In this document: piece after piece, positions 1 to 64,000 of the stretch
Layout: each line of letters opens with the position of its first letter
How positions within the stretch are numbered: the first letter of the stretch is position 1
IMG/VR virus record: IMGVR_UViG_3300034157_000063
From: a virus
Taxonomy: Duplodnaviria; Heunggongvirae; Uroviricota; Caudoviricetes
Reading direction: 5' to 3' (one strand)
Length of the DNA: 64,000 nucleotides
The notes under the pieces: generated by a model
Seen by the model: only the letters and a program-made list of their open reading frames with translations
Told to the model about the DNA's origin: nothing
The model's database searches: none
Translations under genes and position numbers: made by a program

Positions 1-72
1 ATGGATAATCCTAAACCAGAAAATCTTGTTGCTAATAAGCAAGATCGTGTTAAAAGCCGTATGACTGTATAA
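1..72 (+). CDS. 3' end of upstream gene (partial), basic tail ...KQDRVKSRMTV
   Basis: Open frame from base 1 to TAA at 70-72, followed directly by a terminator hairpin. Confidence 0.55.
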   Translation: MDNPKPENLVANKQDRVKSRMTV

Positions 73-86
73 TTTATTGATGTATT

Positions 87-112
87 AAAAAAGGCCGATG
101 AGGTCTTTTTTT
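87..112 (+). terminator. Intrinsic terminator (bidirectional-looking)
   Basis: AAAAAAGGCC-GATGA-GGTCTTTTTTT hairpin flanked by A and T tracts. Confidence 0.7.
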
Positions 113-171
113 ATTGTTTAAACATTTAAAATATGATATAATTAACCAAATTTAAATTGAGGAAATTATTC

Positions 172-963
172 ATGAATGACGTTATATTGAAAAAAGACGT
201 GATTATTGATCAGCACTTTGGTGAACTTATTTTTATTGAATACGAAAATAAAATCATCAATAGTCTTGTGTTCGATTATTTTGGTGAGTCTGTATCAATT
301 GATTATTTTAGTCAATCTATCTTAGAACATAATATTTTAGATGTGAAAGGGTTTATTCGTTGTGATAACATCCGTATCCCCTTTAAATTTTGTGGCGATA
401 TGACAAGTAATAAAGGTCATTCAATGGATATTTCTTTGTATTATGATGTGGTTTATTCTCGTGACAAAGATTTTAAAGATGATAATTATTACAATATCAA
501 TACACCGATTAAAAATGTTTTACGTGAACAGGTTGAAGATTACACTCAAAAATTAATTGCTTGTTTACCCAGTAAACATTCAAAAGATTTTACTGACGTG
601 CTCTCTTTTCTATATTTTTATCCCCACATAGACAAAAAAAATGGAAAGACGTTAAAAGTTTTTATTGATATGAATAGAAAAAGTATTATTTATTTCATTA
701 ATCATTATCAAAGTACATCCACTAGATTTAATTCTAATTTATCATTTTTTTACGATGGTGAAACCTTTTCACTTAATTCATCAAATTTTACCAGTGTTGA
801 TGTTAGTGATGTGACGATTGAAGATTGTTGGAAACATTTGATTACTCGTCACTTTAGATATTCAAATATTTATAGCTTTATCAACAGCAGTTATACATCC
901 CTTAATGAGCTTATGGCTCATATAGATGAAGCTTTTTTAGTTTTTGAAATGGATAATATTTAG
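172..963 (+). CDS. Hypothetical protein with C-terminal MxxI motif (LVFEMDNI)
   Basis: ORF track 157..963; ATG 172 follows a GAGGA SD; TGATATAAT extended -10 upstream. Confidence 0.75.
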   Translation: MNDVILKKDVIIDQHFGELIFIEYENKIINSLVFDYFGESVSIDYFSQSILEHNILDVKGFIRCDNIRIPFKFCGDMTSNKGHSMDISLYYDVVYSRDKDFKDDNYYNINTPIKNVLREQVEDYTQKLIACLPSKHSKDFTDVLSFLYFYPHIDKKNGKTLKVFIDMNRKSIIYFINHYQSTSTRFNSNLSFFYDGETFSLNSSNFTSVDVSDVTIEDCWKHLITRHFRYSNIYSFINSSYTSLNELMAHIDEAFLVFEMDNI

Positions 964-1021
964 TTGAATTTTGGTATTATAATGTGGTATAATAGGTCAA
1001 ATGAAAAAAAGGAGTTACACC

Positions 1022-1672
1022 ATGAAAACTATTCAATATGTTGTGAATAAAGAAAAAGCTAAGGTTGCCTCATTTGATGTTGACCCTCAAAAAAGCTTCA
1101 CTCCACTGTTTCCAGATGAATTGCCGGTAGCAGGCGGTCACCTGATTGCTGCTGCACTTAACGCACAAGCTGAACTGGCTGGTTTTCGTGTAGGTTCAAA
1201 AGATATTCATGCTACCAATGCTTATTGGGTAGCCGATGAAAAGAACCCCCAATTCAGCCCAGTGGCTCCACAGTTTCTTGATATGGATATTCACTGGAAA
1301 GCTCACTGTATTCTTGGCACAGAAGGTGTTGAGTTCTTGGATGAACTCCCAAAGGCCGATAAGTATGATTTTATGGTCTATAAAGGTATTGAGCGACATA
1401 TGCACCCTTATGGTGCTTGCTATCATGACCTCGGCAACAAAAAAACTACGGGTGTGATTGAAGTTCTTCGTGCTAATGGCATTGAACTTGTTCTGGTAGG
1501 TGGTCTTGCGACTGACTATTGTGTTAAGAACACCGCAATCCAGTTAAAACTCGCCGGTTTTGATGTGGTGGTTAACTTGTCAGCCTGTCGTCATATTGCT
1601 GATGAAACCTTGGATATTGCTATCAAAGAAATGATTGAGCATGGTATTGTGGTTGCTGATACTGTCGCTTAA
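1022..1672 (+). CDS. pncA: Nicotinamidase/pyrazinamidase (isochorismatase family)
   Basis: Motifs DVDPQKSF, KDIH, HWKAHC, VYKG and GGLATDYCV (cis-peptide/catalytic Cys); GGAG SD before ATG 1022. Confidence 0.9.
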   Translation: MKTIQYVVNKEKAKVASFDVDPQKSFTPLFPDELPVAGGHLIAAALNAQAELAGFRVGSKDIHATNAYWVADEKNPQFSPVAPQFLDMDIHWKAHCILGTEGVEFLDELPKADKYDFMVYKGIERHMHPYGACYHDLGNKKTTGVIEVLRANGIELVLVGGLATDYCVKNTAIQLKLAGFDVVVNLSACRHIADETLDIAIKEMIEHGIVVADTVA

Positions 1673-1691
1673 TCGGTTTATCCAGTAAATG

Positions 1692-1720
1692 AAGCCATGA
1701 CTTTTGTTGTGGCTTTTTTT
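1692..1720 (+). terminator. Intrinsic terminator after pncA
   Basis: AAGCCATGAC-TTTT-GTTGTGGCTT followed by a T tract. Confidence 0.75.
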
Positions 1721-1774
1721 GTTTACAGCATTAAGGTGTTGTGCTATAATTGTTCAAATTTTAGGAGAGATAAC

Positions 1775-2620
1775 ATGAATACGATTGATTTTGTGCAACA
1801 AGGAAATAAGCGTAAGAAAGCCTTTGTTGTAGATACCTTTGCTCGTAAAGTGCTTAATGACATTTTTCCTGTTATCAACGATCTTTCTAATAATGATATT
1901 CATGTTATCAATTATGTTGTTTTTCGTGGTAAACGTCTCATTGATGTTATTGTTCGTTATAAAGATCTTTGCTTGCCTATGGCTCTTGATTTCTCCATTG
2001 ACAGTGATTTAGATTGCACATACATTAAAGGCTACAGGGCTATTTATAAGTTTAATATTTCTATTGTTAATGACCGATTCCAAAGTATTCTGTTTGATGA
2101 CAATCGTGAAGATAACTTCAACGTTGAAACACTTAAAGAATTTTTAGGGGATGACGCGGAACGTTTTAGCATTCTGTATGACAGTTATTACAATAAATAT
2201 AACTCACCCATGCAGTATAAGCAGCATGTATTGAAAGCCACCGCTCCTGATGCTAAACCAACATCTGATATTTCTTTTGATTGTGAGTTTCAATACATGA
2301 GCGATACATCAGGATTCTTTTTTAATATTTATAGCAATGGTATTGAATATAAGAAGAATGTAGCGAGAGTGGAAGAACTGTGTTATCAATTGAAACCAAT
2401 GGAAGGCACTATCTCGGGTAAGTTCACCAGTATTGATTTTTGGTCAACTATTAAAGAAAACCCTTCTATGATTTCTGAACCTTTTAGGGTTGCCATTCAG
2501 AAACATTACAATGTGGATGATTATGTTATTCCTCATTTTGATTCTCATATTGAATTGTTTGATTTTTACAATGAAGAAAAAATACGAATTAAGGAAATCA
2601 GTGAAATGATAAAAATTTAA
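1775..2620 (+). CDS. Hypothetical protein with C-terminal MxxI motif (EISEMIKI)
   Basis: ORF 1697..2620; AGGAG SD before ATG 1775; TGCTATAAT upstream. Confidence 0.75.
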   Translation: MNTIDFVQQGNKRKKAFVVDTFARKVLNDIFPVINDLSNNDIHVINYVVFRGKRLIDVIVRYKDLCLPMALDFSIDSDLDCTYIKGYRAIYKFNISIVNDRFQSILFDDNREDNFNVETLKEFLGDDAERFSILYDSYYNKYNSPMQYKQHVLKATAPDAKPTSDISFDCEFQYMSDTSGFFFNIYSNGIEYKKNVARVEELCYQLKPMEGTISGKFTSIDFWSTIKENPSMISEPFRVAIQKHYNVDDYVIPHFDSHIELFDFYNEEKIRIKEISEMIKI

Positions 2621-2643
2621 AACTATTAATCAGGAGTTTAATC

Positions 2644-3447
2644 ATGCGTCGTAGTCATTTTAAACATTTCTTTGAAACCTATTTCAATTATCCTTATGAA
2701 AAACTTGAATTATGGGACGCTGATTGCGTGCGTAAAGAAATTGCTACTTCGTATGAGTGTACGCTGGATGAAGTCGATTGTTTCTTTCTTTTTAGTAACC
2801 CATTGACTTACCGCTATAAAGAAATACAGCACTATGGATTTTATAGGATAAAAAATTCAGATTTTTACGTTCCTTTTTTTGCTCATTGCTCGCCATCATT
2901 GGTTACGGCTCATGTTGAAATGAAATTTAATTATGACATTAACAATTCTGTATTTGATTTTCGTCACGTTCCTCTTAAAAAAGAGAGAACACGGGAATTT
3001 TATGAATTGACTATGGAGAATATTCAACCATTTATAAGAAATATTCTCAGCAGATCTGGTTTGTTGGTACTGGATGAACAGTTTAAGAAAAGTTCTATTT
3101 ACTTTGATTTTGATTTTTCTTATTTTACGTTGGAAGTGGCTCATAGAGGTCATAATTTCAATGAATCCTTTGCGATTACTTATAAAAACAATCTAGATAA
3201 CGATGTGACTGATGCTTTTTTTCATTGTCGTTATTATCTTCGATATTGCCTCAACAAAAAAGTAGAAAATCTTCAGGTTAGTAGCAGTAATATTAACTTG
3301 AATAATTTATTGTTCAATAAAGATGAAATGTTGCATCAATCTTTCAGTGGTATGAATGATTTTGGTTGTTTTGAGTATACGACCATTGATGAGTTGGATA
3401 CGCTTGTCAAAGAATATAGAAAGGTAGAAAAGATGTATATTATTTAA
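2644..3447 (+). CDS. Hypothetical protein, paralog of 3460..4275 (ends KVEKMYII)
   Basis: Shares HFK.YFE.YFNY, FNY.INNSVFD and YTTIDELD.LVK.YR.VEKMY.I with the next ORF. Confidence 0.8.
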   Translation: MRRSHFKHFFETYFNYPYEKLELWDADCVRKEIATSYECTLDEVDCFFLFSNPLTYRYKEIQHYGFYRIKNSDFYVPFFAHCSPSLVTAHVEMKFNYDINNSVFDFRHVPLKKERTREFYELTMENIQPFIRNILSRSGLLVLDEQFKKSSIYFDFDFSYFTLEVAHRGHNFNESFAITYKNNLDNDVTDAFFHCRYYLRYCLNKKVENLQVSSSNINLNNLLFNKDEMLHQSFSGMNDFGCFEYTTIDELDTLVKEYRKVEKMYII

Positions 3448-3459
3448 GTGGAGTCAATA

Positions 3460-4275
3460 ATGGAAAGTTTACATTTTAAATCTTACTTTGAACAATATTT
3501 TAACTACAATTATGATAAATTGAAATTTTATCAATCGGATCGTGTTCATGAGATTATCGCAAAATCTTACAATTGTTCGATGTCGGATGTAGAGTGTGTA
3601 TTCGTCCATCAGAAAATATTACCACAAATTCAAACTGATCTGGAATATCAAGACGAAGAAGAACAAACTTATGAGTTCTATGAAAGTCAGCTTTATGGTT
3701 TCTATCGAGTTCATCAATCTGATTTCTATATTCCTTTCTTTTCCTACTTGAATGACAAATATGTGTTACCACGTATTGAGTTAGTCTTTAATTATCAGAT
3801 TAACAATTCTGTGTTCGATTGTTTTCATTTACCACTTAAAAAAGAAAAAACACCTGAGTTTTATAAGTCTATTATTGCTAACTTAAATCCAATGGTTACC
3901 AAGGCTATCCAAACATCTGGCATTATGGTTTTAAATGAACCGCTTAGAAAAAGTAGTATTCATATTGATTTATATCTATCTCAGGTCGATTTAGCCAATA
4001 AAGGTACTCAATTTAAAGAAACGTTATCTTTTTGTTTTGGTGCTTCGTATGACGATATGTTGTTTTTCCATTATGACCTTAGATATTGTATCAATAATCA
4101 AATGGAACACCTTTTTGTTAGAGCCAACAATATGGCTGATTTTAATAAAGAAACGTTTCTTCGACATTCTTTTAAGTGTATAGACATTTTTTGTGATTTT
4201 AACTACACCACGATTGATGAACTTGATGTTCTGGTTAAGAAATATCGTCAAGTCGAAAAAATGTACACTATTTAG
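3460..4275 (+). CDS. Hypothetical protein, paralog of 2644..3447 (ends QVEKMYTI)
   Basis: ORF 3448..4275; GGAG SD before ATG 3460; clear tandem paralogy. Confidence 0.8.
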   Translation: MESLHFKSYFEQYFNYNYDKLKFYQSDRVHEIIAKSYNCSMSDVECVFVHQKILPQIQTDLEYQDEEEQTYEFYESQLYGFYRVHQSDFYIPFFSYLNDKYVLPRIELVFNYQINNSVFDCFHLPLKKEKTPEFYKSIIANLNPMVTKAIQTSGIMVLNEPLRKSSIHIDLYLSQVDLANKGTQFKETLSFCFGASYDDMLFFHYDLRYCINNQMEHLFVRANNMADFNKETFLRHSFKCIDIFCDFNYTTIDELDVLVKKYRQVEKMYTI

Positions 4276-4334
4276 TTGATTTTTTGGTGTGATTTTGCTA
4301 TTATAGCAGGGTCTTAACCAAAAGGAGAAACATC

Positions 4335-5168
4335 ATGGTAGACCAAACTCTGCAACAACTTACGCTAGGCGAACGTATGAAAGCCTACGAAGATAAAGAA
4401 ACAAAACTTCGCTTTGATCGTACTCAACCTGTTTATGCTCGTATTGATGGCCGGTCTTTTAGTAAATTTACTAAGGGCATGAAAAAGCCTTTCGATGAAA
4501 AGCTCTCAATGGCAATGATTGAAGTCACTAAGTATCTTGTGAAAGAAACAGGTGCAACTGTGGGCTACACTCAATCCGACGAAATCAGTCTTGCTTGGTA
4601 TGGCAGCGATACACGTTCAAATATTTTCTTTGATGGACGGATTCAAAAAATGGTCAGTAACGTAGCCTCAATTGCGACTGCTAAGTTTATGGTCTACGCT
4701 CTTCAACATTGGGGCGAAAAGTGCCTTCAAAAGCTTCCTACGTTTGATTGCCGCATTATCAACATGCCCAACTTCTCAGAAGTGTCTAACATGTTTATGT
4801 GGCGATCAATGGACGCTTACAAGAACTCAATCAGTATGGCAGCAATGGCTGAATTCAGTCACAAGCAACTGACGGGTGTTAACGGTGCTGATAAAATTGA
4901 AATGATGATGAAGAAAGGTGTAGACTTTAATGCACTCCCTAACTTCTTTAAGTATGGTACTTTTGTCCGTAACGAATCATTCTTTATCACTGCGAAAGAA
5001 GCTAACATTCCAGAACAGTTCTTGAATGAAGAAAACTCCAAAGGTTTCATGCGTCGTCGTGTTGTAGAAGTTGACCTTGGAAACTTTGTTGATGTTGCTA
5101 ACAAAGTTGCGTTCATCTTCAACGGTGCTGAACCGGAGTTTAAGATTGATAATGCCATTCTTGTTTGA
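4335..5168 (+). CDS. tRNA(His) guanylyltransferase Thg1-like protein (3'-5' polymerase, TLP)
   Basis: Motifs RMKAYE, YARIDGRSFSKFT, KPFD, GYTQSDEIS, FDGRIQK, FDCR and WR..DAYKNSIS. Confidence 0.92.
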   Translation: MVDQTLQQLTLGERMKAYEDKETKLRFDRTQPVYARIDGRSFSKFTKGMKKPFDEKLSMAMIEVTKYLVKETGATVGYTQSDEISLAWYGSDTRSNIFFDGRIQKMVSNVASIATAKFMVYALQHWGEKCLQKLPTFDCRIINMPNFSEVSNMFMWRSMDAYKNSISMAAMAEFSHKQLTGVNGADKIEMMMKKGVDFNALPNFFKYGTFVRNESFFITAKEANIPEQFLNEENSKGFMRRRVVEVDLGNFVDVANKVAFIFNGAEPEFKIDNAILV

Positions 5169-5229
5169 TTGAAATGTAAAAGTTGTAACAAAAAAATGTA
5201 GCTTTCTCACGATTGCTGCATTTTTTTTG

Positions 5230-6477
5230 TCAAGAATTTTTCATTTGTTCTAATTTTACATGTTGATACGTTAATTCATACGGCTCGATATCTGATGATT
5301 TTGCTAGTGTATTACATATATGCTCACACAGTTTTTTATAAATGGCTGCAAAATCATCATGCTTATAACTAAAATCATAAGTGTGTAGTTCTGTGTCTCT
5401 CCCTATACTAATGTTAAAATCTTTGCAAGCAAAATTAAAGATGAAATTGCTAGTATAGGCACTTTCTTTTGAGATCATTCTTTTTGGATCTTTATAAATT
5501 GTCAGTAATATTTCATTAACATAAGGATTTTTTAATTGATGATGAAAATCAAATAATGCTATGATAGACAATAAATAGGATAAATTCTTATCTTGAAAGA
5601 CAGGTGTTAACAATTTTCTTAAGGTTTTAATATTTTTTGTATACAGATAAAGAGTCACTTGGTCATCTGTGGATATTCTATCAATAATTTTGGCTACACT
5701 TTTATTTCTTTCTGGATTGTGTTTCAATATCACTACCTCATGACCATTACTGAGTTCTGATTCAGGTTCCATATTGCAATGAACGTAATCTTTTATCATG
5801 ATGGTCTTATAACGTATATGCGTATTTTTGATATTGATAAAAAAATCATAATCAGTATAATCTTTGAAAAAGGCGGTTTGATTTATTCTTTTATTGTAGG
5901 CATCAACACTTTCAGTCAACACTTTATTTATTAATTCAACATTTACATCTTTTATTGTTTTCTTAAAATAATTGGATAACGACATTTTTAATTGTTTGAT
6001 AATTATTTTTTGAAAATCTGTTACATTCATTTTTTCTGCCATTGAAACTTTTAACGAATGGTTTTTCTTGAAAAATGCTGATTCTTGTTGAATATTATAA
6101 TGAGATTTTGTTATCATTATGTCAATAATCTTACTGCTGAATGTAATGGTTGTGTCCGTACTCATGATATAGATCAGATCATGATCAGGTAGAGCATCAT
6201 TGAACAATTGATAATGAAAATTAAACATTGATACTATTTGTTTGAGTTCATTTTTGCTTAATTGTGGAAGAAAGAAGGATAGACACGTCTCTATACTGGA
6301 CGTGGTATAGTATTCCATGATGTTAAAACTAAGTTGATGATCCTTCATTATGAAGCTATTGATACTGTCATCAATATTATCATTATCGACTTCTACAATT
6401 CCATTGGATAGAAAGTAATCTCTTAAACAAAGCGGATTAGACATAAGTTTATCAGTATTTGAAATCGTATTTTTCAT
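5230..6477 (-). CDS. Hypothetical protein, paralog of 6493..7716, internally duplicated
   Basis: 415 aa ORF; ends HVKLEQMKNS. Confidence 0.8.
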   Translation of the reverse strand: MKNTISNTDKLMSNPLCLRDYFLSNGIVEVDNDNIDDSINSFIMKDHQLSFNIMEYYTTSSIETCLSFFLPQLSKNELKQIVSMFNFHYQLFNDALPDHDLIYIMSTDTTITFSSKIIDIMITKSHYNIQQESAFFKKNHSLKVSMAEKMNVTDFQKIIIKQLKMSLSNYFKKTIKDVNVELINKVLTESVDAYNKRINQTAFFKDYTDYDFFINIKNTHIRYKTIMIKDYVHCNMEPESELSNGHEVVILKHNPERNKSVAKIIDRISTDDQVTLYLYTKNIKTLRKLLTPVFQDKNLSYLLSIIALFDFHHQLKNPYVNEILLTIYKDPKRMISKESAYTSNFIFNFACKDFNISIGRDTELHTYDFSYKHDDFAAIYKKLCEHICNTLAKSSDIEPYELTYQHVKLEQMKNS

Positions 6478-6492
6478 TTTATTGATCGCCCT

Positions 6493-7716
6493 TTATGAAT
6501 TTTTCATTTGCTGTAGTTTTACGTGTTCAAACCTTAATTCTTTTGGTTCGACATCTAACGATTTAGTGAGCCATTTTTTTAAAAGATTAACAAGACTTTT
6601 ATAAATCAAATTGAATTTGTCAGATGAATAATTGTAATCATGAAGGCTATAAGACCTTATTTCAGTTTCTCTACCAATATTCAAGCTAAAATCACCTACA
6701 CTGATGTTGAAAATGTAGTTGGTGCAAAATACATATTCTTTCGAATCAAACAGAGTCGGTTCTTTTTCAATGGATATTAACTTCTGTATAGAGTAAGGGT
6801 TTTCAATCTGTTCTATAAAATTCATCAGGGATATAATTGAGAGTAAGGAAGACAATTCTTTTTCATGAAAGATTGGCTTCAATACTGTTCTGATTACATC
6901 CATTTTATTGACATCGACAAAGAGTGATACTCTGTCTTTTAAGTTCTCTAACTCAACAATATGGGTTTCTGACTCTTGTTTAATGATCGCTATATTCTTA
7001 TTTTCTAGAAAACTAAGAGACGAATCAGACTCTTCATCTTCATAAATATAATTTTTCAAGATATAGGATAATTTAGAATCATTGATGTTTTTATAAAAGC
7101 TATGATCAGTCCATTTTTTGAAAAAAGCTTTATGATTGATGCGAACATCATAAGATTCAATAGACTCATTCACAACATTGGCAATGGTTGTATTATTTAC
7201 TTTTTTTATGTCTTCATTGAAATAGAGTGATAGCGATTTCTTTAACTGTTCAATGATGACTTTTTGAAAATCATCTACGGTTAATTTTTTTAATGAATAG
7301 GCACTTTCAAAAAATGAGCATTCCTGATATATCTCGAAAGAGTGCTTAGTCACTTGAAATTCAACCAGTTTGCTGCTAAATGTAACATGATTATTAGTGA
7401 CAACAAAATGAAACACTTCATTTTTACCCATTGGAACACAAAAAAGATTATGATGAAATTCAAACATGGAGACAACTTGATTTATTTCATTCTTAGTAAA
7501 GTGAGGCATAAAAAATGACAGTATTATTCTTATATCAACTGCAGCATAATATTCAGTCAACTGGAAGTTCAAATTGTTCTCACTGACAGAAAACGTATTA
7601 AGCTTACCTTTGATATTATTATCTTTTGATTCAACAACACCCATTTTTAAAAGGTATTCTTTCAAGAAAAGGTGATTTCCAAATAATCCCAGTATATTGG
7701 CATTTGTATTTTTCAT
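6493..7716 (-). CDS. Hypothetical protein, paralog of 5230..6477
   Basis: 407 aa ORF; ends HVKLQQMKNS. Confidence 0.8.
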   Translation of the reverse strand: MKNTNANILGLFGNHLFLKEYLLKMGVVESKDNNIKGKLNTFSVSENNLNFQLTEYYAAVDIRIILSFFMPHFTKNEINQVVSMFEFHHNLFCVPMGKNEVFHFVVTNNHVTFSSKLVEFQVTKHSFEIYQECSFFESAYSLKKLTVDDFQKVIIEQLKKSLSLYFNEDIKKVNNTTIANVVNESIESYDVRINHKAFFKKWTDHSFYKNINDSKLSYILKNYIYEDEESDSSLSFLENKNIAIIKQESETHIVELENLKDRVSLFVDVNKMDVIRTVLKPIFHEKELSSLLSIISLMNFIEQIENPYSIQKLISIEKEPTLFDSKEYVFCTNYIFNISVGDFSLNIGRETEIRSYSLHDYNYSSDKFNLIYKSLVNLLKKWLTKSLDVEPKELRFEHVKLQQMKNS

Positions 7717-7839
7717 CTGGTATCCGTTAGTTGTTTATTACTTTATATTACTATTATTTTAAGTAAAAACAATGATGAAACAACATTGATTTTTTGATAT
7801 TTTGTGGTAAATTCCTTTTAACTGTAAAGAGAGGTTGTT

Positions 7840-8283
7840 ATGAGAATTAGTAGTAAATATTACTTTATGCTTTTTTTAGTGTTATTGTGTTATGGGTTTA
7901 ACTATATGTTTTACTCTACCATCAAGACCAATATGGATGGTATAGTCAATAGTTATATTGTTCCACAAGCCAGTCTTGCTAATAAAGAGAAATTAAATAT
8001 GTTGATGGCAAAGCCTTATTATTTCAAGGCTGATATGGAGGCACTTTCCGATCAAGCATTCAAGTCTTATAAGGATTCTCTCTATAAAAAAGAATTATTA
8101 GTTGATAAAATGAAGAATATTCTATTATTAAACATTAAAATTGTGTTAATTGATAATGTTAAGTCATCATTCATCTTTAATTATGTCATCAATATCGGCT
8201 TGTTGTTCAGCTTTTTATTTGCTATATTGTTTAAAGAAGGAACCGTGGAGTTAAAACGAAATGAGCCAGAGATCGATGTTTAA
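7840..8283 (+). CDS. Hypothetical membrane protein
   Basis: N- and C-terminal hydrophobic segments; GAGGT SD. Confidence 0.7.
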   Translation: MRISSKYYFMLFLVLLCYGFNYMFYSTIKTNMDGIVNSYIVPQASLANKEKLNMLMAKPYYFKADMEALSDQAFKSYKDSLYKKELLVDKMKNILLLNIKIVLIDNVKSSFIFNYVINIGLLFSFLFAILFKEGTVELKRNEPEIDV

Positions 8284-8836
8284 AGAGTTGTTTAAGGATA
8301 TCCCTTTTTCACAGAAATCAAAGATGAGTTATTTCCAATGGTGTGGTGCGTTGGCATCACTGACTATTAGTGGCAAAATCTTTACTGAGTTAAAGGCGGA
8401 TTATGATTATTTGAAAGGCTATTTGACGATTGGCAGTGCATTATCTTATATGGGCCTAGTTTTGCTTTGGGTCAGTAATATTGTGTTGTTTCCAGTGTAT
8501 GCAGTCTTCTTAAAGCTGTATTGGTCGAGAAATTACAAATCCATTATGTCAAAAGGTGAAGATCCACTTTTCGATATGATGGTGAACACCCCAGAGCTTC
8601 CAGAATTAAATGGATTGAAGATCATTAAAATATTAAGCACGCAAGATTTTGGATCATATCGTAGCTATTCCGTGATGTTATCGAACAATGAGATAGTATC
8701 ACTTAATGACAATCAAATCCTTTCTAAAAACGTGTTATTAATTGAAAGGGATAAATTGTTAAAAGAATTAGCTAAGATAGATTATAAGTTAGAATATTTT
8801 AATAAGTTATTGATTGAACATAAGAAAGAGGCGTAA
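8261..8836 (+). CDS. Hypothetical membrane protein
   Basis: 191 aa ORF with hydrophobic helices; GGAG SD. Confidence 0.7.
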   Translation: MSQRSMFKELFKDIPFSQKSKMSYFQWCGALASLTISGKIFTELKADYDYLKGYLTIGSALSYMGLVLLWVSNIVLFPVYAVFLKLYWSRNYKSIMSKGEDPLFDMMVNTPELPELNGLKIIKILSTQDFGSYRSYSVMLSNNEIVSLNDNQILSKNVLLIERDKLLKELAKIDYKLEYFNKLLIEHKKEA

Positions 8837-8846
8837 GTCTCTTTTT

Positions 8847-9005
8847 TTACATTCCACTATATTCTGGGATGGTGTTGTATTCGGATAGTGCTTGGAATTC
8901 GTAACCAGAGCTATGATGTTTGAAACCAAAGAAAATCCACATTCCCATCATAAATAAAATACTGACCACACATAATTTTACGGCTTTTGTTTCATTATCG
9001 TTCAT
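8847..9005 (-). CDS. Small single-TM protein missed by the ORF track (MNDNETKAVKLCVVSILFMMGMWIFFGFKHH...EYSGM, 52 aa)
   Basis: ATG at 9005 preceded by GGAGG inside the end of the upstream gene; stop TAA at 8849-8847. Confidence 0.6.
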   Translation of the reverse strand: MNDNETKAVKLCVVSILFMMGMWIFFGFKHHSSGYEFQALSEYNTIPEYSGM

Positions 9006-9006
9006 A

Positions 9007-9438
9007 TTATTCCTCCCGATTGTCTTCGAAATTAAGTTCTTCGATTATTGTCTTCGTGAGAATATATTCAGGAATTTTCAATTGTAGGCAATACAGAACC
9101 CCTCTCCAGTTATTAAGTTTGCCATTTTCTGTCATGAAATCATACTTTTTAACTGTCGAAAGATATTGAAGCCGTCCTTCTTTATTTAATTTTTGTAGCT
9201 TAGATTTTGTTTTCTTTTTAAATTTTCTAATTTTACTGCAAAGGTGTTGGCTGTACAGAAATAATGAACAACCTACAACGAAGAAAACAATGCTAATGAT
9301 ATTAAATATGATGGACAATGAAGGGCTGTTTTTTAAGAACGCGAAATCGGCTAATAATGTAATAGCCACCAGTAACCAACAGATCCCACTTAGTAATGTT
9401 GCAATCGAAAACATAACAATATCCTTTTTTATTCTCAT
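9007..9438 (-). CDS. Hypothetical membrane protein (2 TM)
   Basis: Two hydrophobic helices then a basic region; GAGG SD. Confidence 0.7.
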   Translation of the reverse strand: MRIKKDIVMFSIATLLSGICWLLVAITLLADFAFLKNSPSLSIIFNIISIVFFVVGCSLFLYSQHLCSKIRKFKKKTKSKLQKLNKEGRLQYLSTVKKYDFMTENGKLNNWRGVLYCLQLKIPEYILTKTIIEELNFEDNREE

Positions 9439-9617
9439 TAAAGTGCCTCATAATATATCATAAAATAATTATAATTCAACGCCTCATCAATAGCCTCCTG
9501 ATGAGTGGTATTTAAGTGGTTTAGTGTTATTGAACGCTTTCTTTTGATACATCATAGAAATTTATTGATATTTCCATTGAATTTTGATATAATCCGTCAA
9601 ACTCATGAGGGGCTTCT

Positions 9618-9983
9618 ATGTTTGGTAACTATTTTGCGAGGAAACGAATTGTCAATGCGATTATTGATGAATTACGTTTTGACACGACCTACAATGATCT
9701 TCCAGAACTCCCTTTCTATTATGAGATTAAGAATCATTTCTTATTTATTCGTAGAGAGGAAGAACCTACACTTCTTGTCTATAATTTTGAAGCGAATACT
9801 TTTAAAATACTCGGTAATGATCCTTACAACATTTGTAAGTCTGGTCATTATAAGCGGGTGTTGCAGGCTCTCATAATGGCACATGCTGAATTGACGAAAC
9901 GAAATTTAGTTTTGGCAAGACTGAAAAACTCCGAAAAAGAATCGTCTGTAAACATAGATAAACTACGAAATAAACTTTATTAA
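9618..9983 (+). CDS. Hypothetical protein
   Basis: GAGGGG SD; TTGA..TGATATAAT promoter upstream. Confidence 0.65.
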   Translation: MFGNYFARKRIVNAIIDELRFDTTYNDLPELPFYYEIKNHFLFIRREEEPTLLVYNFEANTFKILGNDPYNICKSGHYKRVLQALIMAHAELTKRNLVLARLKNSEKESSVNIDKLRNKLY

Positions 9984-9994
9984 GGACTGTTAAT

Positions 9995-10798
9995 ATGACA
10001 ATCATGACTATTTGCTCACTGGGTAAGGCTGAATTACAAGAAATTGCATCATCTTTTGGTGGTGGATTTACACAAGCTCGTGAGTATGCTGATAGATTTA
10101 CATCTATTCAGGACGCTAAATTTAATTTGATTAGTGTATCGAACCATAACTATGCGGCTTCGATACATCTCAACTATCCTGACGCCAAAATGGCATTGCC
10201 TATTATTGACTTTCTTAAGAAGACGTATCCATTAGATTTTTCTTATTATCAAGAAATTATTGATAAAGCTAACCCGATCTATGCAATCAATAATTTTTTT
10301 GATGAACCTTTAAAAATTCCATTTGAAGATTCTACATGGGAACAGTTTAAGCCAGCCCCAAGAAAGAGAAAACTATGTGATGACTTTTCAAGAAATATTA
10401 AAATCCGTCACACCTCGGCGGGGCAACGTGATTCTCGCATGGTGTTGAAACATAGGCTTTCAATTGCTAAAATTAAATTTTCTAATTGCACTTATGAATA
10501 TGTGCCAGTCATAAAATTTACGTTACCTATGTCCAGCATCACGAATAGAACAGTGATTGTATCAGCCAGTAAAAAACATGATTTTATGTTTTATCAACAT
10601 AGTGGTAAAATGATTTACCTTGACCGCTCAGAACATGATGTGTTTTTTGAAAAGCACAATAAATCATTGGTCACTCATATTTATAACAGTTTATCAAAAT
10701 CTATTGGAATGGATGATGTAGCCTTGAAAGACTTTAAACAATTTGATGATGAAGAAAGAGAGCGATTTGTAATGGTTTCAAACATGTTAAAAGTTTAA
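9995..10798 (+). CDS. Hypothetical protein with C-terminal MxxV motif (MVSNMLKV)
   Basis: 267 aa ORF with AAGGA SD. Confidence 0.75.
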   Translation: MTIMTICSLGKAELQEIASSFGGGFTQAREYADRFTSIQDAKFNLISVSNHNYAASIHLNYPDAKMALPIIDFLKKTYPLDFSYYQEIIDKANPIYAINNFFDEPLKIPFEDSTWEQFKPAPRKRKLCDDFSRNIKIRHTSAGQRDSRMVLKHRLSIAKIKFSNCTYEYVPVIKFTLPMSSITNRTVIVSASKKHDFMFYQHSGKMIYLDRSEHDVFFEKHNKSLVTHIYNSLSKSIGMDDVALKDFKQFDDEERERFVMVSNMLKV

Positions 10799-10889
10799 AT
10801 AATAATTATTTTTATAGTCCATTTATGCTTATCTTTTTGTTGAAAAAACAATGGGTAAATGGTATAATCTTGTAAATTACGAGGATTTG

Positions 10890-13025
10890 ATGATGCAGAC
10901 GAATGAAGCACTTATTGTAAACTTTTTCAATGATTATAGAATCAATCGACATTATGCACAGATGCCTAATGTTCCTTTTATTTTTAATGCACTTGAAAAT
11001 TTGGCATCTAACAAAGATGTTACAAAATCATTCATGTTTGGTCAAAACAAGCATCGTTCTCAATATCAATCAGACTCATCTTCTTTTTCGCTAAGTAATA
11101 TAGATGTGAATACTTTGAAGTCTTTGTCTGGTCTTGATTATGCCTTTATTCTTGAAGGTTCTGGTCAACCTTTCAAACAACAATTAGCCCGCATCACAAG
11201 AGATGAACGTTTTGATGATGATTTTTTGGATAATGAACCTTGTCATGGTAACAGTTTTTTTCATTCTAATCCAAGAAATAAACAAGATGCTTCTCAGTAT
11301 AGCAAAGAAGGTCTGGCGACCATTAAATTTGTGAGCAAATGTCGTAGTTTGTATCAACAAATGCATTCTGTTATTCAGTATATGATTGGTTATTATAGTT
11401 ATAGCCTGTCTGTGGATTACTCAACATTGTTGAAAAAATGGGAGCAGGCTGTTCCGTCACTGCATATGAGTTGTGCCAAAGAAGTTAAAGAATTGAATAA
11501 AATTATTGAATCGACTTATGAATCCAATAAATTTTTTAAAGATCGTTATGAAACGTTTGTAGACTTTGTTGTTAAATCTAGTGCTTTTGTCGATATGTTC
11601 ATGGACTTTACTGAAAATCGTCATAGCTCTGCCCCACGAGGTTTTGAAAATTCAACAGGACACAGTAACTTTTTTGGTCATCAGGGTATGCCAGTTAATC
11701 GTCCAGTCGGCCCAGTCTTGAACGAGAAATTCAAAGAACTTTTTGCTCAGCAAGAGCGTAGGTTGACTGATTTTATTGAATCCAATAAAGACATTCTGGT
11801 ATCGCGTGAAGCTCATGAATTTTTTAATCAAGACACCTTGATCGCAGACTATAAGAAAGTTTTGAAAATTTGTGAGATTTTGATTGAAAAAACTGACATT
11901 CATCTGAATTGTAAATCGTTGCAGGCGATTAGATTTTTAGACACCTATGCTTCACGTCATGAAGACATTATGAAAGCTACTGACTTTGATACTGAATTTA
12001 GAGATCTTAATATTGTAGCAGCTATTAATAATATTAAAAATTCTAGTATTACAGCAGCCATCGTATTTGATGACAAATCAGTAGCTGTTAAGAAAAAAGG
12101 CTATGAAGGCTTCCAGTATAGTCCTAGTTCTTTTATGGGCACCGAATTAGTGCTGGATGGTTACATGGATGAAGTCAATCACATGTTGCGTAAAAATCCA
12201 TCAATGAATAAATCAGTTAAGGTGTTAATGCGTAACTTGAAAACCAAACATATCAATAACCAGCCGCTTCTATTTAGCTCGCTTAAAGGTTTAAAAGTTG
12301 GTTTGAAAAGCTATTTTGATAATGAAAACATTTTGAAGGCTCATAGTTTTGACATGATTAATGAATTGAAGACTTCTCGCACCTTTGAAGAATTCGATGA
12401 CAAAATTCACAAAGTGGTGCGTAAGCATAAAATTGAGCAATATGCCATGAGTATTGTTAGTAACAAGTATAAGAATCTATACAGTGATAAAACACTCTCA
12501 ATCATGGAAGAACTCTATGATATGGGCATTAGCACTCACATTCTTCAAGATATGATTGGTAAAAAGATGGCAAGCATTAAAAACACTCGCTCTTTGAATG
12601 CTGCATTGAAGTCGTTGTTGAACAGTATTAATGGATTTGAAATTTCAAATATTAAGATGAAAGCTGCAGCCAACAATGTGAAAGTGTTGTTTGAAACAGA
12701 AGACTACTTGGTTCTTGAAATTGATACGTTCAAGCAGTCAAAAGCAATGGGTAGTCCTTCTTGGTGTATCAGCCGTGAAGACTATCACTTTACCACTTAT
12801 ACTGAGGGTGGTAATATTCAAATCTTTGCTTACGACTTTAGTCTTACTTCAAAAGACAATAAATCTATTGTGGGTATCACATTGACCAGACACATGAAGG
12901 TTCATGCCGCTCACAACAAGAACGATACTGAATTGCGGGATAAGGCAACAAAGGAAAAAGTGATTAAGATTGTAGCAGATGCCAAAGGTATTGTGCTCAA
13001 AGAACATAAGCCAAAATCTGCATAA
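10890..13025 (+). CDS. Large protein with C-terminal PcfJ-like domain
   Basis: C-terminal LVLEIDTFKQSKAMGSPSWCISR...F..Y pattern resembles PcfJ-family G...WCI motif; basic tail KEHKPKSA; GAGGA SD before ATG 10890. Confidence 0.55.
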   Translation: MMQTNEALIVNFFNDYRINRHYAQMPNVPFIFNALENLASNKDVTKSFMFGQNKHRSQYQSDSSSFSLSNIDVNTLKSLSGLDYAFILEGSGQPFKQQLARITRDERFDDDFLDNEPCHGNSFFHSNPRNKQDASQYSKEGLATIKFVSKCRSLYQQMHSVIQYMIGYYSYSLSVDYSTLLKKWEQAVPSLHMSCAKEVKELNKIIESTYESNKFFKDRYETFVDFVVKSSAFVDMFMDFTENRHSSAPRGFENSTGHSNFFGHQGMPVNRPVGPVLNEKFKELFAQQERRLTDFIESNKDILVSREAHEFFNQDTLIADYKKVLKICEILIEKTDIHLNCKSLQAIRFLDTYASRHEDIMKATDFDTEFRDLNIVAAINNIKNSSITAAIVFDDKSVAVKKKGYEGFQYSPSSFMGTELVLDGYMDEVNHMLRKNPSMNKSVKVLMRNLKTKHINNQPLLFSSLKGLKVGLKSYFDNENILKAHSFDMINELKTSRTFEEFDDKIHKVVRKHKIEQYAMSIVSNKYKNLYSDKTLSIMEELYDMGISTHILQDMIGKKMASIKNTRSLNAALKSLLNSINGFEISNIKMKAAANNVKVLFETEDYLVLEIDTFKQSKAMGSPSWCISREDYHFTTYTEGGNIQIFAYDFSLTSKDNKSIVGITLTRHMKVHAAHNKNDTELRDKATKEKVIKIVADAKGIVLKEHKPKSA

Positions 13026-13041
13026 TAACAGGAGTACATAA

Positions 13042-13530
13042 ATGAAATTAACAATAAAACCGATAGAAAAGAAATATAAGAATTGTTTCGTTATTACGTT
13101 TGAATACAAACATGGCACTGGTAATGATGATTTGTATACTTACAGGACGTATACGATTCATAATTCAGATTATGCAATGTTGGAAGCATATTTAAAAGAG
13201 TTTATCATTGTTTCAGAAGAATTAGACAATGCTATCGTTGAAGAAAAAATGTATAACAGTGGAGCCAATTTTTTTGATGAGCGAATTAATCCCAAACGTG
13301 AATATCAGGATGGCGTTGTTTATTCTCTCAGTAATATGACATTCATTGATATTAACTATGATATTGTTCAATTCAGTATGCATAGACCTGTGATTGGCAC
13401 ACCTTATGTCATCTTATACGAACAGGATGTGTTATCAGAAGGTTTTGCAACGATGTCTGTTAAACGTATCGAATACTACGACGACAACGGTGATGTTTTT
13501 GAAGTGGTTGATGAAGATAATTCTTTTTAA
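13042..13530 (+). CDS. Hypothetical protein, distant paralog of 35653..36099
   Basis: LTIK...KNCFVI..H start and IEYYDDNG..FEV end resemble the 35653 ORF. Confidence 0.7.
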   Translation: MKLTIKPIEKKYKNCFVITFEYKHGTGNDDLYTYRTYTIHNSDYAMLEAYLKEFIIVSEELDNAIVEEKMYNSGANFFDERINPKREYQDGVVYSLSNMTFIDINYDIVQFSMHRPVIGTPYVILYEQDVLSEGFATMSVKRIEYYDDNGDVFEVVDEDNSF

Positions 13531-13562
13531 ACTTTACAAACTTTTTAATTTACAAACTTTTT

Positions 13563-13588
13563 AAAAGGCCACTTATGTGGTCTTTTTT
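13563..13588 (+). terminator. Intrinsic terminator
   Basis: AAAAGGCCAC-TTAT-GTGGTCTTTTTT. Confidence 0.75.
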
Positions 13589-13644
13589 ATTGATAAAATA
13601 TTATTATAATGCTATAATAGTGAAAATCCAAAAGGTAGACTACC

Positions 13645-14310
13645 ATGAAGAAAAACAATTTTGATTTCCTTAAAAAGATAGTGGTTAACTTTCTTAATCA
13701 ATTGTCTTTTCAAAATGTGAAGTCTATGGACATTAAAATTAAAATCAACGCCACCTCACCAAAAGCAGATTCGTTGCATGTTTTTATTGATGGTGTTCAT
13801 GCTGTTGATCTTGAAGTTGCCCTTGAAAAACATGATAAAGAAACAAACTACAAGATAGTCAAAAAAATTAGCCGTTTCAACATGCGAATTAAACATGAAT
13901 TTATTCAGAGCCATTCTTTTATTCATGATGGCATTACAAAAGAATACATATCCAGTATTTTTATTGAAGACATGAATTGGATCAATATTGGTTTGCGGCT
14001 TGATTATAAAATTGTTTATTGCCTTCTCGCTAAACACAAGCATTGGCGTGATGATATTAAGCATGTTATCTATTGCTTTATGAATAAAGATAATAAACCA
14101 TTAGGTGTCTATGGCGTTAATGGCAAAGAACAAGAACTATTAAAATTTTGCATGAATAAAGTCGATAAGATGGCAATTATGTATTTGTTTCATAAAAATT
14201 ATGAAGATTACTATAATGATACGTTTCCACCTTTTACTGAGACGCTGGATATCAATGCTATTGATGATTTAGATAATAAATTGACGCTTGTTTCTATGAT
14301 GCAGTTTTAA
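13645..14310 (+). CDS. Hypothetical protein with C-terminal MxxF motif (TLVSMMQF)
   Basis: 221 aa ORF; TTGATA..TGCTATAAT promoter. Confidence 0.75.
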   Translation: MKKNNFDFLKKIVVNFLNQLSFQNVKSMDIKIKINATSPKADSLHVFIDGVHAVDLEVALEKHDKETNYKIVKKISRFNMRIKHEFIQSHSFIHDGITKEYISSIFIEDMNWINIGLRLDYKIVYCLLAKHKHWRDDIKHVIYCFMNKDNKPLGVYGVNGKEQELLKFCMNKVDKMAIMYLFHKNYEDYYNDTFPPFTETLDINAIDDLDNKLTLVSMMQF

Positions 14311-14393
14311 AAGAACCAGATTAACGGCCTTTGACAAAAAACTGGCATTGTGTTATAAGTTCACTGAATGTTTATTACATTGAGGTGATAAAA

Positions 14394-14993
14394 ATGACGC
14401 AAGTGACTAACACAAATAAGCCCAGTTTAATTTTTTCCAAGTTTAAAAAGATAAATTCTCATAACTTGATACTTTTCATCTTGTTACCCTTCATTCCATC
14501 CGTCTCCATGTTTCTAGGCTCTTACTTTGTAGGGTGGCACAACTTTCAACGTAGTCGAGAATTTCTATCTTATGAAGCTTCACTGACATTATCTGTCATT
14601 ATTTATTGTTCATTACTATCATTTGTGGTGATAGTGGCCTTGTTTATGGCCTACATAACCGATAAGCTCAATAAAGAGAATGGTTTTCTTTATTGCCTTA
14701 ACTATTGTATTTATTTATCCATTCCCTTTTCATTGCTGGGTGCATCAGCCATAACTCCTAATATTTTTATTTTAGGGCTGGCTTTCGTTGCATCAGTTGG
14801 ATTATCTTTTTATCAATTAGATTCAACAGTCGATGGTTTTTTAGGGGTGGACTCCGATAAGCGGGCTTACTTTATAACGCTTGTTACATTATTTTTCTTT
14901 TTACTGGTTGGCGTATTTTTAACTTTTTTCTTGACTTTTTGGCCTGAATACTTTGATTTCTTGACTTCTTTTTTCAACAAAGCGACCAAATAA
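14394..14993 (+). CDS. Multi-pass membrane protein
   Basis: About 5 hydrophobic helices; GAGGT SD before ATG 14394. Confidence 0.75.
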   Translation: MTQVTNTNKPSLIFSKFKKINSHNLILFILLPFIPSVSMFLGSYFVGWHNFQRSREFLSYEASLTLSVIIYCSLLSFVVIVALFMAYITDKLNKENGFLYCLNYCIYLSIPFSLLGASAITPNIFILGLAFVASVGLSFYQLDSTVDGFLGVDSDKRAYFITLVTLFFFLLVGVFLTFFLTFWPEYFDFLTSFFNKATK

Positions 14994-15063
14994 GCATTCG
15001 ACTCCTTGAAAATCTTTTTTTTGTAGATAAAATGAAAATGGCATTATTTAATAGGAGTTTTAT

Positions 15064-15423
15064 ATGTTTTCAAAATTAATAGTAGGCGTTTTACTTTCAG
15101 GTCTAGCTTCAATGTCTTTCGCTGAGGAACTTATAGATCCTGTTAAGATAGATGAAAAGTCACCTGATAGATGTTTTTACAGTAGTGATAAATATCAATT
15201 CAATGGTGTTCATATCATGCCAAATGGTGCTACAAGTTATGTTCTTAATAGTTTTGTAGAGTTTTATAGCCCTGATGGTAAAGAATTTCCACCTGATCTT
15301 TATCGTGGCCGTTTAGCCCTATCTGATGAGGAAGGTGATGTGTATGAAATTTGTGTTCGTGGTGGTGAAGAAGCCTTAATTTACAAGCTTGAAAAAATAG
15401 ATTCGCAACGACCAGAAGAATAA
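15064..15423 (+). CDS. Exported protein with signal peptide
   Basis: MFSKLIVGVLLSGLASMSFA-EE signal peptide; AGGAG SD. Confidence 0.7.
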   Translation: MFSKLIVGVLLSGLASMSFAEELIDPVKIDEKSPDRCFYSSDKYQFNGVHIMPNGATSYVLNSFVEFYSPDGKEFPPDLYRGRLALSDEEGDVYEICVRGGEEALIYKLEKIDSQRPEE

Positions 15424-15426
15424 AAT

Positions 15427-15451
15427 AAAAAACCATCATGAGATGGTTTTT
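15427..15451. terminator. Bidirectional terminator; copy 1 of a 21-bp repeat flanking argS
   Basis: AAAAAACCATC-ATGA-GATGGTTTTT between convergent genes. Confidence 0.75.
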
Positions 15452-15474
15452 ATTTGTCCACAATTTCTTATTTC

Positions 15475-17151
15475 TTATTTATTTTCAACCGTCATCTTTG
15501 ATAAACATGGATAGGTTTCAATACCTAAGATATTACAGCCTTTCTCAATGACATCCTTCACTGCCGCGATCAAACATAATTTCTTATACTCTTCTTCATG
15601 TCCCAATATTTTTTCACTTTCGTAATATTTGTGGAATAAAGTACATAAGCTGACTAGTTGAGTGGTTAAATAATGACTTTGATACTCAGTACTCATTTCA
15701 TTGATAATCTCTTGAGTTTTCAAAATATTAAAGAATAAAGCATTTTCCTGATTATTTAAAATCAGATCATCAGTGATGGTCAATTTAGGTTCATTCATAT
15801 TGTATTTCTTAAACAAAATTGAATCAATCCGCACATAAGCATTTTGAAGATAAGGAGCTGAACCACCAGAAAAGTTTAAGACATGTTTCCAGTCAAACAC
15901 ATAATCTTGATGCTTGCTTAATTTTAAATCATGAAATTTAAGACCACCTACAATCGTTTTATTCAACAACTCAGTTTGTGTCTCACCTGAAAGCTTTGTA
16001 AAGTGTGGAGACTTTAATAATTCATTTTTACCTTCCATTAACAAATCATCCAAATACAATGATTTTCCTGTTTTTGTTTTGATAGGTTTGTTATCTTCAC
16101 CTAAGATGGTACCGAAACCCAAATGGATAAGCTTATTTTTATCGGTTGCATAACCTACTTTTTTAGCAATCATGAAGATTGTTTCAAAATGCAGTGACTG
16201 CCGTTTATCAACCACATACACTATTTTATCTGGGTTATGTTGTTCTACCCGCCATTTGATAGCCGCTAAATCATAGAGAGCATACAAAAAGGTGCCATTC
16301 GTTTTTTTGATGACCAGCTTGTTATTTTCAAGTTGAACATACACCGAACCATTCTCATCAACACTGGCAATTTGTTTATTGATTAAGTCCACAACGATTT
16401 CATGACAGAACTGAGCAAAGAAGCTTTCACCTTTGGTATCCGCAATGGTCAATTTGAGCTTAAATTCTTTAATTGTAGATTCTAGGTCAATCAAACTAAT
16501 ATCGACACATTTTTGCCATAATGCTAGCAATTCATCATCAAGTTTATTTTGAAGCTTGTACGCAACATTATCAGATTCAAGTGCAAATGAATTATCATCA
16601 CTTTCTTTGGATAGGTTATAGGCAGTATAGGCGAGCTTATAATACTCAGTGAGCTTTTGATTGTCCAAGTTGTTTGCTAAATCATTCTTCATAATGTAAT
16701 TGAGTAGGAAACCAAACTGATTGCCCCAATCACCAACATGATTATATGAAATAACTTCATCACCCATGTTCTGATGGCTCCGAACAACAAAGTCGCCAAT
16801 AAACATAGACCGTATATGACCGATGTGCATTTTTTTTGCAACGTTAACACCACAGTAATCGACCACCACTGTTTCTTTTGGTTTTGTTTGCACTGTTTGT
16901 GCATTCATTAAATTCATTTTGAAAGACAAAAAAGCCTTACCCGTAATTTCAATGTTTTCGTAATGAGTTGTTTTCAATAAATAAGCAATCAAGCTGGCTG
17001 TGTCAAAGTCGCCTTTTTTATTTAATTGAAAAAGAATAGATGTTTGATAATGAAAATTTTCAAAACTTGAATACGATACATCAACCGTTAACGTGATGTT
17101 TTTTGATGTCAGATAATTTTGGATATCCGATTTAATAATGGACTTGTACAT
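15475..17151 (-). CDS. argS: Arginine--tRNA ligase
   Basis: VVVDY..VNVAKKMHIGHIRS (HIGH), NHVGDWGNQFG, YDLAAI.WR, YVVDKRQSLHF, KTKTG and APYLQNAYVRI anticodon-binding domain. Confidence 0.95.
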   Translation of the reverse strand: MYKSIIKSDIQNYLTSKNITLTVDVSYSSFENFHYQTSILFQLNKKGDFDTASLIAYLLKTTHYENIEITGKAFLSFKMNLMNAQTVQTKPKETVVVDYCGVNVAKKMHIGHIRSMFIGDFVVRSHQNMGDEVISYNHVGDWGNQFGFLLNYIMKNDLANNLDNQKLTEYYKLAYTAYNLSKESDDNSFALESDNVAYKLQNKLDDELLALWQKCVDISLIDLESTIKEFKLKLTIADTKGESFFAQFCHEIVVDLINKQIASVDENGSVYVQLENNKLVIKKTNGTFLYALYDLAAIKWRVEQHNPDKIVYVVDKRQSLHFETIFMIAKKVGYATDKNKLIHLGFGTILGEDNKPIKTKTGKSLYLDDLLMEGKNELLKSPHFTKLSGETQTELLNKTIVGGLKFHDLKLSKHQDYVFDWKHVLNFSGGSAPYLQNAYVRIDSILFKKYNMNEPKLTITDDLILNNQENALFFNILKTQEIINEMSTEYQSHYLTTQLVSLCTLFHKYYESEKILGHEEEYKKLCLIAAVKDVIEKGCNILGIETYPCLSKMTVENK

Positions 17152-17205
17152 ATTGAAGCTCCTTTTAATTATATAAAAAATAGTAATGGTTAATTTTTGA
17201 TTTAA

Positions 17206-17235
17206 TTAAAGTCGTCTCAATAGTTTAGTGTTCAT
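17206..17235 (-). CDS. Putative argS leader peptide MNTKLLRRL (tandem Arg codons AGA CGA)
   Basis: GGAG SD 8 nt upstream of ATG 17235; lies between a TTGACA promoter and argS. Confidence 0.7.
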   Translation of the reverse strand: MNTKLLRRL

Positions 17236-17259
17236 TATTTTTTCTCCGATTAGTGGTCT

Positions 17260-17289
17260 ATATTAACATAAATAACCCAATGATGTCAA
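17260..17289 (-). promoter_or_regulatory. Sigma70-like promoter of the argS leader
   Basis: TTGACA (17289-17284), 18-nt spacer with TG, then TAATAT (17265-17260). Confidence 0.6.
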
Positions 17290-17290
17290 T

Positions 17291-17320
17291 AAAAAAACCA
17301 TCATGAGATGGTCTTTATTT
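17291..17320 (-). terminator. Terminator of 17322..18386; copy 2 of the 21-bp repeat
   Basis: AAAAAAACCATCATGAGATGGTCTTT; gives a U tract on the minus strand. Confidence 0.75.
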
Positions 17321-17321
17321 T

Positions 17322-18386
17322 TTAACTAACTTTCTGTTTTATGCGAGAGGTTGTTTCATTGATAAATTTCTCTTTCATCTCAGCAATATTAGAAGGCTTC
17401 TTTTCCATCATCGTTTGTATTGATTTTAAGTCTTTCACATCAATATTCAAATCTTGTGCAACTTTGTTCATGTGACGTTCCGCATCAAGCTCTAAGGCTC
17501 TTTCATTTCTTCCAGTTTGAGCAAAGCCTGCTTTTTTAATAGCTTGAATACCAATGTAACCCATTGCTGCTACACTTATTGCAATTCCGCCTGTTGCAAT
17601 AACAGCAGAACTTGCAGCAACCAAACCAGCCGCTGCACCAAATGAACCAAGAGCTGCAACTAATCCGCCATATCCCATTTTATTTTCTGCTTTGATTTGA
17701 TTGCTTTGATTTTCAAGACCATATAATTTTCTTTTGTACGTGTCAAAGAAGTTTCCAAGGTTTTGACTCAACTCATCAGCCACTGGTGCTTTAAATAGTT
17801 GATTTTTATTTTTACCTTCTGGAAGTTCAGCTCTTTCTACAATGGATTTTACTATTTCGTGAGCTTTCGTCATGTCTCCTTTTTTTACAGCATTTGTGAG
17901 ACTATGCAAATTCATGTGTTCTGAATATGTTTTGTAATCTGTTTGTTTATGAAATTTATCGCTAAATTGTCTTTCGAATTTACTATCTTCAATTTTCATT
18001 CTGTGTTCTTCAAATATCTTACTGGTAATGTCACCTAATTTACTTTCTTGATATTTTGTATACAACTTGCCTATACCTGCATAAGAAAGTCCAGCCATCA
18101 TACCAGCTCCACCACCTAACATAGCGACACCTGCAACAGTAAAACCACCAATTGCAGCCGTTGTAGCGATTGCTGGTATTAATGCGATACTGGCTATACC
18201 GCCTACAACACCTAATAAACCTATACCCAAACCACCCATTGTACCTAATTTTATGTGGCCTTCTGCATTTTTTACCTTAGTCGTAACTTCATCTTTTAAT
18301 CCGACTGTGTGTGAGAAACCATTAACGATATTCATTAATTTTTCTTCTAATTGATCGGCGGTCTTTGCTTTAAATAAGTTCATCAT
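17322..18386 (-). CDS. Gly/Ala-rich membrane-inserting protein with tandem domain duplication and basic tail
   Basis: Two LFKA..AD.L...L.N units, each followed by a Gly-rich hydrophobic hairpin; ends SRIKQKVS. Confidence 0.7.
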   Translation of the reverse strand: MMNLFKAKTADQLEEKLMNIVNGFSHTVGLKDEVTTKVKNAEGHIKLGTMGGLGIGLLGVVGGIASIALIPAIATTAAIGGFTVAGVAMLGGGAGMMAGLSYAGIGKLYTKYQESKLGDITSKIFEEHRMKIEDSKFERQFSDKFHKQTDYKTYSEHMNLHSLTNAVKKGDMTKAHEIVKSIVERAELPEGKNKNQLFKAPVADELSQNLGNFFDTYKRKLYGLENQSNQIKAENKMGYGGLVAALGSFGAAAGLVAASSAVIATGGIAISVAAMGYIGIQAIKKAGFAQTGRNERALELDAERHMNKVAQDLNIDVKDLKSIQTMMEKKPSNIAEMKEKFINETTSRIKQKVS

Positions 18387-18521
18387 ACACCTAATTTATT
18401 ATATTCTTTTTTCAATTATAGCATAGTATTAAAATATACATAGTGTATTGTTCTATATTTATATAATAATGGTTGAACATAAAGATGAAATTATGCTATA
18501 ATTTAGCATTCAGGAGGGCTT

Positions 18522-19283
18522 ATGGATTACGAGACTATTGGCGAAATAAAATACTTTTTATCTGATAAGGAAACTCTTATTCGGGATGGTTTTGATCAAA
18601 AAAATGAACTTAAACGTCTTGAAAAATATATCATGAGAAGCAAAAATAGTTTTATGATTGCGGATAGTCAATTAGACTTGTTAATTGCATTAGGATTCGT
18701 TCGTGTAGATGGATATCAGCCTTCTGAAACATTAACGTCATTCATGGAAAACTTTCAATTGTTATCAAATGCTGATTTTAGTTATGTGAGAACTCGAAAG
18801 AATAAAACAGTTGAATTATTTTTTAAAAATTTTGAAATGCCATCTGATGGGCATGATTTCTATTATGTAAGCATGAAATCTTTTCAAGATAATCCTTTAA
18901 CATTAGGCAACGGAAAACAAAACTTTTTTTATTCCTATGATGAAATTTATAATGCCGAACCTAATTATCTATTCAAATATGTTGATGATTTTATAGAAAA
19001 GACAAATATGTTACCTTATTATAATTCTTATGCTCGAATTACAAAAACGTATTACCCTAACAATCCAGATAAAGAATTTGAATTCTACTTGTCTATGGTC
19101 GCTTTTAACAGTCAAAAAACCGCTACTATATTGGATTACACGTTATATGGGAAAACAATTTCATTCTATAATATTAAAAAATTACTTCCCGATTTAGAAT
19201 ACACTATGGATTCATTAAGTAAACGCAAAACAGTTATTGATGAAGGACATATTGAATTACTTAAAATTATTCGTTATTCATAG
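18522..19283 (+). CDS. Hypothetical protein (variant C-terminal motif ELLKIIRYS)
   Basis: GGAGG SD; TGCTATAAT upstream. Confidence 0.75.
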   Translation: MDYETIGEIKYFLSDKETLIRDGFDQKNELKRLEKYIMRSKNSFMIADSQLDLLIALGFVRVDGYQPSETLTSFMENFQLLSNADFSYVRTRKNKTVELFFKNFEMPSDGHDFYYVSMKSFQDNPLTLGNGKQNFFYSYDEIYNAEPNYLFKYVDDFIEKTNMLPYYNSYARITKTYYPNNPDKEFEFYLSMVAFNSQKTATILDYTLYGKTISFYNIKKLLPDLEYTMDSLSKRKTVIDEGHIELLKIIRYS

Positions 19284-20164
19284 AGTTTTTTAATCTCTGC
19301 TAACTTGGTAATTTTATTATCTTCTCTGATTATATAACTATCGTTGGTGTTAAGTGGTTCCTTGTAGTTTCTATTCCATTTGTTTGTTGATTTAAAATGT
19401 TCTTTTAGTTTATCTACATAGGGATCAAATTTATTAACTTGTCGCAATTGAAACATATTGAGAGTTTCTTTGTAACCAGCGTTGTGTTTATCTTCCAATA
19501 ACACTGACACTCTTGAATTCGCTAATTTACTATGATCTAACTCGTTATTTGAAAAGAAATTATAAATACCAAGCCCACGTCCCATTGAAATATAATTAGG
19601 ATTATGAATAATGTTGTCTTCTAGAAAGGCCATTATCATAAGAGTGTACGGGACTCTTAATCTATAGTTATTGTCTTGTTTTCCATTAAAATGATTCAAT
19701 AATGACCTATCGAATGTATTACTGAGTAAAGTCTTCTCGTGTTGCGAACTGTCATGGAAATGTACTATCATTGAGGCTTCTCTGGTTAAAATAGATAGCT
19801 TGTCATTTTCCAGATCTTCTTTCTCTATATTGTAAACAGGGTATTTATAAGAAGTCTTAGATAATTTATATTTTATTTTATCTTCGAGTTCTTCAGGTTG
19901 GAATATTGTATTAACGATAGAAAAGGGCACATCCGTTTCAATGGCTTGCATGATTATATTCAGATAGATTATTTTTATTTTTTCTATACAGCCATAAAAC
20001 GCAGTAGCCGAACGACATTCTTCCCAGTTGAGTATAAGGGGTTGTTTAGTGTCACTGTTTCCAATATAAATATCAGTTGATGAATAGGATAACTTTTTGT
20101 TTTTACTAAAATAGCCAATACTGTTGTTGTATTGATTGATTTCCCTTAATAACATTTGGCTCAT
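19274..20164 (-). CDS. Hypothetical protein, possibly a degenerate type IV coupling-protein (TrbC/IcmO-like) derivative
   Basis: YIGN...KQPLILNWEECRSATAFYG and SMGRGLGI recall T4CP segments, but there is no Walker A; AGGAG SD before ATG 20164. Confidence 0.4.
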   Translation of the reverse strand: MSQMLLREINQYNNSIGYFSKNKKLSYSSTDIYIGNSDTKQPLILNWEECRSATAFYGCIEKIKIIYLNIIMQAIETDVPFSIVNTIFQPEELEDKIKYKLSKTSYKYPVYNIEKEDLENDKLSILTREASMIVHFHDSSQHEKTLLSNTFDRSLLNHFNGKQDNNYRLRVPYTLMIMAFLEDNIIHNPNYISMGRGLGIYNFFSNNELDHSKLANSRVSVLLEDKHNAGYKETLNMFQLRQVNKFDPYVDKLKEHFKSTNKWNRNYKEPLNTNDSYIIREDNKITKLAEIKKLYE

Positions 20165-20283
20165 GATAAACTCCTTTTTAAATATCACTATTTTTACATT
20201 GATTTTTAATTAGTCAATTAAAACGATTGTCATTTTGGCGGAAATTTGATATAATTAGGCATATTTAATTATGAGGACATTTT

Positions 20284-21060
20284 ATGTCGATGACAGAAGC
20301 TGAACGTAAAGACTATATCCAACAAGAAATTTGCTCAGTAGCCACTGCTGGTATTGATATTGAACCCGAAGATAACTATACGCAACACAACATTGTCTAT
20401 TGCTTGAAACATAAATATTTAACATCGAAAGAATACTGGCTCAGTCATACTGATGATATGGCTCATCGTGGTATTCGTATTCATAAATCTAAAACCCAAC
20501 CATGCCCACGTCGAAATTTCGATGATCTTTTTACTTCTGTGAATAAGTTTAATGACTCACAAGCTCGCTATATTGCAAAGACAGTGGCTTACTTGATTGA
20601 ATGTATTACACCATCAGAACAAGACATTGCTGATACTATTCTGGCTCATTATGCAGGGCAGCATAAACAATATTGTTTTAATTATTATACATCAGTCTCG
20701 CATCTAGAATCTTTTTATGTCATTGACGACTATGTTAAGTTTCCAGATGAGGGCTTGTGTGAGCATATGAAAATTCACTTCAACTCTTATCGTGATGACT
20801 TTCACATTCATCGAAACATTCATTTCTATGTGATTGGGACAGACTTAATTTGCTCAGCCAGTATGAAAGGCACTAATTATGTGGTGGTTGATCGTAATCA
20901 AGACCATAGGGTGTTGGCCTGTAAGATTCTTGAATCCATACTTGAACCTTTGCTTAAAGGATTGGATTATAATCATGAAGATATTACGCCAGCTAATGTT
21001 AAAGAGTTCTTCAGTAAAATTGTTGAATTTAAACAATTGACTGAAATGGTTGATATTTGA
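20284..21060 (+). CDS. Hypothetical protein with C-terminal MxxI motif (QLTEMVDI)
   Basis: GAGGA SD; TGATATAAT upstream. Confidence 0.75.
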   Translation: MSMTEAERKDYIQQEICSVATAGIDIEPEDNYTQHNIVYCLKHKYLTSKEYWLSHTDDMAHRGIRIHKSKTQPCPRRNFDDLFTSVNKFNDSQARYIAKTVAYLIECITPSEQDIADTILAHYAGQHKQYCFNYYTSVSHLESFYVIDDYVKFPDEGLCEHMKIHFNSYRDDFHIHRNIHFYVIGTDLICSASMKGTNYVVVDRNQDHRVLACKILESILEPLLKGLDYNHEDITPANVKEFFSKIVEFKQLTEMVDI

Positions 21061-21104
21061 TCATGAATATCAAGCCATTCAGTAAAAAGAATAGGATGTT
21101 TTAA

Positions 21105-21950
21105 ATGCATTTAAATGAAAAATCAAAATTAGATGATGTTTTAAAGGTTCTCAAAAATGACCTCGGCGGGGATGATGTCGATGATGGTTATATCTATTCA
21201 CAAGCTTTATTAAAAAAGCTAACTTACGCTAATGAGCCATTAGAAATCAGATTTATTGATATTACAGGACTTGGGTTTTATTCACTGACAATGGCTGGTG
21301 CAAGTGTTGAGAATATGTTTAGTGGTTTGATGGCATTACATTGTAATTATAGTATTAATTTTGACTACTTTAATAAGGTAATGCGGGCTATCTCTGATGT
21401 GGCTTCTAAGGCTTACGTTATCAAGAAACCTTTTAAAGAAATCAATTTAACGGGATTGAATTGGCAAGACGCTTACATTCGTTATACCCGAACTGACAAT
21501 CAATCTCATCGTCACTCTTTTAATATTAATGGTGCTCATACCATTTTTAACAATAATAAAGTTTCTTATGACGTTGAACCTAGCTTGATGTACGAATCCA
21601 GTACGTTCAATGGTTGTATCGGTTATTTTGATGCTGGTAATCGAGACAATTCGTGCTCTGGTTTTGTTATGAGAATGCAGTGTTCTTGTCGATCTCTTAC
21701 TGACCACTCTTTTGCCAACTATTCATTTTTTGTTTCATTAGATGAAAATAATCCATTTATTTTAATGGAAGATGGAAAGATTGTAACAGAAGAACGTTTT
21801 AAATTTTACGTTGAACAACACTTATATAAGTTTCTTTATAGAACTTTTATTTCGACGGGTGTTGGGACAGATACTATCAATGAATTGAAAGCATTCACCA
21901 AAACTGAAATGCAAGACATTGTTAAAATACATGAGATGGTAAAAATGTAG
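21105..21950 (+). CDS. Hypothetical protein with C-terminal motif (KIHEMVKM)
   Basis: 281 aa ORF; AGGA SD. Confidence 0.75.
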   Translation: MHLNEKSKLDDVLKVLKNDLGGDDVDDGYIYSQALLKKLTYANEPLEIRFIDITGLGFYSLTMAGASVENMFSGLMALHCNYSINFDYFNKVMRAISDVASKAYVIKKPFKEINLTGLNWQDAYIRYTRTDNQSHRHSFNINGAHTIFNNNKVSYDVEPSLMYESSTFNGCIGYFDAGNRDNSCSGFVMRMQCSCRSLTDHSFANYSFFVSLDENNPFILMEDGKIVTEERFKFYVEQHLYKFLYRTFISTGVGTDTINELKAFTKTEMQDIVKIHEMVKM

Positions 21951-21957
21951 CAGGCAC

Positions 21958-21988
21958 AAAAAAAGGACTCGAAAGTCCTTTTTTTTTT
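21958..21988. terminator. Bidirectional terminator
   Basis: AAAAAAAGGACT-CGAA-AGTCCTTTTTTTTTT between convergent genes. Confidence 0.8.
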
Positions 21989-21993
21989 CTTTG

Positions 21994-22335
21994 TTATTGG
22001 TTGATTTCATTTCGTTCCAAGAGTGTCCAAAAAGTTGTCTCACCGACTTTAACTTCACGGACAAGCCAATCTTCAGAACCAATAGCATTCTTTGTCCAAT
22101 ATTCTTTAACATTGACTTTATCAGTCAGTGATAGACGCAGTGTAGTATAAGGTTCTTTCATGATGCTATTGGTATACCAAGGCGTTTTGTATTGAGCCGA
22201 AGTGATCTCTTGAAACGATATAAAGTCCTTAATGGCTATAATAGACGTAAAGATCAATAGGGCTACACCGATAAGAGTAAGTGTATTTTTAAATTCAGTT
22301 TTAAAACTCATAGCAACACTTTCATTCGCAGTCAT
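21994..22335 (-). CDS. Hypothetical single-TM protein
   Basis: N-terminal hydrophobic helix; GGAG SD. Confidence 0.65.
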   Translation of the reverse strand: MTANESVAMSFKTEFKNTLTLIGVALLIFTSIIAIKDFISFQEITSAQYKTPWYTNSIMKEPYTTLRLSLTDKVNVKEYWTKNAIGSEDWLVREVKVGETTFWTLLERNEINQ

Positions 22336-22493
22336 AAAAAAATCTCCATGTCATTTAATTAACATTATTATATCAAAAAATCAGTCTATAATCAATCATT
22401 ACATGGCTTTAAATGGTCTTTTTTATTTCTATTTTTCATTGACTAAATGTTGAAAATTTGCTATCATTTATTAATATTTATAGGAGTTATACA

Positions 22494-24071
22494 ATGTCCA
22501 ATATTTCAACCGAAGAGTGTAAAGATTTCCTTATCTCAAAATTTCCACACAGTAAACGTGCTCTTTGGAAACGTGAACGAAAATATAAAAATGACGCGGG
22601 TGATTGGTGTCGTGATTTTAGCAACCCCGATGTCGGTAATGTTTCACTGGTTGAAGTTAATGGCGTATTAGGCTTCTTTAAAAAGGCGGCAGCAACTACG
22701 TCCACCAGCACAACACAAACACAACAGTCAGCACCTGCACCTAAAATTGAATTAGGCACCCATGATATCTTTGTCAAAACATTTAGTAAAGATGACGTTG
22801 AACTGGCTAGTGATCTGGTTGATCATTTTGTCAGCACTTATAATGAACCTCGTTCGACGGCGAAAGGTTTCTTTGCAATACCTTCACAATTTACTTATTC
22901 CTTCACTGATATGGAGAATGATGAATCAGGCCGTATGTCCAGAGCTAATCGTAATTTGGATATCAATGCGAAGTTTGAAACATTTAGTCTCTATTTAACG
23001 CCAATTGAGCATGATGATTACGATCAACATTTGCAACCACTATTGCAACAATTTTTCCCACGTAACTCTGGTGAAGAAATGGAATGTGTGTTTGGTTTTT
23101 ATTATGACAACCCTATATCCATTAAAGATTTCGTGATCATGATGGCGAAACAAGGGTTTAAATATGAATTTGACCGTGATGATCGTTATGATGACCGTTG
23201 CTTGTTTAAAGACGTAATGAGAACTTTTAATTTTGTTGAAGGTCAGACGATTGAAGAAGCTTTCAAACCAGTTGTCTCATCGACATCAACTCAGTCAACA
23301 AAGGAGCAAGATAGTGTTTCGGTAGCCAAACCGAAGTTGGTAACGACAATTGATTTGTTCTGTAACATTGTTAAAGATGACAATGCGGTTGCTCTGGAAG
23401 AAGCTATTGCTGATGGGCTTGATTTGTGTTTTATGATTAACCGTATTTCAATGCACTCTTATTGCTTGAATAATGATTTACATGAATGCTTTAAAGTGTT
23501 GGTTCAACATACTCCTAATTTGGCTGTTGGTCACAATGGAGAGGCGAATACTGTATGGCGTGATGCTATTTTGTTTAATGATGAGAGTTCATTCAATTAC
23601 ATTCAATACCTTCTTGAACATGCAAACTATGACTTCACAAAAGAAAGTTACCTTGCAAACGCAGCATGTGTCTATTTCCTTCATTCAGTTGATAAGCTTG
23701 AAGAGAAATTTGATAAACTTAATGAAATGTATGCAGCCTGTATTTGTTATGCTAACGCTATTTCAAATGAAGATTTCTATAACAGTGATTTTGTCAAAAC
23801 ACAAGTGAGAAAAGCGTTATTTGATTATGCTGACTTCTCTAATGCTGATATGAACGTTGCGATTGCACTGACGAATGATGTTATTATTTCAGAAGTCTTA
23901 GATGTCATGATTGAGAAAGGTGATGTCTGTATTGCTGGTAAGACGCTTCGTGTCTACTTGACAATGGTTGTTGACCGCTTCAAACATGGTTTCTGGGGTT
24001 ATGATGAAATCGAACGTAAAGACAATATTGTTTATTATGAAAATGCATTGAAAAAAATTGCGGGACTTTAA
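22494..24071 (+). CDS. Multi-domain hypothetical protein with Thr/Ser linkers and ankyrin-like helical C-terminal part
   Basis: ORF 22458..24071; AGGAG SD before ATG 22494; ECFKVLVQH and IQYLLEH ankyrin-like helices. Confidence 0.65.
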   Translation: MSNISTEECKDFLISKFPHSKRALWKRERKYKNDAGDWCRDFSNPDVGNVSLVEVNGVLGFFKKAAATTSTSTTQTQQSAPAPKIELGTHDIFVKTFSKDDVELASDLVDHFVSTYNEPRSTAKGFFAIPSQFTYSFTDMENDESGRMSRANRNLDINAKFETFSLYLTPIEHDDYDQHLQPLLQQFFPRNSGEEMECVFGFYYDNPISIKDFVIMMAKQGFKYEFDRDDRYDDRCLFKDVMRTFNFVEGQTIEEAFKPVVSSTSTQSTKEQDSVSVAKPKLVTTIDLFCNIVKDDNAVALEEAIADGLDLCFMINRISMHSYCLNNDLHECFKVLVQHTPNLAVGHNGEANTVWRDAILFNDESSFNYIQYLLEHANYDFTKESYLANAACVYFLHSVDKLEEKFDKLNEMYAACICYANAISNEDFYNSDFVKTQVRKALFDYADFSNADMNVAIALTNDVIISEVLDVMIEKGDVCIAGKTLRVYLTMVVDRFKHGFWGYDEIERKDNIVYYENALKKIAGL

Positions 24072-24230
24072 CTATTACATTAACCCACTTCGGTGGGTTT
24101 TATATTAAAAAAATGGAGTATAGAAATGACTGTCATTTGAAAATGCAGTTATTTCATAAACAACTTATCGTTGATTGTGGTATTAAAATATGCTATAATT
24201 AACCAAATTTTAACCCTTTAAGGTAAATAA

Positions 24231-25133
24231 ATGACTCATTTAAAAGAATTGTACCCAACCATTGACCCCAAGTATCAGATTGTTTATAAAAATGAACGTT
24301 CATTATTGGGTAAATCAGAAGATCTGCACTATTTGATTAATAAAGCTGATAATGCCGTTGTTGTGATGGACAGCAATAAACATCCTAACCATATGGGGAT
24401 TTTTGTTTTCAGAGATAATCTCTTGGTTAACAGTTTTAATGTGAAGCACCTTTTTATTAGTCAGCATACTAGCTATACCCCAGAAGGCATTGAACAAGAG
24501 CGTTGGAAAATGTATGTTGAATTTCTCGAACCTTATTATTCAAATGATTGTGCTATCCAGTTAGGCACTGTTATTAATGATCAAGTGAATCATTTTATGA
24601 AAAGCGTAGCATATTATAAAGTGCATATTAATTTTGTCCAAGAACATGGTCAACAAGTTTTAAATAATATTGAAATTGAAGATAAAGTCTATAATTTTAA
24701 GTATAAAGCCATTGTTCGTGATGGACTTGTTTACTTTACAATGATGTTTAACGACGACCCAGACCAAGAAGAATTTGTTAAAGGTAAGTTTAATCTGCAG
24801 GACTATACGCATTATGAGTCAGCCGGTGGTTATGTGATTGATTCTTTTGCAGGTGACTGGTTTATTGCTGAGACACACTATGATCCTTATTTGAAGCTTT
24901 ATCAATACAAAACTGTTCGTTATGAGGATTCAAAAGTACTAAAAGACAGCGACCTACTGAAAGACTATCAGGAGTATGATGTTAACTTTATTTTCAATTT
25001 TATCTATGATAGTGTGATTATTCATCATCCAAAACACAGTTTTATTGAAAAGCTAGTTGAATTGTCTATTTTGAGTGATGGTGAAAAATTGACCCATGAA
25101 CACATGAATATTTATGCTATGGCAACCATTTAG
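24231..25133 (+). CDS. Hypothetical protein with C-terminal MxxI motif (NIYAMATI)
   Basis: 300 aa ORF; TTGATT..TGCTATAAT promoter. Confidence 0.75.
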   Translation: MTHLKELYPTIDPKYQIVYKNERSLLGKSEDLHYLINKADNAVVVMDSNKHPNHMGIFVFRDNLLVNSFNVKHLFISQHTSYTPEGIEQERWKMYVEFLEPYYSNDCAIQLGTVINDQVNHFMKSVAYYKVHINFVQEHGQQVLNNIEIEDKVYNFKYKAIVRDGLVYFTMMFNDDPDQEEFVKGKFNLQDYTHYESAGGYVIDSFAGDWFIAETHYDPYLKLYQYKTVRYEDSKVLKDSDLLKDYQEYDVNFIFNFIYDSVIIHHPKHSFIEKLVELSILSDGEKLTHEHMNIYAMATI

Positions 25134-25184
25134 GTTGCTTTTTTACACAAATTTTAGGTATAAAAAAAGCCACATCTCTGTGGC

Positions 25185-25796
25185 TTATTTGTATTGTGTG
25201 TTACGGTGTCTTTTCCAATTTCTGATACGCCAGTCGCTTCTTCCTTCGTCATCCCATGCAGTAGTGATAACACCTTTTGGTCTGCGATTTTTGACGTTGA
25301 ATTCAATTTCATCTTCATCAACTTCGCTGGTAGCATCTTTAAGCAAGGAAAGCGTTTGTGGTTTTCTGCGATAGCGGTAACGTCCGCGTTTCCCAGTATG
25401 AGGCACAGCACCTTCACCATTCCAAAACTGTTTACCGTAACCGATGTAAGTTTTTTCTTTCTTTTCTTTGAAAACAAACTCAGCAAAGTCAAGCACAGAA
25501 AGCTGTTCGTTGTATTCATTTTTGAGGATGAAATCACCGTATACTTTCATTTCGCCATAACGGTTAAGCTTTTTGTAAAGCTCACCGTAAGTTTGTCCCA
25601 ATCCTTCGTGTTTCTTTTTGGCAAAGCGACGGTTGGCATAACCATCCCAAATTTTGTCACGATCAGGGGACGCAAGTTCCACTGCTAACGAGTAGACAAT
25701 GAAGTTGTATCCCAACTTGTTAAATGCTTCTGCCTTATTTTGGTAGGTATTAACGATACCTTCCTTGTTGATAAGGTAAATAACTTCTGTTTTCAT
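25185..25796 (-). CDS. Basic hypothetical protein ending WDDEGRSDWRIRNWKRHRNTQYK; homolog of 41274..41858
   Basis: AGGAG SD; shared [NS]WK..[RK]..Q[YW] C-terminus. Confidence 0.75.
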   Translation of the reverse strand: MKTEVIYLINKEGIVNTYQNKAEAFNKLGYNFIVYSLAVELASPDRDKIWDGYANRRFAKKKHEGLGQTYGELYKKLNRYGEMKVYGDFILKNEYNEQLSVLDFAEFVFKEKKEKTYIGYGKQFWNGEGAVPHTGKRGRYRYRRKPQTLSLLKDATSEVDEDEIEFNVKNRRPKGVITTAWDDEGRSDWRIRNWKRHRNTQYK

Positions 25797-25817
25797 AAAG
25801 ACTCCTATTAAGTTTCC

Positions 25818-25862
25818 TTAATATTTGTCTACGATCACCTTTAATTCGTATTTGAAAAACAT
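25818..25862 (-). CDS. Putative leader peptide MFFKYELKVIVDKY
   Basis: GAGGA SD 8 nt upstream; stops 21 nt before the start of 25185..25796. Confidence 0.5.
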   Translation of the reverse strand: MFFKYELKVIVDKY

Positions 25863-25983
25863 AATGTGCTTCCTCTTTAATATGTTGCCATTATAACTGT
25901 TTTGATGATAACAATCAAGCGTTTTCTTTACATAATATTTTTTTTTGGTATGATGTAAAAATTATATAAATTGGAGCCTTTAC

Positions 25984-26565
25984 ATGCACGCTACATCTTT
26001 AATTCGTCAAAGTATATTGTTATGCTTTGCAGCCGGACTGTCATTCACTGCTATGGCAGATACCCCATCTGATAATTTTAAGCCTGCTTACAATGTCCAA
26101 GGACTTGATACACAATTCATTGATATTCCCCCAGAGAAAAAAGTTACATCCATTGATATGAACCTTCTGGGTCTAAAGGATACTGTTGTTTCTTTTAGAG
26201 AACGTCATCAAGAAGATTTGTTTGAGGTTTTGTGTATCACTAAAAAGCCATTTTTCGGCAAGGCTCATCATAGTCTGGTGTGTGTTAACGAATTGAAAGA
26301 ACTGGGTGAAAAACACACCTTTGATGGTCAAAATTTTGGTAATTTCATGGATGAGCCGACTGTCATTAACGTTGAGCCGGGATTTAAAGTGACTAAAATT
26401 AACTTTGATGTGGATATTGGCAGTGAACCTACGTTTGAAGTCGATAGAATGTTAGACAGTGATTTCCCAGAAGTTTACACGTTGGTCAGAATTGACCCAC
26501 AAACTAATGCATGGAATGGCAGTCGTCAATTCGTTGTTAAAGAAGGTGCTAATCCAAAAGAGTAA
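25984..26565 (+). CDS. Exported protein with signal peptide
   Basis: ...LLCFAAGLSFTAMA-D signal peptide; GGAG SD. Confidence 0.7.
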   Translation: MHATSLIRQSILLCFAAGLSFTAMADTPSDNFKPAYNVQGLDTQFIDIPPEKKVTSIDMNLLGLKDTVVSFRERHQEDLFEVLCITKKPFFGKAHHSLVCVNELKELGEKHTFDGQNFGNFMDEPTVINVEPGFKVTKINFDVDIGSEPTFEVDRMLDSDFPEVYTLVRIDPQTNAWNGSRQFVVKEGANPKE

Positions 26566-26620
26566 TGTTGATAATTAAGTAGTTGTATGCTATAATCTTT
26601 CAACTTTTGCGAGGTTAACT

Positions 26621-27493
26621 ATGCAACTACACGATTACTACAAAAAATATGGACAATCTTTCCTGACTGCGGATGAATTCCTTACGCACTGGGGCGAATC
26701 TGTTCAATTTAAATTAATGGACAATCGTGTCTGTGCCAGTCCACTTTACATTCGCAAGCTTGTCACTGACAAATTAAACTCTTTGTTTAAAATTGATTCA
26801 GTATCTGATGAAATTCATCACAAGATGATGACTGCTTATTTCGAAGCTTTGATTGAATTCAATATTATTCCTTTGGAGACTGAGTTTAAAGATAACTTAC
26901 ACTTTGATTCAGATAAAGTTCGTATTTTCCAGAAAGGATTCCTTAATTTCCGTAGACCAAAAACTTTAGCCTTTCCACATGAGTTTGAGACTCAACACTT
27001 GGTTGATCGGGTTATTTTTAATAATGCCATTTTCATTGATGATAAAAGTCAATACAACTTTTACACCATTATGTCTAATTACGGTAATGGTAATGTTGAT
27101 AATGAGTTCATGAAATTCTCTTATTACATTATTGATGGTGTTTTTCATTTTCAAGCCCCTAAATCAGCAGATAAAATGCAAGTGATTGTTTCTATGCCTG
27201 TTGATGAAATAAATGACCATTATGACCACTTCAAGCAGTTAATAAAGAAAAAATTGTTTACCACCTTTTATGAAAACATCAGTAAAATTGTTTTCAGACG
27301 AGTGTTAGACTTTGACACCTTTAATTCGAAACATTTAGCGGTTTTAATTATGTTGGGTGGTCAACCTATTCGAGAGTTGATGTCGTTTATGGAAGAAAAT
27401 GAGTACTTGAATGATATATTCTCGTTAAACGATGATGAGATCTATGAACTTTACAAAGTTTCTTTAACCACTTTTGAGATGATAAAAATATGA
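26621..27493 (+). CDS. Hypothetical protein with C-terminal MxxI motif (TTFEMIKI)
   Basis: GAGGT SD; TTGATA..TGCTATAAT promoter. Confidence 0.75.
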   Translation: MQLHDYYKKYGQSFLTADEFLTHWGESVQFKLMDNRVCASPLYIRKLVTDKLNSLFKIDSVSDEIHHKMMTAYFEALIEFNIIPLETEFKDNLHFDSDKVRIFQKGFLNFRRPKTLAFPHEFETQHLVDRVIFNNAIFIDDKSQYNFYTIMSNYGNGNVDNEFMKFSYYIIDGVFHFQAPKSADKMQVIVSMPVDEINDHYDHFKQLIKKKLFTTFYENISKIVFRRVLDFDTFNSKHLAVLIMLGGQPIRELMSFMEENEYLNDIFSLNDDEIYELYKVSLTTFEMIKI

Positions 27494-28236
27494 CTACAAT
27501 CACGTCGAGTGCCAAACATAAACTTGAACATGATATTTTGGCGGAATTTCCTGAATTTGCTAAGAAGATTGGCTTGAATGGTTATTCTTATATGAAGTTG
27601 AATGAAGATAAGGATATGTTTCATATGAATGACAAAGATAAAACTTATTTGTTCACACCTTCGTATAAACTTGATGAAGGCTTTGGTGATTTTGATGCCG
27701 GTCATCCTGTTGAATTTAAAATGGTAGCCACTCTGTTTAAAGACGACACATTGAAAATTAATAATATAGATTTCGAATTCCATGATAATGATGACCATCT
27801 ATTAAAACAATTAGTTCATTTGCATGACCTCACCAATTATTTAGCTAATTTTAAAGAATTGTCATCTTTTATTTTGGCTCGTTCTGATATTGTTGAGCAC
27901 TTGGCACCCACATTGAAATTTAATTTTGAGGGTGTCTTGATTGAGCTTGGGGGCGTTTTTAAATATTCTGAAAGTTATCTGCATGGACCTTCATCCGCAA
28001 GAAGCAGTAATCGTTATTATACCAATTCATTAAGTCTTTATAATGAGGATTATAATAGATTCTATAAGATTACGAACCCACAAGAAGCCCTGATATTTGC
28101 TAAAATGTCTTTTTTAAGTATTCATGATGAAAATATTCAAGAGTTATTTGACACAGAAGACTGGGAAGATTTGTATAATAAATTTAAAGACAATCCAGAA
28201 GCATTTTTAAGTTTATATGACATGACAAAAATTTAA
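27490..28236 (+). CDS. Hypothetical protein with C-terminal MxxI motif (SLYDMTKI)
   Basis: ATGA overlap with the upstream gene. Confidence 0.75.
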   Translation: MTTITSSAKHKLEHDILAEFPEFAKKIGLNGYSYMKLNEDKDMFHMNDKDKTYLFTPSYKLDEGFGDFDAGHPVEFKMVATLFKDDTLKINNIDFEFHDNDDHLLKQLVHLHDLTNYLANFKELSSFILARSDIVEHLAPTLKFNFEGVLIELGGVFKYSESYLHGPSSARSSNRYYTNSLSLYNEDYNRFYKITNPQEALIFAKMSFLSIHDENIQELFDTEDWEDLYNKFKDNPEAFLSLYDMTKI

Positions 28237-28287
28237 CAATTCTTAATTTTATGCTATAATAAAGCAACTATTTAATGGAGTTTTAAC

Positions 28288-29403
28288 ATGAAAGATCTTG
28301 ATTATTCAATTATATTCAAAGCTGCCCATACATTGATGTTTGATGTTGATCCTGTAAAAGCTGAATCTGACGTTCATTATTTGGAAAAAGAAGAAGTGGC
28401 CTTTTTTGATACTTATTTCAAAGCAACTGTCATGACGAAGAAAGTTAATCTTCAAGGTCATCACAGAGGTGTATATGATGGGCTTACTTTGCAAGAAATT
28501 AAAGACACAATGGAATATGATTACCTTGTACAACGTTATTGTGACCAAATCAAATTTTTGATTTCTTATCAACTTTTTGGAGAGATCTTAAAACATAAAG
28601 AAGAACTTAAAAATGATACAGATAACGTTATCCAAGATAAAATCATAACAGCATTCATCAGAACATTTGATGCCTCTTTTTTGAAGGTTGATCATTATTG
28701 TTTTGTTTGTGGTGTTACCACTAAGTCATCATTCAAAAATGGGCTGTTTACTAGCGTTGTTTCAGAAGATAGCCGAATGGGTAAGTTTGAAGGACATCAG
28801 CCTTGTAAACTAACAAAAGGTATTGATGAATACACTTACAAACTCAATATCCCATCAGGAAAAATGTTGTTTGCTAATGACCTTCGTGAATTATTCCCAG
28901 AATTTTCTCGTTTTGAAGCTGATAAGTATATTACTGAAAAATCAGGTTACACCAATAGTATCAATAGTGAGCTAGGTGTAATGTATACACAAGAGTTTTG
29001 GAACAATCATGGTATGATTTATGTCCAAGTTGGGAATACTTCTCCACATGTATTTCAAGATTCCATTACAAAAAATATTGAAGTAAAATTTGAATCCATT
29101 TATACACCACGAGAAGTTGAAGAGGATCTTGATAGTGACGATGATGAAGATCCTGATTATGTAAAAAACTATACAGATACTGAAAAAGATTTGGGTTATG
29201 TTTGCACCGATCTTTGGGCTGTGTGTGCAATTGATCATGATTTGATGAAAGATCTTTGTAAGAAACATAAGATTGATTTTAAAGAATTGTCAGGTAGTTG
29301 CATTACCGTGAATGTTGAGCCGGGTGAATACAATGTACGTTCATTTAATGCGTCTCATGATTCCAGTAAGAATACATTCTTTTCTGTATCAAAGGCCGAA
29401 TGA
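28288..29403 (+). CDS. Hypothetical protein (CxxC; IPSGKMLFANDLR; CTDLWAVCAID)
   Basis: 371 aa ORF; GGAG SD; TGCTATAAT upstream. Confidence 0.75.
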   Translation: MKDLDYSIIFKAAHTLMFDVDPVKAESDVHYLEKEEVAFFDTYFKATVMTKKVNLQGHHRGVYDGLTLQEIKDTMEYDYLVQRYCDQIKFLISYQLFGEILKHKEELKNDTDNVIQDKIITAFIRTFDASFLKVDHYCFVCGVTTKSSFKNGLFTSVVSEDSRMGKFEGHQPCKLTKGIDEYTYKLNIPSGKMLFANDLRELFPEFSRFEADKYITEKSGYTNSINSELGVMYTQEFWNNHGMIYVQVGNTSPHVFQDSITKNIEVKFESIYTPREVEEDLDSDDDEDPDYVKNYTDTEKDLGYVCTDLWAVCAIDHDLMKDLCKKHKIDFKELSGSCITVNVEPGEYNVRSFNASHDSSKNTFFSVSKAE

Positions 29404-30155
29404 TGATAAATAAAGTTAAAGACATTGATAAATCAAAGTTAGACCGTATGATTGCTATTGGACTTGAATCCATCAATCATAAAGGTCTACTAAAAAGATT
29501 GTTTACATTAGATGACGTTACAGTAATGACATCTTATGATGGGGTCAATGTTACTATTGAATTTAAAGACACCAAAACTAATGTGTCTATTATAGATTCC
29601 GTATATCAAAAAACAGTGGAAACAAAAACTGATCAATTTATTAAGATTGTTGATAGTCCGCTTGCGGCTCAATTTAAATATCATGTTCTTTTAAATATTG
29701 ATTTAACTTTATTTATTCATTGTGGAGATGAAAAGTCATTCAAAGATGCGATTGAAAATAAAATTATGTTTTATAATGACGACTTTGAACTTTGTTATAT
29801 TCATGAAGCCTTTCATCTTCATAATTATTTTAAAATTAAATATATGATGTCAGAATTCTATATTGGCTATGATTTTGATAAGGATTACAACCCTGTTGGA
29901 AAACTGTTTGTAGGCAATCAGCGGGGGCTTTTTAATGGTATTGTTGATAAATACAATTCTAAGTTTAGGACTTATCAACAGGGCTTTAATGTTGAAGACG
30001 AAAACTTACTCTTAAAACATTATGTGTTAATGGATTCATTAGAAACTTTTGATGAGATATTTACACAGTTTTATGGACCATTACCGAAACCATTAGACAT
30101 AGATTTAGTTCACGATCAACTTAAGTTAGCCAATATGGTTTTATTTAATCAATAG
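29400..30155 (+). CDS. Hypothetical protein (variant motif KLANMVLFNQ)
   Basis: ATGA overlap with the upstream gene. Confidence 0.7.
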   Translation: MMINKVKDIDKSKLDRMIAIGLESINHKGLLKRLFTLDDVTVMTSYDGVNVTIEFKDTKTNVSIIDSVYQKTVETKTDQFIKIVDSPLAAQFKYHVLLNIDLTLFIHCGDEKSFKDAIENKIMFYNDDFELCYIHEAFHLHNYFKIKYMMSEFYIGYDFDKDYNPVGKLFVGNQRGLFNGIVDKYNSKFRTYQQGFNVEDENLLLKHYVLMDSLETFDEIFTQFYGPLPKPLDIDLVHDQLKLANMVLFNQ

Positions 30156-30189
30156 GTGTGTTATTGTAGTTATCAATAGGAGAATAGCG

Positions 30190-30552
30190 ATGGAACATAA
30201 ACAAATATTACAAGAATTTGAAGGTTGTATTGATTCTGTGGATCTTGAAAACAAAACGTTTTGGGCTAAATTATTTGATATCACACAGCCAAGATACGAT
30301 ATTGAAGAAATGGCTGAATTTGATTTCTCTGTTTTTGACGTGACTGATTATCCTAATATCAAAGAAGGTTATCTTTTTGACTGGGTAATTGGTGAGATCG
30401 TAGATGAGCATAATATTCCTATTCGTAGCTTTTCAGAATTATCCTTTCAAAAAAGAACTCGAAAAGAACAAGCAGCTTGGCGAAAAAACTTTGTTAAATG
30501 CAAGAAAGAAGCGAAGAAAATGAGCTTGCGTATACAAAAATTGTTTGATTAA
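30190..30552 (+). CDS. Hypothetical protein
   Basis: AGGAG SD. Confidence 0.7.
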   Translation: MEHKQILQEFEGCIDSVDLENKTFWAKLFDITQPRYDIEEMAEFDFSVFDVTDYPNIKEGYLFDWVIGEIVDEHNIPIRSFSELSFQKRTRKEQAAWRKNFVKCKKEAKKMSLRIQKLFD

Positions 30553-30609
30553 TGTTTTTTGAATAAGTATACCACTTATGCTATAATGTAAAAAACAGTA
30601 GGCAAAAAC

Positions 30610-31677
30610 ATGAAGTCTTTAAAGGATCTTCCATCCATACGTCAAGTTAGACTTGATCACATGTTAGAGATAACACCACAACCAGACAATACATGCCCTT
30701 TGATAGATCCTTTAATCTATTTGGGGCAACGCCGAAGTCCTATCTACGACCTTGACATTGAATACGATCCAAAGCATTTGTTGCTGGATGAGAAAAGTCT
30801 TGCTGAACGTATTGAAACGCTTGAAAAATGGGCCAGTGAAGTGGTTGATGTTTATTCAATATTAGATAAATCCATTATTGATAATGATGATATCGTTAAT
30901 ATGGACGACTATATAAAAGATATTACAGACAGAATATCATGGAATAAAATGTATGAAGTGGGTTGCAGTGTCAAAAGCATTAATGACCTTATTTATGATT
31001 GGCAAGATAAGCATAATTATTACTTACGTGTTGAACGAGAACTCGATAATGCTCAAAAAGAACATGACCAGTTAGAAAGTAATTTTGACTGTGAACCAGA
31101 AGATGACGGTTATGAAGATGCTGTTGCTGCGATAGCAGCAGCGAAGGCTGCAGTTGAAGACATTAATGAAAAACTTGAAGAGTTAAAAGATGACTTTAAT
31201 TCTGATGTTTCTAAACCTTTTGAGAAAGAACTTAATGCCTTCACTGAATTAATGGAATCTATTCGATCAAATAATGATGAATTACGACATGCTGTTGTTT
31301 ATTTAAGAGACATGGTTATTGAATATGCCCACAATGATTTTAATGTTACCCAACCAATGGACTATCTAAAAAAACTCGAAACAGGCAAACCAGATGAAAT
31401 ATCATTAGGGCTTGTTGATAAGGCTTATTACTCCCATACATTTGAAAAATTAACTGAATACCTCAATAAGCATGATGTCATAAATAATATAGCAAAGATA
31501 TTATTAAAAAGATGTGATGACGTTGAACCTTTGTTAGACTTTTTGAAGAAGGCTGGTTATACCACAATACGATATTATGATGATCCGATTACTAGTATAA
31601 AACACCCAGAACTCTACAAAGAAGTAAATTTTAGTCAAGAGTTAATAAATGAAAGTAAACTTAAACCGAGAATTTAA
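30610..31677 (+). CDS. Acidic coiled-coil protein, paralog of 31679..32761; basic tail KLKPRI
   Basis: Shared MKSLK.L.SI.Q, NTCPLI, YLKKLETG...EISLGL.DK and GY.T.RYY. Confidence 0.8.
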   Translation: MKSLKDLPSIRQVRLDHMLEITPQPDNTCPLIDPLIYLGQRRSPIYDLDIEYDPKHLLLDEKSLAERIETLEKWASEVVDVYSILDKSIIDNDDIVNMDDYIKDITDRISWNKMYEVGCSVKSINDLIYDWQDKHNYYLRVERELDNAQKEHDQLESNFDCEPEDDGYEDAVAAIAAAKAAVEDINEKLEELKDDFNSDVSKPFEKELNAFTELMESIRSNNDELRHAVVYLRDMVIEYAHNDFNVTQPMDYLKKLETGKPDEISLGLVDKAYYSHTFEKLTEYLNKHDVINNIAKILLKRCDDVEPLLDFLKKAGYTTIRYYDDPITSIKHPELYKEVNFSQELINESKLKPRI

Positions 31678-31678
31678 T

Positions 31679-32761
31679 ATGAAATCATTAAAAGAGTTAT
31701 CATCCATTAGTCAAATTAAAGAAGATACGTTATTAGGGATTACTAATCAACCACCGAATACATGTCCTTTGATTAATACCCTTATCTTTAATAGCGAACG
31801 TTCATCTGTTGTTTATGAAATAGACATCTTATTTAATCCAGAAGATATGTATTTAACATTGCATGAATTACAAGACCGTGTGGCCCAATTACAGCAGTGG
31901 GCGGTTGATGTTAGTAACTTATTTGATGATGCGGATAAAGACTTAATTCCAGAAGCTCACAGAGAAGATATGCTTGAATATTATACAGACGTTGAAGAAC
32001 GATTGAATCATGACTACCTTGATGAAGTAGAAAGACAAGCCACCAACATTAATAAAGTGATTAAAGAGTGGGAAACACTACATGAATCTTATGTTGAGGA
32101 AGAGAAAGAGCTTAATGAAGAAAATGATCAACTGGCTCGTTTTGAGTCAGATTTCGAAGATCTCGACGTGGATGATGATGACTATATTGATAATAAATAT
32201 GATTTGCAAGAAAAAATAGAAAGAAGTAAAAATGATATTTATCAAATAGAAAAATCGTTAAGCAAGACTAAAACAAAGTTTGAAAACAATGTTGAACGTG
32301 GGTTTGCTGATGATGCAGCAGAGTTTTCGGAGTTACTTGAAAAATTAAGAAGTAATAACGATAACATGAGAACAAGTACACATAATTTAAAGAAAGAACT
32401 GGTTCAGTTTATGGATAAAACCGTTAACTTATTGCAGCCAATGGCCTATCTTAAAAAACTTGAAACAGGTCGTGACAATGAAATCTCACTCGGACTTATT
32501 GATAAAAGCAATGTGTTTGTAAATTACAGTAGAATTGGTCAATATCTTCTCGATAAAGGCGTTATTACACAAATTCAACGTGACGTAATAGGTAAAACAA
32601 GAGATATTGATTCATTAGTCGATATGATGCACAGTTTAGGTTATAAAACGGTAAGATATTACACATCAGAAGATAAATATGTCAGTAATCCAGAAATCTA
32701 TTTTGAAAAGAATATCAAAAACAAACAAGGAAATAATTATAATATTATTCCTAAAATATAA
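31679..32761 (+). CDS. Acidic coiled-coil protein, paralog of 30610..31677
   Basis: ORF 31649..32761; start chosen by paralogy (MKSLKEL). Confidence 0.8.
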   Translation: MKSLKELSSISQIKEDTLLGITNQPPNTCPLINTLIFNSERSSVVYEIDILFNPEDMYLTLHELQDRVAQLQQWAVDVSNLFDDADKDLIPEAHREDMLEYYTDVEERLNHDYLDEVERQATNINKVIKEWETLHESYVEEEKELNEENDQLARFESDFEDLDVDDDDYIDNKYDLQEKIERSKNDIYQIEKSLSKTKTKFENNVERGFADDAAEFSELLEKLRSNNDNMRTSTHNLKKELVQFMDKTVNLLQPMAYLKKLETGRDNEISLGLIDKSNVFVNYSRIGQYLLDKGVITQIQRDVIGKTRDIDSLVDMMHSLGYKTVRYYTSEDKYVSNPEIYFEKNIKNKQGNNYNIIPKI

Positions 32762-32781
32762 TAATAAAAAACAGGCATTTA

Positions 32782-33405
32782 ATGAGTAATAATAAAACAG
32801 CAATTAGAGAATATGTACGAGTCGTTTACAAATTGCACAAAATGACAATGGAAAAACTTGATTATTTTATTAATCTACCCTCTACAAAATGTGAATCTCT
32901 TAAAAGTATTGGAAACAGTGACAATATTATTATCGACATTTATAAATTGAATGGTTATATGAAATACAATATTTTAACATTCTATCACGAGTATGTTAAA
33001 GACCTTTATTCTTTTATCAATGACTACTGCGAGAAATATAACATTGATAAACCACCGCTTGATACTGATATGTGGATATTTAATTATGAAATTAAATCTA
33101 CGATTCAATTGGTAGAAAGTAAAATTGAAACCAACCCAGTCGTGAACGGGCTTACTAATCAAGAAATTATTGATAACATTAACACACTGTTTGAAAGTAT
33201 AGCTTTATTGATTACCCTAGAAGAGAGGATACGTTTATTTACAAATTATGAAAGATTGAATTTATTAGAAGGTCGTAGTTTTAAGTTTTTAAGAAGTAAC
33301 CAATTATTTGATAGAATTCAAAACCTTTTTAATAGTTATCCGCAATCAGGTCATTACAATACTTTAAAAACATCGTTTCTAACTGCACGGGATAAGTTAA
33401 TTTGA
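32782..33405 (+). CDS. Hypothetical protein
   Basis: 207 aa ORF. Confidence 0.65.
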   Translation: MSNNKTAIREYVRVVYKLHKMTMEKLDYFINLPSTKCESLKSIGNSDNIIIDIYKLNGYMKYNILTFYHEYVKDLYSFINDYCEKYNIDKPPLDTDMWIFNYEIKSTIQLVESKIETNPVVNGLTNQEIIDNINTLFESIALLITLEERIRLFTNYERLNLLEGRSFKFLRSNQLFDRIQNLFNSYPQSGHYNTLKTSFLTARDKLI

Positions 33406-33470
33406 TGACAATATAGATATTAAAAAATAATCATAAAAAAAGCAACCATGAAGGCTGCTTTTTCTTTTTC

Positions 33471-33893
33471 TTAATCTCTATCTCCACGCGGTCTATCAGG
33501 ACGACCACCATGATCGTTTCCATTTCCCGGTCTAGGACCGTTACCATTTGGTCTACCATGATTATCAGGTCTGCCATGACCATTGTTATAGTCAGGTCTA
33601 TGTGGACGGTTAGGTCTGTAATCATGTCCCGGTCTATTATAATGAGGTCTATAATCTGGCCTTCTATCATTGTAGTAAGGTCTATATACAGGTCTTGGAT
33701 ACACATACACTGGTGCTGGTTGATAATAAATCTGTGGACGAACAACGGTTTCTGTATAAATCATAGAACTTCCAGATGGAACATACTGCGATCTTGTTGT
33801 TGTTTCTGTATAGCTGTATGAATCATCATAATAAGGATCAGCAATACATCCACTTAGTGTGAACAATAATGGGATGCCGAATAGGAATTTCAT
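33471..33893 (-). CDS. Lipoprotein with Pro/Arg/Asp/Gly-rich low-complexity tail
   Basis: Lipobox LSGC; RPDY/GHGRP repeats. Confidence 0.75.
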   Translation of the reverse strand: MKFLFGIPLLFTLSGCIADPYYDDSYSYTETTTRSQYVPSGSSMIYTETVVRPQIYYQPAPVYVYPRPVYRPYYNDRRPDYRPHYNRPGHDYRPNRPHRPDYNNGHGRPDNHGRPNGNGPRPGNGNDHGGRPDRPRGDRD

Positions 33894-34057
33894 AAGTGCC
33901 TCAGAGATGTTTGTTTAATACTTACATCTTATTCCTATTTTATAGAAAGTAAATCAATATTGTTCTTATTTACAATCAATTTACTCTTTTTTTACTTATG
34001 ATTTAAGAAAAATGTTGACTTAATCTCTTTGTTTTGTTAGAGTGAAAGTAATTTCAA

Positions 34058-34185
34058 AAAGGACAAACACATGAAACATATTAATTTTTCAAACATTGTT
34101 GGTGGTGCCCGTCAAACTTAAATGTTTTGGCGTATACCTGTTTGTCCTTTGACAATGACACGAACCGCCTAACGGCGGTTTTTTT
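34058..34185 (+). promoter_or_regulatory. Ribosome-mediated transcription attenuator (Gly)
   Basis: 1:2 hairpin 34110-34132; alternative 2:3 pairing of GGCG 34129-32 with CGCC 34166-69; 3:4 terminator AACCGCC-TAAC-GGCGGTT-TTTTT at 34163-34185; 34139-34150 is a perfect 12-nt complement of the leader SD region 34058-34069. Confidence 0.78.
34071..34121 (+). CDS. Glycine leader peptide MKHINFSNIVGGARQT
   Basis: AAGGA SD; tandem GGT GGT codons; directly upstream of a terminator and the GlyRS-like gene. Confidence 0.8.
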   Translation: MKHINFSNIVGGARQT

Positions 34186-34222
34186 ATGCTTGAAATTTAA
34201 CAAACTAACTAGGAGAACTATC

Positions 34223-34978
34223 ATGGAATTTATTTACAACTTTAATGCTTTACCTTTTTTAAACAAACGAGACTTGATGTTGAAAGACTATCTGATTAAA
34301 CGGATGGAATTTGAAATTCAAGAGTTACTTTTTGCTCAAAATAAATCATGGCGATTTGTACAAATAGAAGCACCTTGCTTAATTCCGAGAGAATTAGTCA
34401 ATGCCAATTATACAGATGAAGATATCTGGGTGCAGGAACAACATAATCATGACGCTATTGTGCTTAAACCTGAAACCACAGCAAGTTCCTATTTGTATAT
34501 GGAACATCTTTTAAAATCTCAGGAATACATGCCACCATTGTGTGTATGGCAGACATCAAAGAGTTTTAGAAGAGAGCAAGATCAAGTAACCAAACACTGT
34601 AGATACAAAGAATTCTATCAACAAGAATTTCAATGCTTATATACAAAAGACACAAAGAATAATTACCAAGAAAGTATTATAGAACCATTGGCCCAAATAT
34701 TCTTAGATGTTGTTGCTCTACCTGTCAGAATTGTGCTTTCAGATAGATTGCCTGATTATTCTTTGAAAACGATTGATATAGAAGTATTCAATAATGATAA
34801 ATGGATGGAAGTGTGTTCAGTGTCATTAAGAAAAGATTTTACTTATCAGCCTATAGTTAAGAACCAACCAAGAGACTGTTTTGTTCTGGAAATCGCTTTT
34901 GGTCTTGAACGTTTAATCTATAATATTAATCAAAGACAAACAGTGTTTAAAGAATTAGTTGTCACAAATGAACTATAA
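34223..34978 (+). CDS. Class II aaRS catalytic core, GlyRS (alpha2-type)-like, lacking the anticodon-binding domain
   Basis: LKPETT (cf. LRPETA), motif 2 SKSFRRE...RYKEFYQQEFQ, RLPDYS..T.DIE, WMEVCSVS.RKDF and motif 3 LEIAFGLERL; AGGAG SD before ATG 34223. Confidence 0.8.
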   Translation: MEFIYNFNALPFLNKRDLMLKDYLIKRMEFEIQELLFAQNKSWRFVQIEAPCLIPRELVNANYTDEDIWVQEQHNHDAIVLKPETTASSYLYMEHLLKSQEYMPPLCVWQTSKSFRREQDQVTKHCRYKEFYQQEFQCLYTKDTKNNYQESIIEPLAQIFLDVVALPVRIVLSDRLPDYSLKTIDIEVFNNDKWMEVCSVSLRKDFTYQPIVKNQPRDCFVLEIAFGLERLIYNINQRQTVFKELVVTNEL

Positions 34979-34979
34979 T

Positions 34980-35009
34980 CATATAGATGCTTCGGCATCT
35001 ATATGTTTT
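34980..35009 (+). terminator. Intrinsic terminator after the GlyRS-like gene
   Basis: CATATAGATGC-TTCG-GCATCTATATG-TTTT. Confidence 0.75.
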
Positions 35010-35113
35010 ATTATGTTTATTTCGTTATTATATTGACTTTTTTGTGTGTATTGTTAACTTATATTAAGTCGTATCACTAAATATAACAATGAATTTCAAA
35101 TAAAGGCTAAATT

Positions 35114-35602
35114 ATGAATGAAAATGAAAATAATGAATTATTAAAAACAATGTTTAAATGCGGTTTGCAATTATTAATGATTGCAGGTGTTCTTGCTATC
35201 ATTGTTGGAATAGCCAAAGTGACTAACTACTATTCAGCTAATATATGGAGTGCTGTATTATTCGTTAATAATTTATTTTTACCAAGTAAGCATTTTATTC
35301 AAGATAATATCTGGTATTTTGTGGCTACATTAGGTGTTTTTGTGCTATGGCTAATTTGCGTCTTTGCAAAAACGCCAAAAGAACATGTTAAAAGTTTAAT
35401 GACATTAACGAAAATATTGGCAGGAGTTTTGGTGTGTTGTGAAATCCTTCTTCTTTGTGTTGCGGATATGAATGAAGGCGGTTTATCTGGGGTATTGTTT
35501 CTTGTTTCATTTATTTTTCTTGTTGCTATTTGTGCGTTTATGCATGATTTGATTACTGAGATTTCAAATACTAAATTGAAGTTAATTAAAAAAAATCAAT
35601 AA
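35114..35602 (+). CDS. 4-TM membrane protein, related to the 46649 and 47210 ORFs
   Basis: Hydrophobic helices; shared W..CV..K motif. Confidence 0.7.
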   Translation: MNENENNELLKTMFKCGLQLLMIAGVLAIIVGIAKVTNYYSANIWSAVLFVNNLFLPSKHFIQDNIWYFVATLGVFVLWLICVFAKTPKEHVKSLMTLTKILAGVLVCCEILLLCVADMNEGGLSGVLFLVSFIFLVAICAFMHDLITEISNTKLKLIKKNQ

Positions 35603-35652
35603 TATAACAATTATAAAAAAAGAGGCAGGAGCCTCTTTTTCTACATCTGCGA

Positions 35653-36099
35653 TTAGTTTTCTTCTACAATGTACTCAATACCATCGTTATCGAAATACGT
35701 GATCAATTCAATATCAATACCACACATGAAACGACCATCTTCTGTTGGCATTCCCAAATCGGTGCCTACATCAATAAAGAACTCTTTGCCATCTTTAATA
35801 ACCATGACACCATCATCTTGGTACCATTCCATTTTCTCACAACCCGCATTCTCAGCCAGTGTTTCAAAATCAATATCATTACCGGGATAACCGTAGCCAG
35901 TTCTTGATTTGGTGATTTCATCTTTGACCGCCTTGAAACATTCAAGGAAGCTACTAAGATCATCCAGACTTTCAACACCACTTAGAACATAAGGTGGCAA
36001 GGAATTCCAAATATCACGCTCATTCACATCGGTGTGGCAGGTCTTATATTGAATGCAAAATTGATTTTTTGGATGTTCAACTTTCTTTAATGTGAGCAT
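35653..36099 (-). CDS. Hypothetical protein, distant paralog of 13042..13530
   Basis: GAGGT SD; ends ITYFDNDGIEYIVEEN. Confidence 0.7.
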   Translation of the reverse strand: MLTLKKVEHPKNQFCIQYKTCHTDVNERDIWNSLPPYVLSGVESLDDLSSFLECFKAVKDEITKSRTGYGYPGNDIDFETLAENAGCEKMEWYQDDGVMVIKDGKEFFIDVGTDLGMPTEDGRFMCGIDIELITYFDNDGIEYIVEEN

Positions 36100-36275
36100 A
36101 AGTAGACCTCTTGATTGAGTGATGATTATACCATAAATCCATATTTATTTCAAATTTTTCTTTATCTTAACGACTTTTCATGTTACTTTTTGAAACATTA
36201 TTTTCGTTTAATCTTGTTATTATGACTTATTGTCGTATAGTTATAATAGTTAGCTTAAATTAAATGGGAGTCTAC

Positions 36276-36629
36276 ATGAAAAGTTTCAAATCAATTGCTA
36301 TAATATCTTCATATCTTATAGTCATTGTTGCTATGCTAGTTCTTTTACTGGGTTACAATAAAACAATTACTTCTATCGAGAAAGATGGAAAGCTTACAGG
36401 TTTTAGCACTATGAAAGTTAAAGGTGTTAAAGTGGATGTTGCTAATGTTCTCACCAATGATGGTCAAAAAATTAAAGTGAGTTATTCCTGTTTGACAGGC
36501 ACAAGAGAGATTGGAACCAATTTATCCATTGTGATTACTGAACGTGTAACGACTATTGCCTTTATAGAATTTAAGAAAGACACTGCAACGACATTATCAT
36601 CCAACATCTGTATCAAATATAAAGTTTAA
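36276..36629 (+). CDS. Membrane-anchored hypothetical protein
   Basis: N-terminal TM; GGAG SD. Confidence 0.65.
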   Translation: MKSFKSIAIISSYLIVIVAMLVLLLGYNKTITSIEKDGKLTGFSTMKVKGVKVDVANVLTNDGQKIKVSYSCLTGTREIGTNLSIVITERVTTIAFIEFKKDTATTLSSNICIKYKV

Positions 36630-36695
36630 TTCAGTGTTATTTGTTGAAAATCTTTATAAATAATGATATATTATTGCGACTATGAGGATTATACC

Positions 36696-37193
36696 ATGAA
36701 TACAACCGTTATTTCAGTCGCTGGTGATGTTGCTCTTAAAAGTGGTCCTGTTCAATTTGGTGAAAATGATTGGCCGGGAACCTTCTTAACCATCAGTTAT
36801 ATTAAGAAAAATATCAAACCTGCAGAAGAAATTAAACCAGAGAATGTATTGGATGCCGATGGCTTTTCAAAGATGTATATCAATTCTTTCTATAATAATC
36901 TAGTCTCCCAGATCAATGAACCACTGTATGATAACGTCATTACAGTTGATGAAATCACGCATGATGTTCAAGAATTAAATGACATCGACATTCAATTTGA
37001 AAACAAATCACTGAACCGTGTTGAAACTGGGTTTGTGACTGTCAACGGACAGCATGGTTACTTTATTCGTGGTGACGCTTCAGCTTATATTGTTTATACA
37101 CTATCACTACGTTCTTCTTTGTCGGATGAAGAATCTGCTTTTTCTGAGCTTATGTCAAAATCTATTGTCGGTGGATTTCAATTTAAATCTTGA
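36696..37193 (+). CDS. Hypothetical protein (GPVQFGENDWPG; RVETG...FIRGD)
   Basis: GAGGA SD before ATG 36696. Confidence 0.7.
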   Translation: MNTTVISVAGDVALKSGPVQFGENDWPGTFLTISYIKKNIKPAEEIKPENVLDADGFSKMYINSFYNNLVSQINEPLYDNVITVDEITHDVQELNDIDIQFENKSLNRVETGFVTVNGQHGYFIRGDASAYIVYTLSLRSSLSDEESAFSELMSKSIVGGFQFKS

Positions 37194-37252
37194 TAACACG
37201 TTGTGATTGTGGTATCATTCTCGCCTATTATATTTTATGAGGCTTTACAAAA

Positions 37253-37741
37253 ATGAAAATTAAAAGCGGTTTTGCATTCTTCTGGACGACTAAAGACTAC
37301 ATGTCAAATTGGCATCTATCTCCCTTTACTATTGATGGTGTTCAATTCAATTGTGCTGAACAATGGATGATGTATGCAAAGGCCATGCTCTTTGGTGATA
37401 CAGACATTGCAAAAGAGGTGTTGGCCGAACCTATTCCACGTAATCAAAAAGCGTTAGGTCGTAAAGTCAAAGGTTTTGTATCCGAGGTTTGGGAAAATGA
37501 ATGTTTTGCAATCATGGTGAAAGGTTGCCTTCAAAAGTTTCTTCAAAATCCACACCTGAAAGAACAGTTACTGGCTACTGATGACTTGGTGCTGGTTGAA
37601 GCTTCACCCCATGATACTATTTGGGGTATCGGTATGGATGAGAACCATCCTGACGCTACCAATCCAGAAAAATGGCTTGGGCTGAATTTGCTAGGTCTTG
37701 TTCTAATCGAAGTTCGTCGTCTTTTGCGAGAACAACCTTAA
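37253..37741 (+). CDS. NADAR family protein (YbiA-like N-glycosidase)
   Basis: SNWH.SPF, AEQWMMYAKA.LFGD, KALGRKV, KFLQN, LVEASPHDTIWGIG and GLNLLG. Confidence 0.92.
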   Translation: MKIKSGFAFFWTTKDYMSNWHLSPFTIDGVQFNCAEQWMMYAKAMLFGDTDIAKEVLAEPIPRNQKALGRKVKGFVSEVWENECFAIMVKGCLQKFLQNPHLKEQLLATDDLVLVEASPHDTIWGIGMDENHPDATNPEKWLGLNLLGLVLIEVRRLLREQP

Positions 37742-37750
37742 ATAATTAAA

Positions 37751-37777
37751 GAAGTGGCTTAGGCCACTTTTTTTTTT
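37751..37777 (+). terminator. Intrinsic terminator
   Basis: AAGTGGC-TTAG-GCCACTT followed by a long T tract. Confidence 0.8.
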
Positions 37778-37839
37778 ATTCTTTATTGATAATGTCTCGT
37801 TGAAATGATATACTCTTCGAATTACTTTATGGAGCTAAA

Positions 37840-39384
37840 ATGAGCAAATTTAAAAATTGGGCAATTGATGCCACAATCAACAACGGTTGGACGATGCACC
37901 GTTATCATACTTTCATTGAAGAATCTACCCAAGTTGAATACTTACGCTCTCAGATTCCTTTCTTCTTTGCTGTCCAAGCATTCCCACGTTTCCTTGCTAA
38001 ATTAGTTAGCCAGATTGAAACCAGTGAAGACCGCTTGCTTGTGGTCGAAAATCTATGGGAAGAACATGGAAATGGTAATAAGACCCACTTTCATACCTCT
38101 ACTTTTAAAGAATTTCTAACAGCTCTTGGTTGGGATGGTCAATTTCACCAAAATCCTTGGATTCAAGAGTGGATCTTAAAAGTCTTGAGCAAAGATATGT
38201 CTGCTGGTGCTTATGCGGCTTATTTGGCTGGTATTGAGTATGCTTATGCTCCTATCAGTAAAACCATTGCTGATCATGTAAAGACGCTTGATTTGGTCAC
38301 TGCACAATCCCATTATGCGGTTCACTCAGAACTGGATTGGATTCATGGTGATGAGTTGTTGAGTGTGGCTGTTAACTTGGAACAAGATGAAGATGTTGTA
38401 AAAGCAGCTTTCAATGCCGGTCAGGATGAATTCTTGGAGCTTTACAATCATATGGTGATTGTGACGGCACATGAAATGAAAAAAGTTAATGAAGAAGGTA
38501 TTTCATTTTACTATACCCGAGAAGACAGCTCACCTGAAATTAAAGCTATCAATGACACCTGCAAGAAAAATGGTGAAAACAATATCCTTATGATTGCATC
38601 AGGTGGTGAAACCATCATTGATATGTTGGGCCTTCCATGCCATTTGCAAATTGATGCGGTGGACATGAACATCAATCAGATTAATCTTTGTAAATATAAA
38701 ATCCTTGAATTGTTGGCGGATTCCCGTTATTACAACAAGGAAGAAAATTTCAGTGGTAAATTCGAACAAGTATTCCTAAAAATTAGAACATCGTTTAATT
38801 ATCATGGGAATGGTTTGTTGAGTGATTACATCAAAGAATCACCAGTAGCCCGTCAAAAACTAAAATATATTGTGAATGAATTGTTTTCAAATGAGAACTT
38901 ATCTCATGTATTCAGTGACAGAGCGACTAAATATTCATCAGAAAGTTTTGCTGATCACTTTTATAATGTTTTTATTAAAGCGTGTGAAAGTAAAATTGAA
39001 AGTTCGATTACTCGTAGAAACATTGAGAACATTATTGATGGTATTGATATTCACCCTACTCATAACTCTCAATCTGCGTTGAAAGCAAACCACTTTAAAC
39101 ATACGATTCAGTATATTCATGGTGATTTTGAGTCGTTGGATGTTAACAAGAAATATAAAGTCGTGTCCATTTCCAACATTGGTGACTGGATGAGTTTGGA
39201 AGACTACAAGAAAGTCATTCTGGATGTTAAGAGCCGTTTGTCTGATGATGGTGTGATTATTTGTCGTAAATTGTTAGGTGATTATAATTTGAACAGGTTA
39301 TTGGTAGATTGTGGATTTAAAGTGAAATCAGATTATGATGTCACATGGTTTTATTCAGAAGTGGCTGTTGGTGTAAATGGTTAA
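37840..39384 (+). CDS. Fusion: heme-oxygenase-like diiron (HDO/CADD-like) domain + DUF3419/BtaA-like SAM-dependent transferase
   Basis: N-half ENLWEEHG...H..F, GIE and HSELD..H metal ligands; C-half LMIASGGE, DAVDMN..QINL and SISNIGDWMS. Confidence 0.65.
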   Translation: MSKFKNWAIDATINNGWTMHRYHTFIEESTQVEYLRSQIPFFFAVQAFPRFLAKLVSQIETSEDRLLVVENLWEEHGNGNKTHFHTSTFKEFLTALGWDGQFHQNPWIQEWILKVLSKDMSAGAYAAYLAGIEYAYAPISKTIADHVKTLDLVTAQSHYAVHSELDWIHGDELLSVAVNLEQDEDVVKAAFNAGQDEFLELYNHMVIVTAHEMKKVNEEGISFYYTREDSSPEIKAINDTCKKNGENNILMIASGGETIIDMLGLPCHLQIDAVDMNINQINLCKYKILELLADSRYYNKEENFSGKFEQVFLKIRTSFNYHGNGLLSDYIKESPVARQKLKYIVNELFSNENLSHVFSDRATKYSSESFADHFYNVFIKACESKIESSITRRNIENIIDGIDIHPTHNSQSALKANHFKHTIQYIHGDFESLDVNKKYKVVSISNIGDWMSLEDYKKVILDVKSRLSDDGVIICRKLLGDYNLNRLLVDCGFKVKSDYDVTWFYSEVAVGVNG

Positions 39385-39396
39385 TCGGAGTGAATA

Positions 39397-40188
39397 ATGA
39401 AAATTAAAACCTTAGATCTAGAAGATTGGAAAGTAAGATGTTCATACAGTGAACAATTAAAGAACTTTGAGAATGAATTCACTTATCCATTAGGTGATAA
39501 ATCCTTTTATATTCGACATGGGTATCAAGGTGCCTATGATTACTTTTCATTCTTTGAACAACTAGGTGAAGTTCATTATATGGTTGTTGAAGATGATGAT
39601 AACAAGGTTATTGGTGCGGGCTGTGCCGTTCTCCGGCATTTGAATGGTGAAAATATTTGGTATTTGTGTGACTTTAAAATTATGAAAAGTTTTAGAGGTA
39701 AACACATCTTGGAAAAAATGTTGCTAAAATATTTTTTCAGATTCTACAAAAAGTCTCAAAAGATGTATTTTGTCAACATGAGTCATCAGAAAGATAACCG
39801 CTTAATTAAGCGTGTAACTGGATTGTTTCATTTGTTTCCTATCAAAGCTGTTGATCTTTACTTCTTTGAATGGACAATGAAAGAATTTACTGCAGATAAT
39901 CTTAATTTCGATGATTACATAATTTTAACGAATAAAAACAAGAAAGATATTGTGGTTGATGATGAAATTTTTGATATTTATCATGTGATTGATAAAAACT
40001 CATACATTGATGTTGATAAATTTCATATAGCTGACTTATCTAAAATCAAGAGCACTGATACTCTAATGTATAGCAGTCCGATGAATGAAAGCGTAGAAAA
40101 AATACTACAATTCAGAAAACCATCTACTATTGGTAGCTTTGTTAGCCATCGTTTTAAAATTGAAAATTATTACAGTGTTGAAATTTAA
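39397..40188 (+). CDS. GNAT-fold acyltransferase
   Basis: YPLG..F.I.HG..Y..FF, VIGAGCAVLR and WYLCDFKI.KSFRGK (acetyl-CoA motif A); GGAG SD 12 nt after the previous stop. Confidence 0.7.
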   Translation: MKIKTLDLEDWKVRCSYSEQLKNFENEFTYPLGDKSFYIRHGYQGAYDYFSFFEQLGEVHYMVVEDDDNKVIGAGCAVLRHLNGENIWYLCDFKIMKSFRGKHILEKMLLKYFFRFYKKSQKMYFVNMSHQKDNRLIKRVTGLFHLFPIKAVDLYFFEWTMKEFTADNLNFDDYIILTNKNKKDIVVDDEIFDIYHVIDKNSYIDVDKFHIADLSKIKSTDTLMYSSPMNESVEKILQFRKPSTIGSFVSHRFKIENYYSVEI

Positions 40189-40310
40189 TTTTTTTGAGGT
40201 GCTTATTATAATTGAACAATAATTATGACATTTTTAAAAATTTAATGATATGTTATAATTAATAAAAAAATAACGTTTTATTTTTTCTAGTTTAATAAAT
40301 AATATTAAAA

Positions 40311-41144
40311 GTGACCTTTCATATGATAAATAGTGATAATATAAAAAATGAGTTAACAAAAATATTTGAAGATCTTAAATCTTTAAATGATATAGATAAT
40401 GAAATACAGTTAGATTTCGTAGAACCTAAAAGTATTGACATACCAGATATTACTAATCTTTTTAGAGAAGTAGATATATTTCATAGTGATTTGTTGTATG
40501 AAATTGAATTTAATAAAAATAAAACTTATAATCAAAAAACAATTAATGAAAATTTTGAAAAAATTGAAAAAAGTTTTTTAAATTATCAATTGTTAAGAAA
40601 AGATATTTCTAATTATGAAGTTCAACTATTAGATAAAAAAACAGATTATCAAGGTTTTTCATCCCATATTGAAAATTTAAACAATGAAATAACGAATATT
40701 AGACAACAATTAATTGACCATGAAAACGAATGCAATCAAGCACTCTTGGAATTACGTCAGCGTGAAAAAGACTTTCATAGTGATTCTTTAAATTCTATTG
40801 AAGATCTTGAAGAGTTAGATTCAAATAATAGTTCAAATTTAAGTGCAACGGATTTTGATAACCATCCATTACATAAAGTTTACAATGACTATTCAAATTT
40901 TTCTGACCTGATGGATATAGAAAAAAATAATTTAAAAAACAGTTTAAATTTAAGTGTTAAGGATTTGGAACAAACGAATGATAAATTATCAAATTTTTCT
41001 AATTCTTTTGTTGAATATAAAAAAGAATTTATTTCAAAAATAAATAGTGTCAAACCAATTTTAACAATAATCGAAAAAGATATTAACGTTTTTTTGAATT
41101 CTTATATTGTTAAAAATAAACCAACAAATAAAAAAACTATTTAA
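40311..41144 (+). CDS. Coiled-coil hypothetical protein with basic tail KNKPTNKKTI
   Basis: 277 aa ORF, very AT-rich. Confidence 0.65.
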   Translation: MTFHMINSDNIKNELTKIFEDLKSLNDIDNEIQLDFVEPKSIDIPDITNLFREVDIFHSDLLYEIEFNKNKTYNQKTINENFEKIEKSFLNYQLLRKDISNYEVQLLDKKTDYQGFSSHIENLNNEITNIRQQLIDHENECNQALLELRQREKDFHSDSLNSIEDLEELDSNNSSNLSATDFDNHPLHKVYNDYSNFSDLMDIEKNNLKNSLNLSVKDLEQTNDKLSNFSNSFVEYKKEFISKINSVKPILTIIEKDINVFLNSYIVKNKPTNKKTI

Positions 41145-41205
41145 TTCATTGACAATTTTTTAATATTGTTTTAAAATCTAAAAATCAAAATAAATGAGAG
41201 GTCAC

Positions 41206-41259
41206 ATGTTATTTTTATTCGCTAAGTTTTATGGAGGTAATTTTCGATGTTTTAACTAA
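41206..41259 (+). CDS. Putative leader peptide MLFLFAKFYGGNFRCFN
   Basis: GAGGT SD; follows a TTGACA..TAAAAT promoter; stops 14 nt before 41274. Confidence 0.5.
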   Translation: MLFLFAKFYGGNFRCFN

Positions 41260-41273
41260 TATCGGAGGTTACT

Positions 41274-41858
41274 ATGTTTTACACTTACAAGATTTATGGT
41301 TTCGATGGTAAAATTTACTATGAAGAATCAAAGAAAAGTTTGTTCGAAGTCATTGATGACTTTGGTTTAAGACGATTTTTACATCGTTTTTGCAATACGT
41401 TTGAAATTGGCGAAGGCACTACTCTTCATTCTGAGAAAAGGGTTCAGGTTGGTGGTTGGTTCGATGAGAATGATGGTCATAAGTTTTACCCACTCACTCA
41501 AAGCGAAACAGTTTGCCGCACAGGTGATTTCAGAATAGAAACGTTTGCAGGTGCAACTGTTGATATTTATGAGTTGTCTTATGAGTATCGCCAGTCAAGA
41601 GATTTGTTGAAAGCTGCAAAGCCCGAACGTGTTCGCAATTCTTGGGCAAAACAAAAAGATAGACCCCTAGTTGTTAAGTATCCTGCTGGTGTCCGTCAGG
41701 AGCATGTTCAAAACGTTTTTGATAAAATGGATGGTTATGTAAAACTTAGACAAAGTAGAGTGAATGCTGTTAAACATGAATACTATTTCGAAAGTTATAG
41801 CATAAAAGGCAAGCCGAACTCTTGGAAAAACAGCAAAAAATCAAAGCAGTGGATGTGA
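41274..41858 (+). CDS. Basic hypothetical protein ending KPNSWKNSKKSKQWM; homolog of 25185..25796
   Basis: GGAGGT SD; shared GDF.. segment and WK...Q[WY] tail. Confidence 0.75.
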   Translation: MFYTYKIYGFDGKIYYEESKKSLFEVIDDFGLRRFLHRFCNTFEIGEGTTLHSEKRVQVGGWFDENDGHKFYPLTQSETVCRTGDFRIETFAGATVDIYELSYEYRQSRDLLKAAKPERVRNSWAKQKDRPLVVKYPAGVRQEHVQNVFDKMDGYVKLRQSRVNAVKHEYYFESYSIKGKPNSWKNSKKSKQWM

Positions 41859-41926
41859 ATCCATTGCTTTTTTGTTGTTATAATTATCAAAATAATGTAT
41901 AATGGTTCATCTTTAATGGAGCCTTT

Positions 41927-42793
41927 ATGATGTTAACTTTCGCAAACAATCTTTATTATAAATTTATTTCTTGTTTTTCTATATTTCTCAATAATAAACA
42001 TTGGTTAAGGAAACATATTGCTCAAATTTTACCACCATTGTCAAGAATAAAAAAAATAAAATCAGACATATCAAATCTCTATTATGATGGAGGCTATATT
42101 GGTAAAGTAAGTTTTGATAATAAAACGGTGATTATCAAAGATCCAAAAATGCTGACCTTTCTTAACAAAGACAATGCTGACTGCTTTCATGATGATTTTT
42201 TAGAATTATCACAAATGGTCTATTTTGTTTTTTGTTACCTTTTTATGCCATCAAATTCAGAAGATAATTACAAAGATCGATGGTCAGTTTTTTTTAAAGC
42301 TTTGAAACATGATAAAATAACATCATTTGGTAAAACAATAAAAGCAACTGTTGATTTATTAATAAATTTAAACAACAATAAAACACCACCTGACTTTGCA
42401 AATACTTTGAAAAATTGTAACAGGACACCTCCTATTTTAACTGAATTTGGAGTTGTTTTGAATTCTGATGGCTTAGAGTGTAAGCTATTGCATTATACGG
42501 TAAAAATACCTAATTCAATGGACCATATTTCAGTTGTTTTACTAGACAGAGACGGCCAAAAATATTATAAATTAAGTAATATTTATGGATTAACTAGATC
42601 TGAACTTATAGATAGCGGAATGGGTTTTGAGTGTTTTAAATTCAATATTAACGAATTTTTGAAATATTCAACAGTGTCTGAATTCATTGGTGATTTTTCA
42701 ATGATGATGGTCAAAGGGATTTATCCAGATTACAAAGAAGACAAACATCCTACCATTCGAGATAAAATTATTTTTGACATGGCGGGCTATTAA
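41927..42793 (+). CDS. Hypothetical protein, paralog of 42854..43726 (ends IIFDMAGY)
   Basis: Shared KHWL, FH.DF..LSQM.YF.FCY and KLLHYTV. Confidence 0.8.
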   Translation: MMLTFANNLYYKFISCFSIFLNNKHWLRKHIAQILPPLSRIKKIKSDISNLYYDGGYIGKVSFDNKTVIIKDPKMLTFLNKDNADCFHDDFLELSQMVYFVFCYLFMPSNSEDNYKDRWSVFFKALKHDKITSFGKTIKATVDLLINLNNNKTPPDFANTLKNCNRTPPILTEFGVVLNSDGLECKLLHYTVKIPNSMDHISVVLLDRDGQKYYKLSNIYGLTRSELIDSGMGFECFKFNINEFLKYSTVSEFIGDFSMMMVKGIYPDYKEDKHPTIRDKIIFDMAGY

Positions 42794-42853
42794 AAATAAA
42801 TTGTAAATGCTATTAAATTATTGTATAATTGGCTATATTTTGTGGAGATTCAT

Positions 42854-43726
42854 ATGAGCAGCAATCCTTTTAAAAAGCTTTATTCTAATATTGTATTTGG
42901 CATGACAATGCTGGATAAGGATAAACATTGGTTGCTAAAACGTATCGTCCATGAACTACCAGCATTTTCAAGTGTTAAAACGATGTCATTTGATAAAGGT
43001 GTTTTGTTGTATGGGGATAATGACATAGGTAACCATTCAGAAGATCATACATGTGCCATTGTCAATAGTGAAAGGATGTTACATCTACTGCATAAAAATG
43101 ATTATGATAGCTTTCATGCTGATTTTATTGATCTGTCACAAATGACTTATTTCATTTTCTGTTATGTCTTTAATCCTTTTGAACCTGAGAAAACGTTTAC
43201 GGAATGTTGGAAAGACTTTATGGGCAAGTCCCATTCTCAGCAGGTTCTTGCTTCTTTTAACAATAATAAGAAAGCATTGCTTACTTTGCCCTTCTCACTG
43301 CACAATAATCAGCCTATTGCTGGTTTAGAGAACACTTTAGTTAATGCTCGCAAGTCACCGCCTATTTTTTCTAATTGTGGTGTTGTCTTTGATAAAGCAG
43401 GAGATGAATTTAAGCTATTGCATTATACGGTTACAAAACCATTTGTTGAAGGACATGTGTCGGTTGTATTAATTGAAAAAAATGGTCAAAAATATTACAA
43501 AGTCAGTGTGACCGCAGGTAAAGATAATGCCGAATTGTTTAAAACCAATGAAGCGGGTGACGAATACTTCACATTTGATTTTAGTGAATTTACAACTTAT
43601 AACAAAGTTTCTGAATTTGTAGCTCAATTTTCAATGGCATTAGTCCGAGGTATTAATCCAGAGTATAAAGACGATGAGTTACCTAATAGACGATATAAAG
43701 ATATTTTTGATATGATGGGTTATTAA
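42854..43726 (+). CDS. Hypothetical protein, paralog of 41927..42793 (ends DIFDMMGY)
   Basis: GGAG SD before ATG 42854. Confidence 0.8.
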   Translation: MSSNPFKKLYSNIVFGMTMLDKDKHWLLKRIVHELPAFSSVKTMSFDKGVLLYGDNDIGNHSEDHTCAIVNSERMLHLLHKNDYDSFHADFIDLSQMTYFIFCYVFNPFEPEKTFTECWKDFMGKSHSQQVLASFNNNKKALLTLPFSLHNNQPIAGLENTLVNARKSPPIFSNCGVVFDKAGDEFKLLHYTVTKPFVEGHVSVVLIEKNGQKYYKVSVTAGKDNAELFKTNEAGDEYFTFDFSEFTTYNKVSEFVAQFSMALVRGINPEYKDDELPNRRYKDIFDMMGY

Positions 43727-43727
43727 T

Positions 43728-44393
43728 ATGAGCCGATTAGACGATTTATTAAATAGAGTTAGACTGGTGATGGATCATTATAGTATTGCTTATACTAATG
43801 ACATCAAAAAGTTTGTCAAGCGGAAAGCAATTGAAACCTACTACCTTCATGCGAGCTTTGGTGTTGTTTTCATTGAAGTGAACCTTAATACCTTTGAAGG
43901 AACTATTCAGTTTAATAAGATGTTTCAATCTATTAGACCTAAGTCAGAAGTTTTTGATTTTACAACAGGAAGTCCATTACTGCATAAGTATCAAGAAGCC
44001 TTCTTAACCGATAAAGAAATTTTTAATGCATTTGTCACTCAACATGATGATGATTACACCTTTAAAAGAACGTATGGTTACTTATTAGATTTGTTAGATG
44101 TCTCACTTGTCTTTAAGGTCACTGCAGATGATACTGCGATTAATGAAAATGATTTTATTATTCGTTATAATACACTTCAATCGTGTAGTAAAATGTTAAT
44201 GATGGACAAAGTTTCTTATTTGCAGTTTGAAAACAATTACGACTTTAACTATAAAGATGGCAAGCTGAGTTATGATGGCGACTATAAGCAGATTCATCAA
44301 GAAGTAAGTAATGCTTATAACTTAAATGACCCTGAGTTGACGTTTAAAGACTTTAAAGACTTGGCTCAATTAACTTTAATGAAGATCTATTAG
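43728..44393 (+). CDS. Hypothetical protein, paralog of 44412..45086 (ends QLTLMKIY)
   Basis: Near-identical C-terminus FKDLAQLTLMKIY. Confidence 0.8.
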   Translation: MSRLDDLLNRVRLVMDHYSIAYTNDIKKFVKRKAIETYYLHASFGVVFIEVNLNTFEGTIQFNKMFQSIRPKSEVFDFTTGSPLLHKYQEAFLTDKEIFNAFVTQHDDDYTFKRTYGYLLDLLDVSLVFKVTADDTAINENDFIIRYNTLQSCSKMLMMDKVSYLQFENNYDFNYKDGKLSYDGDYKQIHQEVSNAYNLNDPELTFKDFKDLAQLTLMKIY

Positions 44394-44411
44394 TTATGAA
44401 AGGTTATTTCT

Positions 44412-45086
44412 ATGGGCTATCCTAGTTATTTAAATAAGTTCTTTAATCAAGTAAAATTAGTGATTGCACATTATGGTATCGTTCACAATAATGATATCAC
44501 TTATTTTAGTCGTGAAGGTTACATGTGGACTTATTACATAACGGCCAGTTTTGGTAAAATTTACATTCATGTAGATACACAGATGATGAATGGTACAATT
44601 GAGTTCGATAGACTTTTTAAATCAGTTGAACATTGCATAGAATATGAATATTTTGTAATAAACCATCCACCTTTTAAAAAACAATTTGAAGCATTTTTAA
44701 AAGATAAAGAGATCTTTAATGCAATGGTCACTGATCATTTTGTTGATGACCCACTTATACGAACTTACGGTTCTTTATTAGAGATGTTGGATGTTTCATT
44801 AGTTTTAACGGTGTCGGCAGATAATGAGGTTGTTGATGAGGATAGTTTTATTATTCGCTATAATAAATCTATGTCATGGACTAAAATACGAATTTTTGAT
44901 AGAACTTATCATATAGTTTTTGAAAAAACTTATGATTTTAACTATGAGAATAGTAATCTTGTTTATGATGGTGACTATAAGGAACTTCATCAAGCTATTA
45001 CAGAAGCCTACCATTTAAATGAATTAGATTTTCCATTTACAGGATTTAAAGATTTAGCTCAATTGACATTGATGAAGATATATTAA
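44412..45086 (+). CDS. Hypothetical protein, paralog of 43728..44393
   Basis: Shared RTYG.LL..LDVSLV, FIIRYN and YDGDYK. Confidence 0.8.
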   Translation: MGYPSYLNKFFNQVKLVIAHYGIVHNNDITYFSREGYMWTYYITASFGKIYIHVDTQMMNGTIEFDRLFKSVEHCIEYEYFVINHPPFKKQFEAFLKDKEIFNAMVTDHFVDDPLIRTYGSLLEMLDVSLVLTVSADNEVVDEDSFIIRYNKSMSWTKIRIFDRTYHIVFEKTYDFNYENSNLVYDGDYKELHQAITEAYHLNELDFPFTGFKDLAQLTLMKIY

Positions 45087-45117
45087 AAGGCCACGAGAGT
45101 GGCCTATTTATTTAAAG

Positions 45118-46065
45118 TTACCCTTTTAGTTTTTCAATATCTGCTTTTTCTACAATAATATCAATATTAGAAAGACTTTTTAAGTAATGAAAGTGTTCGG
45201 AACCATGACTCCATGAGTTTAAAAGATACCAGTTTGTTATGTAAAAATATTTGTTATCTTCATGATCTGCTATTAGATTTGATATCTCATTTTGTTCAGG
45301 TTTTTTTATATATTTAGTTTCTTTTTTATACAATAGATCATGTTTGTATACATAACTTTTATTAACAGTATCTTGTTCATTAAACTTTAATACATATAAA
45401 TTTTTAACACCTCTTAATTCTTTTAAATAATTGTAAAGATCGTTTGCAAAATCTATTGCTTCAAATCTATTTTCAAGATTTATATTTGTGACTAATTCAT
45501 TATTCGAAAATGCAATCTTTAATAAATCAGCATCTAATGGAGAGAAACCATTAATTTTTGCTAAGTGATGAGTCGTATTTTTTTCGTTTATGGGGTGATC
45601 TCCAAATTTATATGAAAATACATCATCATAACAACTTTTGAATTCAAAACTATAATTAAATTCATCTTTTTTAAATATACAAGATGATATTTTACTTTTA
45701 GGATGATTTATTAATGTTAAAAGTTGATTATAAAATAATTCAGCCTGACTCATTGTGTCAGTTTTTGTTTTTAATATATTTCTTAATGTTATAATAAACT
45801 CATGAGTTAATAAATTATCAATATTATCTATAACAATACCTTTGTATAAATCAATTTGATTACACATGGTTGATTTTATAACTGTGGGTGACATTTCTTT
45901 TTCTAATGCTTTTTTCAATTCATTATAGTTGTTACATCCTAATGATTGAGCAAATATTTCTTGACTTTCTGATAGTTTTTTACTACTGTCTTTTGATTCT
46001 CTGATTTTATGAAATCTTTTAACGAATTTATCTATATTACTTGATGTAATTTCTATCTTTGACAT
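45118..46065 (-). CDS. Protein with N-terminal glyoxalase-superfamily (Glyoxalase_8-like) helical domain
   Basis: KFVKRF...KLSESQEIFAQSLGCNNYNEL pattern; AAGGAG SD. Confidence 0.55.
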   Translation of the reverse strand: MSKIEITSSNIDKFVKRFHKIRESKDSSKKLSESQEIFAQSLGCNNYNELKKALEKEMSPTVIKSTMCNQIDLYKGIVIDNIDNLLTHEFIITLRNILKTKTDTMSQAELFYNQLLTLINHPKSKISSCIFKKDEFNYSFEFKSCYDDVFSYKFGDHPINEKNTTHHLAKINGFSPLDADLLKIAFSNNELVTNINLENRFEAIDFANDLYNYLKELRGVKNLYVLKFNEQDTVNKSYVYKHDLLYKKETKYIKKPEQNEISNLIADHEDNKYFYITNWYLLNSWSHGSEHFHYLKSLSNIDIIVEKADIEKLKG

Positions 46066-46282
46066 AATTTAAGCTCCTTTAAATATTATTTTTAAATTTG
46101 ACAAATAGAAGTCAACTTATTTAAAGTTATTAAATTAAATTAGTTGTTTTGTTTTTTTATCTTCATGATAATTGTTGCTTGATATAAGCTTCGCCGTCTA
46201 GTCTATTTAGCACGCCCACAACTGGACGATAATTTTATGATAAATTATTAAAAATAAATGTCAATATATGAATACACAGATT

Positions 46283-46522
46283 TTAATATGTGATGGTGAC
46301 AACATAATTATCGGATAATTTTTCAGTGGATGATTGTTTCTCAATGGTCGTTTTGACAAGCTGTTTGATATTGCCACAATCAACTGTCACCAATTTTTCA
46401 GATGATGTTGCAGTGCATGGCGATGGCAAGATTGTTAAGCTAACTTCTATAGTTCCAGTCATAGAACCAGCTTGAACGCTTAATGGAGATAGCAATAATA
46501 GGATTATCAATATTTTCAACAT
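46283..46522 (-). CDS. Small exported protein (pilin-subunit-like N-terminus)
   Basis: Signal peptide ending SVQA; GTIEVSLTILPSPC; C-terminal VTITY. Confidence 0.55.
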   Translation of the reverse strand: MLKILIILLLLSPLSVQAGSMTGTIEVSLTILPSPCTATSSEKLVTVDCGNIKQLVKTTIEKQSSTEKLSDNYVVTITY

Positions 46523-46648
46523 ATTTATTACCTTTTTTGGCATTTAAATTATATCATTTTATCAATGAAATATCTACATTTTAAACAAATAAATATTGTT
46601 TTATCTGCTTGCTTGAGTTATAATCCGGTCAAATTAATCGGAGATTAT

Positions 46649-47170
46649 ATGATCAATTACATAAAAAACATCAAAAACCCAGCTTTGAAATGTTTCTTTC
46701 AGCTTTTTCCGCTGTTTGTTATCTTTTTTATCTGGAAAGATTTTGGGGCCGAGATAGGTCAGTTTGTTGGGGATTCTTTGGTTAAAACTTCTGCCTTTAT
46801 CTCACCAGTGTTTAGGTTTGCAGGTGAATATGTGATGGCACTGTTTGTATTTCTAACTATGTGGAGTGCTTGTGTTTTCTCCAAAGTTATTAAATCTGAA
46901 AAAGATATAAACATTGTTAAATTTTGGAAAAATGTTGCTCATGCGGCATCTATTACTTTGTTTTTTTATTGTGTTTTGTATATTCTTGATACAGTAAAAT
47001 TTATTAATGATACGACAACAAGTACAGAAAAAGAATTGACTGATTTAAATGGGCTTATTATGATTACGGGCACTATTGCTCTTGTGACAGTATTTGTAAA
47101 TATTTATCTTTTCGGAAAAATGAGTGACTTGAAAAAAGAACAACTAAACCGTTCAGAGATTTATTCTTGA
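46649..47170 (+). CDS. Membrane protein, paralog of 47210..47722
   Basis: GGAG SD before ATG 46649; shared F..PVF...G.Y and WS.CV..K. Confidence 0.7.
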   Translation: MINYIKNIKNPALKCFFQLFPLFVIFFIWKDFGAEIGQFVGDSLVKTSAFISPVFRFAGEYVMALFVFLTMWSACVFSKVIKSEKDINIVKFWKNVAHAASITLFFYCVLYILDTVKFINDTTTSTEKELTDLNGLIMITGTIALVTVFVNIYLFGKMSDLKKEQLNRSEIYS

Positions 47171-47209
47171 TAAAATTCGATTTACATTTTAAATTTAATA
47201 GGAGATTTT

Positions 47210-47722
47210 ATGCTTAATTATTCAAACACTCATAGACGAGATCCGCATGTTAAAAAGTATGCTTTGAAATGTGCATTGACACTGGCCGCTATTATTGCTG
47301 TAGGATTTATCTTGTTTAATTATGGTGAATCGATCTGGTATGGCATCTGCATTGTTTTCAATGGTTTCTGCTCTGGTGTGGCAACAGGATTTGTGGCAAC
47401 GGCTCAATTTTTGAAACCTGTCTTCGCTTCCGTAGGTCAATACATGCTGTGGGGTGGTTTATTGGTTTGTCTATGGTCTTTTTGTGTTTACTGTAAGATT
47501 GATGCCAATTGTGAAGAATCAAAAATGCAGTGGAGAATTATTGGTTTAAGTGCTAATTCGTTTTTATTTTTGTATACAATTTTGTATATGATTTATCTTA
47601 ATCAGAATGAAGATCCTTTCAGTAAATATTCCTCAATTTATAGCTTCTTATATTTTTACTGGATGATTTCCGGTGTGGCTTTTGTGTTTCCATATCGAGA
47701 CGAAGATAACTCAAAGCAATAA
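47210..47722 (+). CDS. Membrane protein, paralog of 46649..47170
   Basis: AGGAG SD; hydrophobic helices. Confidence 0.7.
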   Translation: MLNYSNTHRRDPHVKKYALKCALTLAAIIAVGFILFNYGESIWYGICIVFNGFCSGVATGFVATAQFLKPVFASVGQYMLWGGLLVCLWSFCVYCKIDANCEESKMQWRIIGLSANSFLFLYTILYMIYLNQNEDPFSKYSSIYSFLYFYWMISGVAFVFPYRDEDNSKQ

Positions 47723-47850
47723 TATTATGAACATATACAAATAAACAACCAGCCAGAGTGCTGGTTTTTATTTAATTGAAATTTAATTTTTAAGCATTGC
47801 CTAATTTTATTTTTTTTGTTATAGTTTCAAAATATTAAAGGAGAATAATC

Positions 47851-49224
47851 GTGAATTTAAAAATGCTCAACACCTTAAGTGGACAAAAAGAAACCTTCAG
47901 ACCCATTAAATCTGGTGAAGTGAGTATTTATGTCTGTGGTGTTACTTTGTATGATGATATTCATATCGGGCATCTTAAAAGTATTATTTCATTTGAAGTG
48001 ATGAGAAATTACTTCTTGGCAAAAGGCCAGCAAGTTACGCTTGTGCGTAATATCACGGATGTTGATGATAAGATTATTATGAAGGCTGAACAATTAGGCG
48101 TTGACCCACTGGATTTGGTGAATAGCTATATTGATAAGTTCCATGCCGTTTTAGAACAAATGCAAATTCCTATGCCGGATGTTGAACCGCGTGTGACTCA
48201 ATACCTACCAGAAATTTCAGATTACATCGAAGATCTCATTGAAAATGGTACCGCTTATGTGACTGATGATGGTGTTTACTTCGACACTCAACAAAATAAA
48301 CAAGAACGTTATCCGCTCTCGAAAAAGATTGTGCAGGATTTGGATGACAATTCCAGACTGGATGATAAAGCATATAACAAGAAACATAAGGCAGACTTTG
48401 CCTTATGGAAGCTTGATGACAAGTATGGATATCACAGCAATGTGTTTAGTAAGCAGGGCCGTCCCGGTTGGCATATTGAATGTTCTGTTATGCATCATCA
48501 TACATTAGGTCAACATTTTGATATTCATGGGGGTGGTCGTGATCTTATTTTCCCACATCATGAAAATGAAATTTTGCAGAGTGTGGCTCACAATGGTGTC
48601 AATCCTGCGAATTACTGGCTGCATAATGGAATGATGACCAGTGATGGTAAAAAGCTCTCAAAATCGCTAGGAAACTCTATCTATGTAAAAGACATGTTAG
48701 ACAGCTACTCAGGTGAAGCGTTGAAACTGTTCTTGAACAAAGGGCAATACAACCAATCACAAGAATTTAAAGAAGATGAATTACAAGACGCACAAAACCA
48801 CTGGGATAACTTTGTTCGTGATGTTCCAGAGTATCTGTTTGATAATTTAGATGATAATGTTTATTTTGAACAAGCACTCAATGCTTTGGATGATGATTTT
48901 AATACACCACAAGTCATTATTGTGCTTCATGAAGGCTTGAAGAACTTGCGTAGGTCTAAATCCTTGAATGTAGCCGAAGATGTCTTGAAAGTATTCAAAT
49001 TGTTAGCGGTTGTCCCATCGGATGCTACATTAGAAACGGTTTATGAGAAATGGATGACGGAAGCAGCAAAGCCATCTGCAGAGATAGTAGAGCTTGTTCA
49101 TAAACGTCAACAGGCTAAATTAGATAAAAACTATACGTTAGCTGATCAGTATCGCCAACAGGTTCAATCACAAGGTTGGCAAATACTTGATAAAGGTGAT
49201 ACCTTTGAGTTGCGAAAGATTTAA
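47851..49224 (+). CDS. cysS: Cysteine--tRNA ligase
   Basis: YVCGVT.YD..HIGH, RNITDVDDKII, DFALWK, GRPGWHIECS, DIHGGG.DL.FPHHENE, KLSKSLGN and DDDFNTP; GTG start with AAGGAG SD. Confidence 0.96.
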   Translation: MNLKMLNTLSGQKETFRPIKSGEVSIYVCGVTLYDDIHIGHLKSIISFEVMRNYFLAKGQQVTLVRNITDVDDKIIMKAEQLGVDPLDLVNSYIDKFHAVLEQMQIPMPDVEPRVTQYLPEISDYIEDLIENGTAYVTDDGVYFDTQQNKQERYPLSKKIVQDLDDNSRLDDKAYNKKHKADFALWKLDDKYGYHSNVFSKQGRPGWHIECSVMHHHTLGQHFDIHGGGRDLIFPHHENEILQSVAHNGVNPANYWLHNGMMTSDGKKLSKSLGNSIYVKDMLDSYSGEALKLFLNKGQYNQSQEFKEDELQDAQNHWDNFVRDVPEYLFDNLDDNVYFEQALNALDDDFNTPQVIIVLHEGLKNLRRSKSLNVAEDVLKVFKLLAVVPSDATLETVYEKWMTEAAKPSAEIVELVHKRQQAKLDKNYTLADQYRQQVQSQGWQILDKGDTFELRKI

Positions 49225-49263
49225 GTAGAAAAAAGAAAACCTCAGAGATGAGGTTTTTTATTG

Positions 49264-50037
49264 TTAAATGTCTATCATTTTCTTTAATGTCAGTAAATCA
49301 TTTAAATGTACTTTATCTTTTATTAAGTTAGGGTCTAAAATATTGCAACTATCACTTTCAGTTAAATTTAGATAAGATTGTATTGCAGTAAATAATTCAT
49401 GCTCTTTATATAAGCCATTCACAACAGTAAATATATTATTTAATTCAACACCATTACTTGAATAGATAAGATTGTAATTATTGGGTATGATACGGACATT
49501 TTTGTAATTATATGTATTAGTGTGAACCAGCAGTGTTGATGACAAACGCATTTCACCCACCATAATAACATCAGGATCTGACCGAATAAGTGAACGCATT
49601 ATTTTTGCAAACATATTGTTAGGTTCTATGCTGTTTTTATAGGTATAAAATATGTTCTTGTAAAAGGTTGTTGATAGAGTATAACTTTTAGATTTTATAT
49701 CATAGGTTATTTTTACGAAGATGGTTGGATCTTTTACTTTTTCATATGATTGAATTTGATTGTAGATATTAAGGTAACAATTAAACGAGTTTTCAAATTC
49801 TTTTATTATGTTTGAGCAATGATCATTTAAATAGGTATATGATTGATTTAAATCCATTATGAAGTTAATCGTTTCATTATTAGCTGAAATGGTTGGTTGA
49901 GAATCTTCTGTAATCCATAGACCATCTTTAATATTTAGTATTTCTTCGTCTTTATTACTATAAATTGAATGAATTAATTCTATATTAAAATTTTCATGTG
50001 TAACAAGTTTTATAAATTCTTTGATATTATTTATCAT
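49264..50037 (-). CDS. Hypothetical protein containing a secretion-ATPase Walker-B-like segment; ends TLKKMIDI
   Basis: MRSLIRSDPDVIMVGEMR; paralog of 50052..50816. Confidence 0.75.
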   Translation of the reverse strand: MINNIKEFIKLVTHENFNIELIHSIYSNKDEEILNIKDGLWITEDSQPTISANNETINFIMDLNQSYTYLNDHCSNIIKEFENSFNCYLNIYNQIQSYEKVKDPTIFVKITYDIKSKSYTLSTTFYKNIFYTYKNSIEPNNMFAKIMRSLIRSDPDVIMVGEMRLSSTLLVHTNTYNYKNVRIIPNNYNLIYSSNGVELNNIFTVVNGLYKEHELFTAIQSYLNLTESDSCNILDPNLIKDKVHLNDLLTLKKMIDI

Positions 50038-50051
50038 GTATGTTCCTATTT

Positions 50052-50816
50052 TTAAAATTTGATAATTTTGTGTAGTGTCATTAAGTTGTCAAAATGCGTT
50101 TTGTTCTTGATAAGGTTCGGGTCCAAAATATTGCAGTTATCACTTTCTGTTAAATCTAAATAGGATTGAATAGCATTAAATAATTCATTTTCTTTGTAAT
50201 ATCCATCTTCAGCCATAAAACAATGATTGAGTTCTTTTCCTGTGCTTGAATAGATTAAATTGTTATTTGTCATTGGAAATAAGATCATATTTTTTGTATT
50301 CATTAATACTAAACCTTCGTCTGTATCACTTAACTCACCAAAGAAAATAATGTTAGGTGCTCGCCTCATTGCTGCCCGTATTGAAGCCGACCAGACATTC
50401 TTCTTCATAATGTCATCGTGTTTCATGAAAAGTGAATTGTGATAGGCAAACCATATATCATAACTTTGAGTGTGGATATCATACGTTACTTTAATGTATT
50501 TATCCATTGTTGAAATATCTGTTTCTGGTTGGAGTTTGTTGTAAATGTCAATGTAGACCATTAATAGTTCATTAAACTCGTTGACGGCTGTTTGAGAGAC
50601 AGTATTTAAATAGAAGAAAGATTGTTCAAATGTCATTATAAAATTAACAATTTGATCATTGACAGTAATCGTTGGTCGATGGTAGTGATCATTACAGAGG
50701 TTATCATCAATAATAAAGACATTATTATTTTTAATCGTTTTATTGACGGTTATTAAAGCTTTATCTATTTGACCTGATGTAATCCTTTTCATGCACTCTG
50801 TAATAGCTTCAATCAT
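50052..50816 (-). CDS. Paralog of 49264..50037 with RAAMRRAPNIIFFGELSD segment
   Basis: Shared NNLIYSS.G.ELN and YKE.ELF.AIQSYL.LTESD.CNILDPNLIK. Confidence 0.75.
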   Translation of the reverse strand: MIEAITECMKRITSGQIDKALITVNKTIKNNNVFIIDDNLCNDHYHRPTITVNDQIVNFIMTFEQSFFYLNTVSQTAVNEFNELLMVYIDIYNKLQPETDISTMDKYIKVTYDIHTQSYDIWFAYHNSLFMKHDDIMKKNVWSASIRAAMRRAPNIIFFGELSDTDEGLVLMNTKNMILFPMTNNNLIYSSTGKELNHCFMAEDGYYKENELFNAIQSYLDLTESDNCNILDPNLIKNKTHFDNLMTLHKIIKF

Positions 50817-50837
50817 TGCTGACTCTCCTATTTAAAA

Positions 50838-51221
50838 CTACGCTTTTTCAGTCACAACACGCTTACAATAATAAGTCTTCTCATTTCCAGCAGTTTTCTT
50901 AAAACTTATTTTATTTTTATTGAGTTCTTTAACCTTGGCAAACTTTATATTTCCATTGTAAAGATTGTAGGTATTTTCTTTTACCTTACTGGCTTCTGGA
51001 TAGTAGTCTGGGAGTTTTTTACCATTTTCGAAGATGGTTGAGTCTGTTATCTTTAAATTCATGATCACTACTGATTCTTTTTGATGGCAGTTCCAATCAC
51101 CTATGAATGGGTATTCTTCGACCTTGTTTTCTATTAATGCAACGTATAAAACAATTGCAACTATAGAAATACCAATTCCAAGTAATGTAAAAATTCTTTT
51201 ATAATTTATTTTATGATGCAT
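50838..51221 (-). CDS. Membrane-anchored periplasmic protein
   Basis: N-terminal TM; FIGDWNC...YYCKR. Confidence 0.65.
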   Translation of the reverse strand: MHHKINYKRIFTLLGIGISIVAIVLYVALIENKVEEYPFIGDWNCHQKESVVIMNLKITDSTIFENGKKLPDYYPEASKVKENTYNLYNGNIKFAKVKELNKNKISFKKTAGNEKTYYCKRVVTEKA

Positions 51222-51329
51222 TTTAAAAATTCTCCTATTCCAACATTATACTTATTAACAAGAAAACTCAAGCGAAATTAAATAAAAAAACCCTTCGAAA
51301 AGGGCTTTTTTTAATAAATCAACACACCA

Positions 51330-51944
51330 TTAGAAATGGTAGTTCAAACCAAGATACATTGTTTTGTTATTCTTCAATGTGGCTGTTCCTACTTTATCAC
51401 CATCTTCACGGAAATCGACGTTGTTGTTGTTCAGCATGTATTTTAAACCGCCTTCAACTTCGAAGTTCTCAGCAACAGTTTGTAGAACACCTACTTGACC
51501 ACCGTATGTGAGTCCATATGAACGGTTACTGGTGTAACCTGCTGTTGTGTTATTCAAGCTGTTGACACCTGCAGAAAGACCTGCGAATACTCGTGTACCC
51601 ATGTCGTTGACTGGATAGATGTAATCGGCTGAACCGATTAAGTTCTCTTGAGTGAGTTTATTGTGATGAGCTGCACCGGATGTGTAGTCGTAAGTGGCGT
51701 AAAATCTTTTGTCGCCTAAATCTTTACCAGCTCTAATTCCCCAAGTTGTGTCTTGGTTGAACACGTTATTGAAATCAGCATAATCAAGGTTATCTTTTGC
51801 GGCTTGACTACTTGTTACTCTGGACCAAGTTTGACCGACTGTGCCACCAACAAATGTTGATTCGGTTGCACTAGCAACGCCGATTGAACCCATTGAACTG
51901 ATTGCCATAATTGTTGCTGCAAGCACTAATTTCTTCATAATCAT
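51330..51944 (-). CDS. Outer-membrane beta-barrel protein (8-stranded OmpA/Ail-like)
   Basis: Signal peptide; amphipathic strands FVGGTVG, WGIRAG, RFYATYDY, YGGQVGVL and EVEGGLKY; C-terminal YLGLNYHF BAM signal. Confidence 0.85.
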   Translation of the reverse strand: MIMKKLVLAATIMAISSMGSIGVASATESTFVGGTVGQTWSRVTSSQAAKDNLDYADFNNVFNQDTTWGIRAGKDLGDKRFYATYDYTSGAAHHNKLTQENLIGSADYIYPVNDMGTRVFAGLSAGVNSLNNTTAGYTSNRSYGLTYGGQVGVLQTVAENFEVEGGLKYMLNNNNVDFREDGDKVGTATLKNNKTMYLGLNYHF

Positions 51945-52242
51945 TTTCCTCTTAGGTTGATTTCCTACCAGCCTAACACATAAAATATTGAAATCAACAC
52001 GTTACAGCTTGCAAGCTTAGATAGTGAGTGAATATTGACGCTTGCATTTACTTTTAAATAATGAAAAATATATAACCAAAAAGAACTTGAAAATATTTTT
52101 TATGTCTTTTTTATTTACATAACGGCATAAAATTATGTTATTATTGCCTTATTCGGCCTTTTATTTTTTCTAATAATTATCAAACCGTTTGACCTTTTAT
52201 TGATTTTTTAGTATAATCATCTCAATTCTAATGGAGAACATC

Positions 52243-52686
52243 ATGACTGAGACAACTGAATTCTATAGCACTACTCTTCTTAATAGTACAGGTGACATTA
52301 CCTTGACGTGGGAAGACGGTGAAGATGCTGAAATCAAGAAAATGATTCAAGATAAAATTGATGCTGGTTATTGCTTTTTTATCCTTGAACCGCGTGTTGC
52401 GTTTCTTAAAGCTCTAGGTTCTAAAAAGAAGACTATTCGTAATATCTCTGAAATCAAAGGCCGTGAAGTTGTCATGGAAACTGATGCCATTAAAGGTGGT
52501 GCAAAAGCTATTCTGGGTGAAACGTTGAAACTGGGTGACGAAGCGTCTGAAAACCTTTTCAAAGCCGGTCGTATTGGTATTGCTAACGTTCCAGAATCAA
52601 GCTATAATACAGTCGGTAAAGCGAAGACTGCTACCGAAGTTATGAAAAACCACACGATTGCTACTCCACGTATTGTAGCCGGTTAA
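52243..52686 (+). CDS. Hypothetical protein with ubiquitin-like C-terminus (TPRIVAG)
   Basis: GGAG SD; TTGACC..TATAAT promoter; LNSTGDITLTWE near the N-terminus. Confidence 0.7.
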   Translation: MTETTEFYSTTLLNSTGDITLTWEDGEDAEIKKMIQDKIDAGYCFFILEPRVAFLKALGSKKKTIRNISEIKGREVVMETDAIKGGAKAILGETLKLGDEASENLFKAGRIGIANVPESSYNTVGKAKTATEVMKNHTIATPRIVAG

Positions 52687-52697
52687 GAGGAAGTTTT

Positions 52698-54029
52698 ATG
52701 CCCACTATTGCAAGCCCCGACATTCATTATGTTATGGATTCAGCTTTTGAACTCTTGGAGATGACTCCAGATGTTCATAATGCTTCATTTTTTGCTAACT
52801 TGAATCTTAATAACTACTTCGACATGTATGACGTTGGATATTCAACAGAAGGGGCTTGTTCATCTATGATAAACCTTTCAACCATGATGTATGAATGGAT
52901 GGCTGATCAAGATCAATTAACTCAGGGAGTATTGCTTTCAACGAATGTGTATGCCTCGAATATGCAATTCAATGAGTTTGTAGGCAGTGTGACCAATATT
53001 CTTGTTCGTAACTATTTAAACAATAATGGTATCGAAGAAAAAACAAATTCTTTCTATACTATGATGGGTCGTGAGCGTAATGTGGTCAATATTTTGAATG
53101 AATCCGATATTTTGTTCCCAGCCAATATTGCAACGGTGATTATGCAAGAAAATCGCTTGTATGAATATATGGTTAATATCAAAGACCGATTGAAGCTTTC
53201 AATGAATGTCACTGCGACTGCTGATGAGCTTAGAAAACATCATGTGGCTATGCTTACCAAGTCGATTGAAGGCACTAATATGGTTCTCACTGATGGCAAC
53301 CGTATTGTTGATCGTGATGATATTGTAACCAGAGCAGTTGAAAATGAGCGTGTTTCATCGGCAAGAAAAGCAATTAAAAAAGGGGTTAAAAAGTTTGTTA
53401 ACCTTTTTGGTAAGAAAAATATCACTAGTTTTGTGAACGGTGATGGCTTTACAGTGCAAGGTGAAAAATACAACTGGCATTTTCGTCAGAAACGTAGTGT
53501 GTCTTTAATTAATATGACCCACAGTCCATTGAAAGGACATATCCCTTATGAATTATCATTGATGAATAAAGATAATGTCGTGATGGCTGATTGCTGTGTA
53601 TTTGTGGCTGAGAATACACCTATTATTGACCAAATTATTACCATTGTTCTTCATATTCAAAACGATGAAGATCAGTTGTTGGCTCATTGTAATTTGTTTA
53701 ATGTTCGACCTACAATGGATAATGGTATTCTTTATCATAACAGACCCAAAGAAAGCAGTAGCACGTCTGCACAATCGACAGCTCTTGCGATTTCTGAATA
53801 TACCACTGAATTTAACCGTTTGAATGCATTTTACAAACAACATGTTAAGGATTGTGTGGCTGATGTGATTGGCATTGATCGTAAGTTCTTTAATTATCTG
53901 CTTGCTAACAAACGTAGTCCAATAATGGAATCCAACTCATGTCCAACCTATATCAATGCTCAGTCACCTAATCAGATCTCACAATTTTACATTGATGAAT
54001 TTAAAAACACTCAAAATCTTTTGACATAA
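52698..54029 (+). CDS. Hypothetical protein co-transcribed with the 52243 ORF (FTVQG...CCVFV..TPIIDQ...DEDQLL...N domain)
   Basis: GAGGA SD 11 nt after the previous stop. Confidence 0.7.
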   Translation: MPTIASPDIHYVMDSAFELLEMTPDVHNASFFANLNLNNYFDMYDVGYSTEGACSSMINLSTMMYEWMADQDQLTQGVLLSTNVYASNMQFNEFVGSVTNILVRNYLNNNGIEEKTNSFYTMMGRERNVVNILNESDILFPANIATVIMQENRLYEYMVNIKDRLKLSMNVTATADELRKHHVAMLTKSIEGTNMVLTDGNRIVDRDDIVTRAVENERVSSARKAIKKGVKKFVNLFGKKNITSFVNGDGFTVQGEKYNWHFRQKRSVSLINMTHSPLKGHIPYELSLMNKDNVVMADCCVFVAENTPIIDQIITIVLHIQNDEDQLLAHCNLFNVRPTMDNGILYHNRPKESSSTSAQSTALAISEYTTEFNRLNAFYKQHVKDCVADVIGIDRKFFNYLLANKRSPIMESNSCPTYINAQSPNQISQFYIDEFKNTQNLLT

Positions 54030-54096
54030 TTGATTGCACATAGATCCTCTTTTTGCTATAATACTCGCATATTATAAATGAATGAGGATTTTCACA

Positions 54097-54726
54097 ATGG
54101 TATCAAAGACTAATCAAGTTTTGAAAAATGAAGAAGTTCTTACTTTCTTGACTGCCTTATTCCCTAACATCGTTAATCTGAAAGATTTGGGTGATGGCAG
54201 CATTGAAATTGAAACTGATAAATTCTTTACCACCGCTAGCGTTATGTTTATTGATAATAAGTTTATCGTTCAAACCAACCTTCCAGAAAGTTATCGCATT
54301 GACCAAGACAGTAGTATCATTGATTATATTGATGGTTTTGGTTATTTTTATCAATTGTTCAACGTGAACCCATTTCTCTTCAAATTTGATAAAATTCGTA
54401 AAGTCATCTATGAAGAACATAGTAATATGGCAATTGTTAAATTTATGTTTGACACCTCCTTCGGTGTTTCAGCATTCCTTTCATTCTCACCTAAGAAATC
54501 TTACTTGAGTTTGAATGGTGTTGTTATCAACTTGAAGAAACAAGAAGCGATTGATGTTCATTATAACGACATCTTCTCTCGTTTTCTGGCTGAAAAGTCT
54601 GTTTCCGAACTAAAAGTGTCAGGTGTTGAAGCTCATCGTATCAATCAATTTCTTATCGAAGAAGACATTGAACCTTGTAATTTCATTGATGAACACCTTG
54701 AAATTATTAAAATGGTTGACTTTTAA
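54097..54726 (+). CDS. Hypothetical protein with C-terminal MxxF motif (EIIKMVDF)
   Basis: GAGGA SD; TGCTATAAT upstream. Confidence 0.75.
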   Translation: MVSKTNQVLKNEEVLTFLTALFPNIVNLKDLGDGSIEIETDKFFTTASVMFIDNKFIVQTNLPESYRIDQDSSIIDYIDGFGYFYQLFNVNPFLFKFDKIRKVIYEEHSNMAIVKFMFDTSFGVSAFLSFSPKKSYLSLNGVVINLKKQEAIDVHYNDIFSRFLAEKSVSELKVSGVEAHRINQFLIEEDIEPCNFIDEHLEIIKMVDF

Positions 54727-54772
54727 CTTTGTAAAAATATGGTAAAATATACCTAACAATATAAAGAAAAAC

Positions 54773-56266
54773 ATGTCTAAAATAATCATAGTTCATTCAT
54801 TATCCGAATCAAAACTCAGAAAAGCCGTTGAACTTGGTGGAATGCCTCTACCCAGCATCGCGGCTATGAAACCTGATAATGAGTTTACCCGTTTTGGTAA
54901 CATCACCTTCATTCTAAAACCAGAATCTGTTAATCCAAAAGATAAGAAAAATCTATTTTTTGATCGTGATATATTTTCTCAGAGAATTCCAGAACTCTAT
55001 TACGATATAGACAAGAAAGCTCTTAGCAGTCTTCATAAACAATTAGACACTATGGTCGATAACAATAAAAGTCTTGAACCTTTATTTAATTTGTATGATT
55101 TGGATTCATTAAAAAGAAAATCATCTGATTATATTGAAGACCGTTTGAAATCAAGTCCTCTTGTTCGTTTGATGTTTATACAAAAAATGAATCCTTCTTA
55201 TGAACTTCCTACTAAGGTTGATAAATTGCAATCTGATCTTTCATCTGATCTTATTTTTCAAGACTATATGAAAAAAAGAATACACACACTTCAACATGAT
55301 GATGACTTCAAGTCAGCCCTACATGCTGTCTTAGAAAGAAGACATGCTTACTACAAAGACACTATTGGTTTGACAATTGCTGATGATATTATGGCTGATT
55401 ATAAGAAAGCTATCTTTAATCAACATGGCGATATTAATAGTTATTCAAGTGATCTTGAAAAAATTGTGAATGATGTTAAGCGTTATTCTGGTGTCTCTAA
55501 AATATTAGATATTGAGAAGGCTAGGGATGAATTAAGCAAGTTTGCTGATAGTCATACTGCTGATTACAGTGAATTCTTTTCTGACCTTACGCAAGATATC
55601 TTTGTTAAGCCGCATTTGAGAAATGGCACCCGAAAAGTTGAATATAACTTAGATACGATTTCTAAGTATATGTTAAGACAGCAAGTAACCGGAGCAGAAG
55701 ATGTTAATGATACCAGTATTGGTAAAATATCTTCCAGTTACTCCACACAATTTACTTCTTATGATGACATGATTAGCTATGTTGATAAATTAGACACAAT
55801 GGAAGACCGTCACAATCAAACAGATGCTCTTAATAAGAGAATTTTCGATTTGGCTGAAAAAATACAGCCACACTCCCCTTATTCAAGATTTTTTGATGTT
55901 CAAGAATATTTATCTTTGGCATTAACACGAGTCTCAACTTTAGAACAGTTTTCTACAAAATTATCTAAACAAGGTTTTGATGTTACTGCTATACCACAAG
56001 ATGTCATTAATGAAGGTTTTGACATCTGTCATGGGATTAAAAATCTAAGCAGTCATTATTTTGAAGGAAAGCCACAAAAAGTTATCTATTTTGATGACTT
56101 CCAAGCGGTAGCACTACCAAAGAATACTGCACCAGACATTATCAAAGCTCTTGATGGTAAAGTGAATATCCACTTCTATGAAACACAAGAAGAAAAGAAA
56201 GCAATATTCTCAAAATACTCATTTGATTCAGCACCTAAAAAACTCAATAAGTTAAAAAACTTTTGA
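54773..56266 (+). CDS. Protein resembling a domain of large polyvalent proteins of phages/conjugative elements; basic tail
   Basis: VHSLSESKLRKAVELGGMPLPSIA...FGNI and YFEGKPQ...F.AVALP motifs (recalled pattern, not searched); ends KKLNKLKNF. Confidence 0.5.
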   Translation: MSKIIIVHSLSESKLRKAVELGGMPLPSIAAMKPDNEFTRFGNITFILKPESVNPKDKKNLFFDRDIFSQRIPELYYDIDKKALSSLHKQLDTMVDNNKSLEPLFNLYDLDSLKRKSSDYIEDRLKSSPLVRLMFIQKMNPSYELPTKVDKLQSDLSSDLIFQDYMKKRIHTLQHDDDFKSALHAVLERRHAYYKDTIGLTIADDIMADYKKAIFNQHGDINSYSSDLEKIVNDVKRYSGVSKILDIEKARDELSKFADSHTADYSEFFSDLTQDIFVKPHLRNGTRKVEYNLDTISKYMLRQQVTGAEDVNDTSIGKISSSYSTQFTSYDDMISYVDKLDTMEDRHNQTDALNKRIFDLAEKIQPHSPYSRFFDVQEYLSLALTRVSTLEQFSTKLSKQGFDVTAIPQDVINEGFDICHGIKNLSSHYFEGKPQKVIYFDDFQAVALPKNTAPDIIKALDGKVNIHFYETQEEKKAIFSKYSFDSAPKKLNKLKNF

Positions 56267-56274
56267 TATAGGTG

Positions 56275-56303
56275 TTGACATCCATCCATTCCTATAATAA
56301 AAT
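56275..56303 (+). promoter_or_regulatory. tRNA cluster promoter P1
   Basis: TTGACA-17 nt-TAAAAT. Confidence 0.7.
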
Positions 56304-56372
56304 AGCGTCATATTCAAAAAGACGCAACACTTTGAATACAAAGCTTAAAACCAAATAAAAATAAAAAACTTG

Positions 56373-56401
56373 TTGACACCGAAAGGTTTTTTAGGTAAGA
56401 T
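56373..56401 (+). promoter_or_regulatory. tRNA cluster promoter P2 with A-tract UP-like element
   Basis: TTGACA-17 nt-TAAGAT preceded by A tracts. Confidence 0.7.
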
Positions 56402-56432
56402 AAGCGAATGAAAACAACGAAGTAAAAAATAT

Positions 56433-56509
56433 GTCTGCGTAGCTCAGTTGGATAGAGCATCCGCCTTCTAAGCGGATGGTCGTTGGTTCGAATCCAACCG
56501 TAGACACCA
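56433..56509 (+). tRNA. tRNA-Arg(UCU)
   Basis: Cloverleaf; anticodon arm TCCGC-CTTCTAA-GCGGA; TTCGAAT T-loop; encoded CCA. Confidence 0.95.
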
Positions 56510-56528
56510 AATTTAGGAGTAACCTTTA

Positions 56529-56930
56529 ATGCTATATGAAGAACACATTGTTCTAATTAACAAAGGTAAATCATTGTCAGTTGGTGATGATGTGAAAGTT
56601 TTGATTGATTATTCGTTATGTTCTGGTAAAGTTTCTAAGGTGAATCCGAAAGGTGTTAAAGTTTTTATCATGGATGCTTTGGGTTGTATTGTTTATGAAT
56701 CTAATTTTAAATACGAGAAAGTTATTAAATTAGGTACAAAGGGTGTTCTTGTTTGGGAAGCATGGAAAGGTAGAAATGGTCGTGGTGGCTATCGGTTTGA
56801 TACTGTCATGTATCCAGAGTTGGCAGGAAATGTTGAAGATATTCGTGGTAATACTTATTTGTATGAAACTTCGTTTGGGTTTGTTGGTCAGCGTGAGCAA
56901 CAAATGTATGCTGATAAATTTGTAAAATAG
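56529..56930 (+). CDS. Hypothetical protein within the tRNA cluster
   Basis: AGGAG SD right after tRNA-Arg. Confidence 0.7.
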   Translation: MLYEEHIVLINKGKSLSVGDDVKVLIDYSLCSGKVSKVNPKGVKVFIMDALGCIVYESNFKYEKVIKLGTKGVLVWEAWKGRNGRGGYRFDTVMYPELAGNVEDIRGNTYLYETSFGFVGQREQQMYADKFVK

Positions 56931-56941
56931 TGGTTATTTAA

Positions 56942-57018
56942 GGGACTTTAGCTCAGTTGGTTAGAGCGTCCGACTCATAATCGGCAGGTCGTAGGTTCAA
57001 GTCCTACAAGTCCCACCA
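56942..57018 (+). tRNA. tRNA(CAU), probably Ile2 (lysidine), copy 1
   Basis: GGGACTT/AAGTCCC acceptor; CCGA-CTCATAA-TCGG; TTCAAGT T-loop resembles bacterial Ile2; CCA. Confidence 0.9.
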
Positions 57019-57105
57019 AATTTAGAAATAAATTAAATAAAAGCTTGATTAGTGTCAGATGTTAATGTATAATTACTCAACACAAACAAGCAGTAAAGAT
57101 TAAAT

Positions 57106-57181
57106 GCTTTGGTAGCTCAGCGGTAAGAGCAGCGGTCCCTAAAACCGATGGTCACGGGTTCGAATCCCGTCCTTAGCACCA
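57106..57181 (+). tRNA. Atypical tRNA with CUA anticodon (amber-suppressor-like)
   Basis: D and T arms canonical; anticodon arm CGGT-CCCTAAA-ACCG gives C33 and CUA at 34-36; acceptor GCTTTGG/CCTTAGC has two U-U mismatches; CCA. Confidence 0.75.
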
Positions 57182-57189
57182 GTTTTTCT

Positions 57190-57320
57190 ACGCCGTTCGA
57201 TTTGCTGAATCCGATTAAGTTTGGACACCGAATTGACTAGTGTGTTGCAAGTTACTAGGAAAATCGCCAGAAACACTTGTGTTTTAGTGCGAGGATGCTG
57301 TTAGCTTACGCAGCGGGTAG
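57190..57320 (+). ncRNA. Candidate structured RNA between tRNA genes
   Basis: GC-enriched non-coding stretch with consecutive hairpins (TCCGA/TTGGA, CTAGT/ACTAG, TCGC..AAACA-CTTG-TGTTT..GCGA, GCTGT/GCAGC). Confidence 0.35.
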
Positions 57321-57328
57321 AATTTTAC

Positions 57329-57412
57329 GCCCGAGTGGTGGAATGGTAGACGCGGGGGACTTAAAATCCCCTTCCTTACGGAGTGCCGGTTCGAGTCCGG
57401 CCTCGGGCACCA
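57329..57412 (+). tRNA. tRNA-Leu(UAA)
   Basis: GCCCGAG/CTCGGGC; GGGGA-CTTAAAA-TCCCC; long variable arm; CCA. Confidence 0.95.
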
Positions 57413-57486
57413 GTTTTGATGGATTAAAACAATTCTTAATGTTAAAAGAACTTAATTGTTCAAAGAACTTAACTAGAGGATTTTTT

Positions 57487-57690
57487 ATGGATACTATTTT
57501 GAAAGTGTATACTTGTGATTTTGGATGGATGGGAAGCATTGTTGTATTAGCTACATCAAAGGAAGACGCTCGCAAGTTGATGGAAAAGTATGATAACTAT
57601 CGCTGTAATGTTTGTAATGGTGAAGAACCTGAAATTGAAGAGTTCGCTCTTGAAGCTGGGTTCGTTCATTGTGATTATGGTGATACGTGA
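57487..57690 (+). CDS. Small hypothetical protein
   Basis: GAGGA SD before ATG 57487; the upstream part of the track ORF overlaps tRNA-Leu and is spurious. Confidence 0.65.
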   Translation: MDTILKVYTCDFGWMGSIVVLATSKEDARKLMEKYDNYRCNVCNGEEPEIEEFALEAGFVHCDYGDT

Positions 57691-57714
57691 TTTAAAAGAG
57701 CTTCGGCTCTCTAC

Positions 57715-57791
57715 GGGATTTTAGCTCAGTTGGTTAGAGCATCCGACTCATAATCGGCAGGTCGTAAGTTCAAGTCTTACAAGTCCCACCA
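57715..57791 (+). tRNA. tRNA(CAU), probably Ile2, copy 2
   Basis: Near-identical to 56942..57018 with a compensatory T-stem change; CCA. Confidence 0.9.
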
Positions 57792-57813
57792 AATTAAGAT
57801 AATAGGATTACTT

Positions 57814-58065
57814 ATGAACAGTAATGATTTAATAAAATGGCAAGATAAAAACGAACGTCTTAATAAAGATGTCGAATTAACACTTGGTGTTCAATTAAAG
57901 GATTCTGCTGGTCATTGTGGGGTTGTTGTTAGGTTAGAACCGCCGACTGAATCATTTCAAGGCTGTATTTACGTTTGGCAGTCAGATAGAATTGGTTATG
58001 GTGACGATAATTGTGAGCATTATACCTACCATTACTGGAAACGTAATTTGCGTGTTGTTGAATAG
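57814..58065 (+). CDS. Small hypothetical protein
   Basis: AGGA SD; 83 aa. Confidence 0.65.
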   Translation: MNSNDLIKWQDKNERLNKDVELTLGVQLKDSAGHCGVVVRLEPPTESFQGCIYVWQSDRIGYGDDNCEHYTYHYWKRNLRVVE

Positions 58066-58082
58066 TAAAATATAGATTATAT

Positions 58083-58158
58083 TGGCGAATAGCTCAGTTG
58101 GTAGAGCAGGTGACTGTTAATCACCGGGTCACAGGTTCGAGTCCTGTTTCGCCAGCCA
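58083..58158 (+). tRNA. tRNA-Asn(GUU)
   Basis: TGGCGAA/TTCGCCA; GGTGA-CTGTTAA-TCACC; G73; CCA. Confidence 0.95.
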
Positions 58159-58176
58159 TATTAAGAGGTGCATGTT

Positions 58177-58500
58177 ATGGGATTAGGTCTAATACCAAAG
58201 TATGGTTTCTCATACAAAAAAGCATTTGATGAACGAGACTCTTCATTTTTTGAAAATCTCGAAAATTTTAACATCAGTCATGAAAGTGCTGACTTAACCT
58301 ACACTTTTGATTTTTCATCAATGATGTGGGTTTATGAAGGTGAGACATTTTTTATTGGTAATGACCTAGTTCCAAGTAACGTGTTAAAATTAGCAGTCCG
58401 TGAAGCCTTTATTAAAATTCTGGCGTCTGGCACTATTCCAGCCGATTACTGCAACGTTGCAGATTGGGAAGAAGGTTTAATTTTCCAAGTAATAAGTTAA
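58177..58500 (+). CDS. Hypothetical protein
   Basis: GAGGT SD; lies between tRNAs. Confidence 0.6.
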   Translation: MGLGLIPKYGFSYKKAFDERDSSFFENLENFNISHESADLTYTFDFSSMMWVYEGETFFIGNDLVPSNVLKLAVREAFIKILASGTIPADYCNVADWEEGLIFQVIS

Positions 58501-58512
58501 CAAGTTTTATAT

Positions 58513-58588
<76 letters not shown>

Positions 58589-58609
58589 ATTTCCAACGAG
58601 GTGATAACA

Positions 58610-58837
58610 ATGAAAACTATTCCAGAAAAAGATGTTTTAATTTGTATTTATTGCCTCGAAATGCAAGAACATCCTGCTATTGACTACATTCCTTTCAATC
58701 CTAATCTCCAAGGTAGTGCAAAGCCCACACACAGCCCATCCGTTCAAGAAGAAAAATGCATTGAATGCGATTCTACGCTGTATCTTAAATTGAATGACAA
58801 CCATACAATATCAATCGCTAATACGCCATACATGTAA
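58610..58837 (+). CDS. Small Zn-ribbon protein (CxxC...CxxC)
   Basis: CIYC and CIEC; GAGGT SD; similar architecture to 60765..61010. Confidence 0.65.
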   Translation: MKTIPEKDVLICIYCLEMQEHPAIDYIPFNPNLQGSAKPTHSPSVQEEKCIECDSTLYLKLNDNHTISIANTPYM

Positions 58838-58900
58838 CAATGTTCAGTTGCTTTTTTTTCATGTTGACACATAATGACTGTATAACAGTGGTGTATAGTC

Positions 58901-59692
58901 ATGGCAACAGCAGAAATCGACATAGATTCAGAGATTAAGAATTACTTTCTCGATTATTTAGTGAGCGAACTGAATATAGACGAAATCCATTATGAACTTA
59001 TTAAACCAAAACGACGTTGTGTTTTTAGAATACGAATCAAGGGTGCTATTGAAAATTTAGTGGTTGAATATCAAGAAGACTTTATTGGTGAATATTCTGT
59101 TTACTTTAAAACAACCGCCAGCAGTGAATTTTTTGAAAGCTTTCTTAATCCTATTTTGAAAACCAAAACTATAGATTATGCCGAACGCTTTAATTTAATG
59201 TTTAATAAACTCGAACAGACTGGCACAAAATTTAAAGTCTTTAAAAAGATAACAATGGTCAGCAATTCAATTCTTTCCACTAGGATTCAATTGGATAGAC
59301 TTTCTGGTGTTGAATATAATGTCGTGAGTTCTCATCGTAATATCTCAATGGCTGTTAATGAAAACCTCTATACTCATCAAAAAAAGATTCATAATTTTAA
59401 GACAATGATATATTTCACATTCAAAAAAGGTATTTTGTCAGCGGATTGTTTAGTGTTCAACCAGTCTATGAGTAATGATAAGGTTGACGCTGTTGAATTA
59501 TGGATATCGAATAATGAAGCTGTATTTACAAAAAATTTAAGATATTTTCAAAAGCAACTTGAAGATTTTGCACTTCATGAATTATTTTATCCAATCCATA
59601 TACATTATGGCATTCCATTTAATCAAATTATTGCAATGACAGAAGAAGAATTAAAACCTTATGTTGATGTTGTTAGTATGCTAAGAATATGA
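58901..59692 (+). CDS. Hypothetical protein with C-terminal MxxI motif (DVVSMLRI)
   Basis: 263 aa ORF. Confidence 0.75.
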   Translation: MATAEIDIDSEIKNYFLDYLVSELNIDEIHYELIKPKRRCVFRIRIKGAIENLVVEYQEDFIGEYSVYFKTTASSEFFESFLNPILKTKTIDYAERFNLMFNKLEQTGTKFKVFKKITMVSNSILSTRIQLDRLSGVEYNVVSSHRNISMAVNENLYTHQKKIHNFKTMIYFTFKKGILSADCLVFNQSMSNDKVDAVELWISNNEAVFTKNLRYFQKQLEDFALHELFYPIHIHYGIPFNQIIAMTEEELKPYVDVVSMLRI

Positions 59693-59699
59693 GTGTTCT

Positions 59700-60707
59700 A
59701 TGATTAATGTATTGAAGAACCTGTTTGGCAGAAACACTTTGTCAGTCAATAACCTTATTAAAGTCAAAAAGGTTAATGATGTTCAGTTTACTGCAGAAGC
59801 TAAAAATGGACTGTTTGCTGAAATAGATATTAAAGATGGTTATATGTTTGTGACCATTAAAGATAGAGGTAGCAGTAGCACCATGAATTACTGCACGCAA
59901 AAAATAGATGAGACTGTTGATAATCATCATTATGTCCTCAATCAGTTAGCTGATAATATCTTTTTTCAATTTGATAGAAAAACATTTCCCTATCTCAGAA
60001 ATAGATATGCCGCTATTTTTACAAACCATCCAAACGTATTGAATATGTTCTTAGGTGGTGTTGAAGAAGATACAGATAAATCACCATCCATTCAGTATTT
60101 TAATGACATCTACTATCCAGAAGTGGCTATTGTAAAAAAATCAGTCATCAAGAATATCAACAAAGTCACCTTTTGTTTATTGTCATCTACTAAAAAAGCT
60201 GTAAATAGAGCACATTTCTATATCGTTAATGATCAGCTATTTGAAGTGGGGAGATTTAGTGACTTTAGTTCCATACCCTGTTTAAAAGATAAAATGAATG
60301 AATATGGCAACATGATTGACACTCGAAAGGTTCGTATTCTAAAACACAACTATAATGCCTGCCTACTGATTAAAGACGGTTTGAAGTATCGACTGGTTGT
60401 AGAAGATTTTAATGAACTTGATAATGATAATTTGAAAGACAGAAAAATGACCGATGATACCACCATTAAATTTTTTGAATTCACTTATGAGAAAGGTGTC
60501 ATTCTACAGAAATCAGTGGTGTTTAATGATGAAGCCCTTCAAAAATATCAGCAAGAGTTTTTGAGTGTGTATAGTAAACGTATAAATTATTGTCGATCTT
60601 ATTATCCATCGCTGCAGACTTATGCAACACTTGAAAAAATGGGGATGGATGACACACTTCCACTGGATGAGAATACTCTTCTTCTTCTTTCTATGTATGA
60701 AATATAA
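59700..60707 (+). CDS. Hypothetical protein with C-terminal MxxI motif (LLLSMYEI)
   Basis: 335 aa ORF. Confidence 0.75.
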   Translation: MINVLKNLFGRNTLSVNNLIKVKKVNDVQFTAEAKNGLFAEIDIKDGYMFVTIKDRGSSSTMNYCTQKIDETVDNHHYVLNQLADNIFFQFDRKTFPYLRNRYAAIFTNHPNVLNMFLGGVEEDTDKSPSIQYFNDIYYPEVAIVKKSVIKNINKVTFCLLSSTKKAVNRAHFYIVNDQLFEVGRFSDFSSIPCLKDKMNEYGNMIDTRKVRILKHNYNACLLIKDGLKYRLVVEDFNELDNDNLKDRKMTDDTTIKFFEFTYEKGVILQKSVVFNDEALQKYQQEFLSVYSKRINYCRSYYPSLQTYATLEKMGMDDTLPLDENTLLLLSMYEI

Positions 60708-60764
60708 TAACACTTTATTTTTGAAATTTACGTGTTAAACTTGATCATTCATTAGGTAATCATT

Positions 60765-61010
60765 ATGATAATATATGATAAATTAGACATTCTTCATTGT
60801 CCGCATTGTAAGCGTTCACAAGATAATTGTGTGATTGATTTTGTTCAAACAGTCTATGACCCATCAGGTATTCATCGTTTTCCAGCCAAAACACATTATA
60901 CACGACAATGTATGTTTTGTTTGAAAGTGTATTATATTAAGGCACTGCGAAATGGACAAGTAGCCATAGATATTAATGACTACGTTATTAAAGATTTTAA
61001 TTTGTATTAG
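60765..61010 (+). CDS. Small Zn-ribbon protein (CPHC...CMFC)
   Basis: Two CxxC pairs; AGGT SD. Confidence 0.65.
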   Translation: MIIYDKLDILHCPHCKRSQDNCVIDFVQTVYDPSGIHRFPAKTHYTRQCMFCLKVYYIKALRNGQVAIDINDYVIKDFNLY

Positions 61011-61440
61011 TGTTCTTTCTTTCTAAGTAGAAATCCAAATATTTCTTTGGTCTTTCTTTAAAGGCTCGTTTGTTACCAATTTTAAATGAGCTATCAAATG
61101 CTGAATAGGCTTCATCATATTGTTTTAATTCATAACACACCATTCCCAGATCCATAAAGCCACCTGTATCTATTTTAGATGTTTGACCCGCCATTGATAT
61201 TTTTATCCATTCTTTTGCTTTGTTATATTCCTGAGTATCAAAATACACCTGATATAAGCAGCCTGCTATCCAATAAGTCAGGAATGACCATTGTTTATCA
61301 TCTGGCAACTTTTCCCATCCTTCTTGATAATGATCGAGAGCAACGGTGTAAAGGTTTGATTCATGAAATACATTACCTTCTTCAACTATTTCTATAATCT
61401 CTTTTTCTAACTCTGTATTGATTTCACTCAGTTCTTTCAT
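60997..61440 (-). CDS. TPR-repeat protein
   Basis: ALDHYQEGW, YFDTQEYNKAKEW and LGMVCYELKQYDEAYSAF TPR patterns. Confidence 0.75.
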   Translation of the reverse strand: MKELSEINTELEKEIIEIVEEGNVFHESNLYTVALDHYQEGWEKLPDDKQWSFLTYWIAGCLYQVYFDTQEYNKAKEWIKISMAGQTSKIDTGGFMDLGMVCYELKQYDEAYSAFDSSFKIGNKRAFKERPKKYLDFYLERKNTNTN

Positions 61441-62228
61441 ATTTTTACCATCCTCAATAGTGTTATGTCATCTTGGTTAAATGCTGTTCTGTCATTACCA
61501 AGATGTTTTTTTATCATCGGTAAATAAATAGCTAAGAACTTATCATCCACTATTTTTTGAAACTCTTCAATATCTTTCATCATAATTAATTCGTCAGATT
61601 CTTTAAATTTGACCGCAATCATTAATTTATCATCTAGTTTCACAACGTTAACAATTACTTTTAGATTGCTGGTCATTGGATAGTTTATGATATACCACTC
61701 TAATAAACTACAGTCATCTAATATAAAATACTGTCTTTTTATATAGGTTGGTCCATGTTTACTCCATGCACCTTTACCACAGATACCTACAATGTCATAC
61801 ACCGTTTTAAAAAAAACTTCCGGTGTCACTTCGTTTCTGTTTTTTAATAGTTTCTTTATTTTCTTTTCATGAACTTTATTTTTATCTTTATTATAAATCC
61901 CATACTTCTCACCTGTTTTATTAATGATACTAATGATAGAAAACAAATCAGATTCTTTCATTTCATGAGATTTAAAATGATTGAATGTTTTAAGAAGTTC
62001 GGTTTGATCCCGACCTAAAAAATATATTTGTCTATTATTGTTGTATACTCTTAAATGCATGAAAGGATGAGCTAGACTGGCCGGAGATTTTATGTCATAA
62101 AATTCGTATTCAACAATCCCCTCACTGCCTTTTTCGACAATAGGTTCATTTGAGAAATTAGGCACATTCTTATCAAGGAACTGTAATAAGTTCTCTATAT
62201 TGAAATCTGTTTCAAAAATATTGTCCAT
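61437..62228 (-). CDS. Hypothetical protein with C-terminal MxxI motif (TLLRMVKI)
   Basis: AAGGTG SD; ATGA overlap with the TPR gene. Confidence 0.75.
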   Translation of the reverse strand: MDNIFETDFNIENLLQFLDKNVPNFSNEPIVEKGSEGIVEYEFYDIKSPASLAHPFMHLRVYNNNRQIYFLGRDQTELLKTFNHFKSHEMKESDLFSIISIINKTGEKYGIYNKDKNKVHEKKIKKLLKNRNEVTPEVFFKTVYDIVGICGKGAWSKHGPTYIKRQYFILDDCSLLEWYIINYPMTSNLKVIVNVVKLDDKLMIAVKFKESDELIMMKDIEEFQKIVDDKFLAIYLPMIKKHLGNDRTAFNQDDITLLRMVKI

Positions 62229-62362
62229 TGTTTATCACCTTGTTATCATCCTACATGTTACCATAGGTCTTGAAATAAATCCATTTATCTCTTAAAAAAT
62301 CATCAATTCTTGTATTTTTACTATTATATGGTAGACTTCGATAAAATATACTAGGAGTGCAT

Positions 62363-62929
62363 ATGATTAAATTATCTTTAATGACGGCCTTTTTATTATT
62401 ACCTTTTCAAATGGCTAACGCAGATCCATTAGAAACAACCGACGCCTTTTATTCAGAAAAGCCGATGGTCTATGTGTCGCCATCAGAACGAGTGAAGACT
62501 TTAGTTTTTACCGTTAATTCAAGTCCTATCTCTGATAATGTCTCTATTAAAACTGTAAAACGTGATAAAGACAATGATTCAGCTTATGTGTATGAATCAA
62601 AGTTTGTTTATTGTCTCGTTGAAAAAGACATCAATTCTATTCATGCAGAAAGCAGTATAAAAAAAACCTGTATCAATGAGTATGGAGAAGGTTCCGAAAG
62701 TTTAGTGAATGATACTAAATTAGATTTAACCAAAGTGAGATATTTAGAGTATTCTATTCCAGCCGGTAAAAGACTTGATTACTTTTTATTAGATCCAGTT
62801 GAAATGGGGAAACCTAGCCTTGACTATATTGATTTACTTCCAGATGAAAAACGTAGAGCTTACCTTATTTATGGGTTCACACCAGTTAGTGGTGAAGTTA
62901 AACAAAACATAATCTATATTTTAAAATAA
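62363..62929 (+). CDS. Exported protein with signal peptide
   Basis: MIKLSLMTAFLLLPFQMANA-D; AGGAG SD. Confidence 0.7.
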   Translation: MIKLSLMTAFLLLPFQMANADPLETTDAFYSEKPMVYVSPSERVKTLVFTVNSSPISDNVSIKTVKRDKDNDSAYVYESKFVYCLVEKDINSIHAESSIKKTCINEYGEGSESLVNDTKLDLTKVRYLEYSIPAGKRLDYFLLDPVEMGKPSLDYIDLLPDEKRRAYLIYGFTPVSGEVKQNIIYILK

Positions 62930-63077
62930 TAAGCAAATTCAAAAAGAAAGCCACTCTATGTGGTTTTTCTTATCTAGAAATTCATTAAATTATGATCATA
63001 ATATTATATATTGAAATGATATTTTTAATTCATAATTTTTATGCTAAATTGTATCATAATAAAAAGGAGAACGATTT

Positions 63078-63590
63078 ATGTTGAAAAAAATTTTATTATT
63101 ATCCTGTGTTTTGACAGGGACTTCTTATGCTTACGCAAATACAGAAACTGTCACTGATCCTGTTGTTGTTACGAACAGTCCATATTTTGAAATATCGGTG
63201 AAAGTCGATAAAAAAGATACTGAATCGAAAGGTATCAGTAATTTTCAAAATCCACTTCTTTTAGGATTATTCAAACCATCAAAGTCTGAAACATGTAATT
63301 TAGATGCACTTCCAGAATATCTGATGGTATCTGTTATGCCAATAGATATTAAAGAAGATAAATCAAAAAACACTTTGTTAAATACAATTCTTATATTTAA
63401 TCCAGTAAATTATGATCAAGAAAAACCTTTTGCTTATCGGACTTATCAAGAAAGAGACTTATGCCAACTATTTCAGAAAAATGAAGAAAATGCAATTCAT
63501 ATGTCATACTCGTTATACTTAGATAAACCTACTACACTTGAATTACCAACAGGTGACAAACTTATTTTTGAAGCGAAGGAAATAAAATAA
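63078..63590 (+). CDS. Exported protein with signal peptide
   Basis: MLKKILLLSCVLTGTSYAYA-N; AAGGAG SD. Confidence 0.7.
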   Translation: MLKKILLLSCVLTGTSYAYANTETVTDPVVVTNSPYFEISVKVDKKDTESKGISNFQNPLLLGLFKPSKSETCNLDALPEYLMVSVMPIDIKEDKSKNTLLNTILIFNPVNYDQEKPFAYRTYQERDLCQLFQKNEENAIHMSYSLYLDKPTTLELPTGDKLIFEAKEIK

Positions 63591-63595
63591 AACAT

Positions 63596-63621
63596 AAAAA
63601 AAGCCACATCGAGTGGCTTTT
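63596..63621. terminator. Bidirectional terminator
   Basis: AAAAAAAGCCAC-ATCGA-GTGGCTTTT between convergent genes. Confidence 0.75.
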
Positions 63622-63633
63622 ATTTTTCCCTGC

Positions 63634-64000
63634 TTATTTATATTTATTAATTAATTCATCTAATTCTTGTTCAGTAAAACTACCTAACTTATTTATAACC
63701 GATCTGAAACGATAACGTGTCATGTCTGGCCCCAGTAAGCTCATTGCATCAATTACTGAAATAGAATTTAGTGACCCAGTAATAATCACAAACACCAATG
63801 GCATAATATCTTTCAATTTTAGATTCATTTTAGCGGCTGACGCTTTTAATGTATCCAGTATTTGAACTTCATTCCATTTCTTCAATGCTTCAATATCCCA
63901 TAACATGACTTGAATGGCTTCTTTCACTTCTGCCTCTGTTAATTTCTTGTGCGTTAGTAATGAAGTATCATATTTCAAATCACCACTATACATGAAGGCC
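63634..64000 (-). CDS. gltX: Glutamate--tRNA ligase, C-terminal anticodon-binding domain (partial; runs off the window)
   Basis: LKLKDIMPLVFVIITGSLNSISVIDAMSLLGPDMTRYRF matches the GluRS anticodon-binding helix cage, Pseudomonas-like; frame is open to the window edge. Confidence 0.8.
   Translation of the reverse strand, partial: AFMYSGDLKYDTSLLTHKKLTEAEVKEAIQVMLWDIEALKKWNEVQILDTLKASAAKMNLKLKDIMPLVFVIITGSLNSISVIDAMSLLGPDMTRYRFRSVINKLGSFTEQELDELINKYK

What the first reader, a model, noticed from the sequence alone, without database searches (positions are those of the whole stretch)
172..62228. Shared C-terminal signature [LIV]-x-x-M-x-x-[IFYVM]-COOH on about 25 otherwise unrelated orphan proteins: candidate undescribed sorting or translocation signal
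Seen: Met sits exactly 4 residues from the stop in 22 ORFs, usually with a hydrophobic residue at -1 and -7. Termini, by stop coordinate: LVFEMDNI (963), EISEMIKI (2620), KVEKMYII (3447), QVEKMYTI (4275), KLEQMKNS (5230), KLQQMKNS (6493), MVSNMLKV (10798), TLVSMMQF (14310), QLTEMVDI (21060), KIHEMVKM (21950), NIYAMATI (25133), TTFEMIKI (27493), SLYDMTKI (28236), IIFDMAGY (42793), DIFDMMGY (43726), QLTLMKIY twice (44393, 45086), TLKKMIDI (49264), EIIKMVDF (54726), DVVSMLRI (59692), LLLSMYEI (60707), TLLRMVKI (61437). Variants: TLHKIIKF, LLKIIRYS, KLANMVLFNQ. All carriers are soluble 210-415 aa orphans, and the tail is usually an amphipathic helix preceded by acidic residues. No recognisable enzyme, membrane protein or signal-peptide protein in the window has it. 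After collapsing tandem paralogs about 18 apparently unrelated N-terminal bodies remain. Inference: a modular address tag read by one element-encoded partner, for example for capsid packaging and ejection, import into a phage compartment, docking on a common scaffold/adaptor, a degron, or type IVB secretion (Dot/Icm substrates are known to need a hydrophobic residue at -3/-4).
Basis: partly seen in the sequence, partly recalled or inferred. Interest (0 to 1): 0.92.

Follow-up and report, generated by a model that had tools for sequence, protein, structure and literature searches.

The report
Shared end-helix tag on megaplasmid orphans
About one protein in five of an uncultured, roughly 1.9-million-base bacterial element ends in the same short helix with a methionine four places from the end, most likely an address label read by one partner machine that has not been identified.

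Summary
Observation confirmed: 22 of 74 ORFs have Met at -4 (p about 2e-16). The window's proteins lie on a 1.92-Mb, AT-rich, orphan-rich metagenomic contig, probably a megaplasmid (inferred). In 437 kb of a distant relative, 102 of 500 ORFs carry it. The signal is protein-level, sits mainly in the last ~15 residues, and occurs on 96 unrelated bodies, some of them predicted membrane proteins. It is kept when bodies fall to 30% identity (11/17 pairs, against 12% of body Met). So it is a conserved terminal module, most likely a docking tag read by one partner (about 0.75). Leading candidate: the coupling complex of a type IVB (Dot/Icm-like) conjugation machine (0.4). That is by analogy only: no secretion gene was found in the reachable sequence. 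pMPPla107, which has a coupling protein, carries a different tag (DLGL) on 24 of 89 sampled ORFs. Two folded carriers share a secondary-structure order, so a common ancestor of many bodies is not excluded. Earlier scan notes report this motif in the upstream window and analogous tags on other megaplasmids; I found no paper describing it.

The parts
157..963 (+). carrier ORF (likely start 172); tail = last 15 codons plus stop, 916-963
   Evidence: ortholog at 31% keeps Met -4
1697..2620 (+). carrier ORF; tail 2573-2620
   Evidence: ortholog at 26% keeps Met -4
2644..3447 (+). carrier ORF, tandem paralog of the next; tail 3400-3447
3448..4275 (+). carrier ORF; tail 4228-4275
5230..6477 (-). carrier ORF, 415 aa, ends in Ser; tail 5230-5277
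6493..7716 (-). carrier ORF, paralog of 5230-6477; tail 6493-6540
9995..10798 (+). carrier ORF; tail 10751-10798
13645..14310 (+). carrier ORF; tail 14263-14310
   Evidence: ortholog at 33% keeps Met -4
18522..19283 (+). variant carrier (Ile at -4); tail 19236-19283
   Evidence: ortholog in the 437-kb relative has Met -4
20284..21060 (+). carrier ORF; tail 21013-21060
   Evidence: ortholog has Ile at -4
21105..21950 (+). carrier ORF; tail 21903-21950
24231..25133 (+). carrier ORF; tail 25086-25133
   Evidence: the 1.85-Mb relative has an extra carrier next to it
26621..27493 (+). carrier ORF; tail 27446-27493
   Evidence: ortholog at 32% keeps Met -4
27490..28236 (+). carrier ORF; tail 28189-28236
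29400..30155 (+). possible variant (Met at -6); tail 30108-30155
   Evidence: weakest member
41927..42793 (+). carrier ORF, paralog of the next; tail 42746-42793
42821..43726 (+). carrier ORF; tail 43679-43726
43728..44393 (+). carrier ORF, paralog of the next; tail 44346-44393
44412..45086 (+). carrier ORF; tail 45039-45086
49264..50037 (-). carrier ORF with a 29-residue T2SSE (Walker B region) match and no Walker A; tail 49264-49311
50052..50816 (-). variant carrier (Ile at -4), paralog of 49264-50037; tail 50052-50099
54082..54726 (+). carrier ORF in a four-gene block syntenic in every lineage seen; folded (pLDDT 89); terminal helix 197-206 of 208; tail 54679-54726
58901..59692 (+). carrier ORF; folded (pLDDT 88); terminal helix 248-262 of 263; tail 59645-59692
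59700..60707 (+). carrier ORF; tail 60660-60707
   Evidence: orthologs keep Met -4
61437..62228 (-). carrier ORF; tail 61437-61484
   Evidence: orthologs keep Met -4

Best explanation
The last ~15 residues form a lineage-specific docking helix on several hundred fast-evolving proteins of a giant AT-rich extrachromosomal element, probably a conjugative megaplasmid of a gammaproteobacterium. One side of the helix (-3, -6, -9, -10, -13: hydrophobic but variable) would pack on each protein's own body. The other side (Leu/Ile/Val -7, Met -4, Ile/Tyr -1 with the free carboxylate, acidic or Asn -11) is constant and would be read by one element-encoded partner. I put 'tag read by one common partner' at about 0.75. 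The partner I think most likely is the coupling complex of a type IVB (Dot/Icm-like) conjugation machine. It would export the tagged proteins into recipient or neighbouring cells, as a Legionella-sized repertoire for plasmid establishment, anti-defence or competition. Shown: the signature, its protein-level nature, its modularity, its selective conservation and its helical fold in two models. Inferred: element type, the two-face model, the existence of a partner, its identity, and export.
For: Spread: 102/500 ORFs in a 437-kb relative (p 1e-58), evenly spread at 5-15 per 40 kb; extra or different carriers in other relatives. Protein-level: codons at tail positions follow genome usage and all three stops occur. 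Multi-position: with the Met column removed, 90% of carriers still beat the 95th percentile of internal Met windows. Modular: 120 carriers fall into 96 body clusters; similarity between unrelated carriers is strong in the last 15 residues, faint to -45 and absent at -100..-46; membrane proteins carry it too. Selected: at under 40% body identity, 11/17 homolog pairs keep Met -4 and only 12/102 body Met are kept (Fisher p 3e-7 for pairs under 70%), while carriers diverge faster than other genes (median 29% vs 40%, p 0.008). Helical in both models, with the most conserved positions on one half of the helix. Like Dot/Icm signals: hydrophobic -3/-4 and acidic residues upstream (PMC3052360), D+E 23% at -22..-11 against 13% background, on soluble and membrane substrates (PMC11602083). 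Analogy: pMPPla107 (MPF_I typing; coupling protein) has a DLGL tail on 24/89 sampled ORFs in 11 body clusters. Similar-sized low-GC pMEGA plasmids encode Vir/Dot/Icm proteins (10.1101/2025.09.30.679422).
Against: No type IV secretion gene is shown for this element. The coupling-protein family is absent from the 437-kb fragment, and a search for a coupling protein on the family's contigs found none; the rest of the replicon could not be reached. Dot/Icm C-termini share no detectable sequence homology (PMC11602083), whereas this tag has a near-fixed Met and is a confidently folded helix. A second, Lys-rich tail class exists on the same element (29/328 termini against 2.5% of internal windows) and could be the real secretion signal. 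A Vibrio megaplasmid with a coupling protein shows no comparable tag. Two carriers share a secondary-structure order, as distant paralogs would.
Confidence: 0.4

Rival explanations
1. Intracellular plug. The helix docks hundreds of variable recognition proteins on one element-encoded machine inside the host (protease, chaperone, scaffold or immune effector), as F-box or SOCS-box tails do in eukaryotes. The bodies would be a diversifying library of sensors or adaptors against phages, rival plasmids or host defence.
For: Constant folded tail on fast-evolving bodies without catalytic signatures (0/120 Walker A, 1/120 HExxH; essentially no Pfam or PHROG domain). Tandem duplications. Sharper conservation than known secretion signals. 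Membrane-bound carriers fit a cytoplasmic dock.
Against: No candidate machine identified. The parallel with a differently tagged megaplasmid that has a type IV coupling protein points at least as well to export.
Confidence: 0.25
2. Structural relic. Most carriers descend from one ancient expanded family, and the terminal helix is only its slowest-changing structural element, with no external reader.
For: Two carriers unrelated in sequence show the same order: helix, 4-strand meander, helices, second meander, long helix, short helix, terminal helix. There is faint forward-over-reverse similarity at -45..-16 and in the bodies (p 2e-8 and 0.02).
Against: Multi-pass membrane proteins carry the same tail. 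A packing residue would not stay Met on 96 bodies that share no detectable sequence, nor be kept five times more often than other Met. Position is fixed relative to the stop codon (only 8-16 Met at -3, -5, -6 against 102 at -4).
Confidence: 0.13
3. C-terminal degron read by a host or element-encoded protease (FtsH, Prc/Tsp, Lon, Clp), making these proteins short-lived.
For: Non-polar C-termini are classic FtsH and Prc degrons (established knowledge, not tested). 79% of carriers end in a hydrophobic residue. pMEGA plasmids encode ClpP and three FtsH-like proteins.
Against: Known C-terminal degrons are short and unfolded, whereas this tail is a confidently modelled helix with information out to -13. 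No protease was identified in the sequence examined.
Confidence: 0.1
4. Phage signal: packaging into a capsid or import into a phage compartment of a giant virus.
For: The 437-kb relative is catalogued in IMG/VR. tRNAs, tRNA synthetases and orphan arrays also occur in jumbo phages.
Against: Contigs of 1.04-1.92 Mb exceed described phage genomes (own knowledge). No Terminase_6N match in the fragment (only a fragment). Longest ORF there is 778 aa. Efflux, chemoreceptor, DnaK and outer-membrane genes are present (the efflux and chemoreceptor calls are my reading of the sequence). Membrane carriers could not be capsid cargo. GAP32, RaK2 and LR756502 lack the signature.
Confidence: 0.05

Closest known systems
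Dot/Icm (type IVB) C-terminal translocation signal of Legionella and Coxiella effectors (RalF type, E-block; PMC3052360, PMC11602083)
   Same: Extreme C-terminal position; hydrophobic residue at -4; acidic residues upstream; hundreds of unrelated carriers, soluble and membrane-bound; not on housekeeping enzymes.
   Different: Here a near-fixed Met and a folded helix with information at -1, -4, -7, -11, not a loose compositional bias. No run of Glu is required. It lies on a mobile element, and no Dot/Icm genes are shown for it.
pMEGA megaplasmids of Enterobacteriaceae (Guitor et al., bioRxiv 10.1101/2025.09.30.679422)
   Same: Megabase size, low GC, about 80% hypothetical genes, many tRNAs and translation genes, efflux systems, about one fifth of the proteome in one expanded class of variable proteins (alpha-solenoids there).
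   Different: No sequence link was shown. The paper never uses the term C-terminal. The expanded proteins here are alpha/beta meanders or membrane proteins, not solenoids. Host unknown.
pMPPla107 megaplasmid family of Pseudomonas (NZ_CP031226; bioRxiv 10.1101/385575) and its DLGL-COOH tail
   Same: About 1 Mb, orphan-rich, with a replicon-specific terminal signature on many unrelated proteins (24/89 ORFs sampled).
   Different: Different motif (Asp -10, Asp-Leu-Gly-Leu end), larger carriers, 52% GC. It has a demonstrated coupling protein. The core 443-aa gene of this window has no tblastn match in PLSDB. The tag is not in the describing paper.
C-terminal adaptor boxes (poxvirus PRANC/F-box, SOCS box) and the Xanthomonas XVIPCD domain (from own knowledge)
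   Same: Variable N-terminal body plus constant C-terminal element that binds one shared machine.
   Different: No sequence or Pfam match. The tag is far shorter than XVIPCD, and no cullin-type machinery is expected in a bacterium.

Membership tests
Dot/Icm (type IVB) substrate signal | hydrophobic residue at -3 or -4 | tested here: met
   Met -4 by definition; hydrophobic at -3 in 70% of 120 carriers
Dot/Icm (type IVB) substrate signal | acidic (E-block-like) stretch upstream of the terminus | tested here: inconclusive
   D+E 23% at -22..-11 against 13% background and 15% in non-carriers, but scattered and Asp-rich, not consecutive Glu
Dot/Icm (type IVB) substrate signal | a type IVB machine with coupling protein encoded by the element or host | tested here: inconclusive
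   absent from a 437-kb fragment of a relative; indirect searches blank; most of the replicon unreachable
Dot/Icm (type IVB) substrate signal | tail necessary and sufficient for translocation | not testable with these tools
   needs reporter fusions
pMEGA-type conjugative megaplasmid | megabase size, low GC, mostly hypothetical genes, tRNA and translation genes | tested here: met
   1.92-Mb contig, 32% GC, 7 tRNAs, ArgRS, CysRS, a class II synthetase and Thg1 among orphans
pMEGA-type conjugative megaplasmid | Rep, relaxase, partition and T4SS genes; no rRNA or ribosomal core | not testable with these tools
   no whole genome held
pMEGA-type conjugative megaplasmid | shared core protein subfamilies with pMEGA1-20 | tested here: inconclusive
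   five of six marker terms absent from the truncated supplement, and the one hit is an unrelated Pnkp entry; pMEGA sequences not available for comparison
jumbo or huge phage | terminase, capsid and portal genes | tested here: inconclusive
   no Terminase_6N match in the 437-kb fragment; capsid and portal not searched; fragment only
single full-length paralog family | detectable homology along the bodies | tested here: not met
   96 clusters from 120 carriers; -100..-46 segments score as reversed controls; membrane and soluble architectures
single full-length paralog family | shared three-dimensional fold | tested here: inconclusive
   two models with similar element order; they could not be superposed directly
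C-terminal degron (ssrA, FtsH or Prc type) | short exposed non-polar end that confers instability | not testable with these tools
   end is non-polar in 79% but modelled as helix; stability untested

The most novel reading that the evidence does not exclude
Giant conjugative elements each evolve their own C-terminal code (Met -4 helix here, DLGL in pMPPla107, a Lys-Leu-Lys-Ile-type end in another AT-rich contig) that routes 20-30% of their proteome, several hundred orphan proteins, through one machine into other bacterial cells. That would be an effector repertoire as large as Legionella's, encoded by a plasmid, aimed at bacteria, and readable from the last 15 residues.
Probability: 0.3. Interest if true: 0.88.

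Novelty: new variant of a known kind. Interest (0 to 1): 0.62.

Why it matters
Megabase plasmids are mostly orphan genes, and why they carry them is open. A signature on about a fifth to a third of these genes sorts hundreds of orphans into one functional class and implies one partner that can be fished out with a 15-residue peptide. If the partner is the conjugation machine, these elements deliver a very large protein cargo, and the tag would be an unusually well-defined type IVB signal. If it is an internal hub, it would be a bacterial counterpart of large adaptor libraries. The question can be tested now in the cultured analogue pMPPla107. Limits: the function is unproven, and the scan has already reported the same kind of tag on other megaplasmids.

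Tried and rejected
Chance and composition: rejected. DNA or RNA motif: rejected, because synonymous codons follow genome usage and no flanking k-mer stands out after multiple testing. Amber recoding as a cause of false ends: unlikely, because carriers ending in TAG keep Met exactly at -4 (10 of 98) despite a CUA-anticodon tRNA. General jumbo-phage or megaplasmid trait: not seen in GAP32 (2/125), RaK2 (6/116, p 0.08), LR756502 (0/54), the Vibrio 939-kb plasmid (0/143) or pMPPla107 (1/89) (sampled regions). Family searches of carriers in Pfam and PHROGs: no shared family. Fold searches of two models: nothing above Z 6.3 in the PDB and no E under 0.001 in BFVD; best Atlas match TM 0.41 to a TriTu immunity family; the two models drew different hit lists. 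This shows neither a new fold nor different folds. ESM Atlas feature searches: blank. Tail HMM: too weak for database use (best 20 bits). DNA pattern scan of IMG/VR: chance hits only. Search for the element's coupling protein through a Vibrio homologue: none on the family's contigs. Complex prediction of the 443-aa core protein with the neighbouring carrier 54082-54726: no answer, no evidence either way. No close relative in GTDB genomes, INPHARED or PLSDB. No paper names the contigs or the motif.


Full report
1. The observation. Among 74 non-shadow ORFs of at least 100 aa, Met occurs 22 times at -4 and at most 3 times at any other position from -1 to -15. With 2.95% background Met, p = 1.8e-16. 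Nineteen of 22 fit the full pattern. All-against-all BLAST joins only four tandem pairs, leaving 18 bodies. Pfam and PHROGs give no shared family; the only match above a curated cut-off is a 29-residue T2SSE snippet in 49264-50037. The recognisable genes (Thg1, ArgRS, CysRS, a class II synthetase, isochorismatase, NADAR, PBECR5) lack the tail.

2. What the DNA is. No genome is held for the window. Its proteins are on record on a JGI contig of 1,917,244 bp. Syntenic relatives lie on contigs of 1.85, 1.86, 1.54 and 1.04 Mb and on 604- and 437-kb fragments. No GTDB genome, cultured phage or PLSDB plasmid holds a close relative. GC is 32%, and orphans dominate among scattered tRNAs and synthetases. 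DnaK of the relative is 66-68% identical to gammaproteobacterial DnaK. The 437-kb fragment is in IMG/VR but has no Terminase_6N match and no ORF above 778 aa. In size, GC and content the element resembles the pMEGA megaplasmids, which encode Vir/Dot/Icm proteins and no phage genes (10.1101/2025.09.30.679422). I therefore infer a megaplasmid-like element. Replication and transfer genes were not seen.

3. Reach of the signature. I fetched the whole 437-kb relative, whose core 443-aa gene is 50% identical to the window's. 102 of 500 ORFs have Met at -4, about 13 expected (p 1e-58), spread evenly. About two dozen more have a similar tail with Ile or another residue at -4, or shifted by one. Scaling to 1.9 Mb suggests several hundred carriers (inference). 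Lineages at 29-32% GC keep Met. In the 24%-GC lineage the ortholog of 54082-54726 and a few other ORFs have Ile or Leu at -4, so the code drifts with lineage. Controls lack it: GAP32, RaK2, huge phage LR756502, a 939-kb Vibrio plasmid and pMPPla107.

4. Anatomy. Over 120 carriers the consensus is acidic or Asn at -11, hydrophobic at -9, Leu/Ile/Val at -7 (88% hydrophobic), Glu/Lys at -5, Met at -4, hydrophobic at -3 and Ile/Tyr at -1. D+E is 23% at -22..-11 against 13% overall. Removing the Met column, 90% of carriers still exceed the 95th percentile of internal Met windows. Codons follow genome usage and all three stops occur, so the constraint is on protein. The 120 carriers fall into 96 body clusters. 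Between unrelated carriers, similarity is strong in the last 15 residues, faint to -45, and nil at -100..-46. At least six carriers of the relative are predicted membrane proteins with 2-4 hydrophobic segments and the same tail. Homolog pairs below 40% body identity keep Met -4 in 11 of 17 cases but only 12 of 102 body Met, although carriers diverge faster than other genes (median 29% against 40%). AlphaFold models of two carriers (pLDDT 88 and 89) end in a helix covering the tail. On a helical wheel the most informative positions (-1, -4, -5, -7, -11) lie on one half, and the variable hydrophobic ones (-3, -6, -9, -10, -13) on the other. I read this as one face packing on the own body and one face offered to a common partner; exposure could not be measured. 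Caveat: both models show the same order of elements (helix, four-strand meander, helices, second meander, three helices), so many soluble carriers may be very old paralogs.

5. Mechanism. A terminal element fixed relative to the stop, shared by unrelated soluble and membrane proteins and kept far more than its bodies, is best explained by one reader (about 0.75). Which reader is not shown. For the type IVB coupling complex (0.4): Dot/Icm signals have a hydrophobic -3/-4 residue and upstream acidic residues (PMC3052360) and serve soluble and membrane substrates (PMC11602083). Also, one of my controls gave an unexpected parallel. pMPPla107, typed MPF_I and carrying a coupling protein, ends 24 of 89 sampled ORFs, in 11 body clusters, in DLGL. 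An AT-rich IMG/VR contig with a weak coupling-protein match ends nearly every ORF of a 20-kb stretch in a Glu-Leu helix plus a Lys-Leu-Lys-Ile-type end. Against: no T4SS gene was found for this element; Dot/Icm tails are loose, not fixed; a second Lys-rich tail class, exclusive of Met -4 (0/120 against 29/328), could be the export signal; and the Vibrio plasmid has a coupling protein but no sharp tag. Rivals are an intracellular adaptor plug (0.25), a structural relic (0.13), a degron (0.10) and a phage signal (0.05).

6. Relation to what is known. It works like a Dot/Icm-type C-terminal address or an F-box-type constant tail, but membership in either is not shown: the defining machine could not be tested. 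The pMEGA paper contains no use of 'C-terminal', the pMPPla107 paper none either, and searches for the contigs or the motif were blank. The library lacks most subscription journals. Within this scan, the same motif was noted and followed up in the upstream window (e1-5683731), and DLGL and other tags on other megaplasmids were reported earlier. These notes agree with my reading but are not independent evidence. I found the DLGL tail in my own control before reading them.

7. Verdict. Real, element-wide and undescribed in the literature searched. It is a new variant of a known kind (C-terminal address signal) on an undescribed megabase element. The partner and function are unknown. Interest 0.62.

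Noticed in passing
window 57106-57181 (+): tRNA with a CUA (amber) anticodon, also present in two related lineages. TAG still behaves as a stop in tagged ORFs, so it is a suppressor-like tRNA without evident recoding.
   Followed up: partly
   Followed up: partly
window 52231-56266 (+): Four-gene block (151-aa protein ending in Ala-Gly, 443-aa protein, tagged orphan, PBECR5 nuclease) syntenic in all lineages down to 41% identity; the 443-aa family has 467 distant clusters.
   Followed up: partly
window 49264-50816 (-): Two tagged paralogs hold a short secretion-ATPase Walker B-like segment without Walker A. A weak T2SSE match also occurs in an untagged gene of two relatives.
   Followed up: partly
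window and G001 (L022-L043): Second tail class, Lys-rich and often ending Lys-Pro-x or Lys-Ile, 3.5-fold enriched at termini and never on Met -4 carriers.
   Followed up: partly
L086-L088 (pMPPla107 250-570 kb): DLGL-COOH tail with Asp at -10 on 24 of 89 sampled ORFs in 11 body clusters; not mentioned in the describing paper.
   Followed up: partly
L077:1-20315 (IMGVR_UViG_3300047323_000673): 26%-GC contig in which most of 28 consecutive ORFs end in a Leu-x-Lys-Glu-Leu helix followed by a Lys-Lys-Leu-Lys-Ile-type end: another element-specific tail.
   Followed up: no
window 30610-32761 (+) and 10851-13025 (+): Two untagged orphan families that are multicopy in the relative (three or more homologues each in 437 kb).
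   Followed up: no
G001 259558-260424: Block of six tRNAs (four Ser with four different anticodons including AGA, two Tyr).
   Followed up: no
window 37840-39384 (+): Fusion of a haem-oxygenase-like domain, a DUF3419 piece and a methyltransferase domain, conserved at 57% in the relative.
   Followed up: no

Follow-up and report, generated by a model that had tools for sequence, protein, structure and literature searches.

Sensing of amino-acid supply through a leader peptide follows textbook logic. In E. coli, trpL, hisL, and pheM-pheST are classical transcription attenuators, the last of which precedes a synthetase operon. In T-box systems, a leader RNA of about 200 nt binds the tRNA directly. 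A different arrangement is found in ermC, cat-86, and cmlA, where a helix carries the stall site in its 5' arm and the downstream Shine-Dalgarno (SD) sequence and start codon in its 3' arm, and the trigger is an antibiotic together with the nascent peptide. For arginine, the nearest published case is the Salmonella speF leader, in which the two consecutive Arg codons of orf34 (speFL) report arginine via ribosome pausing; a structure there hides the ribosome-binding site of the downstream gene, and translating orf34 helps to open it, while control is exerted via Rho termination and decay by RNase G, the Arg codons governing mRNA decay and the access of Rho (PMC6386406). Our literature search found no published leader peptide or attenuator before argS.

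Here, we describe a candidate leader of this kind ahead of the argS gene in the window, i.e., the whole 64,000-nt stretch of DNA that was analysed. Like trpL, hisL, and pheM, this leader has a short, SD-preceded ORF with tandem cognate codons ahead of the gene, and sensing by stalling is proposed for it; however, it has neither terminator nor antiterminator, it is only 9 codons long, and the amino acid sensed would be arginine. The full form, with terminator and antiterminator, is found in three related loci (L002, L003, and L023); judged by these features, the window copy falls outside the class of transcriptional attenuators, to which the three relatives would belong. The likeness to ermC, cat-86, and cmlA lies in the predicted fold, which places the stall site in the 5' arm and the downstream SD and start codon in the 3' arm. 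The window leader differs from these systems in its proposed trigger, which is a lack of charged tRNA-Arg, and in its weaker, AU-rich helix, and it has no sequence relationship to them. With the speF leader it shares an Arg-Arg upstream ORF (uORF), but there a long leader precedes an ornithine decarboxylase gene, whereas here a minimal leader precedes the cognate synthetase gene. Finally, uncharged cognate tRNA as the signal and a synthetase gene as the target recall the T-box. This candidate was nevertheless rejected: no T-box match was obtained with Rfam at the gathering threshold in the whole window and none at E values up to 10 in the leader region (17050-17400), where Rfam families of any kind, T-box or other, gave zero matches.

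Layout of the leader and of argS

The leader and argS are both encoded on the minus strand. The first-pass annotation had described a TTGACA promoter, a GGAG sequence, the uORF MNTKLLRRL* (17235-17206) with its AGA-CGA codons, and a distance of 54 nt to argS, all of which were confirmed. The features of the locus are the following:

17290-17320, minus strand: intrinsic terminator of the upstream gene, ending the 354-aa gene (hairpin 17312-17297 followed by a T-run)
17260-17289, minus strand: sigma-70-type promoter (TTGACA 17289-17284, 18-nt spacer, extended -10 TG-T-TAATAT 17268-17260)
17244-17247, minus strand: SD sequence GGAG of the uORF, 8 nt ahead of the ATG at 17235
17206-17235, minus strand: leader uORF MNTKLLRRL* (ATG AAC ACT AAA CTA TTG AGA CGA CTT TAA; 9 codons and TAA)
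17212-17217, minus strand: tandem Arg codons, the proposed stall site (AGA 17217-17215, CGA 17214-17212)
17203-17224, minus strand: predicted masking helix, 5' strand (uORF codons 4-9, the stop codon, and a few bases past it)
17152-17205, minus strand: spacer between the uORF and argS (54 nt)
17176-17198, minus strand: predicted apical leader hairpin, an AU-only stem (A-run 17198-17193, U-run 17181-17176)
17148-17171, minus strand: predicted masking helix, 3' strand (argS translation initiation region, SD and AUG)
17159-17165, minus strand: SD sequence AAAGGAG of argS (AUG at 17151-17149)
15475-17151, minus strand: argS (558 aa, class I arginyl-tRNA synthetase by Pfam)
15427-15455, minus strand: terminator 3' of argS, the reference copy of a 29-nt repeat that is also found 3' of argS in the related locus L001
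56433-56509, plus strand: the element's own tRNA-Arg(UCU), which reads the leader codon AGA

Transcription would start at about 17254, approximately 19 nt 5' of the uORF ATG. The terminator of the upstream gene (17292-17320) is 97% identical to the 29-nt repeat 3' of argS (15427-15455), and the 16-nt hairpin core is identical in both. Of the bases in the 54-nt spacer, 6 are C and 3 are G, and C-rich tracts are lacking. A terminator scan found no terminator-like site in 17205-17152, where the sole hairpin is the AU-only stem, and an intrinsic terminator in the leader of the window was thus rejected, in agreement with what had been noted from the sequence at first sight. A mutually exclusive antiterminator is likewise absent. 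The U-run at 17181-17176 has an alternative partner in the A-rich start of the argS SD. No further copy of the leader was found in the window or in any fetched locus.

The product of argS matched the Pfam families tRNA-synt_1d (4.5e-73) and DALR_1 (2.5e-21) and contained a HIGH motif; the 558-aa protein is, therefore, a predicted class I arginyl-tRNA synthetase (ArgRS). It contains only 5 Arg in 558 codons, compared to 3.2% in the other 73 ORFs of the window (binomial P ~3e-4), and these five residues (R114, R124, R301, R317, and R441) are all invariant. Moreover, all five are encoded by CGG, which is the rarest Arg codon in the window (22 out of 586 elsewhere; P ~7e-8) and is absent from the leader of the window. 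The same bias was observed in relatives, with five Arg, all CGG, in L001, CGT for 5 out of 5 in L002 and L003, and four CGT and one CGG in L023; in about 100 clusters of ArgRS homologues, down to ~40% identity, only 4-6 Arg were present in each. An argS gene so poor in Arg, with a single type of Arg codon, means that its message needs very little Arg-tRNA and a codon unused by the leader, and it would fit the logic of sensing and of a gene induced by starvation. We do not present CGG as a starvation-robust codon, because a whole-cell model of E. coli finds the opposite, with CGG suffering most among the Arg codons when ArgRS activity is low (PMC10325894).

Conservation of the leader in related loci

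Homologues of the ArgRS were found in metagenomes at graded identities, namely 97% for P0001, 87% for P0002, and 56-74% for P0003-P0011. The phage collection gave no DNA match to the window and a best protein match of ~34% identity, and the best match in the plasmid collection was 35% identical. In IMG/VR, the single ArgRS protein had no match, the alignment-based search returned only L023 and L104, and an exact 20-mer of the leader was not found. The best ArgRS among GTDB species genomes was 36% identical, in a scan by exact peptide patterns that closer ones could escape. The loci designated by L numbers were gathered by pattern scans, and the sequence features, conservation, complementarity, and codon bias reported for them and for the window were observed directly.

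Small ORFs with an SD and an ATG are infrequent in the intergenic DNA of the window (8 per 6,993 nt, two strands), and two of these eight are the Arg leader and a Gly leader. A random 9-codon ORF of this base composition would contain an Arg-Arg pair in ~2.4% of cases, and the joint chance of an SD-preceded, ATG-initiated small ORF with Arg-Arg at this one site was estimated at ~0.002. Upstream of ordinary bacterial argS genes (78 loci from a GTDB scan; 250 nt each), any small ORF with SD and ATG was present at 7 loci and an Arg-Arg pair at 1. On sequence grounds, the leader is not a chance ORF, since it is conserved in relatives. In a Kiritimatiellia MAG with 61% GC (L100), a uORF of 17 codons with its own SD and six Arg arranged as three Arg-Arg pairs lies ~126 nt upstream of an ordinary argS; this uORF may be an independent Arg leader.

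The first-pass annotation had called for conservation of an Arg-containing uORF before argS in related elements, and such a uORF was present in L001, L002, L003, and L023, whereas no leader was found ahead of argS in L010 and L016. In L010, a Met-Leu-Arg-stop mini-ORF, possibly due to chance, overlaps the argS SD. Overall, two types of leader were observed: a short type, compared here in two sequences only (the window and L001), and a long type (L002, L003, and L023).

L001, located on a 1.86-Mb metagenome contig, is colinear with the window across 13.6 kb. Its ArgRS is 75% identical to that of the window, and at four-fold degenerate sites identity drops to 44%, close to saturation. The leader peptide of L001 is MNTQLLRRL*, in which the ATG, the frame, and AGA-CGA are all retained; the two differences within the uORF are a synonymous change (ACT to ACA) and the Lys-to-Gln change, with no indel and no stop. 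Upstream, L001 has kept both the -35 hexamer and the extended -10, the 12-nt block around GGAG is identical, and the distance from SD to ATG is fixed at 8 nt, although the sequence of this spacer has diverged. A run of 25 identical nucleotides (17225-17201) covers the Leu-Leu-Arg-Arg-Leu-stop codons; by length it ranks 11th among all identical runs of the 13.6-kb colinear region, and few runs outside long ORFs are as long. The spacer between uORF and argS (52-54 nt) has diverged in its central part and in the loop sequence. The conserved blocks correspond to both strands of the helix predicted between the uORF and the argS start region, and the spacer between them diverges.

Other differences between the two loci concern the surroundings of this unit. 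In the window, near-identical copies of the 29-nt terminator flank the promoter, leader, and argS on both sides, whereas in L001 only the downstream terminator is of this type; the upstream one differs, and ~70 extra nt precede the promoter, which points to recombination or conversion having occurred at the border of the unit. Beside argS, both loci contain a convergent gene for a 119-aa protein with a signal-peptide-like N-terminus (15064-15423, plus strand, in the window; 7700-8059, minus strand, in L001) and no Pfam match. This protein is 92% identical between the two, and its gene contains stretches of up to 62 nt without any difference; argS (75%) and the upstream 354-aa gene (53%) are far less conserved.

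The long-type leaders belong to ArgRS genes whose products are 53-54% identical to that of the window, one of them (L023) from an IMG/VR record. These leaders comprise 32-36 codons, with MKN at the start and a row of three Arg codons further on (CGC AGG AGA or CGC AGG CGA), and a GC-rich hairpin followed by a T-run lies between each of them and argS. When the nascent transcript was folded to the terminator loop with a ribosome footprint imposed, the 5' arm of the terminator paired with an upstream G-rich segment with a probability of 0.67-0.70 for a ribosome at the Arg codons, versus 0.02-0.25 for a ribosome at the leader stop codon. Moreover, a compensatory change was seen by eye in the antiterminator (GGGG/CCCC in L002 and L003, GGAG/CUCC in L023). 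According to this modelling, the leaders of L002, L003, and L023 are classical attenuators. The Gly-Gly leader that had been mentioned ahead of the GlyRS-like gene of the window also exists (34071-34121, plus strand) and has a terminator. This Gly leader and the Arg leader of L023 (5797-5904) both start with MK and carry F-x-N-I-V before the regulatory codons, i.e., the peptides resemble each other as MK..F.NIV; at the nucleotide level, a DNA alignment showed no clear homology.

Predicted fold and proposed control of argS

Both for the window and for L001, the minimum free energy (MFE) fold joins the 3' half of the uORF (17224-17203) to the argS initiation region (17171-17148), including most of the SD and AUG. 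The z-scores of these folds were -2.8 and -4.6, respectively. For the helix alone, a duplex energy of -11.7 kcal/mol was computed for the window, which lies in the top 1.8% of random same-strand 26-mers, and one of -15.8 kcal/mol for L001 (top 0.08% of the background); taken alone, the helix predicted for the window is, thus, of modest significance. The argS start region ranked 8th among 69 genes for pairing. The masking helix is AU-rich and weak and derives partly from two copies of a self-complementary AT-rich motif; in the two short-type sequences it shows no compensatory double change, its 5' strand being invariant.

In the window, imposing a ribosome footprint over the Arg codons raised the mean unpaired probability of the start region from 0.31 to 0.57. 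The corresponding values for L001 were 0.29 without and 0.39-0.49 with the footprint; there, a local hairpin between the U-run and the SD leaves GGAG largely paired despite the imposed ribosome. Placed at the stop codon, the ribosome gave a computed unmasking equal to that obtained at the Arg codons. Any effect of stalling would, therefore, come from kinetics, in that the ribosome stays longer on the uORF, and as stalled ribosomes and those at the stop codon are not separated by the model, only a small dynamic range is predicted.

Overall, we lean towards the reading that the leader senses arginyl-tRNA and exerts a ribosome-mediated control of argS translation initiation by unmasking of the start site. 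As long as the leader RNA is free, the argS SD and AUG would be masked by pairing with the 3' half of the uORF, and a ribosome translating the uORF would melt this helix. With plentiful charged tRNA-Arg, the ribosome would terminate promptly, the helix would re-form, and argS initiation would be low. If the Arg-tRNA reading AGA or CGA were scarce, the ribosome would dwell on the 5' strand, the argS start would stay open, and ArgRS would increase; the argS message, with five Arg codons that are all CGG and call for a different isoacceptor, would be readable under the shortage. Here, we infer translation of the uORF, stalling, and the direction and size of the control.

The first-pass annotation had proposed sensing of Arg-tRNA charging through stalling at the Arg doublet, a view that gained support in silico from the conservation in L001, the Arg-Arg-Arg attenuators of distant relatives, the rarity of such uORFs elsewhere, and the Arg-poor argS. 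It had named Rho-dependent, translational, or degenerate control as the possible output; the complementarity of the 3' half of the uORF to the argS SD and AUG, in both the window and L001, favours the translational one, and Rho is kept as a rival below.

Three other readings were weighed. One is that the uORF is translated but senses no arginine, acting as a constitutive opener of the argS start or persisting as a relic of an Arg-Arg-Arg attenuator that lost its terminator. The short form indeed has neither the terminator nor the antiterminator of L002, L003, and L023, L010 and L016 are entirely without a leader, and the equal unmasking by a ribosome at the stop codon and at the Arg codons in the fold model speaks for this reading as well. 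The Arg codons are nevertheless kept as Arg-Arg in both short-type loci and as Arg-Arg-Arg in 3 out of 3 long-type loci, with differing codons. Moreover, the 25-nt identical run would not be expected of a relic where four-fold degenerate sites are 44% identical, and an argS purged of Arg and using a single Arg codon suits a gene induced by starvation. We regard this reading as unlikely.

Alternatively, arginine could be sensed as proposed, with protection from Rho-dependent termination or RNase attack as the output, as in orf34/speF. AT-rich foreign DNA is a typical target of Rho, the masking helix is weak, and a terminator is missing from the stretch between uORF and argS. The speF precedent, in which two consecutive Arg codons act on mRNA decay and Rho access (PMC6386406), points in the same direction. 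However, the base content of the 54-nt spacer (6 C, 3 G, no C-rich tract) would make a poor rut site, and the conserved blocks match exactly the strands of the helix, whereas the spacer between them diverges. We consider this output quite unlikely.

Lastly, the conserved stretch could be an untranslated RNA or DNA element, such as a protein or sRNA binding site, in which the frame is incidental: codons 5-9 are identical including their synonymous sites, as constraint at the nucleotide level predicts, and this perfect identity, seen in two short-type sequences only, is equally compatible with peptide coding, but we find such an element very improbable given the GGAG-ATG distance fixed at 8 nt despite a diverging spacer sequence, in-frame changes limited to one synonymous and one Lys-to-Gln substitution with no indel or stop, the translatable Arg-Arg-Arg frame kept by distant relatives in different nucleotides, the lack of an Rfam match, and the fact that no ARG-box-like palindrome kept in both the window and L001 was seen by eye.

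The element and the meaning of the leader

The window carries the ArgRS, a CysRS, a GlyRS-like core, seven tRNAs, and a PBECR5 nuclease. Among the other 49 ORFs of the window that were tested against Pfam, a count that leaves out the synthetases, one nuclease, and a few weak matches, only six families matched, including Thg1 and NADAR. This content marks the window as a probable giant element, orphan-rich and centred on tRNA, and not as ordinary chromosome. As annotated at first, it includes its own tRNA-Arg(UCU) for the leader codon AGA.

The CysRS gene (47851-49224, plus strand; Pfam E 1e-99) contains only 2 Cys codons and is preceded by a plain terminator, a promoter, and an SD, with no leader ORF; a cognate leader is, thus, not universal among the synthetases of the element. 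The seven tRNAs form a cluster in which they are separated by small ORFs. One of them (57106-57181, plus strand), called Pyl by ARAGORN, has the anticodon CTA, would read the amber codon TAG, and could be a suppressor tRNA. Directly upstream of the cluster, which starts with tRNA-Arg(UCU), lies a gene for a 497-aa protein (54773-56266, plus strand) with an N-terminal PBECR5 domain (barnase/EndoU/colicin E5-D/RelE-like nuclease; E 5e-20), and a link of this protein to tRNA cleavage is possible. Two further small ORFs of the window are preceded by an SD. The first (41206-41259, plus strand) is a 17-codon uORF with Phe at 5 out of 17 codons, followed after 14 nt by an orphan gene for 194 aa (41274-41858); among the 69 genes tested, this gene has the start region with the most base pairing, and its protein contains 13 Phe and is not Phe-poor. 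The second (9487-9476, minus strand) is a Met-Arg-Arg-stop mini-ORF located 38 nt upstream of the gene for a 143-aa putative membrane protein (9438-9007).

Returning to arginyl-tRNA sensing with unmasking of the argS start, we put forward only tentatively, as possible but doubtful, the wider joint reading of a codon-partitioned emergency circuit, a rewiring of sensor and output within the ArgRS clade, and a general strategy of cognate leaders. If this were true, the sensor would sample the isoacceptors on which the element relies, AGA (read by its own tRNA-Arg(UCU)) and CGA, and the message of the product would have been purged to five indispensable Arg and recoded to one codon unused by the sensor, CGG here and CGT in relatives. 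A giant extrachromosomal element could then restart arginylation upon a collapse of tRNA-Arg charging, as the enzyme would be built for synthesis while charged tRNA-Arg is lacking. One ArgRS clade would have been rewired between transcriptional control (Arg-Arg-Arg and a terminator) and translational control (Arg-Arg and SD masking). If the Gly leader and the GlyRS-like gene, which is poor in Gly, are added, a 'cognate-free synthetase behind a cognate leader' would be a general strategy.

To our knowledge, amino-acid starvation acting by unmasking of a ribosome-binding site instead of by antitermination is rare. The presence of both designs within one ArgRS clade would offer a natural series for a change in the output step of an attenuator, and the pairing of a sensor with an Arg-poor synthetase would bear on why giant, orphan-rich elements own synthetases and tRNAs.
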